64,000 bases of DNA from a virus, in the IMG/VR virus record IMGVR_UViG_3300036828_000142, positions 1 to 64,000 of that record, one strand, 5' to 3'. This document shows, one piece after another, positions 1-64,000 of this stretch. Position 1 is the first letter of the stretch; every line of letters begins with the position of its first letter. Below the pieces are notes generated by a model. The model was not told where the DNA came from, did not search any database, and saw nothing but the letters and a program-made list of their open reading frames with translations. A program made the position numbers and the translations under genes.

Positions 1-52
1 ACGCCATCATCGAACTCAGCCCCATCCCACCTACCAAGACCGAGGAACCCCG

Positions 53-571
53 ATGCCCGGCTTCACCCTGAACCACGTCGCGATCAGCGGCAACCTGACC
101 CGCGACCCCGAGCTACGCACACTCCCATCCGGAGCCACCCTCTGCGAACTCCGCCTCGCCGTCAACGAACGCAACAAAGACGGCAACGGCAACTGGACCG
201 ACCGCGCCAACTACTTCAACGTCACCATCTGGAAAGGCATGGGCGAATGGGTCGCAGGAAACATGAAGAAAGGCGACGGGCTCGCGGTCACCGGCAGACT
301 CCGCTGGCACGAGTGGGAGAAAGACGGCAACAAGCGCGAAGCCATCGACATCATCGCCGACGCGATCAGTGTGGGACGCGCAAACACTGGTAGCAGCCCG
401 ACACGCGAGAACCCCAACGTCCGCCAAGCCCACACCCAAGAATCCGACATTCCCGTAGACACCACCGACATCAGCCCCACCTCCTACGGCGACCCAGAGG
501 ACGACATCCCCTTCGCTCACGATGTGTACCCGTTCGAGTTCGATCCCTGGCACACGCATGCCAACCGATAG
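53..571 (+). CDS. ssb: Single-stranded DNA-binding protein
   Basis: N-terminal LNHVAISGNLTRDPELR OB-fold motif, acidic DDIPF tail, GACCGAGGA RBS. Confidence 0.95.
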   Translation: MPGFTLNHVAISGNLTRDPELRTLPSGATLCELRLAVNERNKDGNGNWTDRANYFNVTIWKGMGEWVAGNMKKGDGLAVTGRLRWHEWEKDGNKREAIDIIADAISVGRANTGSSPTRENPNVRQAHTQESDIPVDTTDISPTSYGDPEDDIPFAHDVYPFEFDPWHTHANR

Positions 572-2543
572 CTACGACCCGATCCCCGAAGCTGTGCGAG
601 CGCTCCGCCACACCCACACGATCCCCTCCGACCCGAACTACCTCGGTGGCCACACCCACTTCGGCTACGACCCCGGCCACGACCAGGGCGCAGCGATGTT
701 CGCCGCCGAAACCCGCGAACGAGCGTTTTGGCTGGGGCTACGCGAGGTGCTCCGCGAAGAAGTAACCCTCGCTGAGCGCGACCTGAAGACGCTGGCCTAC
801 GCGCTGTTCCGCTCGAACATCGACTGGGCTGAGGCCGCACGCACCTGCGGCGATTCCGAGTGCCACGGCGACTGTCGGCACATCGCAGACATCCGCCGGA
901 TCGTGGGCCGCTGGGACGGCGGCATCCTGCCGGGAGGCGAGAGCCAATGACCGTAGACCGCACCCTCACCCGAGCAGAACTCGACCGCACCCAATGCGAA
1001 ACGCCAGACTGCGACCACACCGCCCACGACAGCCTCTACCTCCACTCCCACTGCCACCCCGAAACCCCCACCTGGAGCATCTACAACGCCGTCTCCGGAA
1101 CCCTCAGAATCGAATGCGCCGCCTGCGGCAACGAGATCGTTCGCATCGCCGTCGCGGCCGGACCCAGACCCGATGACTGAACCGAGCCTCCTCGACCGCC
1201 TGATGCGCTGGCTCGGCCTAGCCCGCGAGAAGGCATACCGCGTCTGGAAGTGGCAGGACGACGAAGCGATCCTCGTGAGCACCAAAACCACCCGAGCGTG
1301 GATCGTCCGGATCGACCGCGAAGCCGCCTCCGAAACAGCCGAGGTCGGATTCAACGAGCGCATCGCCGTGACCGAGATCAACCGCAACACGGGAGAGCCC
1401 ATCATCAAGCTGGACGAGCCCGAGAGCTACCACTGGAAACCCACCACGTTCCAGAAAGAGTTCGAGCAGGGCAACATCACACCCGCCGACGAGCGAGGGA
1501 GGTGATGCCCAATGGACCAAAACGATGCCTTCCGCCGACTCGGGGAACTAGCCGCCCGCCGTCGCATGTGACCAAGGCGAAGGTCAGACGCCACCTCCTT
1601 GGCCTTCGCCTCGGCCGCTACTACGTCGGGATCTGCACCCGCACCCAACGCCCCGCGATCCTGCGCTCCGGGCACGGCACCTACTGCGCCTACCACCGCT
1701 GGCGGCTACGACGCGAGCTGCGACATGGGTGAGCCGTTCCTCTACCGCGTGGACGTGGTCGAGCGCCGGACGATGGAGTCTCACGGCGTGGCCGTTCTCG
1801 CACAGTCCGACATCGAAGCGTACGACGCGATCCGCGAGCAGTACCCGCGCCGCCAGTTTGTGATCGTGGACCGAGCAACCGGCGAGGAAGTGGACCTAGA
1901 TGCCTGACAGCCCGCTGGACATGGATCGCCTGCACCGCAAGGCGCACGAGATCAACACCAACCTGAAATCACCCCTGCACCCGCACGAACCCGAGATCCC
2001 GCCCGCGCTCGACTCGGACGGCAGGTGCTGGGTCTGCAAGGCGCAATTCCAAAGCGAGCGGCTCGCTGTGTACGTCGAACGGATCGCAGACGCACGCAGC
2101 CGCGCCGCCGACGCGCCACGTGACGCCTACACGCTCGCGCTTGGACAACTCCGCGTCGTGGAACTGGTTGACGAGACAACGTGGCGTGCCGCGCTCGACC
2201 GACCGCGAGCCCACGATGGCTGAAACACCAGGCGAAACGCTCGTGAGGCTGGCGCAGGAGGTCGTTGACGCGCAAGCCGCGATGAACGTGGATGGCGTGG
2301 GTGTATACGTCCGGGCTGAACTGCGGCGCGACAGGGCTATCGAGGCGCTTCGCGACTGGCTGCGTGACCCCACGCAATGGAGGCAGGCCGATGGCTGAAC
2401 GCCGCGCGTACGTGTGCGACAAGTGCTACGCCAACAAAACCCCGTTGCGCGTGTTCGTCCGCCCCGGCGAAGCCGCTCCGAAATGCCCGCAGCATGGAAA
2501 GATGCGCCTGGAGCGGAACAAGCCGTACACCCGACCAACCTAG
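558..2543 (+). CDS. Run of small coupled hypothetical phage genes (558-950, 947-1180, 1173-1505, 1505-1732, 1725-1907, 1900-2223, 2216-2398, 2391-2543), several with CxxC zinc motifs
   Basis: Overlapping start/stop codons in one direction, GC3-rich codons; no family recognised. Confidence 0.65.
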
Positions 2544-2556
2544 ACCGAGGAGCCGA

Positions 2557-3039
2557 ATGCCACCCCACCGCACCGAGGGCGAGCCGCACGACCTCACACC
2601 CAGGGACAAGATCCGATTCTGGGCGAAGGTCGATAAGACCGGCAAATGCTGGCTGTGGACAGGAGCCACCTACGGACCAGGCTACGGGCACTTCAAGCTC
2701 GCAGGGAAAGCACGCGGAGCGCACCGAGTCGCCTGGCTCTTGGCCCACGGCGAATGGCCCAAACTGCACGTCCTGCACACCTGCGACACGCCAAGATGCG
2801 TTCGACCAGACCACCTGTTCATCGGAACCGACGCGGACAACGCCGCCGACCGTGACGCGAAGGGACGCTGGTGGCAACCGAGCCGCGAGGGCGAGGGCAA
2901 CGGCCAAGCGAAGCTGACAGCCGAGCAGATAGCCGAGATCCGAGCCATCGGCGATTCGAGGACGCGGGTGTCCGTCGGAGCGGAGTACGACGTTGCTCCG
3001 CAGACCATCGGCAAGATCGTGAAAGGCCAACGCTGGTGA
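2557..3039 (+). CDS. HNH endonuclease (HNH_3 type) with C-terminal HTH
   Basis: RFWAKVDK..CWLWTG..GYG..AHRVAW..VLHTCD..CVRPDHL..N motif; GACCGAGGAG RBS at 2543. Confidence 0.9.
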   Translation: MPPHRTEGEPHDLTPRDKIRFWAKVDKTGKCWLWTGATYGPGYGHFKLAGKARGAHRVAWLLAHGEWPKLHVLHTCDTPRCVRPDHLFIGTDADNAADRDAKGRWWQPSREGEGNGQAKLTAEQIAEIRAIGDSRTRVSVGAEYDVAPQTIGKIVKGQRW

Positions 3040-3562
3040 CTCCCAAGCGCACAGAAGGTGCTCCGCACGACCGGCTGACCCGCATCTGCGACGCGATGAC
3101 CGTCGCGATGGCAGAACACCCCGAAGCCGGGCCGACCGACAAAGCGATGATCTTCCTGGACGACGGCCACCGTGGCGGCATCGTCCTGCATGGCTACGAG
3201 TCAGACCTCGACGCGCTCACCGACCTGCTGACCCACCTGGAGGTCCTGTTCCAAACGCAGGGCATCCCGTTCCACATCGTCCCCGTCGAGATCAACCAGG
3301 GATGAGCAACTGCTCCGCGTGCGGCCAGCACCTGACGTGGGCGCTGACGACCGCCGGGAAGAAAGCGCCGATCAACACCGAGCCGTCGGACAACGGGAAC
3401 GTGCTGATCCTCCAACCCAAGAGCCTCGGTGAGAAGCTCGCGATCACGCTCTCCGGCGACGCGCTCGACCTAGCCCGCAAGCATGGACTGCCCCTCCATC
3501 TCAACCACTATGCTTCCTGCGAGTTCGCGGAGGAGTTCAAGCGCCCGAAGAAGACGACATGA
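3036..3562 (+). CDS. Two hypothetical proteins (3036-3305; 3302-3562 with CxxC...HxxxC zinc motif)
   Basis: Coupled GTGA/ATGA overlaps. Confidence 0.65.
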
Positions 3563-4062
3563 AGCTCTGTGAATGCGGCTGCGGCCAGCCCACGCCAATC
3601 GCGAACCACACACGACGTGCGCTTGGCCACGTCAAGGGACAGCCGATCCGATTCATCCGAGGCCACAACGGCCACCGAGCCGACGCCGATCCGGTCCAGC
3701 GAGGACGACACGAGGCCGAGAAGCGCTACCCCATCGAGGGCCTGTGCGAGAACGGGTGCGGCCGACCGGCGGTTGACCGCCACCACATCGACGGCAACAC
3801 CGCCAACAACGCCCCGGAGAACATCCGGCGACTCTGCCGCCGCTGCCACATGAAGCTCGACGGGCGTCTGCACCAAGACCACCAGCGCGCCCAGGGTGAG
3901 GCACACGGCGGCGCGAAGCTCACCGTCGAGGATGTGCTGGCGATCCGCGCAGCGCGGCCCACAACGCCTCTCACGGTGCTCGCAGAGCGCTACGGCATCG
4001 CGCAGTCAACCGTCAGCGCCATCGCCAACCGACGCCTGTGGAGCCACGTCCCGCTCGCTTAG
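3559..4062 (+). CDS. HNH endonuclease with N-terminal CECGCG motif and C-terminal HTH
   Basis: CECGCG...FIRGHN; HHIDGNTANNAPENIRRLCRRCH; AKLT..V..IR. Confidence 0.88.
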   Translation: MKLCECGCGQPTPIANHTRRALGHVKGQPIRFIRGHNGHRADADPVQRGRHEAEKRYPIEGLCENGCGRPAVDRHHIDGNTANNAPENIRRLCRRCHMKLDGRLHQDHQRAQGEAHGGAKLTVEDVLAIRAARPTTPLTVLAERYGIAQSTVSAIANRRLWSHVPLA

Positions 4063-4116
4063 CACACTACGCTTGCTATGTGAGGCTGTCCGACCTATCG
4101 GGTATCCAGTTCCGGC

Positions 4117-4769
4117 ATGGAGTCCTTCACCGAAATAGCCGTCCGCATGGCGCAGCGCCTAGCCCGCCAGCACGGCTGCGAGCTACACAGCTTCAGCCTC
4201 GATGACGTGGAGATCGACCACGACGACACCGGCACCGAAATCGTGCACGTCGTCGCGACGATCCAGCTAGCACCCGCGCCAGTCCCGGACCAAGTTCCGT
4301 TCCAACTGGACCCGGCATGAACGCCGCGTACGACACGTGCGTGAAACACCTCGACGGGCTCGACTGCCCGATCCACGGCCCGTTCCTGCCTGGCCGAAAG
4401 AAGGCACCGCTTGAGCATCCCAACTTCCAAGACGTTGTGGTCGATCCGACCGTGCCAGAAGTGCGGCAAGGGCGTGAAGTGCGAGCCCGGCTACCCGCAC
4501 GAGGTCAAAGTCGTGTGCGCTGACTGCATCGCCAACGCGACCCCCACCCCGCTGAACCCGGCGTGACCGACGAACCGCTGTACGTCAGCCTCCAATCCCT
4601 CGGCCTGTACGCACCGAACGGGCTGGAATGCCCCGAGGGCGGCTACCACGCGATCCTCGAACCCGAGCTACAGATCGCCGTCGCGGACGCGCTCGCGGAC
4701 GGGATGACCGACGTGCGCTGCCAGAAGTGCGGCGAACCGGTGGACCTGCGCCCCGTCCACCAGCTTTAG
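4117..4769 (+). CDS. Small hypothetical proteins (4117-4320, 4317-4523, 4563-4769)
   Basis: Short ORFs downstream of the operator-like site at 4060. Confidence 0.5.
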
Positions 4770-4831
4770 CGCAGATAACTTCCGTCGAACGCCGTAGACG
4801 CAACCCCACCCGCGCTGGCACGATTCCCGGC

Positions 4832-4960
4832 GGGGGCGTCGGTGGTCACCGTGAAACCGGCTGGTCGCTCGACCGCTGGCGCTCTCCCTTCTCCCAACCA
4901 AAGAGACGTGGTGGGTGTCGGCCAATCCCCCGGTACCACGGCCGACACCTGCCGCCTCTC
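4832..4960 (+). ncRNA. Candidate structured small RNA (two 16-bp stems)
   Basis: 4832-4847 pairs with 4871-4886 using 5 G-U pairs; second long stem around a C-rich loop (~4908-4955); -10-like TGGCACGAT just upstream. Confidence 0.4.
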
Positions 4961-4983
4961 TATGCAGTTGCATTCACCAAGCG

Positions 4984-5154
4984 ATGCTCACGTTCCAGAT
5001 CCGCCTCGACGGTGGCGTGGACATCACCGGCAGCGTGAGCGACCTCGCTGACCTGATCGGGTGGCTGGCGGTCGCGATCAAGCACGGCGAAGCGACCGCC
5101 GCCTACGTCCCTGACCGGGGGCTGGCGAGCATCCACATCGTCCGCGACGACTAG
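4984..5154 (+). CDS. Hypothetical protein
   Basis: ATG 4984; stop overlaps the convergent gene at CTAG. Confidence 0.5.
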   Translation: MLTFQIRLDGGVDITGSVSDLADLIGWLAVAIKHGEATAAYVPDRGLASIHIVRDD

Positions 5155-5417
5155 CCAATCGGCTGGTAGCGATCCGTTTGCATTCGGCGACCGCCGAGCT
5201 GATCGACGCGGCGCATCCGGATACGTGGCGATGGTCCGCCGACGCCGTACACCATCGGCCGGGTGCAACGCACCGCCTCGAACAGACGCGGCTTGAACAG
5301 CACCGGCGCGAACTGCGCAGCGGCATCGACCCGCGCGATCTCGTAGTTGACGAGCACAGGCTCGATCTGACGCTGCCCACGCTCCGGCAGGTTCCTGAGG
5401 ATGATCTGGTAGCTCAC
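5151..5417 (-). CDS. Hypothetical protein (88 aa, VSYQIILRNLPERG...)
   Basis: GTG start with AGAGGT immediately upstream; convergent CTAG stop overlap; protein-like composition. Confidence 0.55.
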   Translation of the reverse strand: MSYQIILRNLPERGQRQIEPVLVNYEIARVDAAAQFAPVLFKPRLFEAVRCTRPMVYGVGGPSPRIRMRRVDQLGGRRMQTDRYQPIG

Positions 5418-5452
5418 ACCTCTGTAGAAGGAGCCTTGCGCCCGAACGTGTA

Positions 5453-5585
5453 AACAAGAACCCCGGCTGAGTGCGCTCAGGACCGGGGCTCTTGCCTGCC
5501 ACCACTGAACGACCCGGCTTTGGGGCACCAAGGAATGGGTCGCTCGGTGACGATCCCCTGACTACGCGCCAGCCGGGAACCGTCG
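5453..5585 (-). ncRNA. Candidate leftward sRNA or attenuator leader (three hairpins, the last terminator-like)
   Basis: Minus-strand TGTGCTAGGTT -10 at 5591-5601; hairpin 1 favours G-U pairs on the minus strand; final hairpin followed by UUCUUGUUU. Confidence 0.5.
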
Positions 5586-5629
5586 CGCGGAACCTAGCAC
5601 ACATCTGGGGCCCGTGGTAGTTTGCAGGA

Positions 5630-7009
5630 GTGATCCTTCAGGGCGACGCGCTCACGCGCCTGCGCGAGCTACCGACCGGCACCGTCCAATGCGCCATCAC
5701 GAGCCCCCCGTACTACGGGCTCCGTGACTACGGCACGGGCGACTGGACTGGCGGCGACGAAACCTGCGACCACAGCATCGCTCCAACCCGCACGGTCGGC
5801 AACGCCCCGAGCGCCAAGAGCACCCTGACGACGAACAACGGCCGAGGCCCACAACCCGGCGACAAGTTCCACGCCGACCAACGCCGCGAGGTCGCGACCG
5901 ACTGCCCGTGCGGAGCCGTGCGCGTAGACGGCCAACTTGGGCTGGAGGCCACGCCTGGCGAGTACGTCGAGCGGCTGGTCGAGGTGTTCCGCGAGGTTCG
6001 GCGTGTGCTCCGCGATGACGGCACGGTCTGGCTGAACCTGGGTGACGCCTACAGCTCCGGCGGGACTAACCCATCGGTGACAGCACCTGGTCCCAACGCC
6101 CGAGTGGGCAGCACCCAGGATGGTGTGCAGCGCCGGGCGTCGCACGTTCCAGGCGTCAAGATGAAAGACCTTCTTGGCATGCCGTGGACGGTCGCGTTTG
6201 CGCTCCGCGACGACGGCTGGTACCTGCGCAGCGACATCATCTGGTCCAAGCCGAACCCGATGCCCGAAAGTGTGCTCGACCGCCCCACGAGCGCGCACGA
6301 GCACATCTTCCTGCTGGCTAAGAGTTACCGCTACTTCTACGACGCTGAAGCGATCCGCGAAAGCGACAGCGGCCTTCCTGCTGGCGACGGGTTCGCTGGC
6401 CGCTTGGACCACCGGCTGAGCGGCGGACTGGCTGTCGGCGGCACCGAGGAACGGTGGACGCCCGGCGGTGGTCGCAACAAGCGCAACGTGTGGGAGATCG
6501 CGACGCAGCCGTTTCCGCAGGCGCACTTTGCGACGTTCCCCACCAGGCTCGTGGAGCCGTGCGTGCTTGCTGGGAGCAGCCGGACGGCGTGCGGTGTGTG
6601 CGGAGCGCCGTGGCGGCGGATAGTCGAGCGCGTCGAGTCGGGCTTCGACGGCTCGCGGTACGGCGAGCGAGCAGTCGCAGCGTCAGGCGGTGCGATCAGC
6701 GGCGGCACGGCACGATCAACGCTCGGCAGCGCCGGTGGGACCCTGACGGCGGACTATCGCACGGTCGGCTGGGAGCCATCCTGTGGCCACGACGGTACCG
6801 GGCACTGCCTGGTCCTTGATCCGTTTGCCGGGAGCGGCACCGTGGGTGTCGTGAGCGCCTGGCACGGCCGCGAGTTCATTGGCATCGAGCTGAACCCCGA
6901 CTATTGCGCGATGGCGGAGCAGCGGATCATGGTCGAGGGACGCGGTGGCAGGCTCCGAGCACCGCCGGAGCAGATTCCCGGTCAGATGACGCTGCTGCCT
7001 AGCACATAA
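5630..7009 (+). CDS. DNA methyltransferase (N4-C/N6-A, beta class) with Cys-rich insertions
   Basis: ITSPPYY catalytic motif, [31 protein letters not shown]-binding motif. Confidence 0.95.
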
Positions 7010-7058
7010 CGAGCGCGATGGTATAGGCTCGTCTGAACCAACCGACCGAGGAGTCGCA

Positions 7059-7349
7059 ATGAGCCGCATCATCCTTTCGCGCTACCCAACCGGCCAGGAA
7101 CACGTCGTCGTTGGGTACGACCACCCGTGCAACGGGGCGTTCTGGCAGGAGTTCGTCAAGCAGCCGTCCGAGGACGAGATCGTTCGTGACGGCGGGTTCT
7201 TCCCCGGCATTCCGCTGGAGCACTTCTACGACAGCGTGCCGGAGGACCTACAGCCGCTGATTACCGACCAGGTGATGGCGCTGCTCGCCGAGCACGAAGC
7301 CGACCCGGACTCCGGGTATCACAAGTCCGCCATCGACCTGAGCCGCTGA
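7059..7349 (+). CDS. Hypothetical protein
   Basis: GACCGAGGAG RBS and upstream operator/-10. Confidence 0.75.
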   Translation: MSRIILSRYPTGQEHVVVGYDHPCNGAFWQEFVKQPSEDEIVRDGGFFPGIPLEHFYDSVPEDLQPLITDQVMALLAEHEADPDSGYHKSAIDLSR

Positions 7350-7615
7350 TGCCACAGCCGCCAATCGACCCGAAGCGCCACCCGCCGGGGTTCGTTGTCA
7401 CTGACGCCGACGGCGTGCTGTGGCTGGTGCTCGACTCCGAGGGCAACGCGACACCCAACCCGGATGGGCAGGCGATCAGCCGCGAGACGTACCCCGAGCT
7501 GTGGGCTGTGATCGGCGAGACGTTCGGAAAGGGCGACGGCGAGACGACGTTCAACATCCCCGACTTCCGTGGTCGGATGCCGCCGCCGCGTGTGCATCCG
7601 GAAGACAAGCCATGA
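7349..7615 (+). CDS. Stand-alone phage tail-collar domain protein
   Basis: DGQAISRETYPELWAVIGETFGKGDGETTFNIPDFRGR matches the collar motif also present in ORFs 53635 and 62894. Confidence 0.75.
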   Translation: MPQPPIDPKRHPPGFVVTDADGVLWLVLDSEGNATPNPDGQAISRETYPELWAVIGETFGKGDGETTFNIPDFRGRMPPPRVHPEDKP

Positions 7616-8665
7616 GCCTTTGGGACATTGCGCGAGAGGTCGTTGACGAGGTGTGCGGCCCGGGCGCGTACGCGCAGGCGAACCGTGGCAACCCTGATCC
7701 GCTGGTGCAGGAGCAGGTTGCGATCAGCGATGCTCGCGGGCTTCCTACCAGCCAGCGGCTGTTCACTGAGCGCGATGTGCAGTCGCTGGTGAACTACGCG
7801 ACCGGCGAGCAGATCGGCGAGCACCTCGACATCGGCGCGCTGATCGAGCTGACCACCAACATGGGACACCCGTTGGACGAGACGATGCACGGCGACCTGA
7901 AAGACGAGTGGAAGGTCACGCACGCGACCGGCTGGCCCGACCCCGTGCACTTCACCGACCGCGAGAAGGCGATCACGTTCCACCAGGAGCACGGCGGCTT
8001 GCTGTGGCATCGCTGGGTCACAGAATGGACCGAGGCATGAGCCCTACCGCGTACGCTACCACCACCGTCCCCGTCGAACGTTCGCAGGGCGAGATCCGGA
8101 AGCTGCTGCAAGACCACGGCGCGGCCCGGCTTGCGTTTGGTGAGGAGCGCGACGGTGACCGCCGGTGGGCAGCGATCACGTTCACCACCCAAGCTCACGG
8201 CGTGCGCATGCGCGTGCCGCTGAAGCAGGTCAACGAGCACGACGTGCGAGCCCGCGCCGTCCGCGCGCACACCAAGACGGTGAAGGACATCCGCGACGAG
8301 ATGTACAAGCAGGAGGAGCGCCGCATCTGGCGTGTTCTGGCATGGAACCTCAAGGCGCGGCTCGTTGCGGTGCAGGAGGGCTTAGAGAGCTTCGAGGAGG
8401 CGTTCCTGCCGCACCTGATCAACCCGCGCACCAACCGGACCGTCTACGAGGAGTTGGCGCACGACGGCCGGGTCGAACTGGACGCACCGCTGCTGGCGCT
8501 GCCGGAGACAGTTGGGTGAACGTCCGCTTCGAGCACCGCTCGATCTGGATTCGCGTCGGTCCGTGGCTCGGTCGGATAGCGTGGGGCCCAGGCTGGTTTG
8601 AGCACTCCAAGCACTGGAGCGGCTGGCACCGCTGGAACGATCCGACAACGTGGGGAGACTGCTGA
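7612..8665 (+). CDS. Hypothetical proteins (7612-8040, 8037-8519, 8516-8665)
   Basis: Coupled ATGA/GTGA overlaps; 8037 begins YATTTVPVERSQGEI, a motif recalled from other phage ORFans. Confidence 0.65.
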
Positions 8666-9228
8666 TGAGCCAAACCGAAGCTCAAGCACGCGCCATCGAG
8701 TTCGCTGTCGAGAAGCGCGTGCCGTTGCTCGCGCTCGACATCGACGGCACCGTCCGCCAAGGCAAGGACGACCCGCTCGGCCGGTTCGTGAACGGGCCGG
8801 AGGATGTCGTCGTGTTCCCCGAGGCGGTCGAGCAGATGCGCCGGTGGAAACGCAACGGCGGCAGGATCATCGGCGTGAGCAACCAGGGCGGGATCGCGCT
8901 CGGGCTCGTCACCTACGCGAAGGTGCAGCAGGCGATGACCGAGACGTACAACCAGGCCGACAAGCTGTTCGACAAGCTCGCGTGGTGCAGCCATCACCCC
9001 AACGCTGAGAACCCCGAGATGGCGTGGTGCTGGTGTCGCAAACCATCGCCAGGGCTGCTGATCGAAGCCGCGCTCGACATCGCCCACCGCTACGACGAGA
9101 TGTACCCGCCGCACCTCGGCCTGTTCGTCGGTGACCGCTCCGAGGATGAGGAATGCGCGCGGCTGGCTGGGTTCCCGTTCATGTGGGCAGCCGACTGGCG
9201 GGCCCAGTCACACCGGTCCGAGCTGTGA
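8665..9228 (+). CDS. HAD-IIIA phosphatase (GmhB/HisB or PNKP 3'-phosphatase-like)
   Basis: LDIDGT motif I, VSNQGGI, CxH..CxCRKPSPG, FVGDRSED. Confidence 0.9.
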   Translation: MSQTEAQARAIEFAVEKRVPLLALDIDGTVRQGKDDPLGRFVNGPEDVVVFPEAVEQMRRWKRNGGRIIGVSNQGGIALGLVTYAKVQQAMTETYNQADKLFDKLAWCSHHPNAENPEMAWCWCRKPSPGLLIEAALDIAHRYDEMYPPHLGLFVGDRSEDEECARLAGFPFMWAADWRAQSHRSEL

Positions 9229-10247
9229 CGATTGCACTCGTAATGATCGTCCGTGACGAAGCTGACACCATCGTTCGCTGCCTGGAGTCTGTGCGGGGGC
9301 TGGTGGACGGCTACGTGATCGTTGACACCGGCTCAACCGATGACACCGAAGCGCTGATCGCAAGCTGCGGCATTCCCGGCGAGCTGCACGAACGCGAATG
9401 GGTGAACTTCGGTCACAACCGCACCGAACTGATGCAACTCGCGCACGGCACGGCCGACTGGCTGCTGCTGCTCGACGCCGACCACACTGTTACGCACGAC
9501 GGCCCACCCGAACTGAACCTCGCGGCTGACAGCTACATGCTCCGTCACGCCGACGAGCCCGAGTATTGGATCAAACGGCTCGTGACTGGTGACAAGCACT
9601 GGCATTTCGTGGGCGCGACACACGAGTTCATCGCGACCGACGAGGCGGAGCGCCCGTCGCAACGCCTGGAGTCGATCACCGTTCACCACCACGGCGATGG
9701 TGGGCACCGGTCGGAGAAGTTCGAGCGCGACCTGGTGCTGCTCCGCGACGAGCATCAGCGCGAGCCCGAGAACGCCCGCACGGTGTTCTACCTCGCGAAC
9801 ACGCTCCGTGACCTTGGCCGCAACGACGAGGCCGTTGACTTCTACCTCCAGCGTGCGCACATGGACGGGTGGGACGAGGAGGAATACTGTGCGATGTACG
9901 AGGCCGGGAAGCTGCGCGGGAACATCGAACTGCTGCTGAGCGCGTGGAGTTTCCGCCCGACCCGCGCGGAGCCGCTGTACGAGATCGCGTGGCGGATGCG
10001 ACGCCGCCGGTACTGGGCTGCTGCGTACATGGTCGCGGAGCGCTCCCAGCGCATCCCGATGACCCAGGACGCGCTGTTCGTCCACCGCTGGGTGTACGAG
10101 TGGGGTTGCGAGTTCGAGCTGTCGATTGCCGCGTGGCACGTCGGCGAGATCGAGCAGGCACGCGAGTCGTCCGACCGGCTGCTGGAGTGTCCGACGTTGC
10201 CGCCGAGCTACCGCGAGCAGGTGATCGAGAACCGGGAGTATCTGTGA
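9225..10247 (+). CDS. Glycosyltransferase family 2 with TPR repeats
   Basis: IALVMIVRDEA..RCLESV..IVDTGSTD, NFGHNR, LLDAD DxD motif, C-terminal TPR-like helices (FYLANTL..LG). Confidence 0.92.
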   Translation: MTIALVMIVRDEADTIVRCLESVRGLVDGYVIVDTGSTDDTEALIASCGIPGELHEREWVNFGHNRTELMQLAHGTADWLLLLDADHTVTHDGPPELNLAADSYMLRHADEPEYWIKRLVTGDKHWHFVGATHEFIATDEAERPSQRLESITVHHHGDGGHRSEKFERDLVLLRDEHQREPENARTVFYLANTLRDLGRNDEAVDFYLQRAHMDGWDEEEYCAMYEAGKLRGNIELLLSAWSFRPTRAEPLYEIAWRMRRRRYWAAAYMVAERSQRIPMTQDALFVHRWVYEWGCEFELSIAAWHVGEIEQARESSDRLLECPTLPPSYREQVIENREYL

Positions 10248-11297
10248 GCGGCCCGCCGCCCGCCGATCTGATGGACTGGCCGAAGGCCGAGCTGGTTCGC
10301 GAGCTAGAGCGTCTGCGCGCTGTGATGCGCGAGCACTCCGAGCAACTGCACGATCCGGCGCGCAGCGGCGGCGACAGCGTCGGCGGCTCCCCGCACGGTC
10401 GGGGCGATTCGCTGCTGGACACGCGCGGAGCGGTGCTGCTCGACTACAACGAGGTGATCCTGGTGGACACCAAGCAGGTCGATGTTCCGTCGATGGCGAT
10501 GATTCTGGAGGGGCGCGTCAACTACTCCGCGCAGCGCGTCAAGCAGATGTACCTGTTCGGCCCTGACGGCGCGGCGGGGATCGTGACGCAGTTGTTCGGA
10601 CTCGCTGCGCGTGCTGGCGGGAGGTTCGCGGCAGAGTTCGCAACGTGCGTGGATCAGCGAAGCAAGGAGATGCCGTGAACGACACGCAGATGACGCTGGC
10701 TGGCAACACCGACGCGCAGGTGTGGGCGACCGAGTTCCTGAAGGTCATAGTCGATCAGTCCGTGACGATTGACGAAGGGCTGATGCTCGGCTGGTTCGCG
10801 AACGCGATCATGTCCGGCTACGACGAGGGTGTGCGCGCTGAGCGCAAACGCGGGTTCGATGACCGGGTTCGCGAGATCGCTTACCAGGCGGCTGGCGCGG
10901 GGGCGTGGGCGGTGATGCACGAAGCTCCGCACGTGGTGATGCCCGACCAGGCGGTCACCGAGGGCGTGGAAGCGATCCTCGCCGAGTTTGGTGTCAAGGG
11001 CCACAAGTCCGGCAGCTCGTGTTGCGGCGCGGAGATGCGACTGGAGACGGGCGACGACGGGATGGACTACGGCGTGTGCAGCGCCTGCGGGCGACCGGCG
11101 GACGGGAACGCATGAGCACAGTTAGCGAGCGGCCCGTGCCGACATCGAAGGGCTGCTGGTACTTCATCACGATCACGGAGTGCGTCCTGTGTGGCTATGG
11201 GACGGAGGACCGGGAGCGGCGCACTGACCCTCGTCCTGAGGATTGGAAGGATCGCCACAGGTATGTGCAGGATGCGTGCGGGTGGCATTTCGTATGA
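10244..11297 (+). CDS. Hypothetical proteins (10244-10678, 10675-11115, 11112-11297)
   Basis: Coupled overlaps; 10675 has DAQVWA.EF..MLGWFANAIM.G, recalled as a recurrent phage ORFan. Confidence 0.65.
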
Positions 11298-11752
11298 GCG
11301 ACTACGACAGCCGCCCGGAGACGCGCGAGCACATCGCGAAGGTGCAGGAGCTGCTGGAGGAAGCCATCGGCGATCTGCGCTACCGCCTGGCGATGCACGA
11401 CCTCTCGAAGCTGGAGGAGCCCGAGCTGGCGACCTTCAACGAGTACACCCCGAAGCTGGCCGACAGCACCTACGGCTCCGAGGAGTACCAGCGGTTCCTG
11501 GTTGGGATGGGCGAAGGGTTGAAGCACCACTACGCCGTCAACGACCATCACCCCGAGCACTTTGAGAACGGGATGCGCGACATGGATCTGATCCAGGTGT
11601 TGGAGATGCTCGCCGACTGGAAGGCAGCGACGCTCCGTCACAAGAACGGGAGCTTGCGACGCTCCATCGAGCAGAACGCCGAGCGGTTTGACTACGGCCC
11701 GGAGGTCCGGCTGTTGCTGTTCAACACCGCAAACCGGCTGGGATGGCTGTGA
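11294..11752 (+). CDS. DUF5662-like HD-fold protein
   Basis: H..HDLSKL..HHY..N.HHPEH..MDL..EMLADW. Confidence 0.8.
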   Translation: MSDYDSRPETREHIAKVQELLEEAIGDLRYRLAMHDLSKLEEPELATFNEYTPKLADSTYGSEEYQRFLVGMGEGLKHHYAVNDHHPEHFENGMRDMDLIQVLEMLADWKAATLRHKNGSLRRSIEQNAERFDYGPEVRLLLFNTANRLGWL

Positions 11753-12549
11753 GCTGGCTGCCGTCGATTGCGCTGCTGCTGATGGGCGCGGCCGTGTCGC
11801 AGGACATCGAGCTGCACCTGACCGCCGGGACGATTCTGGTGGTCGTGGCGCTGCTGCTGATCGCGGTCGGGAAGCGAAGCGCATGATCTGCTCGGATTGC
11901 GACGGCACGGGCGTGAGTCACGACCCCGAGTGGCTGGACGACCCGCCGGTCGATACGTGCGCGACGTGCGGCGGCTCAGGAGTCGTATGCCGACCAGGCC
12001 AGCCGGTTCACGACCTCACGCGATACCCCGACGGTGTCGCGGTCTGCACCGTTTGCAAGAAAGTGGTCGAGTTCCCAGGGCGCGAAGGTGAGCCGCCGTC
12101 GGGGACATGGGCTCGGTGGAAAGAGGCTGTACGGATGGCCCATCGACAGCCGCTTCGGGGCAGCGGATGACCTTCACACAGGACCTCGCTCGCGAGCACG
12201 CGCTACGTCGCCTCGACGCTGTTGCCACTGCTTGCACCAGCCCGCCTGTTGTGATCGGCTCGATTCAGGAGTTCCGAGAGCGGTTCGGACCCTGCGACGA
12301 CCGGAGCGCACGGCCGATGCCTCAGCACGGCTCGCGTTGGTACACCGAAAGCCAAGACGAGGAATGGTGGGGCGACGCCTGATGGCCGGTTCGGGATTGC
12401 AGGTGCGGCTGCTGGCGTTCATCGCTGCGCTGCTCGCTGACGCCGTGTTCGTTCGCCGCCAGCCGTGGCCCGTTGTCGTGGGCTGTGTCGCATACCTGCT
12501 GCTGATCCTGCTGCCGATGGCCCACGCGAGCCGAAGGCGCAACCGGTGA
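11749..12549 (+). CDS. Small genes (11749-11886 membrane, 11883-12170 CxxCxGxG zinc finger, 12167-12382, 12382-12549 membrane)
   Basis: Coupled overlaps, hydrophobic segments. Confidence 0.55.
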
Positions 12550-13391
12550 CCTTGGGACGCCAAGCCGAAGGAGGCGCGGATCGTGGAGAGGACGCTCCCA
12601 GCATGCAACGATCCGCGCCGCATCTTGGGTGGCTGGTGTGCGGGCTCAACGGCCACGTTTGGGGCGAGTGGACGACCGCGTCAGCAGTTCCGACCAAAGC
12701 TCGCGAGTGCTCACGCTGCGGCAAGCGCGAGACGTTGTGGCTGAGCACCCACGGCGACCGGCGTGCCGAGGCTCGCGTCCCAGCCGTCGAGTTTGACCCC
12801 GACCGCCCGACCGTGATCCAACGATCCTGGGCCGCGCTGTCGAGGGCGGCACGCTGGTTGGCGGGGTTGGTCGCGGCAGGCGCTCGGATCGTCGCAGGGT
12901 GGCTTACAGCAGCCCGCAGAGCCTCCCGGCCGCACTGGGAGTACGCGAAATACGTCGCCCGGCACAAGCGGTTCGTGTACGTCGCCGGTCGCCAGCTCAA
13001 AGCGCCGTGGTGGCGGCTCGTGATCCACGACCGCTCGAAGCTGAGCCGCGCGGAGTGGGGGCCGTACGTTCGCATGTTCTACCGCCCCGACATCCCACGC
13101 CGCGAGAAGCAGGCGGCGTTTGACAAGGCGTGGCTGCACCACCAGCATCACAACCCACACCACTGGCAGCACTGGCGGCTAGCCCAAGATGACGGCGAGC
13201 TGATCGTCCTGGAGATGCCGGAGAAGTTCGCTCGCGAGATGGTCGCGGACTGGTGCGGCGCGGGCCGCGCGATCACCGGCCGCTGGGACGCGCAGGGGTG
13301 GTATGCGTCCGGTGCTGGCGGCAAGATGGAGCTGCATCCCGCCACCCGCAAGCTGGTGGAACGACTACTGACCGAGGAGAGCCCACAATGA
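12546..13391 (+). CDS. Second DUF5662-like HD-fold protein with N-terminal zinc-finger-like extension
   Basis: RHK..HDRSKLS..AWLHHQHHNPHHWQHW..EMVADW; start uncertain. Confidence 0.75.
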   Translation: MTLGRQAEGGADRGEDAPSMQRSAPHLGWLVCGLNGHVWGEWTTASAVPTKARECSRCGKRETLWLSTHGDRRAEARVPAVEFDPDRPTVIQRSWAALSRAARWLAGLVAAGARIVAGWLTAARRASRPHWEYAKYVARHKRFVYVAGRQLKAPWWRLVIHDRSKLSRAEWGPYVRMFYRPDIPRREKQAAFDKAWLHHQHHNPHHWQHWRLAQDDGELIVLEMPEKFAREMVADWCGAGRAITGRWDAQGWYASGAGGKMELHPATRKLVERLLTEESPQ

Positions 13392-13804
13392 GTGCCAAGT
13401 GCGTGTTCGAGGACGAAGCCATCTCGGTGGACAACGACTACCGCTGGGTGAAGGCCGCGTGGGAGAAGATCACCCGCAACGGAGCAGGCGGCACGCACGC
13501 GATCCGGCTGGCGGACCGAACCGCTGAGCGCTACGCCTGCCGCTGGTGCATCGACAAGCGCGCCGTGGCCCACGTGCAGCACACCGACGTGCCGAAGGAC
13601 TGCCGCTGCATGTTCTGCGACGGCGCGATCACCATTGCGACCGACTACCGCGAGGTGTCCGGGTGGGAGCGTCTGTGGCGCGGCGGCGCTGGCGGTACGA
13701 ACGGGCTGCGGCTGCGAGTCACGTTGGGGCGCTACGCCTGCCATGAGTGCATCGACAAACAGGCGGACGGCGTGGCGGCGGAGCAGCAGGCGCTCGCGAT
13801 ATAG
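13388..13804 (+). CDS. Cys-rich protein with an internally duplicated zinc-binding module
   Basis: Two copies of CxF..I..DY....WE....GAGGT...RL......YAC..CIDK. Confidence 0.7.
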   Translation: MSAKCVFEDEAISVDNDYRWVKAAWEKITRNGAGGTHAIRLADRTAERYACRWCIDKRAVAHVQHTDVPKDCRCMFCDGAITIATDYREVSGWERLWRGGAGGTNGLRLRVTLGRYACHECIDKQADGVAAEQQALAI

Positions 13805-13820
13805 CGCCTAACGTGCGCTA
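13802..13820. promoter_or_regulatory. 19-bp palindromic operator overlapping an extended -10
   Basis: TAGCGC-CTAACGT-GCGCTA followed by AGCT, a 5' hairpin and a GACCGAGGAG RBS. Confidence 0.75.
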
Positions 13821-13861
13821 AGCTGTCAGGAATCTGACGGCCCGAACGACCGAGGAGATAC

Positions 13862-14302
13862 ATGACCGTTCTGCAACTAGCTGATGGCGTGCGCTGGTAC
13901 GTCGAGGCTCGCGAGTATCCGTCGGCGCTGATGGCCAAGCGCGCGTGGGAGCTTGCAGAGCGCAAGCTGACCCGCCGACCCGGCGACGAGGGCGTCGGCG
14001 TAACGCGCCTGGGCCCAAACCCCGAGTCGGGGGCGATCCCGTCCGGGATGCACCCACCGAAGCCTGCGGTGATCGTCGTGACTCGCTCAGAGCACATGCT
14101 GAAGCAGGCGCAGCGGCTGCTCGGCGGCGAGGCGTGGGAACCGGCGCATCTGCTGTTGGCTGCGCTGATCAGCCGTCGTGTTGAGATCGAGAAGATCGAG
14201 AAGCAGGGTGGTGGTCGTGTGATCCTGCGGCGACCGGAGGGCAAGGGCGCGCGGATCTTCACGGACGGCAGCGTGGTCGAGCAGCCGCCGGGGCAAGGGT
14301 GA
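13862..14302 (+). CDS. Hypothetical protein
   Basis: Strong RBS, first gene of a cassette. Confidence 0.75.
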   Translation: MTVLQLADGVRWYVEAREYPSALMAKRAWELAERKLTRRPGDEGVGVTRLGPNPESGAIPSGMHPPKPAVIVVTRSEHMLKQAQRLLGGEAWEPAHLLLAALISRRVEIEKIEKQGGGRVILRRPEGKGARIFTDGSVVEQPPGQG

Positions 14303-14622
14303 AGCCGTGCGCGTCGTGCCCGTGGCGTGTTGACGCGCACTCGGACGCGATCCCAGGGTTCAATCTCGCGCTCGCCGAGGAACTGGACAGGACGCTTGGC
14401 GATCAGCTAGGAGCGCCGATGATGGCGTGCCACGGCAGCCACCAAGACCGCGAGGTGATCTGCGTCGGCTGGCTGTGGCGCTACGGCTGGGACAACATCG
14501 GCGTGCGGCTGAAGCTGATGCGCGGCGACCTACGGCCCGAGGACCTCGAACCTGACGACAGCATCGAGCTGCACGCGACGTTCGAGGAGTTCATCGCGAA
14601 GCTCCGCGACGACGAGGGCTGA
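14299..14622 (+). CDS. DUF6283-like Cys-rich protein
   Basis: PCASCPWR...MACH...ICVGWL. Confidence 0.65.
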   Translation: MKPCASCPWRVDAHSDAIPGFNLALAEELDRTLGDQLGAPMMACHGSHQDREVICVGWLWRYGWDNIGVRLKLMRGDLRPEDLEPDDSIELHATFEEFIAKLRDDEG

Positions 14623-14627
14623 GCGCA

Positions 14628-14670
14628 CGCCGCCCCACCAGTGTGATCAGCACTACAGGGTGGGGCGGCG
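14628..14670. terminator. Bidirectional hairpin terminator between convergent genes
   Basis: CGCCGCCCCACC...GGTGGGGCGGCG 12-bp perfect stem. Confidence 0.75.
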
Positions 14671-14679
14671 CAGCACATC

Positions 14680-15270
14680 CTACGCTGGACGCCAGGTCAC
14701 GTCACAGAGCCCGCCGCACCCGAGCGCATCCTTCAGATTGACGTTCAGATCGAACGTCCGACCGGCGACGTACGGCCCGTGGTCATCCATCGTCGCGGTC
14801 ACGCATGTCGAACCGTTGCAGATCACGATGCGCGCTCCGCACGGCAGGATCAACGACGCGAACTGATACCCCGACTGCGCCGGAGCGCCGCACGCGCCGG
14901 TGCCGGACAGGTCGTAGTAGCTCGCGAGCGCCGACTGCATCGCCGGAGCGGGAGCAGGCGCGGGATCTGCCGCTGGCTGGTTCGGGACGAAGTGGTGCGC
15001 CACGTGTGTGGCTGCCGGGTAGGCGACCGGTCCGATCATCCGGTGCAGCACGCTCGTGGACGTAAGCACCCGCTCGTCGGTCGGCGGTTCGTGGCAGGTG
15101 CGGTTCGCGCCCATCAGCTTGCAACCGGCGGCGCGGAGGCCGAGCTGCTGAACCACGTGCGCGTAGGCGTGGTAGTAGGCGTGCTTCTGGGTGTGTGAGA
15201 GGCGCGCGTTCGCGGCTCCAGGCACAGCGACGGCCAGCATGATGCTGGCCGCGAGAGTCAAGCGTTTCAT
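14680..15270 (-). CDS. Secreted RlpA-like (double-psi beta-barrel) putative lytic transglycosylase
   Basis: Signal peptide MKRLTLAASIMLAVAVPGAANA; ASYY..TGACG..LPCG..V....DDHGPYVAGRTFDL. Confidence 0.85.
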   Translation of the reverse strand: MKRLTLAASIMLAVAVPGAANARLSHTQKHAYYHAYAHVVQQLGLRAAGCKLMGANRTCHEPPTDERVLTSTSVLHRMIGPVAYPAATHVAHHFVPNQPAADPAPAPAPAMQSALASYYDLSGTGACGAPAQSGYQFASLILPCGARIVICNGSTCVTATMDDHGPYVAGRTFDLNVNLKDALGCGGLCDVTWRPA

Positions 15271-15414
15271 TCGACTCCTGACGGTCTGAGGTCACTGATC
15301 AGCAGCCTGGGTGTAGGCCCTCTACTCGCTTACGTTCGAGGCACCCGAGCTACATGGCCGTGTGGTGCGGCTCCTTTCGTGTGGCTAAACGGCCGATAAC
15401 GAAGCGCCGCACTC

Positions 15415-15433
15415 TATCACCAGTTGTGCGCTA
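15415..15433. promoter_or_regulatory. Degenerate operator palindrome overlapping divergent -10 elements
   Basis: TATCAC-N7-GCGCTA; TGATAGAGT on the minus strand, GCTATGCT on the plus strand. Confidence 0.55.
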
Positions 15434-15466
15434 TGCTCCAAACCGATTCCGACCGGGAGGAGAGAG

Positions 15467-16459
15467 ATGCCGCCGAAGCCGAAGCAGCGTGTCCATGCGA
15501 CAGACGGCCAAGGCCGACCGACTGACGTGACGTTCACCGGCGACTCTGCGTTGCAGTGCCCGGCGTGCCTCAGCGATCAGGTTGAGTCCATCGGCGCTGT
15601 TGGTTTCGTGCCGGTCGGCGACTCGCTGAACCCGGATGCTCCGGTGCGCCGGATGCGCTGCCGGGCGTGCGGTGGGCGTTGGTGGAGGCCGGGGCTGTGA
15701 TGGACGAGTCCAAGATCCCCGCGATCCACCGCTACCACCCGTGCATCTGGGCGTTCAAATGCCCAACGTGCCGAGCCCGTGTCGGTGAGCAGTGCGTCGG
15801 CGGCGAGACACACAAGCGGCGGATCAACCTGGGTGACGGGCGACCGCCGAAGCCGATCAAGGGCGATGTCGGGTCCGTGCGTGACATTCCAGGCGGCGCG
15901 TTTGAGATGAACCGCAGGCGGCACTGATGACCCGCCGGTTCTACGCCAGCCACCGTCGAGCGTGGACGCCGCGCTTCTGGCCGAACGCTCTGCTAAGCAC
16001 AGCGGTCGTGCTTAGCACCCTGACGTTCGCGAGCCTGACGCCGCTCGAAGGGGTCGCGGCCGGGTTCGGCGTCGGGGTCGTGTTCGGTGTGGGACGCTGG
16101 GAGCTGTGGAAGTGGATGCACCCCGTGATCGAGCCCGCCGAGTACATCTCCGATCTGCGCCGCAACGCGCACCTGAACTGATGCCTCAACCGCCAGCGAT
16201 GAGAGCGGCTGAGCGCGTGATTGCCGACTTGACCGCCGAGAACGAGCGGCTGAAAACAGAGGCCGTATGGCTGAACCAGTTCGTGCGCTGGGTTGCGGGC
16301 CACAAGTTGATCGACGGCGTGTACGCCGACGACGAGCACCCGTACGAGGAATGGGTCACGCCGGACGGTGACGAGGAGGACTTCAACAACACGCACGACC
16401 GCGCGGTGGAGTTGTTGAGATTGCTTGAGGTATCGGCCCGTCAGCAGAGCAGTGAGTGA
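15467..16459 (+). CDS. Small hypothetical genes (15467-15700 zinc ribbon, 15700-15927 zinc finger, 15927-16181 membrane, 16181-16459)
   Basis: TGATG-coupled ORFs. Confidence 0.6.
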
Positions 16460-16917
16460 TGGCGTTTAGACAGACCGGCATCTGCGTGGAGTGTGGTAAC
16501 GAGCGCCGGATCAAGGCTCGTGGTCTGTGCGGTGCCTGCTACAACCGCGACTGGGCTAGGGACCACAAGGACGAGTACCAAGCCAGCAACCGGCGCTGGA
16601 AGGCTGCGAACTACGACAAGGTGCTGGAGGAGCGGCAGCAGCGGATACGCGACCCAGCGAAGCGCAGGGCACATGTGGCGGTGCAGCACGCCATTGAGGA
16701 GGGTCGCTTACAGCGCCAGTCGTGCAGGATCTGCGGGGCCGAACTAGCCGAGGCGCACCACGCCGACTACTCCAAGCCACTTGAAGTAGATTGGCTCTGC
16801 CCTCTGTGCCACGTAGCTGAGCACGTTCGCTTACGAGATGTTGCCCGGTCAGCAGGGCAACGGACGGATGGGAACCGTCTAGGCGGGGTTAGGGTGATGA
16901 ACCGAGATGAAGGCTGA
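16456..16917 (+). CDS. HNH-like endonuclease-domain protein
   Basis: ARGLCGACY; CRICG...EAHHADYSKPLEVDWLCPLCH. Confidence 0.75.
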   Translation: MMAFRQTGICVECGNERRIKARGLCGACYNRDWARDHKDEYQASNRRWKAANYDKVLEERQQRIRDPAKRRAHVAVQHAIEEGRLQRQSCRICGAELAEAHHADYSKPLEVDWLCPLCHVAEHVRLRDVARSAGQRTDGNRLGGVRVMNRDEG

Positions 16918-17976
16918 CCGCTCTCCCGGCGAAGCCCGCCCCGCTGCTACCGCTGACGACACTGTGGTCTTCCGGATGCCGGAGATGGATGCCACGCTGT
17001 CCGACGTGCCGCCGAGACAGCCGCGCCGCCTGGGTAGACGCGCCAGTCGCAGGCGTTGGGAAGGGTTCAGCAGCGTCGAGGTGTACTGCCTGCTCGACAT
17101 CCTCAAGGAGCTGGATCGTCGCCACCAGTTCGCTCGTGGGATCGAGCCCGAGCGGTCGCTGATGGCGGAGCTTGAACGCGAATGCCGACGGCGTGGGATC
17201 GTCGGCGAGGATGAGTAGCTGTGAGCGAGTCGCTGACGGTCACGCACTGGCGCGAACGCGCGCAACGCGCCGAGGCGCAGCTAACCCGGCAGAAGGAAGA
17301 CTCGTTCCGGGTGCTCGTCAGCCAGCGAATCGAGCTTGAGGCCGAGATCCCGTTGACGGACGCGGAACGCCGGGCTGTGCTGCACGCCATCGACCGGATG
17401 CTGTGGCTGCATGCGCGCGATCCCGAGCGCGACGTGCTTGAGGCCGGTCGCAGAAAGATCGCCGAGCCGAACACGCTCAGGAAGTTCGTCAATGGCCGAT
17501 GAGGACAAGGGCTGGGTGATCGCCGAGCAGGTCTGGGGCGACGGGACACGCGAACGCCAACGCCGCGTGCTGGTCGTGTACCGCGCGAACGGCGGAACAG
17601 CCGACAGCGAAGGACCGGCGCTCTACTCGCGCGAGGAGGTTGAGGAGTTCATCGCTGACCTTCGCGCCGCTGCTGAGGGGCTGTGGTGATGCTCGTCATC
17701 GAGGTGTGGAACGGCTACTGCTGGAAGGTCGTGGGGCGGATGAAACCGGGGGTGCGGCACACCGTGCTTGATCACAACCGAGGGGTGCTGCTGCACCTCG
17801 TGATCGAGCCGGAGCGCACCACGGTCCGCGCCACCACCGAGCCGTACGAGGTGCTGCTCGAACTGGGCCCGGCCGACGAGCCGTGGGAGCGTCTGCTGCG
17901 CGCGAACTGGATGCCCGAGTCGATGCTCTGCCGCCTGCATCACCAGAAGCAAAAGATTCACACGCCTCCAGTCTGA
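16907..17976 (+). CDS. Hypothetical genes (16907-17218, 17221-17502, 17492-17689, 17689-17976)
   Basis: Tightly packed co-oriented ORFs. Confidence 0.6.
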
Positions 17977-18186
17977 GAGCGGTAAGCTGCCCCGGCCGCG
18001 AGAGCACCGTGGCAACTCTGAATAGCTGACTAGTACCACTGTCTGTGTGTCGAGTGGTGAACGTCTGGGTGCACAGACAAAGTGGCGGGATTGGAGGGGG
18101 CCGATAGCTGAGGTTTCGGGGCAGGACCAAGTAGTCCGGGGGATGTAGGACCAACAGTCCGGGGGAAACCAAATCGAAAGGGCAAG

Positions 18187-18969
18187 ATGAACCTGAAGCA
18201 CAATCTCAGGCTGCTCCTGGTTGGAGTAGTCAGCACTGGCGTGATCGTGGCCGGTGTCGCGAGCGCGGACGCGCATACCACCGCCCATCACAAGGCCGCA
18301 GTCGCTCACAAGACCTTCAAGGGACCGAAGGGTGATCGTGGTCCAGCGGGTCCTCCCGGCCCCGCAGGTCCGAAGGGTGACACTGGTCCCGCAGGTCCGG
18401 CAGGCCCGGCAGGTCCGGCGGGCGCGATGGGGCTGATTGGTCCAGTCGGTCCAGTCGGTCCGGCAGGCGGAATCGGTCCGGTTGGTCCGGCGGGCCCCGC
18501 AGGTCCAGCAGGTCCGAAGGGTGATACCGGCGCGGCTGGTCCAGCAGGTCCGCAGGGCGCTACCGGTCCGGCAGGCCCGAGCAACACCTCGGAGTTCACG
18601 TTCAAGGGCGACACCAGCACGCCGACCACGCTCGTGTCAATGGACGATGGCGTGAAGCTGAACGCCTCGTGTGACGCGCTTGGGCGTGTGACGCTGATCG
18701 CCGTGGCGACGAACGTCGCACCGGGCATTCTGACTGAGCGTGACGGGCTGAACTTCAACATCACGCCGAGGTTCGGCACCGCGAACACCACCGCTGTCGT
18801 GCTGCTCTCGCCGCTCAGCTCGGCAAGCTCACGCGCTGACGTGACGGTGCACTACGTCTCCAACGCAGGACAGGACACCACCATCAACGTCGCAGCGGTC
18901 GATCTGGCCGACGGGCCGAACGGCCTGAGCGAGGCTTGCGTCGTGTTCGGAACGGCAACCACGTTCTGA
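18187..18969 (+). CDS. Secreted collagen-like protein
   Basis: Signal peptide, about 29 Gly-X-Y triplets, beta-rich C-terminal domain; own leader and terminator. Confidence 0.85.
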
Positions 18970-18980
18970 GCAAATGACCC

Positions 18981-19017
18981 CGACCCCCAGGATGCAAGTG
19001 GACCTTCCTGGGGGTCG
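18981..19017 (+). terminator. Hairpin terminator
   Basis: CGACCCCCAGGA...TCCTGGGGGTCG. Confidence 0.7.
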
Positions 19018-19218
19018 CGTGGTCGCCGACTGAGCGGTAGGGTCCAGCGCGTTGGATGAGCGCTACAACACCACAGCGAGGGACGGGGCTCTGCTGTGGC
19101 GCGAGTCGCGAATGACCGTGGACGGACGCTGGGTGTGGCGGTGGATCAGCGAGTGGAAGCCCCGGCCCGAGCAGCAGCACCGCACGATCTTGATACCGGT
19201 CGCGGAGGAGCGCACGAC

Positions 19219-19854
19219 GTGAGCAGCATGCGGCTGTTCTACTCGCCGCTGGACGAGGAGACGGACCGCCACCAAGCGCGCGTCTACCGCGCCCTGTTCC
19301 AATGCCGCTGCCGGTGTTGCGGACGGTTCGCGAGAGAGCGGCTGTTGCAGTTCGGCGCGATCTGCGACTACTGCGTCTACGAGGACCAGCGCCCTGCGAT
19401 CAGACAGAAAGTGGAGCAGGCTCGTCGGTGGTGGAAACTGGTCGGCCGTGATACTGCCTGACCGATCACGCCGTCTGTAGCGTTACCATGCCGCACAAAT
19501 GGCGCTGGGCGACGCAACTCCCAGAGAGGGGTAGAGGGGACGGGCGCGGTGCTGGAAAGAGGTCTTGCGGCTGACTTGCCGCGAGGTCATCCCGACGAGT
19601 TCACAGGGTTGGCGATGACACCGGCAGAGCAGATTCGCGTCCTCTTGCAGCGCAAAAAGTCGCAGGGGATCACCGACTGGCAGGTTGTCTGGCCGTGGGC
19701 TGTCGCGCGGATACGCTGGCCGCACGACCGTGACGAGCGGCACGAGTGGAAGCTCACGATCCAGTGGGCGGAGCCCGCGTACCACTCCGCGTTCGAGGGC
19801 AGGCTGTGGGTCGTGGACATGGGCGCGCTGATCGTCTACCCAGTCACCCTGTAA
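19219..19854 (+). CDS. Hypothetical genes (19219-19461 Cys-rich; 19549/19615-19854)
   Basis: GGAGGAG RBS before 19219; WPHDRDERHEWK motif in the second gene. Confidence 0.55.
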
Positions 19855-19903
19855 GCCTAAGTCGTGTGCTATCCTCGGGGGAAACCTGACCGAGGAGGAT
19901 GCA

Positions 19904-21246
19904 GTGACCAAAGACGAGATGATCGACGCCGCCGTCGCGGTGGTCGAGCAAGAAGCTCGGGAGGCGTTAGCCAAACCGAGGCCGATGACCAACGACGGGT
20001 TCGTTACAGCCCACGCTGTCGCGAGCAAGCTCGTAGCAGCAGGCGTGATCACCCACGACCGTCTGGACAGCAAGGGCATGTGGGAGCGCGAGGCTGCCCG
20101 CAAGTCGGTGGACGGCAAAGCCAAGCGTCTGCTTGACGCCGAGGCCGCGAAGCCGAACGCTCGCGTCCGGCGGTTCTCGTCCACGAAGGACGCGCCGCCC
20201 CGGCTGACGGGCACGCGCGGCAGGGGCTACGGCAGAGAGGTGACGTACACCTCAGCCGAGCTACTCGCCAAGGCGGAGGAAGTGACCGTGCAGGCCGAAG
20301 CGAAGGATCAGGCCGACGAGCTACGGATGGACAACGCGCTCGAACAAGCAGCGGCGCTGGGACTGCCCGCCGGTCGAGCCCGAGCGCTGACGATCACGTT
20401 CACCGTGGACGAGTTCGTGACGCTGCTCCAGAAGGTGGTGAGCGGCTGATGTCGCACGACTATCACGAAGGGCTTGAGAACTACGACGCCCGCCAGATCC
20501 TTCACGACCGCTGCAAAGAGTGCGAGCACCGAGGCAAGGACCTCGTGATGGCGCTCGCGCACATGGACAACAACACGTTCGCGAAGGCGTGGAAACGCGC
20601 CTACGACTGGCTGGCATCCACCGGCGACTACGACGCCGTGGGTCCGGTCAGCTTCGCCGAGGTGGACCTCCTGAACGTGCTGTGGGGCGTGCAGGTGCAG
20701 CTAGAGCGACGCGGGGTGCCGCTGACCGGCCAGCCGCCGACCGGAGCGCGCGATGCCTCTGCGTGACCAGGACGGCAGCCCGACCAACAGCGTCGGTGTC
20801 GTGATCCCCGACGGCGTGACCATCGTCCGCATCGAGGTCCGGCACGCCCAGATCAGCTTCTACGACGCCGAGGGTCGCGAGGCGCTGCTCGTCCAACGCC
20901 ACGAGTATCCCGGTGCGGGGCTCGCACTCCAGTTGGCCGACCACGTGAAGGTGGCGGAACAATGACCGTCGTGGGGCATGGCACCGCCCAGTACGACGAC
21001 GCCCAGGCCGAACGTCAACGCCGCCGCGCGCCGGAGCCGGGGCCGGTCGAGCCCGAGCTTGAGCCGATCCCAAAGCCATCACGCCGGGTTGGGCAGACCG
21101 CCCAGAAGACCGGGTACGCCTCGCTGGGATGTGGGTTCTGGATCGTCACGCCGATCCTGGTGACGCTCGGGATCGTGGTGGACGCTCGCATCCTGTGGAT
21201 CGGGATGATCGCCTACGGGCTGCTCGTCGGAATGACCCGCAAATAG
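19904..21246 (+). CDS. Cassette of hypothetical genes (19904-20449, 20449-20766, 20753-20965, 20962-21246 membrane)
   Basis: Operator/-10 at 19853-19876, GACCGAGGAG RBS, coupled ORFs. Confidence 0.65.
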
Positions 21247-21306
21247 CGGCAAGAACGCACGACGAGCGCTAGCAGACGCTCGCAATCCTGGGAGACTGTG
21301 GGTCTG

Positions 21307-21504
21307 ATGGACCCCGAGCACATCGACGCGATGCTCAGCGAGGGCATCGCGTTCGACACCATCGAGGATCGGATCGAGCAGACGCGGCTGCACGCCGAAG
21401 CCAAGAGCGCGCTCTGGCTCTATGCCTGGGTGGGGCTGGATCGTGACGAGCAGCGCGAGGTCGTGCGCGAGATGCTTGCGGTTCTCTCCGCCGACTTGTC
21501 CTAA
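21307..21504 (+). CDS. Small helical protein (IED.I....L..EAKSALWLYAW)
   Basis: Motif recalled from Solirubrobacterales hypothetical proteins. Confidence 0.6.
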   Translation: MDPEHIDAMLSEGIAFDTIEDRIEQTRLHAEAKSALWLYAWVGLDRDEQREVVREMLAVLSADLS

Positions 21505-21567
21505 CACGCATCGTGCGCTATGATGTAGGTACAGCCAGTTGGCTGGATTCCCGACCGAGGAGACACG

Positions 21568-23358
21568 ATGAGCACCACCACTACCGAGCGCGTTGTCAGC
21601 GCCGCCTACATCGACCAAGCCTCAGCTTCGCGCAAGCGGACTCCGGACTGGCTGGTGACGGTCAAGCAGGGCTCGACCGTTCAGACCCACCGCTTCCACG
21701 ACGAAGACAAGGCCAAGGCGTTCGCCGCCGGTGGCGCGAAATGAGCGCCTACACGACGCGCATCCCCACGGCCGTGTTCGAGCGTTTGCCGATGGTGATG
21801 AAAAACCACCAGAACGGCGACCCGTTCGACGTTCGCATCCAGGCGTTTCCGGGCGACGACGGCGAGTCGATGTTCTCCATCGACGTTTACACCAACGCGG
21901 TGACCGTCGATCCAAATGATCGTCGCCAGAGGTCGTATGTGGAGGCCAAGCGCACGAGCTACTTCTTCAATGAGGACGGCGGCTTCGATGGCGAGCCGCA
22001 AGTCACGACCACGAGGTACCAGGGATGAGCGCCACCCGCCAACAGCCCAACGCCGCGCACACCAACCCGCGTGTGCTGAACCCGGACACCATCGACCACA
22101 GCGCCGTCTACCGTGCGCTGACAGCCGACCGGGGCAAGTACAACGCCTCCGAGCAGGAGCTGCACGAGCACTACGCGAGCAACGCCCGCGCATGCGGCCA
22201 CGCTGACGATTGTCTGAAGGTGACGTTGCCGGTCAACTGGCCAACGCTGTGGGGCAAGCCGCTCTGCACGTGCGGTCGCGGCGAGCCGTGGATTCACCCA
22301 CGCGACCGGGCGGCGATTGCGATATGAGCGCCGAGTTCTGGGTAGCTGACGCGCCTGTCGTGTACAGGGTTCGCAAGACCGAGGGCGGCGATATGCGCGG
22401 CCCCGGCGTTCTAGTCGTCCGCTGCGAAGACAGCGACGACAACTGTCAGCAGGCGCTGCTGGAGATCCAGCACGACGGCGACACGCTGCGGCTCGTCCAG
22501 TTCGACGGTGACCTCGACGCAAGGAAGGTGATCGAGGTCGATCAGTCCGCGATGCGCTACGCCAACCGACCAGTCAGGATTTGGCGGCGCATCTGGGACG
22601 TGGCGATGGGAGGAACCGATGCCTGACTTCCACTACGACCAGGAACCCGACGCGCCGTTTGCTGGTGCTGGCCAGCCGCTGTTCTTCAAGCGCGTGTGGG
22701 GCGGGAACCCGCAGGAGCCATTCGAGCGCGACGGGATCGTGTACGTCTCGATGGCTCCTGCTGAGCCCGTCACGATCTACGGGTACAGCATCCGCCTGAC
22801 TGGCGAAGATGCCGACGCGGCACGCTACGCCTGGTCGATGCGCGAGAGCTTCTGCTCGTGGTGCTACTCCACGATGGAGCCGCGCGGCGAACCGGGGTTC
22901 GTGCCGCTCGCCGAGGTGCAGGAAATCACCCGCGACGAGTTCGAGGCAGCCGCTGCCGAAAGGTGGATGACGTGAGAGAGCACTACCAGCTTGCCCGCGA
23001 GCCGATCCCCGCCGACCGGTGGGTGGACGTGTACGGGTGGAGCATCGAGGAAGCCGCGAACATGGACGGCCAGTCCAGTGAGGTGCGGCTCTACCACGTC
23101 GCCGCTGACGGCACCAAACGCGACCTCGCGCCCAACAAGGACGGCGGCTTCGAGTTCGGCTACGGCGGCACAGGACCGCACGAGAGCGCCCGCGCCATCG
23201 TCGGCGACATTCAGGCCACCGAGCCTGAGCTTTCGCCTCAGGACCTGCGAGAGACGGTCCCAGAGGTGTTTGAGGATGTCCACGACGCCGAGCAGGTGAT
23301 CGTGTACCTGACGGACGTGCGGATGCGGCTGGGTCTAGACCCCGAAGCTGACGGGTAG
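21568..23358 (+). CDS. Cassette of small genes (21568-21744 absent from ORF track, 21741-22028, 22025-22327, 22324-22626, 22619-22975, 22972-23358 DUF6166-like)
   Basis: Operator at 21502-21520, GACCGAGGAG RBS, ATGA coupling; GFEFGYGGTGP motif in the last gene. Confidence 0.7.
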
Positions 23359-23374
23359 CGCACGACGGGCGCTA
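23356..23374. promoter_or_regulatory. Perfect 19-bp operator palindrome plus -10 TATACT
   Basis: TAGCGC-ACGACGG-GCGCTA-TACT. Confidence 0.8.
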
Positions 23375-23412
23375 TACTCGCGCCTGTGCAATCCCGACCC
23401 GAGGAAGGTCCC

Positions 23413-23886
23413 ATGTCCGAAGACAACGGCAGCGTTCCGCTGCCGCAGGCGAGCGAGATCGCCTTGCAGCTACACGCGCTGGTCACCGACCGGCAAAACG
23501 CGCTTGCGCAACATGACCTCGTGCGCGACAAGATCGTCACCGAGCTACGCACCTACGAGAAGACGCTGGCAGCGCTCACTGGGGAGCCGAAGAAAGCGGG
23601 GAGGCCAAAGGCGAAGGCGGCGACCGAGAGCACCGCGAAGAAAGTCGGTGACGAGCGTCTGGCTGCCATCGAGCAGCTTGTACGCGAATACGCCGAAGAT
23701 CACGAGGAGTTCCGCCAAGTGGATCTGCGCAGCGCGTACGGCACGTTGCCGGACGGCGGCTCGTTCACCTCCGGCATGTCAGCCATCGCGTTCGAGGAAC
23801 TGCGCCAGCGCAACGTGCTGCGCGTCGCGAGGGTTGACGGCAACTCGAAGTTCTACCGGCTGACCCGCGAAGCGCTGAAGCCATGA
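23413..23886 (+). CDS. Putative DNA-binding protein (coiled coil, basic linker, winged-helix-like C-terminus)
   Basis: KKAGRPK linker; AFEELRQRNVLRVARVDGNSKFYRL wing. Confidence 0.6.
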   Translation: MSEDNGSVPLPQASEIALQLHALVTDRQNALAQHDLVRDKIVTELRTYEKTLAALTGEPKKAGRPKAKAATESTAKKVGDERLAAIEQLVREYAEDHEEFRQVDLRSAYGTLPDGGSFTSGMSAIAFEELRQRNVLRVARVDGNSKFYRLTREALKP

Positions 23887-24350
23887 CCGCCTCACGAAAC
23901 GGTCGCGTTGACGCGAGCCTGTTCGGTATCTCCGACTCCGAGATCCTCGGGATCGTGGACGACCTCGCCGACGAGAACGGGTGGACGGCAACCTACGACG
24001 TGCGCGTTCAGCTCGGCGAGAAGATGGACCAGTCCGACCGCAAGTCCGGGATCGGCCCGCGTCTCGCGTGGCTGCGCCGGTACGGGTGGCTGGAGCGTGG
24101 TGAGCGGGAGAAGATCGAGCAGTCTGACGGGACGTGGGTGTGGACGCAGCGGTGGCGGCTGTCGGCGATGGGCCACGCGCTGCTGGACAACCCCGACCTC
24201 AGCAAGGCCATCGAGTCTGCGCTCTCCAAGCTGAACCCGGCGCAGCGTCTGGCGCTCACCCGCGAACTGGGTGACGCTGGTAACACGACCGCCCCGGAGA
24301 TCCGCGCTGCGCTGCGCCGCCAGTGGCAACGCTCGATGCACCTGCGATGA
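23883..24350 (+). CDS. Putative winged-helix protein
   Basis: IGPRLAWLRRYGWLER...WRLSAMG. Confidence 0.55.
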   Translation: MTASRNGRVDASLFGISDSEILGIVDDLADENGWTATYDVRVQLGEKMDQSDRKSGIGPRLAWLRRYGWLERGEREKIEQSDGTWVWTQRWRLSAMGHALLDNPDLSKAIESALSKLNPAQRLALTRELGDAGNTTAPEIRAALRRQWQRSMHLR

Positions 24351-24957
24351 GTTCGGACCCGACCGTCAGAGCCGACCGGCTGCTCGCGACACGAGCCCAC
24401 CTCCACCGCAACCACTGGAAGCAGGTGACGAAGGGCGTGGACGGGCTCGGCTCGTGGATTCACCGGCCCCGCAAGCTCGGAATGATCCACTCGGTTGCCT
24501 ACGAGATGGACGGCGAGCTGTGGGAGCACGTGTCGCTGTCACGCGAGGACGGGAAGATGCCGACGTGGGAGCAGACACGAGACGTTTTCCACGAGGTGTG
24601 CGGCCCGAACGCGCTCGGGATCATCGTGGTCCCCCCGAAAGAGGAACACGTCAACATCGCCGAGGTTGCGCACATCTGGCACTGCCTGACTCGTCGCCCG
24701 CTGCCGGACTTCACGCGCGGGCTCGGGACGATCTGATCATGCAGACATGGCATATACGCATATCCAGGCGCAGGCGCATGTCCAAGCGCGACCGCAACCG
24801 CGAACGTGAACTGCTGCTGGACATCGCCCGAGAGGCCGAGTGGGTCGCACGCGGGCGGGCGATCTCCCGGCAGGCGTCGTACAACTGCATCCCCGACCTG
24901 CTGACGGCCTTCGCTGCATATCGGGCGTGGCGTGACAATCTGAGCCATCAAACGTAG
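24347..24957 (+). CDS. Conserved phage hypothetical (24347-24736, WEHVS.S...PTW motif) and ORF 24739-24957
   Basis: Motif recurrent in phages; coupled ORFs. Confidence 0.65.
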
Positions 24958-25138
24958 GCCGCGTCTCTGGCTGATCCTCGCCGCGCCGAGCATGCTGCTC
25001 GCGGTGCTGTTTGCTGTCCGTCTCGCGTTCCTCTGGGCTGCTGTTCTCGCGGTCCTGGCTGTCGCTCTGGTGATGCGCGCGTGGGAGGAGCGCAATCCGC
25101 CTGACGAATAGCTCGCCAGCGGCCATACGCTGTGTGGC

Positions 25139-26920
25139 GTGCCGCTGATCGCGCCCAGACGAACGCAGCCGCCCAAGCCACAGCAGCCGCAGAACCGTGG
25201 CGGCGGCACCGCAGGCGGGCAGTTCGCAGCGCTGCACCCGCGTGGGCGTGGTGGGAAGTGGATCGCCAAGCCCGGCGACGGGTACGGTCCTCAAGGTCCG
25301 CATCAGACGACGGCGCAGCTTCAGCAACGACTGAACCAGCTCGGGTTCCACGTGCCGATAGACGGCAAGTACGGACCAGCGACCGCGAACGCGGTTCAGA
25401 CCTTCCAAAAGCGCTACGGGCTGAGTCCGAGCAAGGGCGTGGATGCCGCGACGATGGTGTTCTTGCAGAACCCACCGGCGCAAACGGTCGCGCAGATCCA
25501 GAAGTCAAAGGCCACCTCGAAGTCGTCCTCGAAGTCCACCAGGCGCGTGAGTGCCAGAACCGCCAGCGCGGGCACCCCGAGCACGCGCACGCCGGGCACG
25601 AGCACGTCGAGCAGCCGCTCAACGAAGACGATCACTCCAGCCCAAGCCGCCCAGCAGCTCACCGTCAGCGCCGACACGAAGGCCGCGATCAAGGCCGAGG
25701 TCGCTGCCGCTTCCGAAACGCACCAGGCTGGGACGGACACGAACGTCAAGACCGCCCAGCACGACGCTGCGCAGGCGCAGGGCGACGCCGCCCGCGCTCA
25801 GAAGCTCGCCAACGCGGCCAAGGCCGCAGCAGTCGGCGGCACTGCCCAATCGAAGAAGACCGCCAAATCAGCAGAGCGTGTGGCCAAGACCGCTCAGAAA
25901 GACGCGAAAGGAGCCATCAAGGCCGTGAAAGCGCTCAAGCAGCAGATAGCGAAGCAGAAGGCCGCGCGGATCGCGGCCGACCAGGCGCTGATGGCAGGCG
26001 AGTACGCGGGGCTGGCCACCGGGAAGCCGCACAAGCCGAGCGGAGGCAGCAAGACGATGAAGCTGACGGCACCAAAGAAGGGCAGCAAAGCGCCATCGCG
26101 GACGGGCAAGGTACAGGTCGCGACCTCTGCCGAGAACTCAACCGAGCGGCCCGAGTTGGAGGAAGGCACCTGGACCGGCGGCAACGGTGTCGCTGACACG
26201 ACCACCGTTGCGTTCGGGTACGGCGGCGACACGTCAATGTCAATCCCTGACGGGCGTGAGCAGACACCCGACAGTGACCGGCCGATCTGGACGCGATCTG
26301 GTATCCGCCTGCTGCCGAGCTACACGATCCCTGATGGGCGCACCGAGGCTTCCGTGCCACCGGGCACGAACTTCACGATCCCTGACGGGCGAAACGTGCC
26401 GGAGGCCCTGGCCGTCCAGCTAATCGAGGCTGTCGCCGCGCGCAAAGCAGCCACGACCGGCCAGGAGTTCACCAGGGCGTTCGCACGCGAGCGTGTGCTT
26501 CGCGCCAGGCTGACCGAGGGGCTGTGGGACGAAGCGAAGCATCCGCGCGGCCGGGGTGGAAAGTGGATGGAGGTGCTGAACAAGCTGATGGGCGGCACTG
26601 GAGCCCCGTCGAGGCTGCACGTCCGGCATCTGGAGGACAGGGGCGACGACTACCTGAACGCTCGCCTGCACCCCAGTAGTGATGCGACCGAGAGCGAGCG
26701 CAAGGCGATCCGGGCGATCCAGGCGAGACGCCGGTCGGTTGCGGGCAGAGTTCGAGCGCTGCCGACCGGAATGACCAGCGCAGCGCGGCCACTGTCCCAA
26801 GCCCAACGACCCCTCTCCCAAGTCCAGCGTCCGCTGTCGCAGGTGCAGAGGCCGCTGTCGAAGATCCAGCGTCCGCCGACGCAGCGGTCGCTCGCGAGCA
26901 TCCAGAAGCCGTTGTACTGA
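25139..26920 (+). CDS. Putative virion head-associated polyprotein with a peptidoglycan-binding domain and two HPRGRGGK motifs
   Basis: LQQRLNQLGF..IDGKYGPATANAV..FQ...GL..GV PG_binding_1 motif; Lys/Ala-rich linker; probably leaderless after TACGCT. Confidence 0.75.
   Translation: MPLIAPRRTQPPKPQQPQNRGGGTAGGQFAALHPRGRGGKWIAKPGDGYGPQGPHQTTAQLQQRLNQLGFHVPIDGKYGPATANAVQTFQKRYGLSPSKGVDAATMVFLQNPPAQTVAQIQKSKATSKSSSKSTRRVSARTASAGTPSTRTPGTSTSSSRSTKTITPAQAAQQLTVSADTKAAIKAEVAAASETHQAGTDTNVKTAQHDAAQAQGDAARAQKLANAAKAAAVGGTAQSKKTAKSAERVAKTAQKDAKGAIKAVKALKQQIAKQKAARIAADQALMAGEYAGLATGKPHKPSGGSKTMKLTAPKKGSKAPSRTGKVQVATSAENSTERPELEEGTWTGGNGVADTTTVAFGYGGDTSMSIPDGREQTPDSDRPIWTRSGIRLLPSYTIPDGRTEASVPPGTNFTIPDGRNVPEALAVQLIEAVAARKAATTGQEFTRAFARERVLRARLTEGLWDEAKHPRGRGGKWMEVLNKLMGGTGAPSRLHVRHLEDRGDDYLNARLHPSSDATESERKAIRAIQARRRSVAGRVRALPTGMTSAARPLSQAQRPLSQVQRPLSQVQRPLSKIQRPPTQRSLASIQKPLY
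26785..26905 (+). repeat. In-frame 21-nt tandem repeat encoding RPLSQ[AV]Q-like heptads
   Basis: RPLSQAQ-RPLSQVQ-RPLSQVQ-RPLSKIQ-RPPTQ-RSLASIQ. Confidence 0.8.
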
Positions 26921-26929
26921 GAGGAAGCC

Positions 26930-27304
26930 ATGACTGTCGTAGAGCTAGCGCCCGACCCCTGGTACCAGCTTCAGGAGGCCGTAGACACACGGCAGGCATC
27001 CACCGGCATCGAGTTCGTGCGCGCCTACGCACGCGAGCGGGTGCTCCGCCGCCATCTCGAAGAACGAGACGTAAGCACCAAGGAGCGCGCGACGCTGGAG
27101 AAGAAGGGTCACGCGATGCCCGGCGGTCGCTACCCGATCAAACACGTCGGCGACCTGAAGGCCGCGATCATGGCGTTCGGCCGGGGCAACCCGCCGGACA
27201 AGGCCGCGATCAAGGCGCACATCATCAAGCGCGCGAAGGACCTCGGGCTGACGAAGCTGCTGCCAGCGACGTGGGGTGCCGCCGCTGCTACCGCTACTGC
27301 CTGA
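26930..27304 (+). CDS. Putative head-associated protein (AMPGGRYPI...HIIKRA domain)
   Basis: Domain recalled from actinophage head/maturation proteins; GAGGA RBS. Confidence 0.7.
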   Translation: MTVVELAPDPWYQLQEAVDTRQASTGIEFVRAYARERVLRRHLEERDVSTKERATLEKKGHAMPGGRYPIKHVGDLKAAIMAFGRGNPPDKAAIKAHIIKRAKDLGLTKLLPATWGAAAATATA

Positions 27305-27315
27305 CCATGTGATGA

Positions 27316-28401
27316 ATGATCTTGGCCGCTATCAGCGACCCGACGCTGCTGGGGCTCGCCGCGATTGTCACTGCTCTCGGCGGGGTGGCTTCGACCGTTA
27401 TGGCGTTACGCAGGACCCGCAGCGAGGATCACGAAGCGTGCTTGGAGCACCTCAAGGAAGCTCGCGCCGAGGCCGAGGCGTATGCGCAGGAGCTGCACAA
27501 GCTGAAGATGGACAAGCTGGACAAGGAGGGGGATGAGGGCTAGCCGCATATTTGCTGCGACCGGCGGCGCGGCGTTCCTGTCCGCAGGCGGGCTCGCAAC
27601 GGCCGCAGCAGTGTCAAGCTCCGCACCGCCGCCGGTCAAGACGGTGACGGTGAGCCTGTCGCCTGGGCCACGCGGACCGCGCGGTGCGACGGGACCGGCG
27701 GGACACACTGGCGCAACGGGACATTCTGGCGCGACCGGCGCAGCCGGGACGACCGGTGCGACCGGGCCGCAGGGTTTGCAAGGTCCGCAGGGCCTGAAGG
27801 GCGACACGGGTGCGACTGGTCCAACTGGCCCTGGTGGAACTGGCAGTGGTGCAACTGGTCCAACGGGCCCGGCTGGTGCTACCGGTCCGCAGGGTGCGAC
27901 TGGTCCTGCTGGTGCCACGGGACCACAAGGACCTGCTGGCAGCTTCTCGTGTTACACGGGCTACTCGCCGGGCATCCTGGTGATCAACCAGCCGGGTGGG
28001 AAGGTGAGGATCTATACGTGCATCGAGGACGGCGCGGGTCGTCGGTGAGTGGTGATCGAGCATGTCCGAACCGTCATCCTGCTCGTTGCTGCTGTCGGCT
28101 GCCTGGTGTACGCATTCATCCCACCGGGCAACCCGCAGTGGATCGGCACCGCCGGGGCTCTGCTGGGTGGTGAGGCGCTTGCGCGAGCCCGGCACGCATG
28201 AGCAAGAAGGCGTTCCACTGGGTGCTGCTCGGCTACGTGATCCTCGCGGTCGGCTTCGGGATTGTCGCCGGGCTCGTTGTCTCGGAGATTCACCGTCTCG
28301 ACGCGACACAGAAGAACCTGCGCGCGCTGGCGTGCCAGCTCGACCGGCATGTCAACGCCGACGAGCGGGTAATGCCGCCCGACGACCTGTGTCACCGCTG
28401 A
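27316..28401 (+). CDS. Membrane-protein cluster, holin/lysis-like (27316-27543, 27533-28048 collagen-containing, 28052-28201, 28198-28401)
   Basis: Each has an N-terminal or paired hydrophobic segment; coupled ORFs. Confidence 0.6.
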
Positions 28402-28405
28402 GGCC

Positions 28406-30064
28406 ATGAGACGCATCCGCCGCCTGCGCGAGGCCGGGTTCACCGAGCGCCTGCACCCACGTGGGCGCGGCGGGAAGTTCGAGGACGTGCTCGGGAAGCT
28501 GGAGCACGAACCGACCGGGCCGAGGCTGCTCGCGCTCCCGAAGCCCGAGCAGGTCAAACGCGAGGCCGCAGCCCCGAAGTCGCTGTTGCCGGGCGACAAG
28601 CCGACGATGTTCGAGTCGCACGTCTGCTCGAAGTGCGGTGGCGAGGGCAAGATTTGGACGTACTCGAACGTGATGGGCGGCACCTGCTTCAAGTGCGGTG
28701 GTCGTGGCCGGACGCTGACCCCGCGCGGGCAGAAGGCGCAGGCGCACTACCGCGATCTGCTGTCCACCCGCGCTGACGAGCTGAAGCCCGGCAACAAGAT
28801 TTGGGACAGCGGCGTGCCGGGGTTCACCAGCTCCGGTTGGAAGACGGTGCAGAGCGTCACTCCCAACAGCGACGGCACCTTCAACGTCAAGGCCGAGGGC
28901 GGTGGGCTCACGAACGCGCCTGCTGGCAAGAAGTGGCGGACGTTGCACACGGCGGAGGAGAAGAAGGTCGCGGCGGACGCAGCGAAGGCGTTCCAGGCGA
29001 CGCTGCCGGGCCCGAAACCCAAGAAGCCCAAGCCGAAGGCATCCACAAAACCCAAGAAGCCGCCAGCGCCGAAACCGCCGACCGCGAAGCAGATGGACCT
29101 CGTCAAGAAGCTCGCGACCGAGCATGGCCACGACGTTCCGGAGAGCATGTCGCGGGCCGAGGCGTCGCAGTTCATCGACACGCACCTGGCGCTCCCGAAA
29201 CCTGGCGCGGCACCGAAGGCCGACGTGATCGAGGGCGAGGCGACCAACGTCAAGGGGAAGCTGATCTCCGCCCGGTACAAGGAAGGTCCGTACGGCGCGC
29301 AGCCGAAGGCGCTGATCGAGGATGAGCGCGGGTTCCGGGTGTACGGCACGCTCCCGGCGAAGCTCGGCGACGAGCTATCGAAGCGGGCTGCCGCGACCGG
29401 CGATCCGAACTGGGAGAACTACCTGAAGGCGCACCCGACCGGCATCCACCTGACGGGGGCTACGAAGAAGTCGCAGAAGGACTCGGCGTTCGGGTTCTAC
29501 TCCAAACCGAAGAACGCTGGGTTCCACGAGATCCAGGAGGCAGCCATGCCGTATAGCTTGCGAGGCACGACCGTGATCCGCGAGGACACTGGCCAGGTCG
29601 TCAAGAAGCACCCGGACGAAGCGCGGGCACTGGCCCACCTGCGCGCTCTGAAGGCCAACGTCGAGAGCCAGGAGGCCGTGTGGCGTGCGCTCGATGAGCA
29701 CGCGCAGGAGTGGTTGCCAACCGAGGAGCAGCTCGCGCTCCACGAGTCCGTTCAGACCGCTGCGCTGTCCTCCACACCGTCACCGTTCTCCACGAGCACC
29801 ACAAGCAACTGGATCGCCCGCGTCGGAGGACTACCGGCATATATCCAGAACGTCGCGAAGGGCATCATCAAGTCGGGCAAGACCGAATCCCAGGCGATCC
29901 AGATGGCGATTGGCGTGATGAAGAACTGGGCCAGCGGACGCGGCAAGGTCAGCCCCGAGGTGCGCGCCGCCGCAGCGAAGGCGCTCGCCCAGTGGGAAGC
30001 GAAGAAGGCCGCGTCGCACGCCAAGACGGCGGCGAAGGCAGCGGTCGCAGCAGCCAAGTCCTAG
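28406..30064 (+). CDS. Putative head-packaged multidomain protein (HPRG motif, CxxCxGxG zinc finger, OB-fold-like, two head-associated small domains)
   Basis: LHPRGRGGKF; CSKCGGEG..CFKCGGRG; MPYSL..H...A..HLRAL; NWIARVGGLPAYI. Confidence 0.7.
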   Translation: MRRIRRLREAGFTERLHPRGRGGKFEDVLGKLEHEPTGPRLLALPKPEQVKREAAAPKSLLPGDKPTMFESHVCSKCGGEGKIWTYSNVMGGTCFKCGGRGRTLTPRGQKAQAHYRDLLSTRADELKPGNKIWDSGVPGFTSSGWKTVQSVTPNSDGTFNVKAEGGGLTNAPAGKKWRTLHTAEEKKVAADAAKAFQATLPGPKPKKPKPKASTKPKKPPAPKPPTAKQMDLVKKLATEHGHDVPESMSRAEASQFIDTHLALPKPGAAPKADVIEGEATNVKGKLISARYKEGPYGAQPKALIEDERGFRVYGTLPAKLGDELSKRAAATGDPNWENYLKAHPTGIHLTGATKKSQKDSAFGFYSKPKNAGFHEIQEAAMPYSLRGTTVIREDTGQVVKKHPDEARALAHLRALKANVESQEAVWRALDEHAQEWLPTEEQLALHESVQTAALSSTPSPFSTSTTSNWIARVGGLPAYIQNVAKGIIKSGKTESQAIQMAIGVMKNWASGRGKVSPEVRAAAAKALAQWEAKKAASHAKTAAKAAVAAAKS

Positions 30065-30080
30065 CGCACGACCTGCGCTA
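30062..30080. promoter_or_regulatory. Perfect operator palindrome plus -10 TATGAT
   Basis: TAGCGC-ACGACCT-GCGCTA-TGAT. Confidence 0.8.
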
Positions 30081-30156
30081 TGATGTAGGGCGGTTGTGGT
30101 TCGGGGTGGGTACCCAACGGGCGGCACCCCGATCAACCACAACCAAGGGAGGCACG

Positions 30157-30309
30157 ATGACCCTGAGGGTCTACTACGTGCTGGCATCCGGCCGCACGAA
30201 GGTCTACCACGGACCGAGCTGCTTGTGCTTGAGAATGCACGGGCCGTACAACGGGACGGTCACGCAGCCACCGGGTCTGCGGGCCTGCGGCTACTGCGGC
30301 GGCAAGTAG
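30157..30309 (+). CDS. Small metal-binding protein (YH...C...C..C, Ada-like)
   Basis: GGGAGG RBS; own promoter and terminator. Confidence 0.65.
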   Translation: MTLRVYYVLASGRTKVYHGPSCLCLRMHGPYNGTVTQPPGLRACGYCGGK

Positions 30310-30315
30310 CGCAAG

Positions 30316-30337
30316 GCGGGGGTCCTCGGACCCCCGC
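30316..30337 (+). terminator. Hairpin terminator
   Basis: GCGGGGGTCC-TC-GGACCCCCGC. Confidence 0.7.
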
Positions 30338-30403
30338 TAAGCGCACGATCTGTGCTAGTATTGTTGGTGCGGGCAGGTGTCCGCATCGACCGAGGAGCAG
30401 AGC

Positions 30404-31960
30404 ATGACCCCCACACTCAAGACCGTTTACGAGCGCCAGCAGGACGCCGCCGAAGCGCAGCGCCAAGTGTCCGCTCTCTACGAAGACATCTACTGGAGCC
30501 TGGAGCCCAAGGCACGCGCGAGCGCCAACCTCCACGAGCACCCCGACGTGCTCATGGCGCAGGCCGCTGCTGAGAAGCTGGCCGTCGAGGTTGCGCACCT
30601 GCGCGACCTCGTGGGTGGGCGCGTGTTCCGCGTCGTTGACTCGAAGCTGAGCGCGCTGAACGAGCGGATCGCCAAGCTGAACAAGAAAGCCGTCAAGCTC
30701 GGGACCGACCCGATCCTGCTGACCGCCAGCTACGAGAAGGACCAGATCAAGCGCATGGTCATCACCAACCCCGAGAGCTACCAGGCGGTTGGGTTCATGG
30801 ACGGCATCAACGGCCACGACGAGGTCATCGACTTCACGTACGTCACCGTTGACGGACCCACGCCGATGCTCCCCGGATTCGTGTTCATCGCGACCCTCGA
30901 TCACGACACCGACGACGACGAAAACGTCGGCATCCGCCGCGCGCCAGTCGGCACCGGACTGATCAACCACATCGGCGAGGAAGCCGCCAAGGCCGTCGAA
31001 GCAGCCGACCTGACCGCCTACCGGCACGCCGACCCCGACTGCGACCACTGCAAGCTGGACCGCAAGCGCAAGCAGACGTACGTGCTGTTCGAGGTCGCGA
31101 CCGGCGAACTGCGGCAGATCGGCACCAACTGCGTCAAGGACTACATCCCCGGCGCGAACAACCCCGAGCGCGTCGCAGCGTGGGCAGAGTGGCTCCACGG
31201 CCTGTACGCCGACCTCGGCTTCGAGAGCGGCGACGACGGGTTCGGCGACATCGGCGTCGGCGGTGGACGGATCGCGATTCCCACGCAGAGCTACCTGAAC
31301 AACGTCGCGGCGGTCATCCGCGAGATCGGGTGGACACCCCGGTGGAACAAAGACGGCTACGGCGACTTCGCCCGCAACTACGGCGCGACCGCTGACCGCG
31401 CGAAGGACAACTACCTGGAGCGCAACGCGAAGCTGCGGATCGAGGTGATCTCCGCTGATGTTGAGCTTGCGACCGTGGCGCTGACATGGGTCCGGGACGA
31501 CCTCGCTGAGCGCGACGAACTGAACGAGTTCGAGCACAACCTCACGACGTACGCCAAGAGCGACTATCTGCCCGAGAAGGGCGACGGGTTCATCGCGTCG
31601 ATCATCGGCGCGTACCAGCGCGAACTGGCTCGCAAGCTGGAGGCCGAGCAGGCCGCGAACTCCGAGTGGATCGGCCAGGTCGGAGATCGGATCAAGGGAC
31701 TGAGGTTCACCGTCACGTTCGTCCGGGGCTTCGAGGGTCAGTACGGCACCCGCTGGATGACCAAGGGCTACGACGCGGACGGCAACGGTCTGATCTGGTG
31801 GGGTGCCGGTGGAATGGACCAGGGCGTCACGTACACGTGCTCCGCGACGGTCAAGGCGCACGAGATGGACAAGTTCAATGGCGGCGGGAAGGTCACGCAG
31901 GTCACGAACCTGCGCTCGATCACCCCGGTTGAGGCAGACCCGGCGCAACAGACCCTCTGA
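30404..31960 (+). CDS. Conserved phage protein with zinc-binding motif and C-terminal OB-fold-like domain
   Basis: CDHC...R.R.TYV......QIGTNCVKDY; SEWIGQVGDRI...GQYG...ATVKAH. Confidence 0.75.
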   Translation: MTPTLKTVYERQQDAAEAQRQVSALYEDIYWSLEPKARASANLHEHPDVLMAQAAAEKLAVEVAHLRDLVGGRVFRVVDSKLSALNERIAKLNKKAVKLGTDPILLTASYEKDQIKRMVITNPESYQAVGFMDGINGHDEVIDFTYVTVDGPTPMLPGFVFIATLDHDTDDDENVGIRRAPVGTGLINHIGEEAAKAVEAADLTAYRHADPDCDHCKLDRKRKQTYVLFEVATGELRQIGTNCVKDYIPGANNPERVAAWAEWLHGLYADLGFESGDDGFGDIGVGGGRIAIPTQSYLNNVAAVIREIGWTPRWNKDGYGDFARNYGATADRAKDNYLERNAKLRIEVISADVELATVALTWVRDDLAERDELNEFEHNLTTYAKSDYLPEKGDGFIASIIGAYQRELARKLEAEQAANSEWIGQVGDRIKGLRFTVTFVRGFEGQYGTRWMTKGYDADGNGLIWWGAGGMDQGVTYTCSATVKAHEMDKFNGGGKVTQVTNLRSITPVEADPAQQTL

Positions 31961-31991
31961 CGCGCCCGCAGCCTCCCTACGGGCACGCGGC

Positions 31992-32031
31992 TCCCCAGGC
32001 TGGCACCTACTACCTGTTGCCTTCCTGGGGA
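31992..32031 (+). terminator. Hairpin terminator
   Basis: TCCCCAGG...CCTGGGGA. Confidence 0.55.
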
Positions 32032-32061
32032 CGCCTGCGCAGCGCGTAAGCTGAAGCGGCC

Positions 32062-32316
32062 ATGAGCGTGCTCCAGTCAGATCCATCCCAGGTCTGGCTG
32101 GAGCTTCCGCTGTACGTGGACATGGAGAACCCTCGCTTGTACGTGGACCTCGCGCCGACCGCGAACCCAGCCGCAGCGCAGCCTCCCGCCGGACCGACCG
32201 GACCCACAGGACCGACCGGACCTACTGGCCCTGCCCCAGACCCAGCCGGGCAGTGGGTGTGGAGCATGACGAACCTCTCCTGGGAGCCGTACCCCTACGA
32301 TCCATCTGGGAACTAG
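32062..32316 (+). CDS. Small protein with GPT collagen repeat
   Basis: (GPT)4 repeat. Confidence 0.65.
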   Translation: MSVLQSDPSQVWLELPLYVDMENPRLYVDLAPTANPAAAQPPAGPTGPTGPTGPTGPAPDPAGQWVWSMTNLSWEPYPYDPSGN

Positions 32317-32343
32317 CGGGCAACCACGCCTTAGCATCCGGGC

Positions 32344-33045
32344 ATGGCCGTCAGCCTAACCGGCCCGTGGCTTATGAAGCGCGGCGCGCTCACACCGGCC
32401 TACCGGGGAACGTTGCGGAACGCTGACGGGTCGCCCATCGACCTCTCCGGCGTCGATCACGTGGACTTCGTGATGCGCGAGCGGCGCACGTTGACCCCGG
32501 TCGTGGAGGCGCAGGCCAGCGTGTTGCAGGAGGGCGACGCGGTGACCGGCACGGACGTGGGGCTCTGCGAGTACGACTGGTCGCTGGGCGACACCGACTC
32601 CTCCGGGGTCTTCAACGCCGAGTTCGCGCTCTACGACGCCAACGGCAACGTGATCGCCAGAGTCCCGAGCGACGGCTACCAGGAGATCCAGATACTCGGC
32701 AACCTGTCCGCCGCTCCGGTCCCGGACACCAATCTGCCGGTCACGTTCGACTTCCACATCTACTACGGCGACGTGTGGAGTCAGGCGTACCGCCTGCTTC
32801 AGCAGGGCATCCCGGTCGATCTGACGGGCTCGACGGTCGCCTCGTCCGTGGTCGATGCGCAGGAGGTCGTGACGCCGCTAACAGTCACGATCCTCGACGC
32901 CACCGACGGCCAGCTCCAAATCTCCGCGCTACCGGGCGCGCTCGCGGTCGGTAGCTACGACTACGACATCCAGGTGACGGACGCCACCGGACCCATCACC
33001 TGGATCAAGGGCCAGCTCGTGGTCGATCCGGATGTAACCCCATGA
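32344..33045 (+). CDS. BppU-like tandem Ig-fold virion protein
   Basis: IDLSG..V.F.M....G...YDW..GDT..G.F.AEF...P.DGY; second repeat VDLTG...YDYDIQV. Confidence 0.75.
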
Positions 33046-33608
33046 GCACCGGCAGCGTCCAGGTGATCGGCTCCGACGCGACCGTCGAGGTCACCCCGGC
33101 CGTGCGCGCGGAGGTCGAGATCGTCAAGTCCGCCGGTCCGCAGGGTCCGCCCGGCCCGACCGGCCCGACCGGACCGCAGGGCTTCGCCGGACCGACGGGA
33201 CCGGCTGGACCAACTGGACCTGGAGCAGAGTTCGGACCGTGGGTGCCGCTGACGCTTGCTAACGGGTGGGCCATTCAGCCCAATGTAGGCGGCGGCATCG
33301 CTCCCGCCTATCGCTTAGAACCGGGCGGCGTTGTCCGACTGAAGGGGAGCCTCGACCCGAGCAAGTCAACCAGCCAGGAGTTCGTTGTCGATCTACCTCT
33401 CACGGCCGTTCCAAAGGCTCCGAGCAGCCCGTTCCAGACCTGCATGGCACTGGACGCAGCCGGAACAACCATGATGCTCGCGATGGTCAACCCTTACGAC
33501 AACGGTGATGGCACGGGACACATCTGGTTGGGGCACGTTGATCAGTCGCCTCTGACCGACATGATGTGGGTGGGGTTGGATGGCATAGCCCCCTGGGTTT
33601 CTGCGTGA
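33042..33608 (+). CDS. Collagen-containing minor tail/fibre protein
   Basis: Gly-X-Y run then W..LTLANGW...YR....VRLKG domain, also present in ORF 53635. Confidence 0.75.
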
Positions 33609-33625
33609 GCACGCAGGTCGCGATC

Positions 33626-33644
33626 TAGCGCATAGCGTGTGCTA
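33626..33644. promoter_or_regulatory. Operator palindrome plus -10 TAGGTT
   Basis: TAGCGC-ATAGCGT-GTGCTA. Confidence 0.75.
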
Positions 33645-33693
33645 GGTTGTTGGTGCGCACGACATTGGTGCGACATCGACCGAGGAGATTCAG

Positions 33694-33918
33694 ATGACCG
33701 ACGAGAACTGCACCTGGCTGATCGAGGTCGCGTCCGGCAACCCCGAGCCCGACTTCCCCGAGGACCTATACCGCACCGTCGAGTGCGGCGGCAAGTTGAC
33801 CTTCAACGAGTACGGCTCCTGGACCTGCGAGTACGGCCACGAACACGTCAGCTACGACGACCCGGCACGCGACGCTTACGAGGCCGAGCAGGTCTTTCGG
33901 GAGCGCCAAGAGGGCTGA
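33694..33918 (+). CDS. Small acidic hypothetical protein
   Basis: GACCGAGGAG RBS. Confidence 0.7.
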   Translation: MTDENCTWLIEVASGNPEPDFPEDLYRTVECGGKLTFNEYGSWTCEYGHEHVSYDDPARDAYEAEQVFRERQEG

Positions 33919-33920
33919 GC

Positions 33921-33939
33921 TAGCGCACGATTGGTGCTA
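33921..33939. promoter_or_regulatory. Operator palindrome plus -10 TAAACT
   Basis: TAGCGC-ACGATTG-GTGCTA. Confidence 0.75.
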
Positions 33940-33974
33940 AACTGTAAGGCGTGACCACGACCGAGGAGCACGCA

Positions 33975-34301
33975 ATGAGCTTTGACGAGTACGACCCCCG
34001 CGACGGCGACGATGTCTACGACGCCTGGGTCGAAGCGCAGCACGAGAAGTGGGCGGACACCGCCACCGAGTGCGGCAACTGCGGCGAGCTTTGGCAGGCG
34101 GGCGAGCACCGCGCGACCAGGATCGACCCCGGCTACTACGAGCAGCCGACCTGCCCGCGCTGCGGCGAGTGGAGCATCGGCGACCCGGAGAAGGAAGACG
34201 ACGAGTCGGACGACGAGCCGGTCCCAGCCGACACTGGGTGGATCAAAGACCTGTTCGCTGAGCAGTTCCCCGCCGACCCGTCCGAGGAGAAGCCGTTCTG
34301 A
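33975..34301 (+). CDS. Acidic zinc-ribbon protein
   Basis: CGNCG...CPRCG; GACCGAGGAG RBS. Confidence 0.7.
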   Translation: MSFDEYDPRDGDDVYDAWVEAQHEKWADTATECGNCGELWQAGEHRATRIDPGYYEQPTCPRCGEWSIGDPEKEDDESDDEPVPADTGWIKDLFAEQFPADPSEEKPF

Positions 34302-34621
34302 TGGGCTACGACATCGTCACTCTCGAAGATTGCGCGTCGTGCTTCGGCGTCTACGACGTTGAGGGCTCGAAGGGCGACACGTACGTTGTCCAGTTCCACG
34401 GCGAGACGGGCGTGCACTGCACCTGCCCCGGCTTCAAGTACCGCCAGGACTGCAAGCACGTCAGCTACGTCTACAAGACCGCGTGCATGCAAAACCCCCA
34501 GTACAACAGCGGCAAGCCTGACCCGGCGATCCGCCCACGCGACTACACGTACGACGCCTTCTCGAAGACGCCGTGCCCCGCGTGCGGCGGACCGACGGTC
34601 TACGTCCGGCGAGCCGTCTGA
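34301..34621 (+). CDS. SWIM zinc-finger protein
   Basis: VEGSKGDTYVV...CTCPGFKYRQDCKHV. Confidence 0.8.
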   Translation: MGYDIVTLEDCASCFGVYDVEGSKGDTYVVQFHGETGVHCTCPGFKYRQDCKHVSYVYKTACMQNPQYNSGKPDPAIRPRDYTYDAFSKTPCPACGGPTVYVRRAV

Positions 34622-34622
34622 C

Positions 34623-34841
34623 TTAGGCGACGCGCCCGTTGGTGATCTGCGTGATCACCTGTTCGAGCACCTCGGCCTGGGTGAACGGCTTCGCGTCGCT
34701 CGGCCAGTTGCTCCAGCGTTGCGCCGAGGATGAGCGCTTGAACCGACGCCACACGCCGGGCTCGGTCCGCTCGTAGAGCACTTCGGTCGTGCCCTGGGTG
34801 GGGTGTCGAACGCTGATCGACACGTCTGCCTCGTAAGCCAT
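34623..34841 (-). CDS. Hypothetical protein (MAYEADVSISVRH...)
   Basis: AAGGAG RBS and TGCTAGCCT -10 on the minus strand. Confidence 0.65.
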   Translation of the reverse strand: MAYEADVSISVRHPTQGTTEVLYERTEPGVWRRFKRSSSAQRWSNWPSDAKPFTQAEVLEQVITQITNGRVA

Positions 34842-34922
34842 GTGGGCTCCTTGGTAGTTGGGGTGCCTCGACCCGTTGGGTCTGGGCTGGATCGGTGAGG
34901 CTAGCAGTAGAGTCGCCGGTCG

Positions 34923-35126
34923 GTGGTGACCGACACGCCGTTCTACATCCTGCTCACGGTCGTCGTCTACAACGCGCTTGTGTTCGGGGGTGGGTGGTAC
35001 GGCGAAAAGCTGCTCTACCGCCACCGGCACCGCATCGCTCGCACGGTGCTCCAGGAGTCGCGGCTGCCGTGGCGCTGGCGTGAACGGATCGTCGGCGCGC
35101 TCTACTGGCTGTACCCGCAGCACTAA
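34923..35126 (+). CDS. Small membrane protein
   Basis: Hydrophobic N-terminal helix. Confidence 0.5.
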   Translation: MVTDTPFYILLTVVVYNALVFGGGWYGEKLLYRHRHRIARTVLQESRLPWRWRERIVGALYWLYPQH

Positions 35127-35133
35127 AGCGCCA

Positions 35134-35173
35134 AATCCGTCTGTGGCAGCGCAGAAAACGGGTCTTAGTATCG
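35134..35173 (+). promoter_or_regulatory. Putative late promoter (AATCCGTCTG-N20-CTTAGTATCG)
   Basis: Same boxes and spacing recur at 41549-41588. Confidence 0.6.
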
Positions 35174-35178
35174 CGTCA

Positions 35179-36666
35179 ATGAGCGCTCTCGCTGAAAACA
35201 CAGAGATCCCTGCTGACGTAACCGTCCTGCGAGAGAGCATGTACGCGCTCTCGCGCGACACGGTGGAGTTTCCCGAGGAGCTGGCTGAGCAGCGTGTCGA
35301 GCGGCTCGTGAGCCGTGGGCTGAGCCTGGAGGAAGCGACCTCCGCCGAGGCGGACGAGCGCTCCAAGCTCGTGCCGCTACACATCCTGCGCCCGTGCCTC
35401 GGCAAGGGCCGTGGCCGTCACGTCTACGAAGCGGACATGCTCCAGGAGAACGCGCACAAGTTCTCCGGCTGGCGGCAGTACATCGACCACCTCTCCCCCG
35501 AAGCGCGCAAAGCTGCGAAGGGGCTGCCGCGCTCGATTCGTGACCTTGGCGGCAGGATCGTGGAGAGCTACTGGGACCCGGCTGTTCCGCCTGACGAGTC
35601 CAAGGGGTTCGGGCAAGGCGCTGTCGTTGGGTGGTCGCTCCCGACACCGTTCATCCGCGAGCTTGCTGGAAACGACCCCGAGCTGGTTGAAGCGTCGATC
35701 TCCGCGAACGCCACCGGCGTGCAGCCCACGATGCGCGACGGACGCCGGGCGTGGCTGGTCGAAGGGATCGAGGATCACGGAAGCGTTGACTGGGTGACCG
35801 AAGCCGGTGCTGGTGGCCGCGTCGTCCAACTGATGGAGGCTGCCTACAAGGAGGACGGGATGAGTTTGCTGGAGTCCATGACCGACGAGGAGTTCGTCGC
35901 CTACGTCGAAGAAGTTCGCCCGCACCTGCTGGCAGAGCAGACCGACGCTGCCGACGAGGCCGAGGACGCCGCCGACAGCGGCGACGACGAGCTTGCGGAG
36001 ATGGTCGCGAAGCTGAAGAAGCGCAACCCGAAGCTCTCGGACAAGCAAGCGAACGCGCTGGCCAAGCAGGCGCTCAGCAAGGAGTCCAGCGCCAGCAGCA
36101 CACAGGAAGCCAACACAGAGGAGACGGATATGGGTGTCACCCCAGAGGCGCTCCAGGAAGCTCTCCACAGTGAGGACTTCCAGGGGTCGCTGAAGACGCT
36201 GGTCGAGGCCGCAATCGCCGACGAGCGCGAGCTGATCCGGGCTGAGGCGCGTGCCGACGCTGACCGCCAGCTTGCGTTGCGTGACATGCGCGACGCGGCG
36301 CACCGGCAGATCGCCGAGGCGAAGCTCCCGGAGGCGTTCGCGAAGGGCACTCGGTCGCTGTACGAGATCACCGACGACGGGCCGACTCCGGCGCTCGACA
36401 TCGTGGACGACGTGGACGACGACGGCAAGGTGACCAAGAAGGCAGCGGAGAAGCTCACCGAGTCCGTCGCCACCGCAATCGGCGAGCAGCACGATTTGCT
36501 GGCGGCAGCGAACCCGACGAAGGTGCGCGGCCAGGGCGTCGGCGCTCCCGCGAAGCGCAGCGAGGGCGAAGGTGGCGACGAGCCGCCCAAGCCGGGTGAG
36601 GGCACGCTTTACGGCGCTGTCCTCCAGGAAGCAGGAGTCGATCCCGCGACGGCGTGGGACGACTGA
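35179..36666 (+). CDS. Prohead protease/scaffold protein
   Basis: GRGRHVY, YIDH, RSIRDLGG, SISA, SVDWVTEAGAGG protease-like N-domain; acidic helical scaffold C-terminus; precedes capsid genes. Confidence 0.85.
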   Translation: MSALAENTEIPADVTVLRESMYALSRDTVEFPEELAEQRVERLVSRGLSLEEATSAEADERSKLVPLHILRPCLGKGRGRHVYEADMLQENAHKFSGWRQYIDHLSPEARKAAKGLPRSIRDLGGRIVESYWDPAVPPDESKGFGQGAVVGWSLPTPFIRELAGNDPELVEASISANATGVQPTMRDGRRAWLVEGIEDHGSVDWVTEAGAGGRVVQLMEAAYKEDGMSLLESMTDEEFVAYVEEVRPHLLAEQTDAADEAEDAADSGDDELAEMVAKLKKRNPKLSDKQANALAKQALSKESSASSTQEANTEETDMGVTPEALQEALHSEDFQGSLKTLVEAAIADERELIRAEARADADRQLALRDMRDAAHRQIAEAKLPEAFAKGTRSLYEITDDGPTPALDIVDDVDDDGKVTKKAAEKLTESVATAIGEQHDLLAAANPTKVRGQGVGAPAKRSEGEGGDEPPKPGEGTLYGAVLQEAGVDPATAWDD

Positions 36667-36698
36667 GGCCAACCGGGTAACGGAAAGGAGCACACGAC

Positions 36699-37076
36699 AT
36701 GCCGTATAACCGCCCAGGCCCAGGCGTCTACGTCACCAACGGTGCCACGGCGATCACGCACGGATTGCCGTGCACGGTCGCGAACTTCGTTGGCGTTGCG
36801 GTCAAGCAGCAAGCACAGCCGTGGACAGCGGGATTCCAGTCCCCGGCGATGATCCAGCCGAACGAGCCGTTCTACATGATCACGAAGGGCGTCGTTCAGG
36901 TGCCGTCAACCGGGCTGACGACCCCCACGAAGGGCGAGGCGGTGTACGTCAACCCCGACGGCAGCCTCGCTGCGACCGGCACGGTCAAGTTCGGCCGCAT
37001 CACGGAGGTCGGCGGAAACCGTGGCACTCCGCCAAACAGCGTCCGGATCGACCTCGACGCAAAGGACTCGTTCTAA
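36699..37076 (+). CDS. Capsid decoration/cement protein (DUF2190-like)
   Basis: GVAV..TKGV..V....GEAVY; lies between scaffold and MCP. Confidence 0.7.
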   Translation: MPYNRPGPGVYVTNGATAITHGLPCTVANFVGVAVKQQAQPWTAGFQSPAMIQPNEPFYMITKGVVQVPSTGLTTPTKGEAVYVNPDGSLAATGTVKFGRITEVGGNRGTPPNSVRIDLDAKDSF

Positions 37077-37182
37077 GAGCTGAGCAGGACTTCTCGACCC
37101 TCCCAGGTTGCCCCCCCTGAGGATGTGGCTGACGCCGACAGGCGCTTAGTGGGCTCGGATTGGCCATGAACAAGGAGCAAAG

Positions 37183-38238
37183 ATGAACGGCAACCCATAC
37201 GGTGAGTTCGGCAGGCCGATCCGCCTGCTGGAGGCGTACAAGGAGTGGCGCGACGAGCGGATCTTGCAGGAGGCGGACTCGAAGGCTGACTTCGCGTCGT
37301 TCCTGTTCGGGCCGGTACGCCAGTCGATGTGGACTGGCTACAGCCGCGCGCAGGCGCAGTACCAGCGGTACACCCGGCAAGAGAACGCCCCCGACTTCCG
37401 CCAGCGGCGGCTGCGCGGCCTGAACGGCCTGCTCGGGATCGGGTACGTGGGTGACCACGGCAACTACCCAGGGATGAAGCGCACCGAGCGCCCACCGGCC
37501 ACCCTGTCGGTGGACACGTACGGCGGCGTCTACCAGATCACCCGCCAGGCAATCATCAACGACGACTCGAACGAGCTGCTGAACCGCAACCCGGCCGACA
37601 TGGGCTACGCCGCCGGGGTGTTCATTCTCCAGACCGTGATCGCGATGATCGAGAACCCCGGCAACGCGCCGGACGGCCAGCCGTTCTACTCAACGACCCG
37701 TGGCAACCAGGTCGTCACCCCGCTCGCGGAAGACTCGCTCGCGGACGCGCTCGCGTTCATGGAAGGCCAGATTGACGACGACGGCAACCAGATTGTCGTC
37801 ACCCCGTCGGTGCTGGTCGTCAAGAACGCGCGGATGCAGATGATCGCCCAGCGCATCCTGAACTCCACCCAGACCGGCACGAACGTCCAATGGGCGGGAG
37901 CGCCCGGCGTGGGCTCGGCAGTGATGGACAAGGGCACGATCAACCCGCTCGCGGGCATCCTCCCGGCCGACGGGGTGCTGCGTGACCCGTGGTTCCACGA
38001 CGCCAATGACTGGTATCTGTTCGCTGACCCGAACGATGTGCCAGGGTTCGCTGTGGGCTTCCTGAACGGTCAGGCAGAGCCTCAGGTGATGTTGCGCGAT
38101 CCGATGGTCAGGATGGCGCTCGGTTCAGGAACCGACCCTTACCAGTTCGAGCTGGATTCGGTGGACTTCAAGGTCCGGTCGGACTATGGCGTCGGGGTGA
38201 TCGACCCGCGCGGCGCGTACCGCTCAATCGTTCCCTAA
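37183..38238 (+). CDS. Major capsid protein (Mu gpT-like)
   Basis: TYGGVYQITRQAIINDD; WYLFADP..VGFLNGQ.EP; FKVRSDYG...DPRG. Confidence 0.92.
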   Translation: MNGNPYGEFGRPIRLLEAYKEWRDERILQEADSKADFASFLFGPVRQSMWTGYSRAQAQYQRYTRQENAPDFRQRRLRGLNGLLGIGYVGDHGNYPGMKRTERPPATLSVDTYGGVYQITRQAIINDDSNELLNRNPADMGYAAGVFILQTVIAMIENPGNAPDGQPFYSTTRGNQVVTPLAEDSLADALAFMEGQIDDDGNQIVVTPSVLVVKNARMQMIAQRILNSTQTGTNVQWAGAPGVGSAVMDKGTINPLAGILPADGVLRDPWFHDANDWYLFADPNDVPGFAVGFLNGQAEPQVMLRDPMVRMALGSGTDPYQFELDSVDFKVRSDYGVGVIDPRGAYRSIVP

Positions 38239-38249
38239 GCGCACGCAAC

Positions 38250-38355
38250 GGATACCGGCTGGAGTGCCCTAGCAGGCGGCGAGCTGCCGCTTGCAGGGCA
38301 CGATGGCTCGTTTGTGATCTTGGCATCGGCCGAGGGTAGCCTTCAGGCGGTATCC
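38250..38355 (+). other. Multi-branched RNA structure downstream of the MCP gene
   Basis: GGATACCG...CGGTATCC closing stem enclosing a GTGCCCT...AGGGCAC hairpin. Confidence 0.5.
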
Positions 38356-38372
38356 CCGAAATGGAGGCGGCA

Positions 38373-38813
38373 ATGAGTCCCAGAGGGTCAGACGCAGAAG
38401 CAGCGGGTCAGGAGCTTGAGGCCCGCACCGGATTCGCGCCGAACGCGGAGCAGATGATCGCGGACAACCAGGAGCGCTTCACCCAGGAGCTTCGCGCTGC
38501 GAGCAACCGGCCGCTGAACCAGGAAGCGACCGACGAGATGGACGAGGACGAGGCGCAAAGCTACCTCGATGACGCGGAGGCGACGGTCCTTGACTACGCC
38601 GTTCGTGGCCCGTTCGTGGTCGTCGTGTCCGAGGACGAGGACGGCGAGATCCACAAGACCGCTCACGTGGTGAAGGGCAAGGAGAAGGCTGCCGAGCGCC
38701 TGACCCGCACAGCGGGCCGGGGGCAGGACGAGACGGACGAGGAAGCCGAGAAGACGACCTCGCGCAGCTCGTCGCGGCGCACCACCGCAGCGGCTTCTTC
38801 CAGCAGCGAGTAG
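38373..38813 (+). CDS. Acidic hypothetical virion-module protein
   Basis: GGAGG RBS; position after MCP. Confidence 0.7.
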   Translation: MSPRGSDAEAAGQELEARTGFAPNAEQMIADNQERFTQELRAASNRPLNQEATDEMDEDEAQSYLDDAEATVLDYAVRGPFVVVVSEDEDGEIHKTAHVVKGKEKAAERLTRTAGRGQDETDEEAEKTTSRSSSRRTTAAASSSSE

Positions 38814-38819
38814 GTCCTG

Positions 38820-39404
38820 TTGGGCGTCATAGCGCCTCCCTCGATGCTGCCGCCCACGGTGGCGGACATCACGTCGTGGAGCCGGGTGAACTTCGCCGGG
38901 CTCGACAACCCGTACAGCGACGTTGACGTGGCGCGGATGATCGCTCGTGCGTGCGGCTACCTCCAGGCGATCACGGGACGGCCGATTGACGACACGATGC
39001 CGCCGAACCTGGTGACCATCGCCCAGGACGCGGTGCAGCTCCGGGTCGAGCAGGAAGCGATGCAGTCCCAAGAGGACTACGTGGACACGCTCAACGACGA
39101 CGCGATCCAGAGCTTCACCGCAGGCAACTACTCCGAGACGCGCAAGGAGCCCGGCCGTCTGCGCTACACGGGCGCGACGACCGGCATCCCGGACATCAAC
39201 CCGAACGCCGCGCTGAACATGGACATGTGGCTGCTGATGACGCCCGACATGCAGGAATACTGGCGCTACGTCATCCAGGGCACCGGCGCTGTCGCGTTCG
39301 AGGTCACCGAGGCGGACTGGGCGAACTACGACGGGCTGTACCCGTACAGCTTCGGGGTCGGCATGGCCAGAGGAGCCTATGACGCGAACACCTGGGGCGC
39401 GTAG
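38820..39404 (+). CDS. Head-tail adaptor
   Basis: Position; IARA..YL..ITGR...IQSFTAGNYSET. Confidence 0.7.
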   Translation: MGVIAPPSMLPPTVADITSWSRVNFAGLDNPYSDVDVARMIARACGYLQAITGRPIDDTMPPNLVTIAQDAVQLRVEQEAMQSQEDYVDTLNDDAIQSFTAGNYSETRKEPGRLRYTGATTGIPDINPNAALNMDMWLLMTPDMQEYWRYVIQGTGAVAFEVTEADWANYDGLYPYSFGVGMARGAYDANTWGA

Positions 39405-39406
39405 CT

Positions 39407-39805
39407 GTGTCGTTCCAGGGGTGTCTCGTGGACCGTGCGCGGCGGGTCGTGCGAACCCCAACACCAGTGCGGGTGGAGGGCACCACCCAGTTCGAGACGT
39501 TGCACGACCCGTGGTTCAAATGCCGCTTCGTCTACAACGCCGCGCCGGAAGCTGACGACACGCAGGGCGGTCGCCGCCGGGTGCCGCGCACCGGCACGAT
39601 CATGTGCGGGCTGCGCGACCAGGACGGCAACACGCTCGCGATCAACGGCAGCGACCGGCTGGAGGTCAACTCCAGCGAGCTGGGCCGCGCGATCTTCGAG
39701 ATCACGTCCGACGGCGAACCGATCCGCAAGAAGAAGAAGATGCTCGGGTGGATGGCGAACGTCACCAGAGTCGAGGAGCACCAGTTCGAGAGGGCCGAGC
39801 CGTAG
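39407..39805 (+). CDS. Head closure/stopper protein
   Basis: Position, size, beta-rich composition. Confidence 0.6.
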   Translation: MSFQGCLVDRARRVVRTPTPVRVEGTTQFETLHDPWFKCRFVYNAAPEADDTQGGRRRVPRTGTIMCGLRDQDGNTLAINGSDRLEVNSSELGRAIFEITSDGEPIRKKKKMLGWMANVTRVEEHQFERAEP

Positions 39806-40329
39806 CCGACCAGGTCAGGTTCATCACGAAGTACATCGGGCCGAACCTCTCGGACCTGTTCGACTCCACTCCGGCGGAGCGCGCCGCCAAGCGGATGGCC
39901 AACACCGGTGGCAACAGGCTGCACGAACGGATCAGAGAGAACACGCCGGTTCGCACCGGGGTGCTGCGCGAAAGCTGGCTTCGCACCCCGACCGAGAACA
40001 TCGGCAACCGCTACGAAACCCACGTGCGCACCGAGGTGGACTACGCGCCGTACGTCAACTACGGCACCGGCCTGTGGGGGCCCGAGCACCGCAAGTACCT
40101 GATCGAACCGATCCCCCCGAATCAGCTTCTCTCATGGCGTGACCCGGTGAGCGGGCGCAGAGCATACGCACGCTACGTGTGGCATCCCGGCAGCCCCCCG
40201 GCGCACATGATCGAGTACGGCGCAGCGAAGACCGAATCGGAGCTGGGCACGATCATGGACGGCGACCTGCAACTGTTCAAGACCGAGATGGAGGCGCTTG
40301 CGGTCAGCGCGCAAGCACGCTCGCATTGA
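39802..40329 (+). CDS. HK97 gp10-like neck/tail-completion protein (start uncertain)
   Basis: TPVRTGVLRESW...YAPYVNYGTG. Confidence 0.8.
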   Translation, partial: VADQVRFITKYIGPNLSDLFDSTPAERAAKRMANTGGNRLHERIRENTPVRTGVLRESWLRTPTENIGNRYETHVRTEVDYAPYVNYGTGLWGPEHRKYLIEPIPPNQLLSWRDPVSGRRAYARYVWHPGSPPAHMIEYGAAKTESELGTIMDGDLQLFKTEMEALAVSAQARSH

Positions 40330-40898
40330 GCACCACGACACCACCGCTTGACTCGGGCCGGGCGCACCAGGACGCGCTGCGTAGCGTCAAGCGCTACGTC
40401 GCCGTCGCGCTCGGCGACGACTGGGAAGTGCGGATCTCCCGCGAGGAGGGAGCGTTTGCGAGGCCGTTCGCTCGCGTCTGGCAGGTTGCCGGGACAACGT
40501 ACCCGCTGACCGGCGGGCGGTGGGTCGCGGACATGGTCCAGCCGTTCGTGGTCGCCGCCTACCCGGAGCAGGGTCGTAACCCGGACGAGGCGCTGCTGAA
40601 AGCGCAGCGGGTCGAGAACTGCCTGTACCGCGCGTTCCGCGTCGGCGTCGAGAACGGCCGGGCGATGCGCGTGCCGCTGTACAACTACTACCACACGAAG
40701 AACTGGGACCAGGGCGTGTGGTACCCGAGGGCGTTCATGCGCGTCAATGACCTCTCCACCCAGCCGTTCGTGGACCCGGACGAGGACACGCTGTGGGCTG
40801 TGATGTGCGACGTGCGGCTGGCGTGGCGGCGGGTCGCTGAGACGATCCCCGACTCCCCGATCCTGGAGAGCGTGCAAGTAATCCCATCTGTGGGATGA
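40326..40898 (+). CDS. Tail terminator-like protein
   Basis: Position before sheath; TTGA coupling. Confidence 0.6.
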   Translation: MSTTTPPLDSGRAHQDALRSVKRYVAVALGDDWEVRISREEGAFARPFARVWQVAGTTYPLTGGRWVADMVQPFVVAAYPEQGRNPDEALLKAQRVENCLYRAFRVGVENGRAMRVPLYNYYHTKNWDQGVWYPRAFMRVNDLSTQPFVDPDEDTLWAVMCDVRLAWRRVAETIPDSPILESVQVIPSVG

Positions 40899-40911
40899 GC
40901 AAGATCGCGCC

Positions 40912-41517
40912 TTAGCTTCGCAGGGGGCAGCTCCGGTAGTTGTGATCGGGCTGGTGGCAGACAGAGCACCGTTGCGATCCGCTGCGCCCACCCTGCGGAC
41001 AGGTCAGGACGTTGTGACCCGTTCCTCCGCACCCGCTGCATCTCCACGGCTCGAACAGGGGCCCACGCTCCGCTGGGAGCGGATGTCCTCTGCCGCGCAT
41101 CGTGACTCCCGCCTGATGCAGCATTCTGATCACTTCGCTATGTGGTCTTTGTAGGACCGTTCCGATTGCTGGGGTTGCCATCCCTTGTTCGTATAGCTCG
41201 ATTGCCTGCTTGCAGTCCAGGTTCCGCTGTGCAGTTTGCGCCGCGATACGGGCGAGGTGCGCGTCGGCGCACGCCTGGCAGTTCTGGCTCGGCACACGGC
41301 GCGGGTCTGTGCGTGCGTGGCCGCAACGATGCCAGTCGTGGGGGTGGGTTAGCCCGGCTGCGGCAAGCGCCGCTCTCCAGCTACCGAAACGTGCCTGAAC
41401 GACTCGTAGGCTGGGTCGCCAACGTGCTCGATCCCACTCCACGCTGGTGGGTGCGCGAGCGTTCACCGCGTGCTGCTGTAGCGCCGTGATGATGTCCGCG
41501 TTCGTGTAGTAGTCCAT
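40912..41517 (-). CDS. Homing-endonuclease-associated-repeat protein with HTH and two CCHC zinc knuckles
   Basis: PS......RFGSWRAALAAAGL; AIELYEQG...IG..L; CSGCGGTGHNVLTC and CSVCHQPDHNYRSC. Confidence 0.7.
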   Translation of the reverse strand: MDYYTNADIITALQQHAVNARAPTSVEWDRARWRPSLRVVQARFGSWRAALAAAGLTHPHDWHRCGHARTDPRRVPSQNCQACADAHLARIAAQTAQRNLDCKQAIELYEQGMATPAIGTVLQRPHSEVIRMLHQAGVTMRGRGHPLPAERGPLFEPWRCSGCGGTGHNVLTCPQGGRSGSQRCSVCHQPDHNYRSCPLRS

Positions 41518-41548
41518 TTGGGGGCATCGTTCCAGATGGCGCGGACTG

Positions 41549-41588
41549 AATCCGTTTGCTGTGTTGGCTGTGAGTGCGCTTAGTATCG
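41549..41588 (+). promoter_or_regulatory. Putative late promoter (AATCCGTTTG-N20-CTTAGTATCG)
   Basis: Matches 35134-35173. Confidence 0.6.
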
Positions 41589-41631
41589 GCTCCAGCCCGC
41601 CCTGTGGGGTTCACAGAGAGGAGCACACGAG

Positions 41632-41913
41632 GTGTCAACGGAATCACCAGAGCCGGAAGCTGCGCACACGTCAGCGCGCAGTAGCAAGAGCAAGCAGGAG
41701 CAGACCACCAAGGCGGCTGAGACGGGCGCACCGAGCCTGCCTGACATGCCGGTCAGCCAGTTGATCGAGGGCGCGACCGCGTACCTCGGGTGCTCGTCGT
41801 GGACAGCAAAGGGCGCGCTACGCGAGCACGAGCCCGACGAGATGATGAGCGTGGACGCGGCCAAGGCCGAGATCGAGAAGTGGCGCACGACGCCACTGGA
41901 TAAGGGGGAGTAA
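41632..41913 (+). CDS. Small pre-sheath protein
   Basis: GAGGAG RBS; typical position in contractile-tail operons. Confidence 0.65.
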   Translation: MSTESPEPEAAHTSARSSKSKQEQTTKAAETGAPSLPDMPVSQLIEGATAYLGCSSWTAKGALREHEPDEMMSVDAAKAEIEKWRTTPLDKGE

Positions 41914-41916
41914 CGG

Positions 41917-43401
41917 ATGCCTGGTTCGTTCTCCAAGGACGCGCGGCCGGTCAGGCCAGGCGCGTACTTCAACTGGGAGGCGCAGCCGACCACCACGATC
42001 CCGCCGAACATCGGCTCGGTCGTGGCGCTGGCCATCATCCACGACTGGGGTCCGACCGAGCAGATCGTTCCGTGCCTGTCGCTCGGGGATTTCCAATCGA
42101 AGTTCGGGCCGTCCACCGATACCCCCGGCTACGCGGCGGTGATGCAGTGCTTCAAGGGTGAGGGTGTCGGCGGTCGCGGTGGCGCTGGCGAGGTTCTCGC
42201 CTACCGGATGATCGGGGCGTCTGCCGCAGCGGGCACCATCGACCTCGACAACTCGTCTTCGGCTGCTGCGATGAAGCTGACGGCGCTGTACGACGGGTCC
42301 TACAGCGACAACCTCGGGGTGCGGGTGCGCGTCTCCAGCGTGATCACGAGCACCGACGTGCTGATCACCCTGAACGGCACGATCATCGAGCAGCACACAG
42401 CCGACGCTTCGGGCACCACGCCGATCCAGACGATGGTCGATCAGATCAACCAGACCTCGAAGTGGGTCACGGCCGAGGTGACGACAGACGGTACCGCGCT
42501 GGACACCACGACCCCTAGCCAGATCCAACCGTTCGCCGGTGGCGACGACGGCGCGACGCTGCTGCCCGCCGACTGGATGGACACGCTCGACGCGCTGAGC
42601 GCCGCGCGCTTCTCGCTGTTCGCCCCGTTCGACCTGACGGACTCCTCGATCCTGGCGTCAGTGCAGACGTGGAGCCAGTCGCTGAACACCACCGGCAAGC
42701 GGTTTATGACCGTGGTCGGCGGCGACCTGACCGACACCGCAACCTCCGCCATCGACCGCTCCACCGCAATGTCGGGGCTGCCGGGCGACGGCGGCGGGGA
42801 GAACATCGTCAACCTGGGCGTCGGGTCGCTGGTAGACGACCAGCTCGGCGAGCTTTCAACCTCGCAGCTCGCGCCGCGCATCGCTGGAATCCTCGCTGCT
42901 CGCGGCGAGTCGATGAGCCTCACGTTCGCCCGCATGCAGGGCACGACCGCCGGGGTGCTGCCTTCGGACTCCGACGTGTCGCTGTGCTTCGACGGTGGCG
43001 TGGTCGTGTTCGGGATGGACTCCAACGCCGCCTCCCCGATCCGTGTCGAGAAGGGCCTGACGACCTACGTCGGCGGCGATGACTCCAAGCCGTACCTGAT
43101 TTACCGCAACCCGAAGTTCGTGCGCACGATGCAAGGGATCGAGACGGACATCACCGACTGGGCGACCGCTTCGGCCATCGGCCTGTTGCAGGTCAACGAC
43201 CAGACCAGAGCGATGGTTGTCGGCTACGGGCACCAGGTGATGGACGCTCGCGCCGGGCTCGGCGTCATCCAGGACGGGTTCACCGTCGGTGTTGACCCGA
43301 TCCCGCCGCCGACTGACGACGACGAGTTCATCGCGGTGGTGTACGGGATCGCGTTCGGCCGCTCGGTCGAGCAGATTTACAACACCGTGTACATAACGTG
43401 A
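41917..43401 (+). CDS. Tail sheath protein
   Basis: RPGAYFN..DWGP; TALYDG..SD; IAGILA..SLTF; IRVEKGLTT. Confidence 0.92.
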   Translation: MPGSFSKDARPVRPGAYFNWEAQPTTTIPPNIGSVVALAIIHDWGPTEQIVPCLSLGDFQSKFGPSTDTPGYAAVMQCFKGEGVGGRGGAGEVLAYRMIGASAAAGTIDLDNSSSAAAMKLTALYDGSYSDNLGVRVRVSSVITSTDVLITLNGTIIEQHTADASGTTPIQTMVDQINQTSKWVTAEVTTDGTALDTTTPSQIQPFAGGDDGATLLPADWMDTLDALSAARFSLFAPFDLTDSSILASVQTWSQSLNTTGKRFMTVVGGDLTDTATSAIDRSTAMSGLPGDGGGENIVNLGVGSLVDDQLGELSTSQLAPRIAGILAARGESMSLTFARMQGTTAGVLPSDSDVSLCFDGGVVVFGMDSNAASPIRVEKGLTTYVGGDDSKPYLIYRNPKFVRTMQGIETDITDWATASAIGLLQVNDQTRAMVVGYGHQVMDARAGLGVIQDGFTVGVDPIPPPTDDDEFIAVVYGIAFGRSVEQIYNTVYIT

Positions 43402-43423
43402 GCTAAGAAGGAGGTGAGCTTCT

Positions 43424-43972
43424 ATGGCTGAGGTTGGATCAAGTGAGGGCCTATATCGCATCTCAGGGATGTACGGCTACGCGATCATGGACGGTTTCGT
43501 GAGAGCGGAGATAACGAACGTGGTAGCGACGATCACGATTGCGAAGGTCGAGATCCCGCTCGTTGGCGCGACCCGCATGGGCATCAAGCCGGGCCGGGAG
43601 ACGCGCGACGGCACGTTCAACATCCAGAAGATCGACACGCACTGGGAGAAGTACATCCACAGCTACATGTCCCAGAGCCTTGCGCAACGCCGGGCGCTGC
43701 GCGGGACGCAGGCGGGCTCGATGCGGTCGTTCTCGATGCAGGTGTGGTTGGACGACCCGGATGCGCTCGGTGCCGAGGTGTGGCAACTCAACGGCTGCAT
43801 GCTGTGGGACCTGCCGTTGGGGTTCGACATCACCGTTGACGTGATCGACCGTTCGCTCAGCTTCGGCTGGGAGACAGAGAAGCCGTTGCAGAGCTTCGAG
43901 ATCATCGAGGGGCAGACAAACCCGATCACCGGCCAGCCCGCGATCCGGTACCTCGACACGCTGAGCGGCTAG
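43424..43972 (+). CDS. Tail tube protein (XkdM-like)
   Basis: ISG.YG...; LDDPDALGAE; follows sheath. Confidence 0.85.
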   Translation: MAEVGSSEGLYRISGMYGYAIMDGFVRAEITNVVATITIAKVEIPLVGATRMGIKPGRETRDGTFNIQKIDTHWEKYIHSYMSQSLAQRRALRGTQAGSMRSFSMQVWLDDPDALGAEVWQLNGCMLWDLPLGFDITVDVIDRSLSFGWETEKPLQSFEIIEGQTNPITGQPAIRYLDTLSG

Positions 43973-43979
43973 GTCCGTC

Positions 43980-44447
43980 GTGATCGTTGATTACGAGAGG
44001 GACGCCTGGCTCGCCGGATTCGCTGACGGCGAGGGCTGTTTCATGCTGGTGCAGAAGCGCCAGGATGTTCAGCAAGGAGGCAAGATCGTCCGGTATGACG
44101 TGATCGGCGTGCAGCCGTGGTTCCAGCTTGGACTACGGGCCGACGACCACGCTGTGCTGTTGACGCTTTCGGAGGTCTTCGGCGGGTGCGTGAACTACGC
44201 ACGACGCGCCGACGGAGACGCAAGGAGAGCGCGGCAGATTTGGACGGTCAGCGGCAAGGCCGACCTCCAACGACTCGTGGACTACTTCGAGCGCTTCCCA
44301 TTGCGTACGAAGAAGGCCCGTGACTTCGAGGTTTGGCGACAGGCGGTCGATATCTACTGTGCCGAGGGCGCTCGTGATAGCAGGCTCCCCCCGCTACGGC
44401 AGGCACTGATGGAAGGCCGCGCGTTCATCGAACAGGTAGCTGCCTGA
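43980..44447 (+). mobile_element. Free-standing LAGLIDADG homing endonuclease
   Basis: WLAGFADGEGCF; DYFERFPLRTKKARDF..W. Confidence 0.9.
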
Positions 44448-44653
44448 TGATCGTGGACTATGAAAGAGCCTGGCTGGAGTTGAAAGCCTATGTCGTGGAG
44501 AAGAACTCGCACGGTCAACGGGACCTTCTCTCAAAGATGAGCCGCATCGAGGTGCAGTGCCGCCTGCCTGAAGGCGAGCGCAACTTCGACCCGACCCCCC
44601 TGGAACAACGGCCCTCTGCACGAGCACTCCGCGAGGTGACGCGGCATGGCTGA
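44447..44653 (+). CDS. Hypothetical protein (probable endonuclease target gene)
   Basis: N-terminus MIVDYERAWL duplicates that of the endonuclease. Confidence 0.65.
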   Translation: MIVDYERAWLELKAYVVEKNSHGQRDLLSKMSRIEVQCRLPEGERNFDPTPLEQRPSARALREVTRHG

Positions 44654-44698
44654 TCTGTCAAACCGTCGCGAGGCCATGCGCCCCGAAGGAGCAGTCCC

Positions 44699-45328
44699 AT
44701 GCCAGACACTGAGGACGTTCGCGTCCAAGAGCCTCCTGAGCCGCCCCAGCGGCCCGTAGCAGGCCGTCAACGGCAGCAGGAGCAGGAGCAGGCGCTGCCG
44801 CCACCGACCGCCCTTAGGGGGCGGGAGGAGCGCTCACAGGACGAGGAGCGCACCACGTCGGAGGTGCTGGCGGAACTCGCCGCCGACAAGCAGGTGTCCG
44901 AGAGCGAGGTGACCTCCGCGCTGGAGTGGTTCCTGTCGGAGGAGCCCGACGAGGAAGCCGAGCCGACGCACGTCATCGAGATCAACGTCGGGGTGGGTGA
45001 CAACCCGAAGTGGGTGCAGTGGATCGTCCGGCCCGTGGACTCCGACGAGCTGCGCCGGATTCAGCGCACCACGTCAGCGCTGCGTCGTCGTGGCCGTCAG
45101 GACGACCTCGCTATCGACCAGCTCGGGAACCTGAAGGTGATCATGGCCGGGTCTGTCGATCCTGACGTGGAAGCGCTCGCGCGGAGTCGCGGCGTCACGC
45201 CGGAGGCGCTGCTCCAGACGCAGTTCCGCCGCAAGCCTGGGCTGATCGCCCAGCTCGCGAACCAGATCATGGCTCTGTCCGGGTTCGATGACGAGGACGT
45301 GCGGGACGCGCTGAGCGCAAAAAACTGA
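44699..45328 (+). CDS. Tail assembly chaperone (XkdN/gpG-like)
   Basis: Precedes tape measure; PG.IAQL..QI..LSGF...AKN*. Confidence 0.85.
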   Translation: MPDTEDVRVQEPPEPPQRPVAGRQRQQEQEQALPPPTALRGREERSQDEERTTSEVLAELAADKQVSESEVTSALEWFLSEEPDEEAEPTHVIEINVGVGDNPKWVQWIVRPVDSDELRRIQRTTSALRRRGRQDDLAIDQLGNLKVIMAGSVDPDVEALARSRGVTPEALLQTQFRRKPGLIAQLANQIMALSGFDDEDVRDALSAKN

Positions 45329-45585
45329 TCAAGGCCGGGGGCGAAGCACAGATGCTGTTCCTGGCCTGGAGGTACGGCGGTGAGGACCCCTATAGGACGT
45401 ACAACGGCCTTGACGTGGACTACCGCCCGCTCGGCCATCCAGACCAGGAGCCGCGTTTGCCGCGCTACCCATCGCGGCTGCGGCACTTCCTGTACGGCGC
45501 GGGGCTGTACGCCTCCGAGATCGAAGCGAAGCTCGCTGCCGGTGGCCAGACCGCGAGGGTCGCGAAGGCGATGGGGAGGGGCTAG
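45319..45585 (+). CDS. -1 frameshift extension of the tail chaperone (gpGT-like)
   Basis: A-AAA-AAC slippery heptamer at 45319-45325; -1 frame open through ORF 45352-45585. Confidence 0.8.
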   Translation, partial: KKLIKAGGEAQMLFLAWRYGGEDPYRTYNGLDVDYRPLGHPDQEPRLPRYPSRLRHFLYGAGLYASEIEAKLAAGGQTARVAKAMGRG

Positions 45586-45588
45586 CTA

Positions 45589-48500
45589 GTGGCCGTCAGC
45601 CTCGAAGCGACGTTCATCCTCGTTGACAAGGCGTCGTCAAAGCTGAAGGAGATCGCGGCGCAGGCGAAGCTGACCGACAAGGCGCTGCGGGACATGGGCG
45701 GCGGCGGCAGCACCGGCATGGCTGGGTACCAGCGAACGTTCGCGCCTGTGACTCAGGGCATCGGCAAGATCACCTCGGCCACCGAGGACCTGAACGCTGC
45801 GACCAAGGACACGCAGAAGACAGCGGACGACACCAGCAAAACGGTGCGGGTGCTGGGCATGAACTTCGACCGCACGAGAGGGCTGCTCAGCAACCTCACG
45901 TCCCAGTTCCGCAAACACCGTGACGAGTCCGGGCGGCTGTCGGGCATCTTCAAAACGCTCATAGGCCACGTCACGAACTTCGGCAAGGGGATCGACAACG
46001 CCGCGCGGAACATGCTGAAGAACCACCCGGCGCTGGTCAACTTCGCATCGAGCCTCGGCGGGGTCGCCGGAGGGGTGAAGGGGCTCGTCACCGCGCTGCC
46101 GCTGCTGGCGACCGCTGCTATCGCGGCGGCACCGGCGATAGTCGCGCTCGGCGGTGCGATTGGTGCGCTCGCGGGGTCGCTCAGCTTCGCGGCTGGTGGC
46201 GGGGCGCTACTCGGCGGCGGGCTGCTCGGCAGCTTCGCGGTGGGGCTCGGCTCCGTCGTGGCTGTCGCGAAACCCGCGATCACGCAGCTAACGAACTACC
46301 GCAAGGCTGTGACGCAGCTCCAGACGGCGGAGCAGACGGGGAACGTGACGGCGATCAAGACCGCCCAGACGCGGCTCGATGCGATCAGCAAGCTGAACCC
46401 TGGCGTCCAGCAGCTCTCCCAGAACCTGAGCGGGATGGAAGCGGCGTGGAAGAAAGCGACCGCGCCCGGCCGCGCCGCGTTCTTCGACCTGGCGAACACC
46501 GCTATCGGCACGTTGCGCAAGAACATGGGGTTCTTCGCGACCGAGGCGGACAAGAACACCAAGGCGGTCGCGGACGCTTTCAAGAAGAACCTCGGGCCGC
46601 TCGTGGACACGCTCAAGCCGATGGTCACGATGCTCGGGAGCATCTTCCGCACGAACCTGCCCGGCTTCATGGCCGGGGTCACGAACATCTTCAGGGGGCT
46701 CTCGAACATCCTGAAGGTCCTGGAGCCGCAGCTCAAAACGTTCGGTGGCGGCTTTGACCGCATGACGAAACGGTTCGATGAGTGGACCAGCTCAGCCAAG
46801 GGCCGGTCGTCAATCAAGCTGATGGGCGAGGAGTTCAAGCAGTGGGGGCGCATCCTCGGTGGGGTCGCGCGCATCCTCGGTGACGTGCTCGGAGCCGGAG
46901 CCCGCGCGAGCCAGGGAACCATCAAGAACTGGGCGGACTCGATCCAGAAGTTCGCCAACGCGCTGGGTGGCAAGGGCGGCACCAAGGGTGTCCAGAACTT
47001 CTTCCAGGAGGCGATGAAGAACGCCGGGAAGCTCGTCAAGCCGCTGGAGAACATCGCCAAGTCGCTCGCTCAGATGTACACGATCTACAAGCCGTTCGGA
47101 AACGTGCTGATCAGCGTGCTCGGCAAGTTCCCGCCAGCCCTGATCACCGGCCTGGCGACGGTGTTCCTGGCTTCAAAAGCGGCGATTGGCGCGAAGGCGG
47201 GGTACAGCGGCGTGCGCGGCGCGCTGTCCGGCTTTGCGGGCAAGGGCACACCAACGGACCCGATGTGGGTCAGGATCATCGGCAGCGGCGGCTCAGGGCT
47301 CAGCGGGCTTACCTCGACCAAGGAGGAGGCGGTAGCCGAGCAAGAAGCGAAGGGCGGGTTCTTTAGCCGGATGAGGAGCCGTGTCGGCGGCCTGTTCGGA
47401 CGAGGCACGGCAGCGGAGACGGCGGTCAGCGAAGCAGAGCCGCTGCTCGCCTCTGGCGTGGCGGCGGAGGGTGGTGGGCTGTTCTCCAAGCTGCTTGGTG
47501 GAGCCAAGGGGCTGTTCAGTGGCGGCGCGTTGATGCGCGGTCTTCGCGGCGGGGCCACCGGGCTTGCGCTGTCGGCTGGGATTCCGCTGGTCGAATCGCT
47601 GCTTCCCAAGGGCGTCAAGAACGTGCTGAACACGAAGGTCGGCAGAGGGCTCACAACGGTCGGTACGGACGCGGCGACTGGTTTGGCAATTGGCGGTCCG
47701 TGGGGCGCGGCGGCAGGCGCGGCGCTCGGTGGCGTCCAGGCGATGGGGTGGAACCCGCTCTCCGCGAAGGGGCGCGACAAGTTCGTCAAGGACATGGGCA
47801 CCATGTGGGGCGGGATCAAGAAGGGCGCGGGTGCCGCGTGGTCGGGGATCACCAGCGTCGCCGGTACCGCTGCCGGGTTCGTCAAGAAGCACTGGGAGAT
47901 CGCCGGGGCGCTCGCCGGACCCATCGGGCTTGGTGTCACCGAGGGGATCAAGCACTTCGGGGCGATCAAGAAGTTCGCGTCGGGCATCCCCAGCTTCTTC
48001 AGCCACATCTTCGGCGGGCTCGCGGGGATCATCACCGCTCCGTTCAAAGCAGCGTTCGGGTTCCTGTCAGGGCTGCCGAGCAAGATCGGCGGGGTCGCGA
48101 AGAACATCGGCAAGGCAGCCTGGGGCGGGATCAAGTCCGGCGCGCAAACGGTCGCGCACGCTGCCAGTGGCGGCTTCCACGCGGCCACCCACGCGGTCGG
48201 TGGGGCTGTCAGCGGTGGGCTCCATGCCATCTCTAGCTTCTTCGGGGCGGACGGCGGCAGGGTGCCGTTCTCCGCGCCGGTCCTGGTCGGCGAAGCGGGG
48301 CCCGAGGTGCTGCACCTGCCGACCGGCTCGCGGGTGACGCCGCTGAGCGGCCCGCACGCGGGTGGGTCGTGGCCGATGTTCGGGATGCAGACCGGGTCGC
48401 CGGTGCGACTGCCGCAACCAGGCCCAACCCCTGGCGGCGGTGGACTTGGTGGAGGTCTGGGAGGAGTCCTCGGGGTTGACCTGTCGCCGCAGGGAATCGG

Positions 48501-50424
48501 GCAGCTTGTCAGATCCATCAACACGCTGACGGACGCGCTGACGGGCCGCAACAGCTTGCAAAGCGCGCTGCAAGACGTGGGGACCGCGTTCGATGACACC
48601 AGCCAGAGCGCCCAGAACGACTGGCAGGCCATCGAGACGGCGACCAAGACCGCGCTGGACAACATCTCCGGGCAGCTCACGACAGCCAACGACACGCTCT
48701 CCAAGAGCTACGACACGCTCGTCTCGAACATCCAGAAGGCGATGAACAACGGGGTCAACGCCACCGAAGCCGGGGTCAACAAAATCTTCGAGGCGATGGC
48801 GAAGGCGTTCCAAACGCTTGGTGTCAGCACCAGCGCGTCGAAGCGTCTCTCGAAAGCCGGGTTTGGTGGCAAGGCGAAGAAGAACGCGACCGGAGGACGC
48901 CTCCCCGGCGAGCCCCAGGGTGACCACCTGCCGCTGCTCGGGCGCGGCGGGACTCTGCTCGGGATCGCCGACGGTGGCGAACTGGTCGTCAACCGGCACA
49001 CCGAGAAGCGCGTGGACTCGAAGCTCGCGGCGTACGGCACCACCCTCGGCCGCGAGGTCGCCGGAGAAACCAGGCCGCACTTCGCTGAGGGCGGGCGCGT
49101 CCCCGGCTACGCGACCGGCGGTGTCGTTGGCCAGGTGAACCAGTTCTTCAGCAAACGTGGGTGGAGCAAAGCGGCCATCGCGGGCATCCTCGGCAACGCC
49201 TGGCAGGAGTCCACCGGCAACCCGAACACGGCCGGTGGCGGAATGTGGCAGCAAATCTCCAACTTCGGCAGTGGAACCGGCGGCTCGCTGGAACACCAGA
49301 TGGAGACGATGTACCCGCAGATCGCGAGCCTGCGCGGGTCGATGAACTCCGCGACCCCGGCCGGAGCGGCAACGATCTTCGAGTCGCAGTTCGAGCGGGC
49401 CGGGATACCAGCGCTGTCGAACCGCATCCGCTACGCGCAGGAGGCGTTCGCGGGGAAGCTCGGCGCGGGACTGACCGGCGGCAGCGGGTCGTTCGCAGGC
49501 TCCGTCCCAACGATCAGAGCCCCGAAGATCGGCGGGTTGCTGCCAGGCGAGATTGCGCAGTTGGGCCAGCAGGGGATCAACCTGGTCGCCGCTGCCGCGA
49601 ACTCAACGATCCAGGCAGCGGGACTCCGGGCAGGCGGCGGCATGGGCGGCGCGGGCGCAGCACCAATGACCGGGCCGAAGGCGGTGCAGGCGATGGTCCG
49701 CGAGGCCGACAAGATCGCAAGCCGCCGGTACAACTACGAGTGGGGCGGCGGGCATGGTGCCATCGGTGTACCCGGCCACGGCACCGGCCACGGGTCAGGA
49801 CCCGGCGTTGGGTTTGACTGCTCAGGCACCGTCTCGGCGGTGCTGCACGCAGCGGGGCTGCTGAACACGCCGCTGACCTCCGGGCCGCTGATGAGCTGGG
49901 GTGCCCCCGGACCTGGCAAGCACGTCACGATCTGGGCGTCGCCGGTCCACACGTTCATGGCGATGAACGGCCACTACTTCGGCACCAGCGGCTCGAACCA
50001 AGGCGGCGGCGCTGGGTGGATCGGACAGTTCCCCGAGTCGATGCCCGCCGTTCGCCACCCGCCGGGGCTCGCGACGGGCGGACGGGTCAGCGACCGGTGG
50101 GCCGGGCTTGACCCCGTCGAACAGATGCGCCAGAAGCGCAACCCGTACGCGATCCTGCCCGACAAGGGGTTCGCGGGCGGTGGTCGCATCCCGTGGTTCG
50201 CGTCCGGCGCGGACTTCATCGCCCGGCGTCCGCAACTGATCGGGGTGGGGGACCATCCCAGCGGCGAGCGGGTTCAGGTCACGCCGCAGAACCAAAACCC
50301 CACGACGGGCCGTCCGGTCAGCATCACGATCCAGAGCATCGTCGTGAACCGCAAGGGTGACGTGAAGAAGATCGTGGACGAGGAGATGCGGCTGCTCGCG
50401 CAAAGCCTCGGAGGTGAGGCCTGA
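45589..50424 (+). CDS. Tape measure protein with phage tail lysozyme and NlpC/P60 domains
   Basis: 1611 aa, Ala/Gly-rich; AAIAGILGNAWQES...FERAG; YEWGGGH..FDCSG..H. Confidence 0.93.
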   Translation: MAVSLEATFILVDKASSKLKEIAAQAKLTDKALRDMGGGGSTGMAGYQRTFAPVTQGIGKITSATEDLNAATKDTQKTADDTSKTVRVLGMNFDRTRGLLSNLTSQFRKHRDESGRLSGIFKTLIGHVTNFGKGIDNAARNMLKNHPALVNFASSLGGVAGGVKGLVTALPLLATAAIAAAPAIVALGGAIGALAGSLSFAAGGGALLGGGLLGSFAVGLGSVVAVAKPAITQLTNYRKAVTQLQTAEQTGNVTAIKTAQTRLDAISKLNPGVQQLSQNLSGMEAAWKKATAPGRAAFFDLANTAIGTLRKNMGFFATEADKNTKAVADAFKKNLGPLVDTLKPMVTMLGSIFRTNLPGFMAGVTNIFRGLSNILKVLEPQLKTFGGGFDRMTKRFDEWTSSAKGRSSIKLMGEEFKQWGRILGGVARILGDVLGAGARASQGTIKNWADSIQKFANALGGKGGTKGVQNFFQEAMKNAGKLVKPLENIAKSLAQMYTIYKPFGNVLISVLGKFPPALITGLATVFLASKAAIGAKAGYSGVRGALSGFAGKGTPTDPMWVRIIGSGGSGLSGLTSTKEEAVAEQEAKGGFFSRMRSRVGGLFGRGTAAETAVSEAEPLLASGVAAEGGGLFSKLLGGAKGLFSGGALMRGLRGGATGLALSAGIPLVESLLPKGVKNVLNTKVGRGLTTVGTDAATGLAIGGPWGAAAGAALGGVQAMGWNPLSAKGRDKFVKDMGTMWGGIKKGAGAAWSGITSVAGTAAGFVKKHWEIAGALAGPIGLGVTEGIKHFGAIKKFASGIPSFFSHIFGGLAGIITAPFKAAFGFLSGLPSKIGGVAKNIGKAAWGGIKSGAQTVAHAASGGFHAATHAVGGAVSGGLHAISSFFGADGGRVPFSAPVLVGEAGPEVLHLPTGSRVTPLSGPHAGGSWPMFGMQTGSPVRLPQPGPTPGGGGLGGGLGGVLGVDLSPQGIGQLVRSINTLTDALTGRNSLQSALQDVGTAFDDTSQSAQNDWQAIETATKTALDNISGQLTTANDTLSKSYDTLVSNIQKAMNNGVNATEAGVNKIFEAMAKAFQTLGVSTSASKRLSKAGFGGKAKKNATGGRLPGEPQGDHLPLLGRGGTLLGIADGGELVVNRHTEKRVDSKLAAYGTTLGREVAGETRPHFAEGGRVPGYATGGVVGQVNQFFSKRGWSKAAIAGILGNAWQESTGNPNTAGGGMWQQISNFGSGTGGSLEHQMETMYPQIASLRGSMNSATPAGAATIFESQFERAGIPALSNRIRYAQEAFAGKLGAGLTGGSGSFAGSVPTIRAPKIGGLLPGEIAQLGQQGINLVAAAANSTIQAAGLRAGGGMGGAGAAPMTGPKAVQAMVREADKIASRRYNYEWGGGHGAIGVPGHGTGHGSGPGVGFDCSGTVSAVLHAAGLLNTPLTSGPLMSWGAPGPGKHVTIWASPVHTFMAMNGHYFGTSGSNQGGGAGWIGQFPESMPAVRHPPGLATGGRVSDRWAGLDPVEQMRQKRNPYAILPDKGFAGGGRIPWFASGADFIARRPQLIGVGDHPSGERVQVTPQNQNPTTGRPVSITIQSIVVNRKGDVKKIVDEEMRLLAQSLGGEA

Positions 50425-51614
50425 TGGCCGACTACGACCTCGGGACCGGCGCGGGGCTGCACTACATGGGGGTGGTCGAGAACTACAACGCGCTGCCGGA
50501 CACGGCCAAGACCGGACAGTGGTACGTCACGACCCACAACGTGATGTGGGTGTGGGAGGGCGCTGCTTGGCAGATCGCCGGGCGCTACAACCAGTACACC
50601 TGGGGGGCCCGCTACAAGGCGGGCATCGCGTCGGACCAGTATTACTTCAACCAGATCACGAAGGGCAAGAAGTCCTCCGCCGCCAAGCGCTACGAGCGCG
50701 AGGTCAAGGAAGGCAAGAAGCTGAGCCGCCGCGACCCGCCGCCAGCGCCAGCGGACGGGTTGAAGGTCATCCTGACGGGGATCGGCAACGGGCTGACGGT
50801 GGATCAGAACGGCCGGGCGCTGCTCCCCCAAGCGTTCGTGTTCCAGTGCTCCCCGCTGGAGCAGTACACGCTCGCGCACACGTTCAACTTCGGGACCTAC
50901 GACACCGTGGACGACGACCAGTTCGCGCGGCGTGGCTCCCGGCAGCTCAGCACCTGGCAGTTCGACACGATGGTGATGTACCTCGGCGCGACCGCACACG
51001 ACAAGCACTACCTGCCGGGCTGGGTGCCGTATCCGATCAAAGAACCGGGCGGGCAGCAGATGCAACGCCCCGAGTGGTATGTCGATCAGCTTCGCAACCT
51101 GTTCGTCGCCGGAGCACCGTTCCGCTACGTCGCGACGTTCAAGGGCTCGACCACGATCCACCGCACGTACGCGGTGCTGACCGCCTTCAACGAGGACTAC
51201 CGCCACGGTGAGGGCGACGCGATCTACCTGTCCGCCGTCAGCTTCATGGAGTGGCGCGACCCCAGAGGCACCCCGCCGCGCCACGGCGCGAGGCTCCCGG
51301 CGCACATCCGCTTCCGTGAGACAGGCGGGCGTTACCTCGCCTACGACGTGAAAACGAACCGGATGGTCAAGACCCGCTCGAAGACGAACGGCACGACGTT
51401 CATGGACCTCGCACGCGACTTCTACGGCGACGCGGGGGACTGGCGCACCATCGCGAAGGCGAACAAGTGCCACGGCGGCTCGGGCAGCCTCCCGATCTTC
51501 AAGCAGTGGTTCCCGCACCGCCTGGCGAAAGGCAAACCGAACGTCACCGTCGTCGTGCCGACCAGCCCGACCCGCAAACCCGCTGAGCGCCGGACGGCGC
51601 AGAAGAAGGGGTGA
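50424..51614 (+). CDS. Tail tube initiator/LysM-like baseplate protein (XkdP-like)
   Basis: Follows TMP; TFMDLARDFYGDAGDWRTIAKAN. Confidence 0.75.
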   Translation: MADYDLGTGAGLHYMGVVENYNALPDTAKTGQWYVTTHNVMWVWEGAAWQIAGRYNQYTWGARYKAGIASDQYYFNQITKGKKSSAAKRYEREVKEGKKLSRRDPPPAPADGLKVILTGIGNGLTVDQNGRALLPQAFVFQCSPLEQYTLAHTFNFGTYDTVDDDQFARRGSRQLSTWQFDTMVMYLGATAHDKHYLPGWVPYPIKEPGGQQMQRPEWYVDQLRNLFVAGAPFRYVATFKGSTTIHRTYAVLTAFNEDYRHGEGDAIYLSAVSFMEWRDPRGTPPRHGARLPAHIRFRETGGRYLAYDVKTNRMVKTRSKTNGTTFMDLARDFYGDAGDWRTIAKANKCHGGSGSLPIFKQWFPHRLAKGKPNVTVVVPTSPTRKPAERRTAQKKG

Positions 51615-51617
51615 GCG

Positions 51618-53270
51618 GTGCCTGCGGTCAAAGCCAAGGATCGTCACAAGGAGGTCCAGCGCCACAAGAAGGTGACCGCTGCTGACGTGGGGTTGACTGA
51701 CGAGGACGCCGCCAGGGTTCACCGCAACCAGAAGCGGGCGACGAGCCACCTCCAGGATGAGCTTCGAGCCCCGGACTTCTGGAAGACGAGGCTGCGGACG
51801 TTGGTGCGGTGGGAGGGGCACACCATCGACATCTCCCGGCTGTGCGACACGCTGACGTGGCAGGATCAGTCCTCCGACGATCTGCGGAACATCAACACGC
51901 AGGCGGCGATGACGGGCTCGCTGACGCTGCACAAACCAGCGTTGCGGGAGTACGACCGGCTCGCGCCGTTGATCTTCCCCGGCGAGTCGTTCTCCGCCCG
52001 GATAACGAAGGACCGCACGTACCTCAAACCTGGTGCGATGGGCTCGCAGATCATCTGCCAGGTGGGGTACGGCAACACGTACACGAACCTGTGGGTGATG
52101 CGGGTCGTGCCGGGCTACAACGCCAACACGGCCGAGCAGGTCACCCTGTCGGACGGGTCGTGGACGCTGTCGCTCGCCGACGAGCTGTGGAACCTCGCTC
52201 AGAACGTCGCGGACTACAAGTACACGAAGGGCAAGAAGATCCGCCCGAACGGGTGGCGCTGCGACGAGATCGCGCACGACCTGTGCCGCCGCTACCGCAT
52301 CCCCGTGCGGTTCCTCGCCCAAGGCACCGCGTACTTCGGGCTCACGCACGCGCAGACGACGCTGACCTCCCCGATCCACGTCATCACCGAGGCGTACCAC
52401 GAGGAGACGAAACGCACCGGCCGGACGTTCATCATCCGCTGGGGCGCTCCGAACAAGCAGTTCCCCGTCGGCGCTCTGGAGGTCGTTCCGATGCGCCGCA
52501 ACCGGCTGCTGTACGCGCTGCGCGAGCAGCTTCTCGAAGCGACGCTCGGTCGCAGCCAGAGCGCTGACTTCGCGACGGTGATCGAAGCACGCGGCCAGAT
52601 CGTCACCGGCACCAAGAAGAAGAAGACGAAGAAGGTCACCTACACCGCTTTGAACAAGCGCGCGATCCGGCGCAACGGGTGGGTGCGCAAGACGATCAAC
52701 TTCGGGAAGGTCGAGTCCGAGGCGGAGCTGAAAATCCTCGCGACCCGGATGCTCGCGGTCAGGCTGACGCCGGTGCGCACGGCCGAGCTGACGAACCCTG
52801 GGATCGCGACGATCCGACGCGGCGACGCGGTGCGGATCAACCTGCCGGAGGAGGGCTACACCAGCGTCAAGCTGCTGCCGTACGCCGAAGTGCAGGCCAA
52901 GATCAGCCCGGCGCTTCGCCAGGCCGAGAAGCTCGACCCGTCGCTGTTTGACCTGGCCACCGCAAGCGTCGGCGCATTGGCCCCAAACACCTCCCAGAAG
53001 CTCCTGGACGCCAACGTGCCCGCCCGGCTGCCCGTCGCCGACCAGGGAATCGCGTTCGTCACCTCCGCCGTCCACAGCGCCTCAGCGGGGTCCTACACGA
53101 TGGACCTTCAGATGGGATTCATCGACGTGCTCGACCCTGCCGAGATCCGCGCGCAGGTTGACCAGGCCGTCCGCCGGTACAAGGCCGGTCAGAAGAACGC
53201 GGTGTGGACCGCGAAGCAGAAGGCGGCGGCGGCAGCCAAGAAGAAAGCCCAGGAGAAGAAGGGCGGCTGA
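51618..53270 (+). CDS. Baseplate hub protein (XkdQ-like)
   Basis: Position; DEIAHDLC..Y.IP; IRRGDAV; FVTSAVH....YTMDL. Confidence 0.75.
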   Translation: MPAVKAKDRHKEVQRHKKVTAADVGLTDEDAARVHRNQKRATSHLQDELRAPDFWKTRLRTLVRWEGHTIDISRLCDTLTWQDQSSDDLRNINTQAAMTGSLTLHKPALREYDRLAPLIFPGESFSARITKDRTYLKPGAMGSQIICQVGYGNTYTNLWVMRVVPGYNANTAEQVTLSDGSWTLSLADELWNLAQNVADYKYTKGKKIRPNGWRCDEIAHDLCRRYRIPVRFLAQGTAYFGLTHAQTTLTSPIHVITEAYHEETKRTGRTFIIRWGAPNKQFPVGALEVVPMRRNRLLYALREQLLEATLGRSQSADFATVIEARGQIVTGTKKKKTKKVTYTALNKRAIRRNGWVRKTINFGKVESEAELKILATRMLAVRLTPVRTAELTNPGIATIRRGDAVRINLPEEGYTSVKLLPYAEVQAKISPALRQAEKLDPSLFDLATASVGALAPNTSQKLLDANVPARLPVADQGIAFVTSAVHSASAGSYTMDLQMGFIDVLDPAEIRAQVDQAVRRYKAGQKNAVWTAKQKAAAAAKKKAQEKKGG

Positions 53271-53638
53271 TGCTCCCACCAGAACCGTTCGTGCTCGACG
53301 CACGCCAGGCGCTGCTTGACGCCCAAGCACTGTTCGCGGGGTCGGCGGTGCCGCGCGGGTTCTTCGCCGTGAGCTGGTACGGCACCGCGACCTCCGACGA
53401 ACGCGGAAGCTTCGGGATCGTTGACCCGGTGATGGGGCTCGCTGACTGTGTGGGCGAGGTCGTGGAGGTGACGTACTCGTCGCTGTTCGTCCGCCAGGGC
53501 CAGAAGACCGTGCGGGTGTACGTGATCGGCTCCGAACAGAACCTCGGCACGGACCTCTCGATCACCCGGCGCTGCTACCTGGAGCTGGAGCGGCTCGCGC
53601 TCGACCCGATCAACGCGAGCGTCGGGATCGTGCAGTGA
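53270..53638 (+). CDS. Hypothetical baseplate-region protein
   Basis: Coupled ORF. Confidence 0.65.
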   Translation: MLPPEPFVLDARQALLDAQALFAGSAVPRGFFAVSWYGTATSDERGSFGIVDPVMGLADCVGEVVEVTYSSLFVRQGQKTVRVYVIGSEQNLGTDLSITRRCYLELERLALDPINASVGIVQ

Positions 53639-56600
53639 GCGGACGGCTGCAACTCAAAGACGCCCTGAAGTCCCACGGCGAGCAGATCACCCGCCGCCAC
53701 AAGTCCGTCCGCCGCGCGAACGTCACCGGGATCAACCCGCTGACGGTGGAGCTACAGGACCACGACGTGCCGCTGATCGAAGGCGAGGACTTCGAGCTGT
53801 CGCAGTGGGCCGAGGCGTACCAGACCTCCGTGAAGCTCGATGTCGGCGACGTGGTGCTGCTGCACATGGAGGAGCACGACTGGGTGCTGCTCGACATCGT
53901 GTCCGACAAGGACATCGGCACCATCGGCGGCAGCGGCAACGGCAAGACCGGACCGACAGGGCCAGCGGGCCCACGCGGACCGACCGGCGACCAGGGGATT
54001 CAGGGATACCAGGGAGCGACGGGACCGACCGGACCCGCCTCGAACGTCCCCGGTCCCACCGGACCAACGGGTCCCGGCTCGACGGTCCCAGGGCCCACGG
54101 GCCCAACCGGACCGACCGGCGGCACGGGACCGCAGGGCAACATCGGAGGAGGCTGGGCGGAGGTCAGCGGCACCCCACCAAACCCCAACACGCCCAACCC
54201 GGCCCCACCGATGGGGTACCTGTGGGTTGACTCCGCCGAGGCCGTCCAGACCGGCGACACTGGGCCCACAGGACCGACTGGGCCAACGGGTCCTCCGGGG
54301 ACGCCGGGCACGGCGGTGCTGATGGACAAGTGGCATTACGTCGGCGGGACGGGCGAGCCGACGTTCCAGAACGGCTGGACGAACTACAGCGGCTTCCAGT
54401 CAGCATCGTTCCGCAAGTACCCGGACGGCACGGTCCTGGTACGAGGGCTCGTGCAGAGCGGCACGGCCGCACCGTCGCTGATCTTCACCCTGCCGACCGG
54501 CTACCGCCCGCTGGGACGGCAGATTTTCGTCAACGACGCCAACTCGGACGTGCACGCCCGTGTCGATGTGGACGTGACCGGCGCGGTGACCTGGATGTTC
54601 GGCGGCACCAACGCCTACGTGGCGATCAACGCCTACTTCGACACCGAGTCGGTCACCTCGTGGCTGACCGGACCCCCAGGAGCGACCGGAGCGACCGGAC
54701 CTGCCGGGCCGACCGGCGCAGCCTCAACCGTGCCCGGACCAACGGGACCGACGGGTCCGACTGGAGCTACAGGCGCGATGGGACCGGCCGGACCGACCGG
54801 CGCAGCTTCGACAACGCCCGGTCCTCCCGGACCGACCGGCGGACCCGGACCGATAGGCGATACCGGACCAGCGGGACCAGCAGGAGGCCCGACAGGCCCG
54901 CCAGGGGGGACGGGACCTGCCGGACCCACAGGACCAACGGGTCCAACGGGGTCGGTTGGTACGTCCTACGCCGCACGACTTACTAGAAGCGCGAGCATCA
55001 CCACCTCGGCCAATGTCTGGCAACGAGTTCCGTTTGACGCGACTGATTTCGATAGCACCTCGTCCGTGCAGATTGCTAACAGCCGGTACGTCTGCCCAAT
55101 AGCCGGGACATACGACGTGACTGTCACCGTTGGAGTCGGTGCGACAGGAGGCTCCCCGAATACGGTCGTGGCCGCTCTGTACAAGAACGGCGCACTTGAC
55201 TCGTTCGGCACCCAACAGCAGGCTGCCAGCACAAACCAAACGATCTCGGCTGTCTACGCAGGCAGCACGCACTGCAACGCGGGGGATTACCTCGAAGGGT
55301 GGACGTACACCAACGCCGCGCTCCCGCTTTACACCGGCGGCTACACGCACATGGAGGTGGCGCTCACGAGCGGCGGCGGACCCACCGGGCCGACCGGCCC
55401 GCCAGGACCAACCGGACCGGCGGGCACAGGCACCACGGGCATCTCGGGCGCGTACGTCGAGGTGGTCGCCGTACCGCCTGACGCCAACAACCCGAAGCCC
55501 GCCCCGCCAGAGGGGTATCTGTGGCTCGACACGTCCGACGTTGCCGCGACCAGGCCGGTGTACGACACCGACCAGATCGGGACCGTCAAGTCGTTCAGCG
55601 GTCAGACGATCCCGGTGAACTGGCTGCTCGCCGATGGAAGCTCGCTGCCGCGCGGCAGCTACCCAGACCTGTTCGCCGCTATCGGCACCACCTACGGGTC
55701 GGTGGACGGCACGCACTTCAATCTGCCTGACCTGCGCAACCGGTTCATCTACGGAGCGAACACTCTGAGCGCGGCAGGCGGGGTGGGCGGCGAGACGACG
55801 CACACGCTGTTGGCGAGTGAGGTGCCCTCGAACTTCGCTTCCAGCGCGCAGTCAGTTTGGAACGCCATATCAGGGGCAGCGCCCCCAGCGGGATCGACCT
55901 ACTGGTACCCGTTGGTGCCCGCTGCTAATGGGGTGACTCAGGGCGGCGGCGCGGCGCACAACAACCTGCCGCCGTACGTGCTGATGGCGCAGATCATCAA
56001 GGCCACCGGGGTGCAGCTCGACTCGGGCTCCGCGCTCGTTGGAGCGACGGGGAAGCGCGGGGCGATTTGGTACATGTACAACGGCACCGGCACGCCGTCT
56101 GCTGGCACGTTCGCGGGGGAACTTGACGGGGATTGGTGCATCCGCAAGACGGACGGGGAGAACTTCGAGCGCGTCGGCGGCGTGTGGGTAGACCAGGGGT
56201 TCACCAACCGGACCACGGCAACAGTCTCAGCGGCGCGGGCCAACCACCAGGCAGCGTTCACGATCTCTACTGCGAACACCTGGATGAAGGTTCCGCTCGA
56301 CACGTTGCAGTTCGATACCACGGGCAGCAGCATGGTGCAGCTATCGAACGGACGGATCGTCTGCCCCGTGGCTGGCTGTTATCAGGTCGAGGGGCAACTG
56401 ATGATCAACAACGCAGCAAGCAGCGGGAATCGTGTCCTGGTGGGGGTTGGAAAGAACGGCACGGTATTGAGCGAGGCCGGAGCTACTCCTCCGGCTGGGT
56501 GGATGGACCCGTGCGTCGCTGATGTGGTTCAGTGCAACGCGGGCGACTACTTTGAACTGTTCGCGTACGCGAACACCGCCGGTACAGCGCTTTACACCGC

Positions 56601-57114
56601 TGCTGGGAACACGCAGGTCAACTACTTGTCTGTCGCGCTGATCTCGGCAGGACCAGGGCCGCAGGGACCGCAGGGACCGCAGGGCACCATGTACTCAACG
56701 CAGCGCGTCCTCGGCAAGAGCGGCGCTTTGCAAAACGTCACGTTCGACGCAACCGTGTCTGACGGAGCAGGTGGCCTGATGCAGTTGTCGATCACACCCA
56801 CCATCCCGGTGTGGTGGGAAGTCTCGGGCCAGGTTGGCTACGTGCTGAAGGTGGACGCTGCATACAACTACCTGTGCGGCTCGCTGAACCTGTCGCCCAC
56901 CGACCAGGACGGGCAGTCCGCGATGTACCAGTACGTCGAGCAGCACAACTCGGTCAACAAGTTCGAGGGTCGTTCGGTCACGCACCTCTATCGGCTGTCG
57001 GCTGGGACGACCTACACCGTGGCCCTGAGGCTCGGTAACTCCGACGGCGGGACTTGGCAGTATTACTCAGGCCCATCGCAGCTCTTGTTGACCGGGAAGG
57101 CGTGGGCACAGTGA
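53635..57114 (+). CDS. Spike/fibre protein: N-terminal spike-like OB domain, collagen, C1q-like domains, tail collar
   Basis: VTGINPLTVEL..LDVGDVVLL; GPT repeats; two ..CNAGDY.E modules; collar motif. Confidence 0.85.
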   Translation: MSGRLQLKDALKSHGEQITRRHKSVRRANVTGINPLTVELQDHDVPLIEGEDFELSQWAEAYQTSVKLDVGDVVLLHMEEHDWVLLDIVSDKDIGTIGGSGNGKTGPTGPAGPRGPTGDQGIQGYQGATGPTGPASNVPGPTGPTGPGSTVPGPTGPTGPTGGTGPQGNIGGGWAEVSGTPPNPNTPNPAPPMGYLWVDSAEAVQTGDTGPTGPTGPTGPPGTPGTAVLMDKWHYVGGTGEPTFQNGWTNYSGFQSASFRKYPDGTVLVRGLVQSGTAAPSLIFTLPTGYRPLGRQIFVNDANSDVHARVDVDVTGAVTWMFGGTNAYVAINAYFDTESVTSWLTGPPGATGATGPAGPTGAASTVPGPTGPTGPTGATGAMGPAGPTGAASTTPGPPGPTGGPGPIGDTGPAGPAGGPTGPPGGTGPAGPTGPTGPTGSVGTSYAARLTRSASITTSANVWQRVPFDATDFDSTSSVQIANSRYVCPIAGTYDVTVTVGVGATGGSPNTVVAALYKNGALDSFGTQQQAASTNQTISAVYAGSTHCNAGDYLEGWTYTNAALPLYTGGYTHMEVALTSGGGPTGPTGPPGPTGPAGTGTTGISGAYVEVVAVPPDANNPKPAPPEGYLWLDTSDVAATRPVYDTDQIGTVKSFSGQTIPVNWLLADGSSLPRGSYPDLFAAIGTTYGSVDGTHFNLPDLRNRFIYGANTLSAAGGVGGETTHTLLASEVPSNFASSAQSVWNAISGAAPPAGSTYWYPLVPAANGVTQGGGAAHNNLPPYVLMAQIIKATGVQLDSGSALVGATGKRGAIWYMYNGTGTPSAGTFAGELDGDWCIRKTDGENFERVGGVWVDQGFTNRTTATVSAARANHQAAFTISTANTWMKVPLDTLQFDTTGSSMVQLSNGRIVCPVAGCYQVEGQLMINNAASSGNRVLVGVGKNGTVLSEAGATPPAGWMDPCVADVVQCNAGDYFELFAYANTAGTALYTAAGNTQVNYLSVALISAGPGPQGPQGPQGTMYSTQRVLGKSGALQNVTFDATVSDGAGGLMQLSITPTIPVWWEVSGQVGYVLKVDAAYNYLCGSLNLSPTDQDGQSAMYQYVEQHNSVNKFEGRSVTHLYRLSAGTTYTVALRLGNSDGGTWQYYSGPSQLLLTGKAWAQ

Positions 57115-60100
57115 GCCCCGTCCTCAAATACTGGGATGCGGCGAGCAGTGCGTACCTGCCCGTCAGCATCGCGGGACCACCCGGACCGACCGGGCCGATT
57201 GGACCTCCGAACATCCAGGGGGTGCTGACCGACCCGTCGCAGCTTCCGGCGAACGGCAACACTGGTGACGCCTACGTGGTGCTCCGCACCGCTCCGGGCG
57301 GCCCAGGACCTACGGGACCGACCGGACCAACAGGACCTCCTGCGACCGTTGCGGTCACGGCCGCGCGGGGGTACCGGAACACTGCGTTTACGCTCGTGGC
57401 GAGCGGGAACAGCTACATACCGTTGGACACGGCGAGCTTCGACACGGGCGGGATGCTCGACCTGCCGAACGGACGCATCGTCGCGAAGGTCGCGGGCTAC
57501 TACGCGGTTGAAGCGAATCTCTACTTCTCTGCCGCTGCCAGCGGCTGCGTCGTCACGATAACGAAGAACCACGCCCAACAGATGACGGTAGGCGTGAATA
57601 CGCCAGGGCAGGTTTCCTCGACTGCGGCCGATGTCCTTTACCTCAACGCTGGGGATTACCTCGAACTGAGCTGCTACAACCAGGGCGCTGCGGTAGCCGT
57701 AACGAACGTTGCTGGCGGCAACTACCTCGCGGTGACAATGATCACCGCAGGCGCGGGACCGGTAGGCCCGACCGGAGCGACAGGGGCGACCGGGCCAGCC
57801 GTCACCCCGCCGTCGGTCGTTGCAGCACACGCCTACCGAGCCGCTGCGTACACGCTGACCTCCCAGGCGTGGCAGGCGATCCCGCTTGACACCAAGGCAT
57901 ACGACACCGGGAACAACTTCAACACGGCCACCGGCAAGTTCGTCGCTCCGGTGGCGGGCTACTACCTGTGCACCGGGATGGTGGGGTCCACGCCGGGTAC
58001 GACGGGAATCCTTGTCGGGCTTCAGCTCAACTCGACCACGCCTGCTACTCGTGGCTCGGCCGCAGCCGCTGTTGGTGCCCCGCTCGGGATCATGGCGGGC
58101 AACGTCGCCGAGGTGATCCACTGCAACGCGGGGGATACGCTCGCACTGGCGTGCTTCCCGGCGGCAGGTGACGTGCTCTACAGCGGGACTGCTGCCACGT
58201 ACCTGACGGTGGTGCTGATCACCGCTGGTGCGGGACCCACCGGACCCGTCGGACCAGCATCGACGGTCCCAGGACCTACTGGTCCCTCGGGGCCTACCGG
58301 TCCAGGAGCTAGCGGGCTGAAGCTCGTGCGGCCAAACGCCAACTACCTGGCGCGACCGAACGATCTCGTGGTCCCGAACAGCAGCATCACCGTCACGCTC
58401 CCCGACGACACGAGCAACGGCGGGTCCGGCACGGTGCCAGACGGGGCGATCATCCAAGTGGTGGGCAACTCCGACTACGGGCAGTGGATCTCGCTGGCGG
58501 TCGAGGGTTACAGCGGGATCTACGGCCCCGACAGTGCGCCGATCAACTACCTGCAAGGCCGGTGGTCGCAGAGCTACACGTTCCTGTATTCCCTCAGTGA
58601 CGCGATGTGGATGGTGCTCGACACCACCGTGCCCGCGATGGGTGTTGCGCAGGTGCAATCCCCGGCAGGAACGGGAGCGGCCGTGCAGGCTCGCGTCGGC
58701 GACTTGGTGATGCCTCGTGGCACGGGTGCGACTGTGACGCTGCCGTCGGGCGGGACGGTCGCTGGCTACACGACGGCGTACACGGGCTCGGTGGTCGAGG
58801 TCGTTGCGCTCGCGGACAACGTGCCTGTCACGCCCGCGCGATCCAACGACCCGCTGGTCCTGCTCGACGGCACCATCTTGCCTGCGGGCGCGGCGTACAC
58901 GGTGCCGATGGGTACGAGCGCGACCTTCCAGTGTGCTGCTGGCTGGGGTCGCTGGCAGGTCGTGAGGCAATCACAGCCGCCCGTGTCGTTCGGTATGACC
59001 GCACCCAACCCCCGGAACGGGTCCACGGTATGGGTGCAAGGGCAGCCAACCGCTCTGTCGGCGATCCAGACCATTGGTGCGAACTCGGCCAGCGGTACGT
59101 CCGTATCGTTGGGCACCCACCAGCCGGGGGACATGATCATCATGGTCGCGCGGCGGGCGAACAACACGCCGCCAACGATCCCGGCTGCGGGCGGCACCGT
59201 GCCGCCGTGGACGCAGATTTTCGGGGCTACCGGCGTGAACACCCTGAGCCACGTCGTCGCCTTCACGATTGCGACAGCCAGCAACCATACGTCGGGCACG
59301 TGGACGAACGCGGCCAACGTCGGGATGATGGTGTTGCGCGGCAACCGTGCGCTGAGCATCGGGGCGAGCGCCTCGGGCTCGGGCGCGACTTCCGCCGTCA
59401 CCTTCCCAGCGCTGACGTTGCAAAGAGCCGACGGCACATCGTGGGGTCTGCGTATCCACAACCGGGCCGGGACCGGTAACACGATGGTGAACCCGCCTGC
59501 GCCGTGGCTGAACGTGTGGACGCAGCCTTCCGGTTCAAGCGCCCTCCTGGGACTGTGGGTCGCGGCACCGATCAGCGCCAACCCGACCGCCGACCTGGTG
59601 ACGGGCGGGTCGAACGCTGCGTGGGAGGCCGACACCATCGAGATCCTCGTCGCGCCGCCACCGACACCGCCCGTGCCGGTGCTCAACCTGTGGGATGGGC
59701 TGAAGTGGGAGGTGGCGTCGCCGTCCGGCACAGCGAGCGGCGACCTGGGTGGAAGCTACCCGAGCCCGACGCTGGCGATTCCCCGCGCCAGATCAAAGAC
59801 GCTCTCCATTCCGGCTTCGATGACGAATGGCAGTGTGACCGTCACGACTTCGGGGTGGACGCTGGGCAACGGCATGGCGGTCAGCGGCAACGGCATCGCA
59901 GTTCCACGCGCCGGTTATTACAGAATCTGGGGCCAAGTCACGATTGCACCCGTGGCTTCGGGTACTGGTGCCTACATACAGCTCACACCACAACTGAACG
60001 GAGCCAACACCCAAGATGGCATCGGCACAATGGCGCTCACCCCGAACACTTCATACGCCAGCGTGACCTGTTTCGATGAGGTCCACTGCAACGCTGGCGA

Positions 60101-60188
60101 CGTGCTGACGCTCCAGTTCACCAACGCAACGGGTGTAGCGCTCAACTCAAACGGCGGCGTGTTTGTCGCGGAGTATGTGGGGCAATGA
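57111..60188 (+). CDS. Tail fibre protein with collagen and C1q-like domains
   Basis: GTG at 57111; GPT repeats; three C1q/TNF-like modules. Confidence 0.85.
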   Translation: MSPVLKYWDAASSAYLPVSIAGPPGPTGPIGPPNIQGVLTDPSQLPANGNTGDAYVVLRTAPGGPGPTGPTGPTGPPATVAVTAARGYRNTAFTLVASGNSYIPLDTASFDTGGMLDLPNGRIVAKVAGYYAVEANLYFSAAASGCVVTITKNHAQQMTVGVNTPGQVSSTAADVLYLNAGDYLELSCYNQGAAVAVTNVAGGNYLAVTMITAGAGPVGPTGATGATGPAVTPPSVVAAHAYRAAAYTLTSQAWQAIPLDTKAYDTGNNFNTATGKFVAPVAGYYLCTGMVGSTPGTTGILVGLQLNSTTPATRGSAAAAVGAPLGIMAGNVAEVIHCNAGDTLALACFPAAGDVLYSGTAATYLTVVLITAGAGPTGPVGPASTVPGPTGPSGPTGPGASGLKLVRPNANYLARPNDLVVPNSSITVTLPDDTSNGGSGTVPDGAIIQVVGNSDYGQWISLAVEGYSGIYGPDSAPINYLQGRWSQSYTFLYSLSDAMWMVLDTTVPAMGVAQVQSPAGTGAAVQARVGDLVMPRGTGATVTLPSGGTVAGYTTAYTGSVVEVVALADNVPVTPARSNDPLVLLDGTILPAGAAYTVPMGTSATFQCAAGWGRWQVVRQSQPPVSFGMTAPNPRNGSTVWVQGQPTALSAIQTIGANSASGTSVSLGTHQPGDMIIMVARRANNTPPTIPAAGGTVPPWTQIFGATGVNTLSHVVAFTIATASNHTSGTWTNAANVGMMVLRGNRALSIGASASGSGATSAVTFPALTLQRADGTSWGLRIHNRAGTGNTMVNPPAPWLNVWTQPSGSSALLGLWVAAPISANPTADLVTGGSNAAWEADTIEILVAPPPTPPVPVLNLWDGLKWEVASPSGTASGDLGGSYPSPTLAIPRARSKTLSIPASMTNGSVTVTTSGWTLGNGMAVSGNGIAVPRAGYYRIWGQVTIAPVASGTGAYIQLTPQLNGANTQDGIGTMALTPNTSYASVTCFDEVHCNAGDVLTLQFTNATGVALNSNGGVFVAEYVGQ

Positions 60189-62230
60189 GCAGCGGCAATC
60201 TATACGTGGGGGATCTCTACATCCGGGAGGGTGGCACCTGGCAGGAGGCCGGGCTAATCCAGGGCGGACCTGGACCGTCTGGACCGACTGGGCCGACGGG
60301 ACCGGCCGGTCCGTCGAGCCTGGGGCTGTCCTATGCGGCCAGGGCGTACCGCGCGGGGGCGTTCACAGTGAGCACAGGCAGCGCCTGGACCGCCATCCCG
60401 GTGGACACCATCAGCCACGACGCCAACGGCTGCATTGCCACCAACAACGGCTGGTACACATGCCCGGTGGCCGGGGTCTACGACGTGGCCGTCAACCTAT
60501 ACATCAACACTCCTGGCACGACCTACGTCAACCAGGCGGTCGGCATCTTCCTGAACGGCTCTGTAGTCAGCATGTTCAACATCGACGTAGCGATGAGTTC
60601 GTACGGCGGACTGAGTCATTCCGACAAGATCAAGTGCAACGCGGGCGACCGCCTGCAACTGGCGGCGTTCATCTCGTCCGCACCACAGGCACTGCTTATC
60701 AACGGGGCCTGCAACTTCCTGTCCGTGTCGCTCGCGAGCGGCGGCGGACCCACTGGACCCACCGGACCGGCGGGAGGGCCAGCAGGCCCAACGGGACCGA
60801 CAGGACCGACCGGCCCGGCTGCAACGACGACCGCCGCGCGGGCGTATCGCCAGGCGGCGTTCACCACCACCGCAAGTTGGACGAAGGTGCCGCTGGATAC
60901 CGCCAGCTTCGACACCCAGGGCAACATGCTCAACCTCGTGAACGGCCGGATCGTCTGTCCGGTGGCAGGCATCTACGCGGTGGACGCGAACCTTCTCGTC
61001 CCAACCAGCGCTACCGGGACGTATACCAACATCGCTGTCGGGATCAACAAGAACGGCAGCCAGATCGCGCAGAACTACTCCACGCCTGCGATTGCGAACT
61101 TCGGGTCAGCAACGATCTCGGACAAGGTTCAGTGCAACGCTGGGGACTACCTCGAACTGTTCGTAATCGACTCGCAGGGCGGCGCGCTATGGCAAGGCTC
61201 GCCAGCGAACTACCTGTCCGTCGCGCTGCTCACAGCGGGGCAAGGACCGACAGGACCAGCGGGACCGGCGGTAGGACCAACAGGCCCGACTGGACCGACT
61301 GGGCCGACGGGTCCGCCAGCGACCGTCACAGTCACGGCGGCGCGCGCATACCGGAACGCGGCGTTCACGCTTCCTGCTGGAGCGTGGACGAAGATTCCGC
61401 TGGACACTGCCAACTACGACGTGGCCAACAACATGCTGAACCTTGTCAACGGCCGATTGGTGTGTCCGACGACAGGGCTCTACGACATTGCTGCTATGGC
61501 CCAGCTAAACATGCCGGGGACCGCCACGCAAGTAACTATGGGCGCTGCGATCTACAAGAACGGTGGCGTGGTTACGGAGTCGGCGTCCATCGTCACGATG
61601 TCGGGCTACGCAACTGCTGTTGTCTCCGACAAGATCCAGTGCAACGCAGGGGATTACCTCGAACTGTGGGCGTACAACCAGCAAGGTCTGGGTGTCGGGG
61701 CCTATACGATGACTACGTTCCTCGCGGCGGCGCTGATCACAGCGGGCGCAGGACCGCCTGGCCCGCCGGGACCGCCCGGTGGGGTGCAGCCAGCGATGAG
61801 GATGACGCTTGCGAACAGCATGGCGATAGCGCTGAACGTCGCGACGATGCTTGCGTTCGACACTCCCGGTTGGGCGCAGGGCGGAATGATCCGCTCGCCG
61901 AACGGTGGCTTCATCGTGCCGGTCGCTGGGGTCTACCAGGTCATCTGCAACATGCTCTGGAACACAGACATCGCGACTGGGCGCGTGGACTACATGATCG
62001 TCAACTACACCCAGCAGGGGCTGGCTGGTGGCGACGTATCCAGCGCCTTTGGCGGCGGCGGCATTTTCGCTCACGTCAACGGCCAGTATCAGTCGAGTAG
62101 TTTCTCCGGGCTCGTACAAGCCAACGCGGGCGATGTGCTCGGCGTGGTGCTGATGAACCGTGCGGGGGCGGGGACGATCTACGGCGTCGGTAACTGGACG
62201 ATGGCGCACTGTGTCCGAGTGAGCAGCTAA
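60185..62230 (+). CDS. Collagen/C1q-like repeat fibre protein (4 modules)
   Basis: AARAYR..F...W..PLDT...CPVAG.Y...CNAGDYLEL repeats separated by GPT runs. Confidence 0.85.
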   Translation: MSSGNLYVGDLYIREGGTWQEAGLIQGGPGPSGPTGPTGPAGPSSLGLSYAARAYRAGAFTVSTGSAWTAIPVDTISHDANGCIATNNGWYTCPVAGVYDVAVNLYINTPGTTYVNQAVGIFLNGSVVSMFNIDVAMSSYGGLSHSDKIKCNAGDRLQLAAFISSAPQALLINGACNFLSVSLASGGGPTGPTGPAGGPAGPTGPTGPTGPAATTTAARAYRQAAFTTTASWTKVPLDTASFDTQGNMLNLVNGRIVCPVAGIYAVDANLLVPTSATGTYTNIAVGINKNGSQIAQNYSTPAIANFGSATISDKVQCNAGDYLELFVIDSQGGALWQGSPANYLSVALLTAGQGPTGPAGPAVGPTGPTGPTGPTGPPATVTVTAARAYRNAAFTLPAGAWTKIPLDTANYDVANNMLNLVNGRLVCPTTGLYDIAAMAQLNMPGTATQVTMGAAIYKNGGVVTESASIVTMSGYATAVVSDKIQCNAGDYLELWAYNQQGLGVGAYTMTTFLAAALITAGAGPPGPPGPPGGVQPAMRMTLANSMAIALNVATMLAFDTPGWAQGGMIRSPNGGFIVPVAGVYQVICNMLWNTDIATGRVDYMIVNYTQQGLAGGDVSSAFGGGGIFAHVNGQYQSSSFSGLVQANAGDVLGVVLMNRAGAGTIYGVGNWTMAHCVRVSS

Positions 62231-62240
62231 AGGAGATCGC

Positions 62241-62897
62241 ATGATCCTCGCCCAACTCGACCTCGATCAAGACCCGGCCGTGGTTCTGGTGCTCTACGAC
62301 TACGCGAACGACACTCCGCCGTCGAACATGGTCGAGCCCGAATACGTGGACGTGACCGACGTGAGCCCGATGCCGCAGCCGGGGTTCACGTACGACGGCG
62401 AAACGTGGACTCCGGGGGTTCCGCAACAGCGAGCGGACAACCGCGACTCCATCGAGAACGAGCTGCGCAAGGAGCACGCAGCCAACGAAGCGTTCCTCGT
62501 CTTGGAAGCGCCCACCAGCGACGAGCTGGCCGCGCAGGTGACCGCGCTGACGGTGCAGTGCCAGGGGTTCATCCGCACCTCGTTGCAGGAGTACGACGAA
62601 ACCGTTCCGCCGCCAGCGCGAGTTCCCGGCGAGCGCGCTCTCGATTCCGTGAGCCCGAGCGAAGGTCCAGCCGCAGGCGGTACCGAGGTCACGCTGCGCG
62701 GCTCCGGGTTCACGAACATTGGCGGGGTCAGGTTCGAGGGAGTCGGGCAGACGGGCTGGGCGTGGTCGTTTGAGGTTGTTGACGACGAGACGATCACGTG
62801 CCCCACGCCGCCGATGCCGGTCGGAACGGTGGACGTGATCGCGTTTGACGGCGATCCCGGTGACGCGGTGCTGGAGAACGGGTTCACATACACATGA
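62241..62897 (+). CDS. IPT/TIG-domain protein
   Basis: SVSPSEGPAAGGTEVTLRGSGF...ITCPTP..GTVDV...FTY. Confidence 0.85.
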   Translation: MILAQLDLDQDPAVVLVLYDYANDTPPSNMVEPEYVDVTDVSPMPQPGFTYDGETWTPGVPQQRADNRDSIENELRKEHAANEAFLVLEAPTSDELAAQVTALTVQCQGFIRTSLQEYDETVPPPARVPGERALDSVSPSEGPAAGGTEVTLRGSGFTNIGGVRFEGVGQTGWAWSFEVVDDETITCPTPPMPVGTVDVIAFDGDPGDAVLENGFTYT

Positions 62898-63694
62898 GCC
62901 CCGTAATGAAATACTGGGACGAGAACGCCCAGGCGTACGTCGAGCTGGGGCTACGCGGCGTTCAAGGTCCGCCAGGTCCCGCAGGTGACGCGATCCCAGC
63001 GGGGCACATCATGGCGTTCGGGGGCGTGTCTCCTGCGACCGGGTGGCTGATGTGCGACGGCTCGGCGGTGCTGCGCTCCGCGTACCCGGCGCTGTTCGCC
63101 GCGATCTCCACTCGGTTCGGCGCGGGCGATGGCTCGACCACGTTCAATCTGCCGAACCTCCAGGACCGCGTGCCGGTCGGTGCCAGCGGCACCAAGGCGG
63201 TCGGGTCTACGGGGGGCGAATCGGCGCACACGACCACCATCACCGAGTTGCCCTTGCACAGCCACAACGGGGTGACGGCTGGTGGTACGACCGGCGGCGG
63301 CACGTCGGGCAACACCGACGTGGACCACTACCACGCGGGCACCACCAACGCCGCCGACCGCAGCCTCGCGCACGACCACACGCTCGGCAACAACGCCTGG
63401 GCGACCCTGTTCGACCGGGTTGTCGGCTCTGGCAACTACGCGCAGCTCCAGACCGTCAGCGGCGGCGCTGCCTGGTGGAGCGGCGCGAACTGGACCAACG
63501 GACAGTCCATCTCAATCGACCACCTCCACTCGTTCACGACGAACTGGCAGTCGCAGCAGTACGCCACGAACAACCACAGCCACTCGATCCCCGGCCTGTC
63601 GGTACCGGGGCTTGGTATCGCTGCGCAGGGGGGTGGCGCGGCCCACAACAACATGCAGCCGTACGTCGCGATGAACTACGTCATCAAATACTGA
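62894..63694 (+). CDS. Tail-collar fibre protein with His-x-His needle
   Basis: GWLMCDGSAV.R..YP.LF...TTFNLP; HSH/HDH repeats; HNNMQPY...YVIK. Confidence 0.9.
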   Translation: MSPVMKYWDENAQAYVELGLRGVQGPPGPAGDAIPAGHIMAFGGVSPATGWLMCDGSAVLRSAYPALFAAISTRFGAGDGSTTFNLPNLQDRVPVGASGTKAVGSTGGESAHTTTITELPLHSHNGVTAGGTTGGGTSGNTDVDHYHAGTTNAADRSLAHDHTLGNNAWATLFDRVVGSGNYAQLQTVSGGAAWWSGANWTNGQSISIDHLHSFTTNWQSQQYATNNHSHSIPGLSVPGLGIAAQGGGAAHNNMQPYVAMNYVIKY

Positions 63695-63707
63695 CTGAGG
63701 AGCCCGA

Positions 63708-64000
63708 ATGCCCAACCTCTACTACGTCGGGATGCAGCTCTTGGCCGACGACCCGGATGCGCTGCTTGAACGGCTGTCGGCGCTGACCCTCGAAGATGGC
63801 GAAGGGATCACCTCGATCACCCAGCAGCCGGAGAGCGTCCCGGTACCACCCCACCTGTCGCCCATCGTGCCGCCGCCGCCGCCGCTGACCGGACGGACCC
63901 TCAGCCTGGTGAACCCGTCCGAAGGCCCGGTCAGCGGTGGCATCACGATCACGCTGCATGGCAGCGGCTTCACGGGCATCGGCGGTGTTCGCTTCGAGCG
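63708..64000 (+). CDS. Second IPT/TIG-domain protein (truncated by window end)
   Basis: GAGGAG RBS; NPSEGPVSGG..ITLHGSGFTGIGGVRFE, paralogous to ORF 62241. Confidence 0.75.
   Translation, partial: MPNLYYVGMQLLADDPDALLERLSALTLEDGEGITSITQQPESVPVPPHLSPIVPPPPPLTGRTLSLVNPSEGPVSGGITITLHGSGFTGIGGVRFE

What the first reader, a model, noticed from the sequence alone, without database searches (positions are those of the whole stretch)
50424..62960. Plug-and-socket split domains that could assemble a branched multi-protein fibre
Seen: the small fibre-joint domain normally reads '...P....G.[WY]..' followed directly by 'L..W.G..W'. It is intact in ORF 50424 (GVVENYNALPDTAKTGQWYVTTHNVMWVWEGAAW) and once in ORF 53635 (GTPSAG..DGDWCIRKTDGENFERVGGVW). 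Elsewhere it is split. ORF 53635 has two first halves only (PNPAPPMGYLWVDS ~54154-54237; PKPAPPEGYLWLDT ~55450-55540), while exactly two downstream proteins start with the missing half (57111 MSPVLKYWD...Y; 62894 MSPVMKYWD...Y). ORF 57111 has a different first half (IQGVLTDPSQLPANGNTGDAYVV ~57211-57282), and ORF 60185 starts with its complement (GDLYIREGGTWQEAGLIQG). Within 57111 a further pair (FGMTAPNPRNGSTVWVQ ... PVLNLWDGLKW) is split by an inserted domain. Inference: beta-strand complementation in trans gives a coded docking hierarchy (spike-fibre to B and D; B to C), building a branched receptor-binding tree. I know no description of this mechanism.
Basis: partly seen in the sequence, partly recalled or inferred. 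Interest (0 to 1): 0.78.

Follow-up and report, generated by a model that had tools for sequence, protein, structure and literature searches.

The report
Plug-and-socket joints in phage fibres
An uncultured soil phage and many distant relatives encode tail-fibre proteins that start with a small conserved hairpin, always near a fibre protein carrying a matching half-domain, so the fibres probably clip together into a branched, many-tipped receptor-binding structure, although binding itself has not been shown.

Summary

The main fibre protein (53635-57114) carries two half-motifs ("sockets"). Two downstream fibre genes (57111, 62894) begin with the other half ("plugs").

The pairing recurs outside this phage:
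- In pattern scans of viral contigs that did not require an N-terminal position, all 16 fibre-type matches lay directly after a start codon.
- 12 of 17 evaluable plug genes have a socket in the gene immediately upstream.
- 9 of 9 evaluable socket genes from the reverse scan are followed by a plug gene within two genes.
- Genes carrying both a plug and a socket are always followed by another plug gene (4 of 4). Chain-ending genes lack the socket.
- Same-chain versions exist with a domain inserted between the two halves (L175, and the window's own 57111 gene).

Counts are not always one to one. Three loci pair one open socket with three small paralogous plug genes.

The B-to-C joint (57111 to 60185) uses a second motif type that is split only in this lineage, so it is weakly supported.

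Strand complementation is inferred, not shown. The complex prediction gave no verdict.

The closest known systems are the KP32-type branching domain with docking peptide, and the strand-donating attachment of DT57C LtfA.

The scan has noted similar joints on other DNA (e1-6130229, e1-5888351, e1-5983120).

The parts
53635..57114 (+). Main fibre protein A (1159 aa): N-terminal anchor, collagen-like runs, C1q/BclA-like domains, tail-collar domain, two sockets and one uninterrupted motif copy
   Evidence: ORF. Pfam Collar 2.6e-20 and Collagen 1.2e-9. BclA chain 1wck 1.7e-10. 76% identical homologue in L001.
54145..54234 (+). Socket 1: short strand, proline-rich loop and second strand, followed directly by collagen repeats with no second half
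   Evidence: row 2 of alignment A1. Conserved in L001/L034.
55447..55536 (+). Socket 2: same element, close to the consensus of 24 sockets, followed by the tail-collar domain
   Evidence: row 1 of A1; invariant V22, P27, P36, P37, G39, W42, D44. Absent from the L004 homologue, where collagen runs straight into the collar domain.
56059..56199 (+). Uninterrupted four-strand copy of the motif within protein A
   Evidence: Conserved in L001 and L004.
57111..60188 (+). Fibre protein B (1025 aa from the GTG at 57111): plug, collagen, first half of the second motif type, C1q-like domains, a same-chain split pair around an inserted domain, C-terminal TNF/C1q-like domain
   Evidence: GTG start overlaps the stop of A by 4 nt. 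Homologues in L001/L034 and L018.
57111..57164 (+). Plug of B: N-terminal hairpin peptide of about 17 residues
   Evidence: Row 1 of alignment A2. 28.0 bits for the L009 relative. The same peptide class begins fibre genes in more than 20 contigs.
57213..57281 (+). First half only of the second motif type, running straight into collagen repeats
   Evidence: The L034 relative is the only fibre-type hit that lacks the second half.
59013..59069 (+). First half of the same-chain split pair in B
   Evidence: AF2 gives strands here, but pLDDT is only about 52-55.
59070..59675 (+). Domain inserted between the two halves (beta-rich, no solved relative found)
   Evidence: phrog_13352 2.1e-20. Standalone homologue gp62 of Mycobacterium phage prophiT49-3. 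AF2 pLDDT about 90. No PDB fold match; best E 0.07.
59676..59714 (+). Second half (hairpin) of the same-chain split pair in B
   Evidence: AF2 strands 259-262 and 267-270 of the segment, pLDDT 65-69.
60185..62230 (+). Fibre protein C (681 aa): N-terminal hairpin of the second motif type, collagen runs alternating with four C1q/TNF-like domains
   Evidence: (C1q 6e-10). ATG overlaps the stop of B.
60185..60265 (+). N-terminal hairpin of C that matches the missing second half of the motif at 57213-57281
   Evidence: The only N-termini of this kind among the viral loci held come from the window's own lineage.
62241..62897 (+). IPT/TIG-domain protein directly upstream of the second plug gene. In L161 the same domain is fused in front of a plug. 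In L175 it lies between a socket and a plug in one chain.
   Evidence: Pfam TIG 1.3e-10. L161 and L175 read.
62894..63694 (+). Fibre protein D (266 aa): plug, short collagen run, tail-collar domain
   Evidence: (Collar 9.3e-22). Homologue in L018.
62894..62947 (+). Plug of D
   Evidence: Row 2 of A2. 29.0 bits. ATG overlaps the upstream stop by 4 nt.
50469..50582 (+). Uninterrupted copy of the second motif type at the N-terminus of the protein that follows the tape measure
   Evidence: phrog_3904 tail fibre match over residues 8-55.

Best explanation
The fibres of this contractile-tailed phage are probably assembled from separate trimeric proteins joined by a split mini-domain.

The acceptor (socket) is a roughly 30-residue element inside a fibre protein. 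It consists of a short strand, a proline-rich loop and a second strand, and it lacks the hairpin that completes the unit in uninterrupted copies. The donor (plug) is a hairpin of about 17 residues at the very N-terminus of the next fibre protein.

My reading is that the plug hairpin pairs with the open socket. The main fibre A would then carry B at one socket and D at the other, and each arm would end in C1q/TNF-like or collar-type receptor-binding domains.

By analogy with L161 and L175, socket 2 may take the IPT-associated D and socket 1 may take B. This assignment is a guess. C probably joins B through a lineage-specific split of a second, related motif.

Shown:
- The modules exist and are conserved.
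- The plug is N-terminal.
- Socket genes and plug genes follow a consistent gene order.
- Same-chain versions exist.

Inferred:
- Physical binding.
- Strand pairing.
- Stoichiometry, and which plug goes to which socket.
For: 1. N-terminal position. Two DNA pattern scans of viral contigs did not require an N-terminal position. In fibre-like proteins they found the plug only directly after a start codon: 16 of 16 matches in 14 loci. The one different case is L032, an internal tandem repeat. A plug profile run against 18,141 open frames of the viral loci gave 32 distinct matches of 19 bits or more, all N-terminal. The best internal fibre-like matches scored 11.4, 10.6 and 5.4 bits. The profile was built from 30 of these N-termini, so only the lack of internal matches is informative.

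2. Sockets upstream of plugs. There are 20 plug genes in those 14 loci, and 17 have enough upstream DNA to judge.
- 12 have a socket in the gene immediately upstream.
- 3 lie behind a paralogous plug gene or one small knob gene in an array that follows a socket gene.
- 2 show no socket in the DNA held (L066, L018).

3. Plugs downstream of sockets. The reverse scan with the socket pattern gave fibre-type sockets in new contigs. All 9 with enough downstream DNA have a plug or plug variant. It is the next gene in 7 and lies after one small knob gene in 2.

4. Chain order. All 4 evaluable genes carrying both plug and socket are followed at once by another plug gene (L025, L056, L064, L075). The last gene of each chain lacks the socket.

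5. Matching counts. Socket and plug counts are 2 and 2 in the window, L025 and L075. They are 1 and 1 in nine further loci.

6. Versions with the halves in one chain or a shifted gene break. One L175 gene reads socket, IPT-like insert, plug, second socket, knob. In L161 the gene break lies between the socket and the IPT-plug. The window's gene B has a same-chain pair around a 200-residue insert.

7. The L004 homologue of protein A lacks both sockets, so they are optional inserts.

8. AF2 of a plug-plus-socket knob protein (L025 gene 2, 119-row alignment) gives the plug as a hairpin with pLDDT 76-84. The socket region is unstructured with pLDDT about 60, as expected for an element that needs a partner. 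The knob matches gC1q domains with target TM 0.85.

9. Precedents read in passages:
- KP32 branching domain with a 29-residue N-terminal docking peptide (PMC13352976).
- DT57C LtfA N-terminal strands added to the sheets of LtfC (PMC10713586).
- Mysterious gp35/36/37 heterotrimer, whose N-terminal hairpin arms clamp a strand-forming loop of the distal tail protein (PMC13252515).
Against: - No direct evidence of binding exists.
- Counts are not always equal. L062, L198 and L175 have one open socket and three small paralogous plug genes. L194 has four plug genes and one visible socket. L066 has a plug gene with no socket in the 2 kb upstream.
- In L120, L146 and L198 a small knob gene separates the socket gene from the plug gene.
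- In genes carrying both, the plug lies only 15-40 residues before the gene's own socket, so pairing within one chain cannot be excluded. AF2 did not predict it.
- The plug profile does not detect the second half of short uninterrupted copies. The homology of plug and second half therefore rests on pattern resemblance and on the L175 and L161 forms.
- The AF2 model of the same-chain pair in gene B has low confidence on both halves, pLDDT 47-69.
- Many of the contigs come from related soil metagenomes, so the loci are not fully independent.
- Public gene calls start both window plug genes downstream of the plug.
Confidence: 0.6

Rival explanations
1. The plug is a self-contained N-terminal trimerisation or collagen-nucleating hairpin cap, working like a foldon. 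The socket is an unrelated neck element placed before knob domains. They occur together only because fibre cassettes are duplicated in tandem.
For: - 22 of the 30 plug N-termini in A2 run straight into collagen-like repeats (my count).
- AF2 folds the plug as a hairpin on its own with pLDDT 76-84.
- Uninterrupted copies of the related second motif type sit between collagen runs in about 45 fibre-type hits, as expected of registration units.
- The resemblance to the fibritin foldon hairpin is recalled from memory, not from a call.
Against: - About 8 of the 30 plugs are not followed by collagen.
- This reading does not explain why the socket is present exactly in genes that are followed by a plug gene and absent from chain-ending genes.
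- It does not explain the same-chain socket-insert-plug genes.
- A profile of the second motif type found no fibritin or foldon chain in the PDB at E up to 10.
Confidence: 0.2
2. The plug is a docking peptide, but its partner is something other than the socket, for example the knob of the upstream protein, an IPT/TIG protein or a baseplate protein. The socket has another role, such as a hinge or a glycosylated proline-rich neck.
For: - L066 has a plug gene with no socket in the 2 kb upstream.
- Some loci have more plug genes than sockets.
- IPT/TIG domains sit next to plugs in the window, L161 and L175.
- Arrays of small knob proteins carry a different short N-terminal peptide and have no visible acceptor.
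Against: - The upstream knobs are of varied kinds (C1q-like, collar, others), while the plug is nearly invariant.
- The socket is the only conserved element shared by all upstream partners.
- Chain-ending genes lack it.
Confidence: 0.12
3. The half-motifs are only recombination joints: conserved sequence at module borders that lets phages swap fibre cassettes, with no structural pairing.
For: - Fibre genes are mosaic. Protein A is 76% identical to its L001 homologue while neighbouring genes are much closer, and the C1q modules differ.
- The plug lies exactly at gene starts.
Against: - The peptides are conserved at the protein level across G+C 0.42-0.68 with different codons. DNA-level linkers do not predict this.
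- The socket lies 150-250 residues before the gene end, not at a border.
Confidence: 0.05

Closest known systems
Branched receptor-binding protein systems of Klebsiella podophages KP32, K11 and KP34: branching domain of RBP1 plus conserved N-terminal docking peptide of RBP2 (PMC13352976, passages read; PMC6872550, search listing and abstract only)
   Same: A second fibre or spike protein is attached to a first one through a short conserved N-terminal peptide. The peptide is modular, and the genes are adjacent.
   Different: - The acceptor there is a T4 gp10-like domain. No such domain was detected here by Pfam or PHROGs.
- Here the acceptor is a roughly 30-residue half-motif in a collagen-like fibre.
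- Chains of three proteins occur here.
- The hosts and phage types are unrelated.
[quoted passage not shown]
   Same: A fibre is attached by donating N-terminal beta-strands to an incomplete sheet of the acceptor, giving a branched fibre.
   Different: - The acceptor is a dodecameric collar protein on the tail, not another fibre.
- No sequence similarity was tested or seen.
- How LtfB joins LtfA is not resolved in that paper.
Mycobacteriophage Mysterious gp35/gp36/gp37 heterotrimeric inner fibre, whose N-terminal hairpin arms clamp a strand-forming loop of the distal tail protein (preprint PMC13252515, passages read)
   Same: - Small paralogous fibre proteins of about 200 residues with an N-terminal hairpin that pairs with a strand of the acceptor.
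- Three paralogues form one trimer. This is the reading I propose for the gene triplets in L062, L175 and L198.
   Different: - The acceptor is the distal tail protein.
- tblastn of a plug and of a socket against 50,697 cultured phage records found nothing, so there is no detectable sequence relation.
Collagen-like fibres with C-terminal C1q/TNF-like heads (Bacillus BclA, PDB 1wck; gC1q domains)
   Same: Collagen repeats followed by a jelly-roll trimeric head.
   Different: BclA is a single chain type with no docking modules. Here several such units are chained and branched.

Membership tests
KP32-type branched RBP system (branching domain plus docking peptide) | The primary RBP carries a T4 gp10-like branching domain | tested here: not met
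   No such family among the Pfam or PHROGs matches of proteins A-D. The conserved acceptor element has no Pfam domain in 16 of 16 database relatives.
KP32-type branched RBP system (branching domain plus docking peptide) | The secondary RBP starts with a conserved peptide shared among phages | tested here: met
   30 N-termini aligned in A2, with invariant Y7 and D9 and near-invariant M2, L5, W8, Y15. All are N-terminal.
KP32-type branched RBP system (branching domain plus docking peptide) | The peptide is required for incorporation of the second RBP and binds the first RBP | not testable with these tools
   Needs deletion mutants, pull-downs or a structure.
Fibre attachment by strand donation (DT57C LtfA-LtfC type) | N-terminal strands of the fibre extend a beta-sheet of the acceptor | not testable with these tools
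   Only secondary structure of single chains could be obtained.
Collagen-like fibre with C1q/TNF-like head (BclA-like) | Gly-X-Y repeat runs | tested here: met
   Pfam Collagen 1.2e-9 in A. 9, 4 and 1 collagen runs in A, B and D.
Collagen-like fibre with C1q/TNF-like head (BclA-like) | Jelly-roll C1q/TNF-like globular domain after the collagen run | tested here: met
   Pfam C1q 7.4e-9 (B) and 6e-10 (C). BclA chain 1.7e-10 for A. The modelled knob of the L025 relative matches gC1q with target TM 0.85.
Phage tail collar domain proteins (PF07484) | Match above the curated cut-off | tested here: met
   72.6 bits in A and 77.2 bits in D against a cut-off of 24.
Fibritin foldon-like hairpin trimerisation unit | Sequence relation of the hairpin motif to fibritin or foldon chains | tested here: not met
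   A profile of 20 uninterrupted copies of the second motif type found no fibritin or foldon chain in the PDB at E up to 10. The best hit was phiKZ gp184, E 0.0041. The resemblance is recalled only.

The most novel reading that the evidence does not exclude
A large clade of uncultured soil phages builds its receptor-binding apparatus as a chain written in gene order. Each fibre protein ends its shaft in an open half-domain, and the next protein's N-terminal hairpin completes it. A knob then branches off at every joint. Where three small paralogous plug genes follow one socket, they would form a C1q-like heterotrimer that docks as one unit. This would be a general split-domain assembly code for branched fibres, distinct from the T4 gp10-like branching domains.
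Probability: 0.4. Interest if true: 0.75.

Novelty: new variant of a known kind. Interest (0 to 1): 0.6.

Why it matters
If the joints work as proposed, they give a simple rule, readable from sequence, for which fibre protein sits on which in a large group of uncultured phages.

It would add a second kind of docking pair, unrelated in sequence, to the branching-domain system now used to engineer Klebsiella phage host range. It could be tested directly with short peptides and fragments.

It would also explain how collagen-like phage fibres display several different C1q-like and collar-type heads at once.

Tried and rejected
Steps that led nowhere:
- Complex prediction. Three copies of socket 2 (alignment A1) were folded with three copies of the plug of B (alignment A2). 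The result was "no answer": scores 0.29 and 0.13 against a mark of 0.32, and the controls were not run. It counts neither for nor against binding.
Genomic context for database proteins such as P0002, P0009 and P0113 could therefore not be fetched. I used DNA pattern scans instead.
- Cultured phages. Megablast of the region found nothing. tblastn of A and B found only collar or inserted-domain matches below 60% identity. tblastn of a socket and of a plug found nothing. The low-complexity filter and the short queries may hide matches.
- Prophages. It held no fibre-type N-terminal plug, so there is no host information.
- Solved structures. Searches with protein 50424, protein A, the socket profile and a short uninterrupted copy gave nothing useful for the motif.
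- Foldon idea. It came from memory and was not supported by the profile search.
- AF2 of the same-chain pair in B. Confidence on both halves was too low to use. The inserted domain had no fold match.
- One search was a mistyped, out-of-frame pattern, and that scan was wasted. It was repeated correctly.
- L004, a homologue of A without sockets, ends at its contig end. Whether that phage lacks plugs could not be seen.
- Earlier scan notes could not be linked to this system by sequence.

Literature. Six searches found no description of this split motif. That is not proof that none exists. Supplementary files were not consulted.

Full report
**Setting**

The window is bases 1-64000 of a 72,422-base viral record. 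G+C is about 0.66, and no close relative exists among 50,697 cultured phage records.

The tail is contractile. Sheath, tube, sheath initiator, baseplate J and Mu gp48-like proteins flank the region.

After the tape measure (45589-50424) come, in order:
- a 396-residue protein (50424);
- a YQBQ-like hub protein (51618);
- a 1159-residue fibre protein A (53635), with collagen runs, C1q/BclA-like domains and a tail-collar domain;
- fibre B (57111, 1025 residues);
- fibre C (60185, 681 residues);
- an IPT/TIG protein (62241);
- fibre D (62894, 266 residues, collar domain).

**The observation**

I separate two related motif types.

Type 1 has a first half that I call the socket. It is a short strand, a proline-rich loop of about 15 residues and a second strand. 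Its second half, the plug, is a hairpin of about 17 residues.
- Protein A has two sockets without a second half (54145-54234 and 55447-55536) and one uninterrupted copy (56059-56199).
- B and D each begin with a plug (57111-57164, 62894-62947).
- Both plug genes start with a 4-nt overlap on the upstream stop codon.

Type 2 is the motif that is uninterrupted in ORF 50424 (50469-50582).
- B has its first half only (57213-57281).
- C begins with its second half (60185-60265).

B also holds a same-chain pair around a 200-residue insert (59013-59069 and 59676-59714).

The core patterns occur 2 and 2 times in the genome and never in shuffles. Those patterns were chosen after the fact.

One caveat: public gene calls start D four codons later and B 104 codons later. 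Conservation of the plug elsewhere argues for the upstream starts.

**Relatives of the window phage**

L001/L034 (protein A 76% identical) and L018 keep the sockets, the plugs and the type 2 halves. L004 has a homologue of A in which both sockets are missing and collagen runs directly into the collar domain. The sockets are therefore optional inserts. That contig ends inside the gene, so its plugs cannot be checked.

**Plug-first test**

I scanned viral contigs with back-translated plug patterns that say nothing about position in a gene (giving 29 and 97 stretches). Most hits were unrelated proteins of cyanophage-like contigs, where the pattern is internal.

In fibre-like proteins the pattern lay directly after a start codon in 16 of 16 matches, in 14 loci with G+C from 0.42 to 0.68. 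The one different case is L032, an internal tandem repeat of a related short motif.

Counting variants, these 14 loci hold 20 plug genes. Three are too near a locus end to judge. Of the other 17:
- 12 have a socket in the gene immediately upstream;
- 3 lie behind a paralogous plug gene or one small knob gene in an array that follows a socket gene (L062 twice, L120);
- 2 show no socket in the DNA held. In L066 a peptidase-like gene lies upstream. In L018 the socket gene would lie beyond the locus.

**Socket-first test**

The reverse scan with a socket pattern (82 stretches) returned four kinds of hit:
- the same loci as before;
- unrelated out-of-frame or other-family hits;
- a few short uninterrupted copies (L138, L139, L166/L206, L171);
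- fibre-type sockets in new contigs.

Nine of the new contigs have enough downstream DNA, and all nine have a plug or a plug variant.
- It is the next gene in L151, L161, L163, L175, L194, L199 and L207.
- It follows one small knob gene in L146 and L198.

L144, L172 and L177 end too soon to judge.

The 24 sockets align with seven invariant positions. The 30 plugs align with two invariant and four near-invariant positions.

**Chain order and counts**

Four genes carry a plug followed by their own socket (L025, L056, L064, L075). Each is followed at once by another plug gene. The last gene of each chain has a plug but no socket.

Socket and plug counts are 2 and 2 in the window, L025 and L075. 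They are 1 and 1 in L061, L126, L151, L199, L207, L161, L163, L120 and L146.

The rule is not strict.
- L062, L198 and L175 each have one open socket followed by three small paralogous plug genes of 143-177 residues with a short collagen run.
- L194 has four plug genes behind one visible socket at its contig start.

I suggest that the triplets form one mixed trimer, as C1q chains do and as reported for gp35/36/37 of phage Mysterious (PMC13252515, passages). This is an inference only.

**Same-chain and shifted versions**

- In L175 one gene reads collagen, socket, IPT-like domain, plug, second socket, knob.
- In L161 the gene break falls after the socket gene, and the next gene reads IPT domain, plug, collagen, knob.
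- In the window the IPT protein (62241) and the plug protein D (62894) are separate genes.
- B's own same-chain pair surrounds an inserted beta-rich domain. That domain is a stand-alone minor tail protein in Mycobacterium phage prophiT49-3. In database relative P0287 it is again followed by a plug-like hairpin and collagen.

These forms are the best evidence that socket and plug are two parts of one unit, in which a domain or a gene break is tolerated between the second and third strand.

**Structure predictions**

A plug-plus-socket knob protein (L025 gene 2) has 1316 relatives at E up to 0.001 among 1.84 billion cluster representatives.

With a 119-row alignment, AF2 gave mean pLDDT 86:
- the plug is a hairpin (strands 5-8 and 13-16, pLDDT 76-84);
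- the socket region is coil with pLDDT about 60;
- the knob is confident.

The knob matches gC1q domains with target TM 0.85, and it also matches knob domains of phage phi812 and cyanophage fibres.

So the plug does not fold onto its own socket in the single-chain model, and the socket looks unfinished on its own. This is suggestive, not proof.

The model of B residues 600-905 is confident only for the inserted domain. The one complex job returned no verdict and is listed under Tried and rejected only.

**Type 2 and the B-to-C joint**

A correctly framed scan for the type 2 first half gave about 45 fibre-type hits. By my reading, all continue with the second half in the same chain, usually between collagen runs. 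The script's own flag was too strict. The only exception is the window's relative L034.

A search of all viral loci held for N-termini that begin with a type 2 second half followed by collagen found only the window's lineage.

The complementarity of B and C is therefore real, and they are adjacent genes. But it rests on one lineage, and C's N-terminus could be a self-sufficient hairpin.

**What is known**

- Docking of a second receptor-binding protein through a conserved N-terminal peptide onto a branching domain is established for KP32-type phages (PMC13352976, passages).
- Attachment by strand donation is seen for DT57C LtfA on LtfC (PMC10713586, passages).

The general principle is therefore not new. 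What differs here:
- the acceptor is a half-motif of about 30 residues with no Pfam family, and all 16 database relatives are unnamed;
- the setting is collagen and C1q-like fibres;
- chains run three proteins deep in gene order.

Six literature searches found no description of it.

Earlier notes of this scan describe look-alike split joints in other genomes (e1-6130229, e1-5888351; e1-5983120). I could not connect them by sequence, and they are not independent evidence.

**Verdict**

- The plug-and-socket reading is the best explanation for A to B and A to D (confidence about 0.6) and a weaker guess for B to C.
- The main rival is that the plug is a self-trimerising cap.
- I class the system as a new variant of a known kind, of moderate to high interest, and directly testable with fragments and peptides.

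Noticed in passing
L062 (reverse strand, about 6525-7830), L198 (about 8887-10409), L175 (about 7449-8905): In three separate loci one open socket is followed by exactly three small paralogous plug genes (143-177 aa) with a short collagen run and a shared C-terminal ending. They may form a mixed trimer, as C1q chains do.
   Followed up: partly
L199, L151, L207, L120, L146, L198; proteins P0146-P0281: Arrays of small (about 185 aa) C1q-like knob proteins share a different, shorter conserved N-terminal peptide followed by a proline-rich linker. About 60 of the 150 best representatives belong to this class. Their acceptor is unknown.
   Followed up: no
L144, L146, L151, L199, L207; proteins P0123-P0133: Many socket-bearing proteins begin with another conserved N-terminal module that contains an uninterrupted type 2 motif. 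The gene before them starts with a similar one. This may be a further docking class.
   Followed up: no
window 62241-62897 and G000 63708-64166: Two paralogous proteins end in an IPT/TIG domain. The first lies directly before plug gene D. In L161 the same domain is fused to a plug.
   Followed up: partly
window 59070-59675: The beta-rich domain inserted in fibre B has no solved structural relative (best Foldseek E 0.07). It occurs as the N-terminal domain of many unnamed proteins and as stand-alone gp62 of Mycobacterium phage prophiT49-3.
   Followed up: partly
window 57111 and 62894: Public gene calls start both plug genes downstream of the plug (921 instead of 1025 aa, and 262 instead of 266 aa). 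Automated annotation would therefore hide the plug.
   Followed up: yes
G000 69512-69931 (beyond the window): A small ORF directly after the last collar-type fibre gene (68367-69497) looks like a homing endonuclease. It was seen only in the ORF list. Earlier scan note e1-6208417 also flags it.
   Followed up: no
L004 6605-7981: The homologue of ORF 50424 in this relative replaces the N-terminal motif copy with tandem tryptophan-rich repeats that resemble carbohydrate-binding modules.
   Followed up: no
PDB 8y6v chain I (phiKZ gp184): This is the only solved chain weakly matched by the type 2 profile (E 0.0041). It is a beta-rich minor capsid protein on the inside of the phiKZ capsid vertex, not a fibre.
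   Followed up: partly
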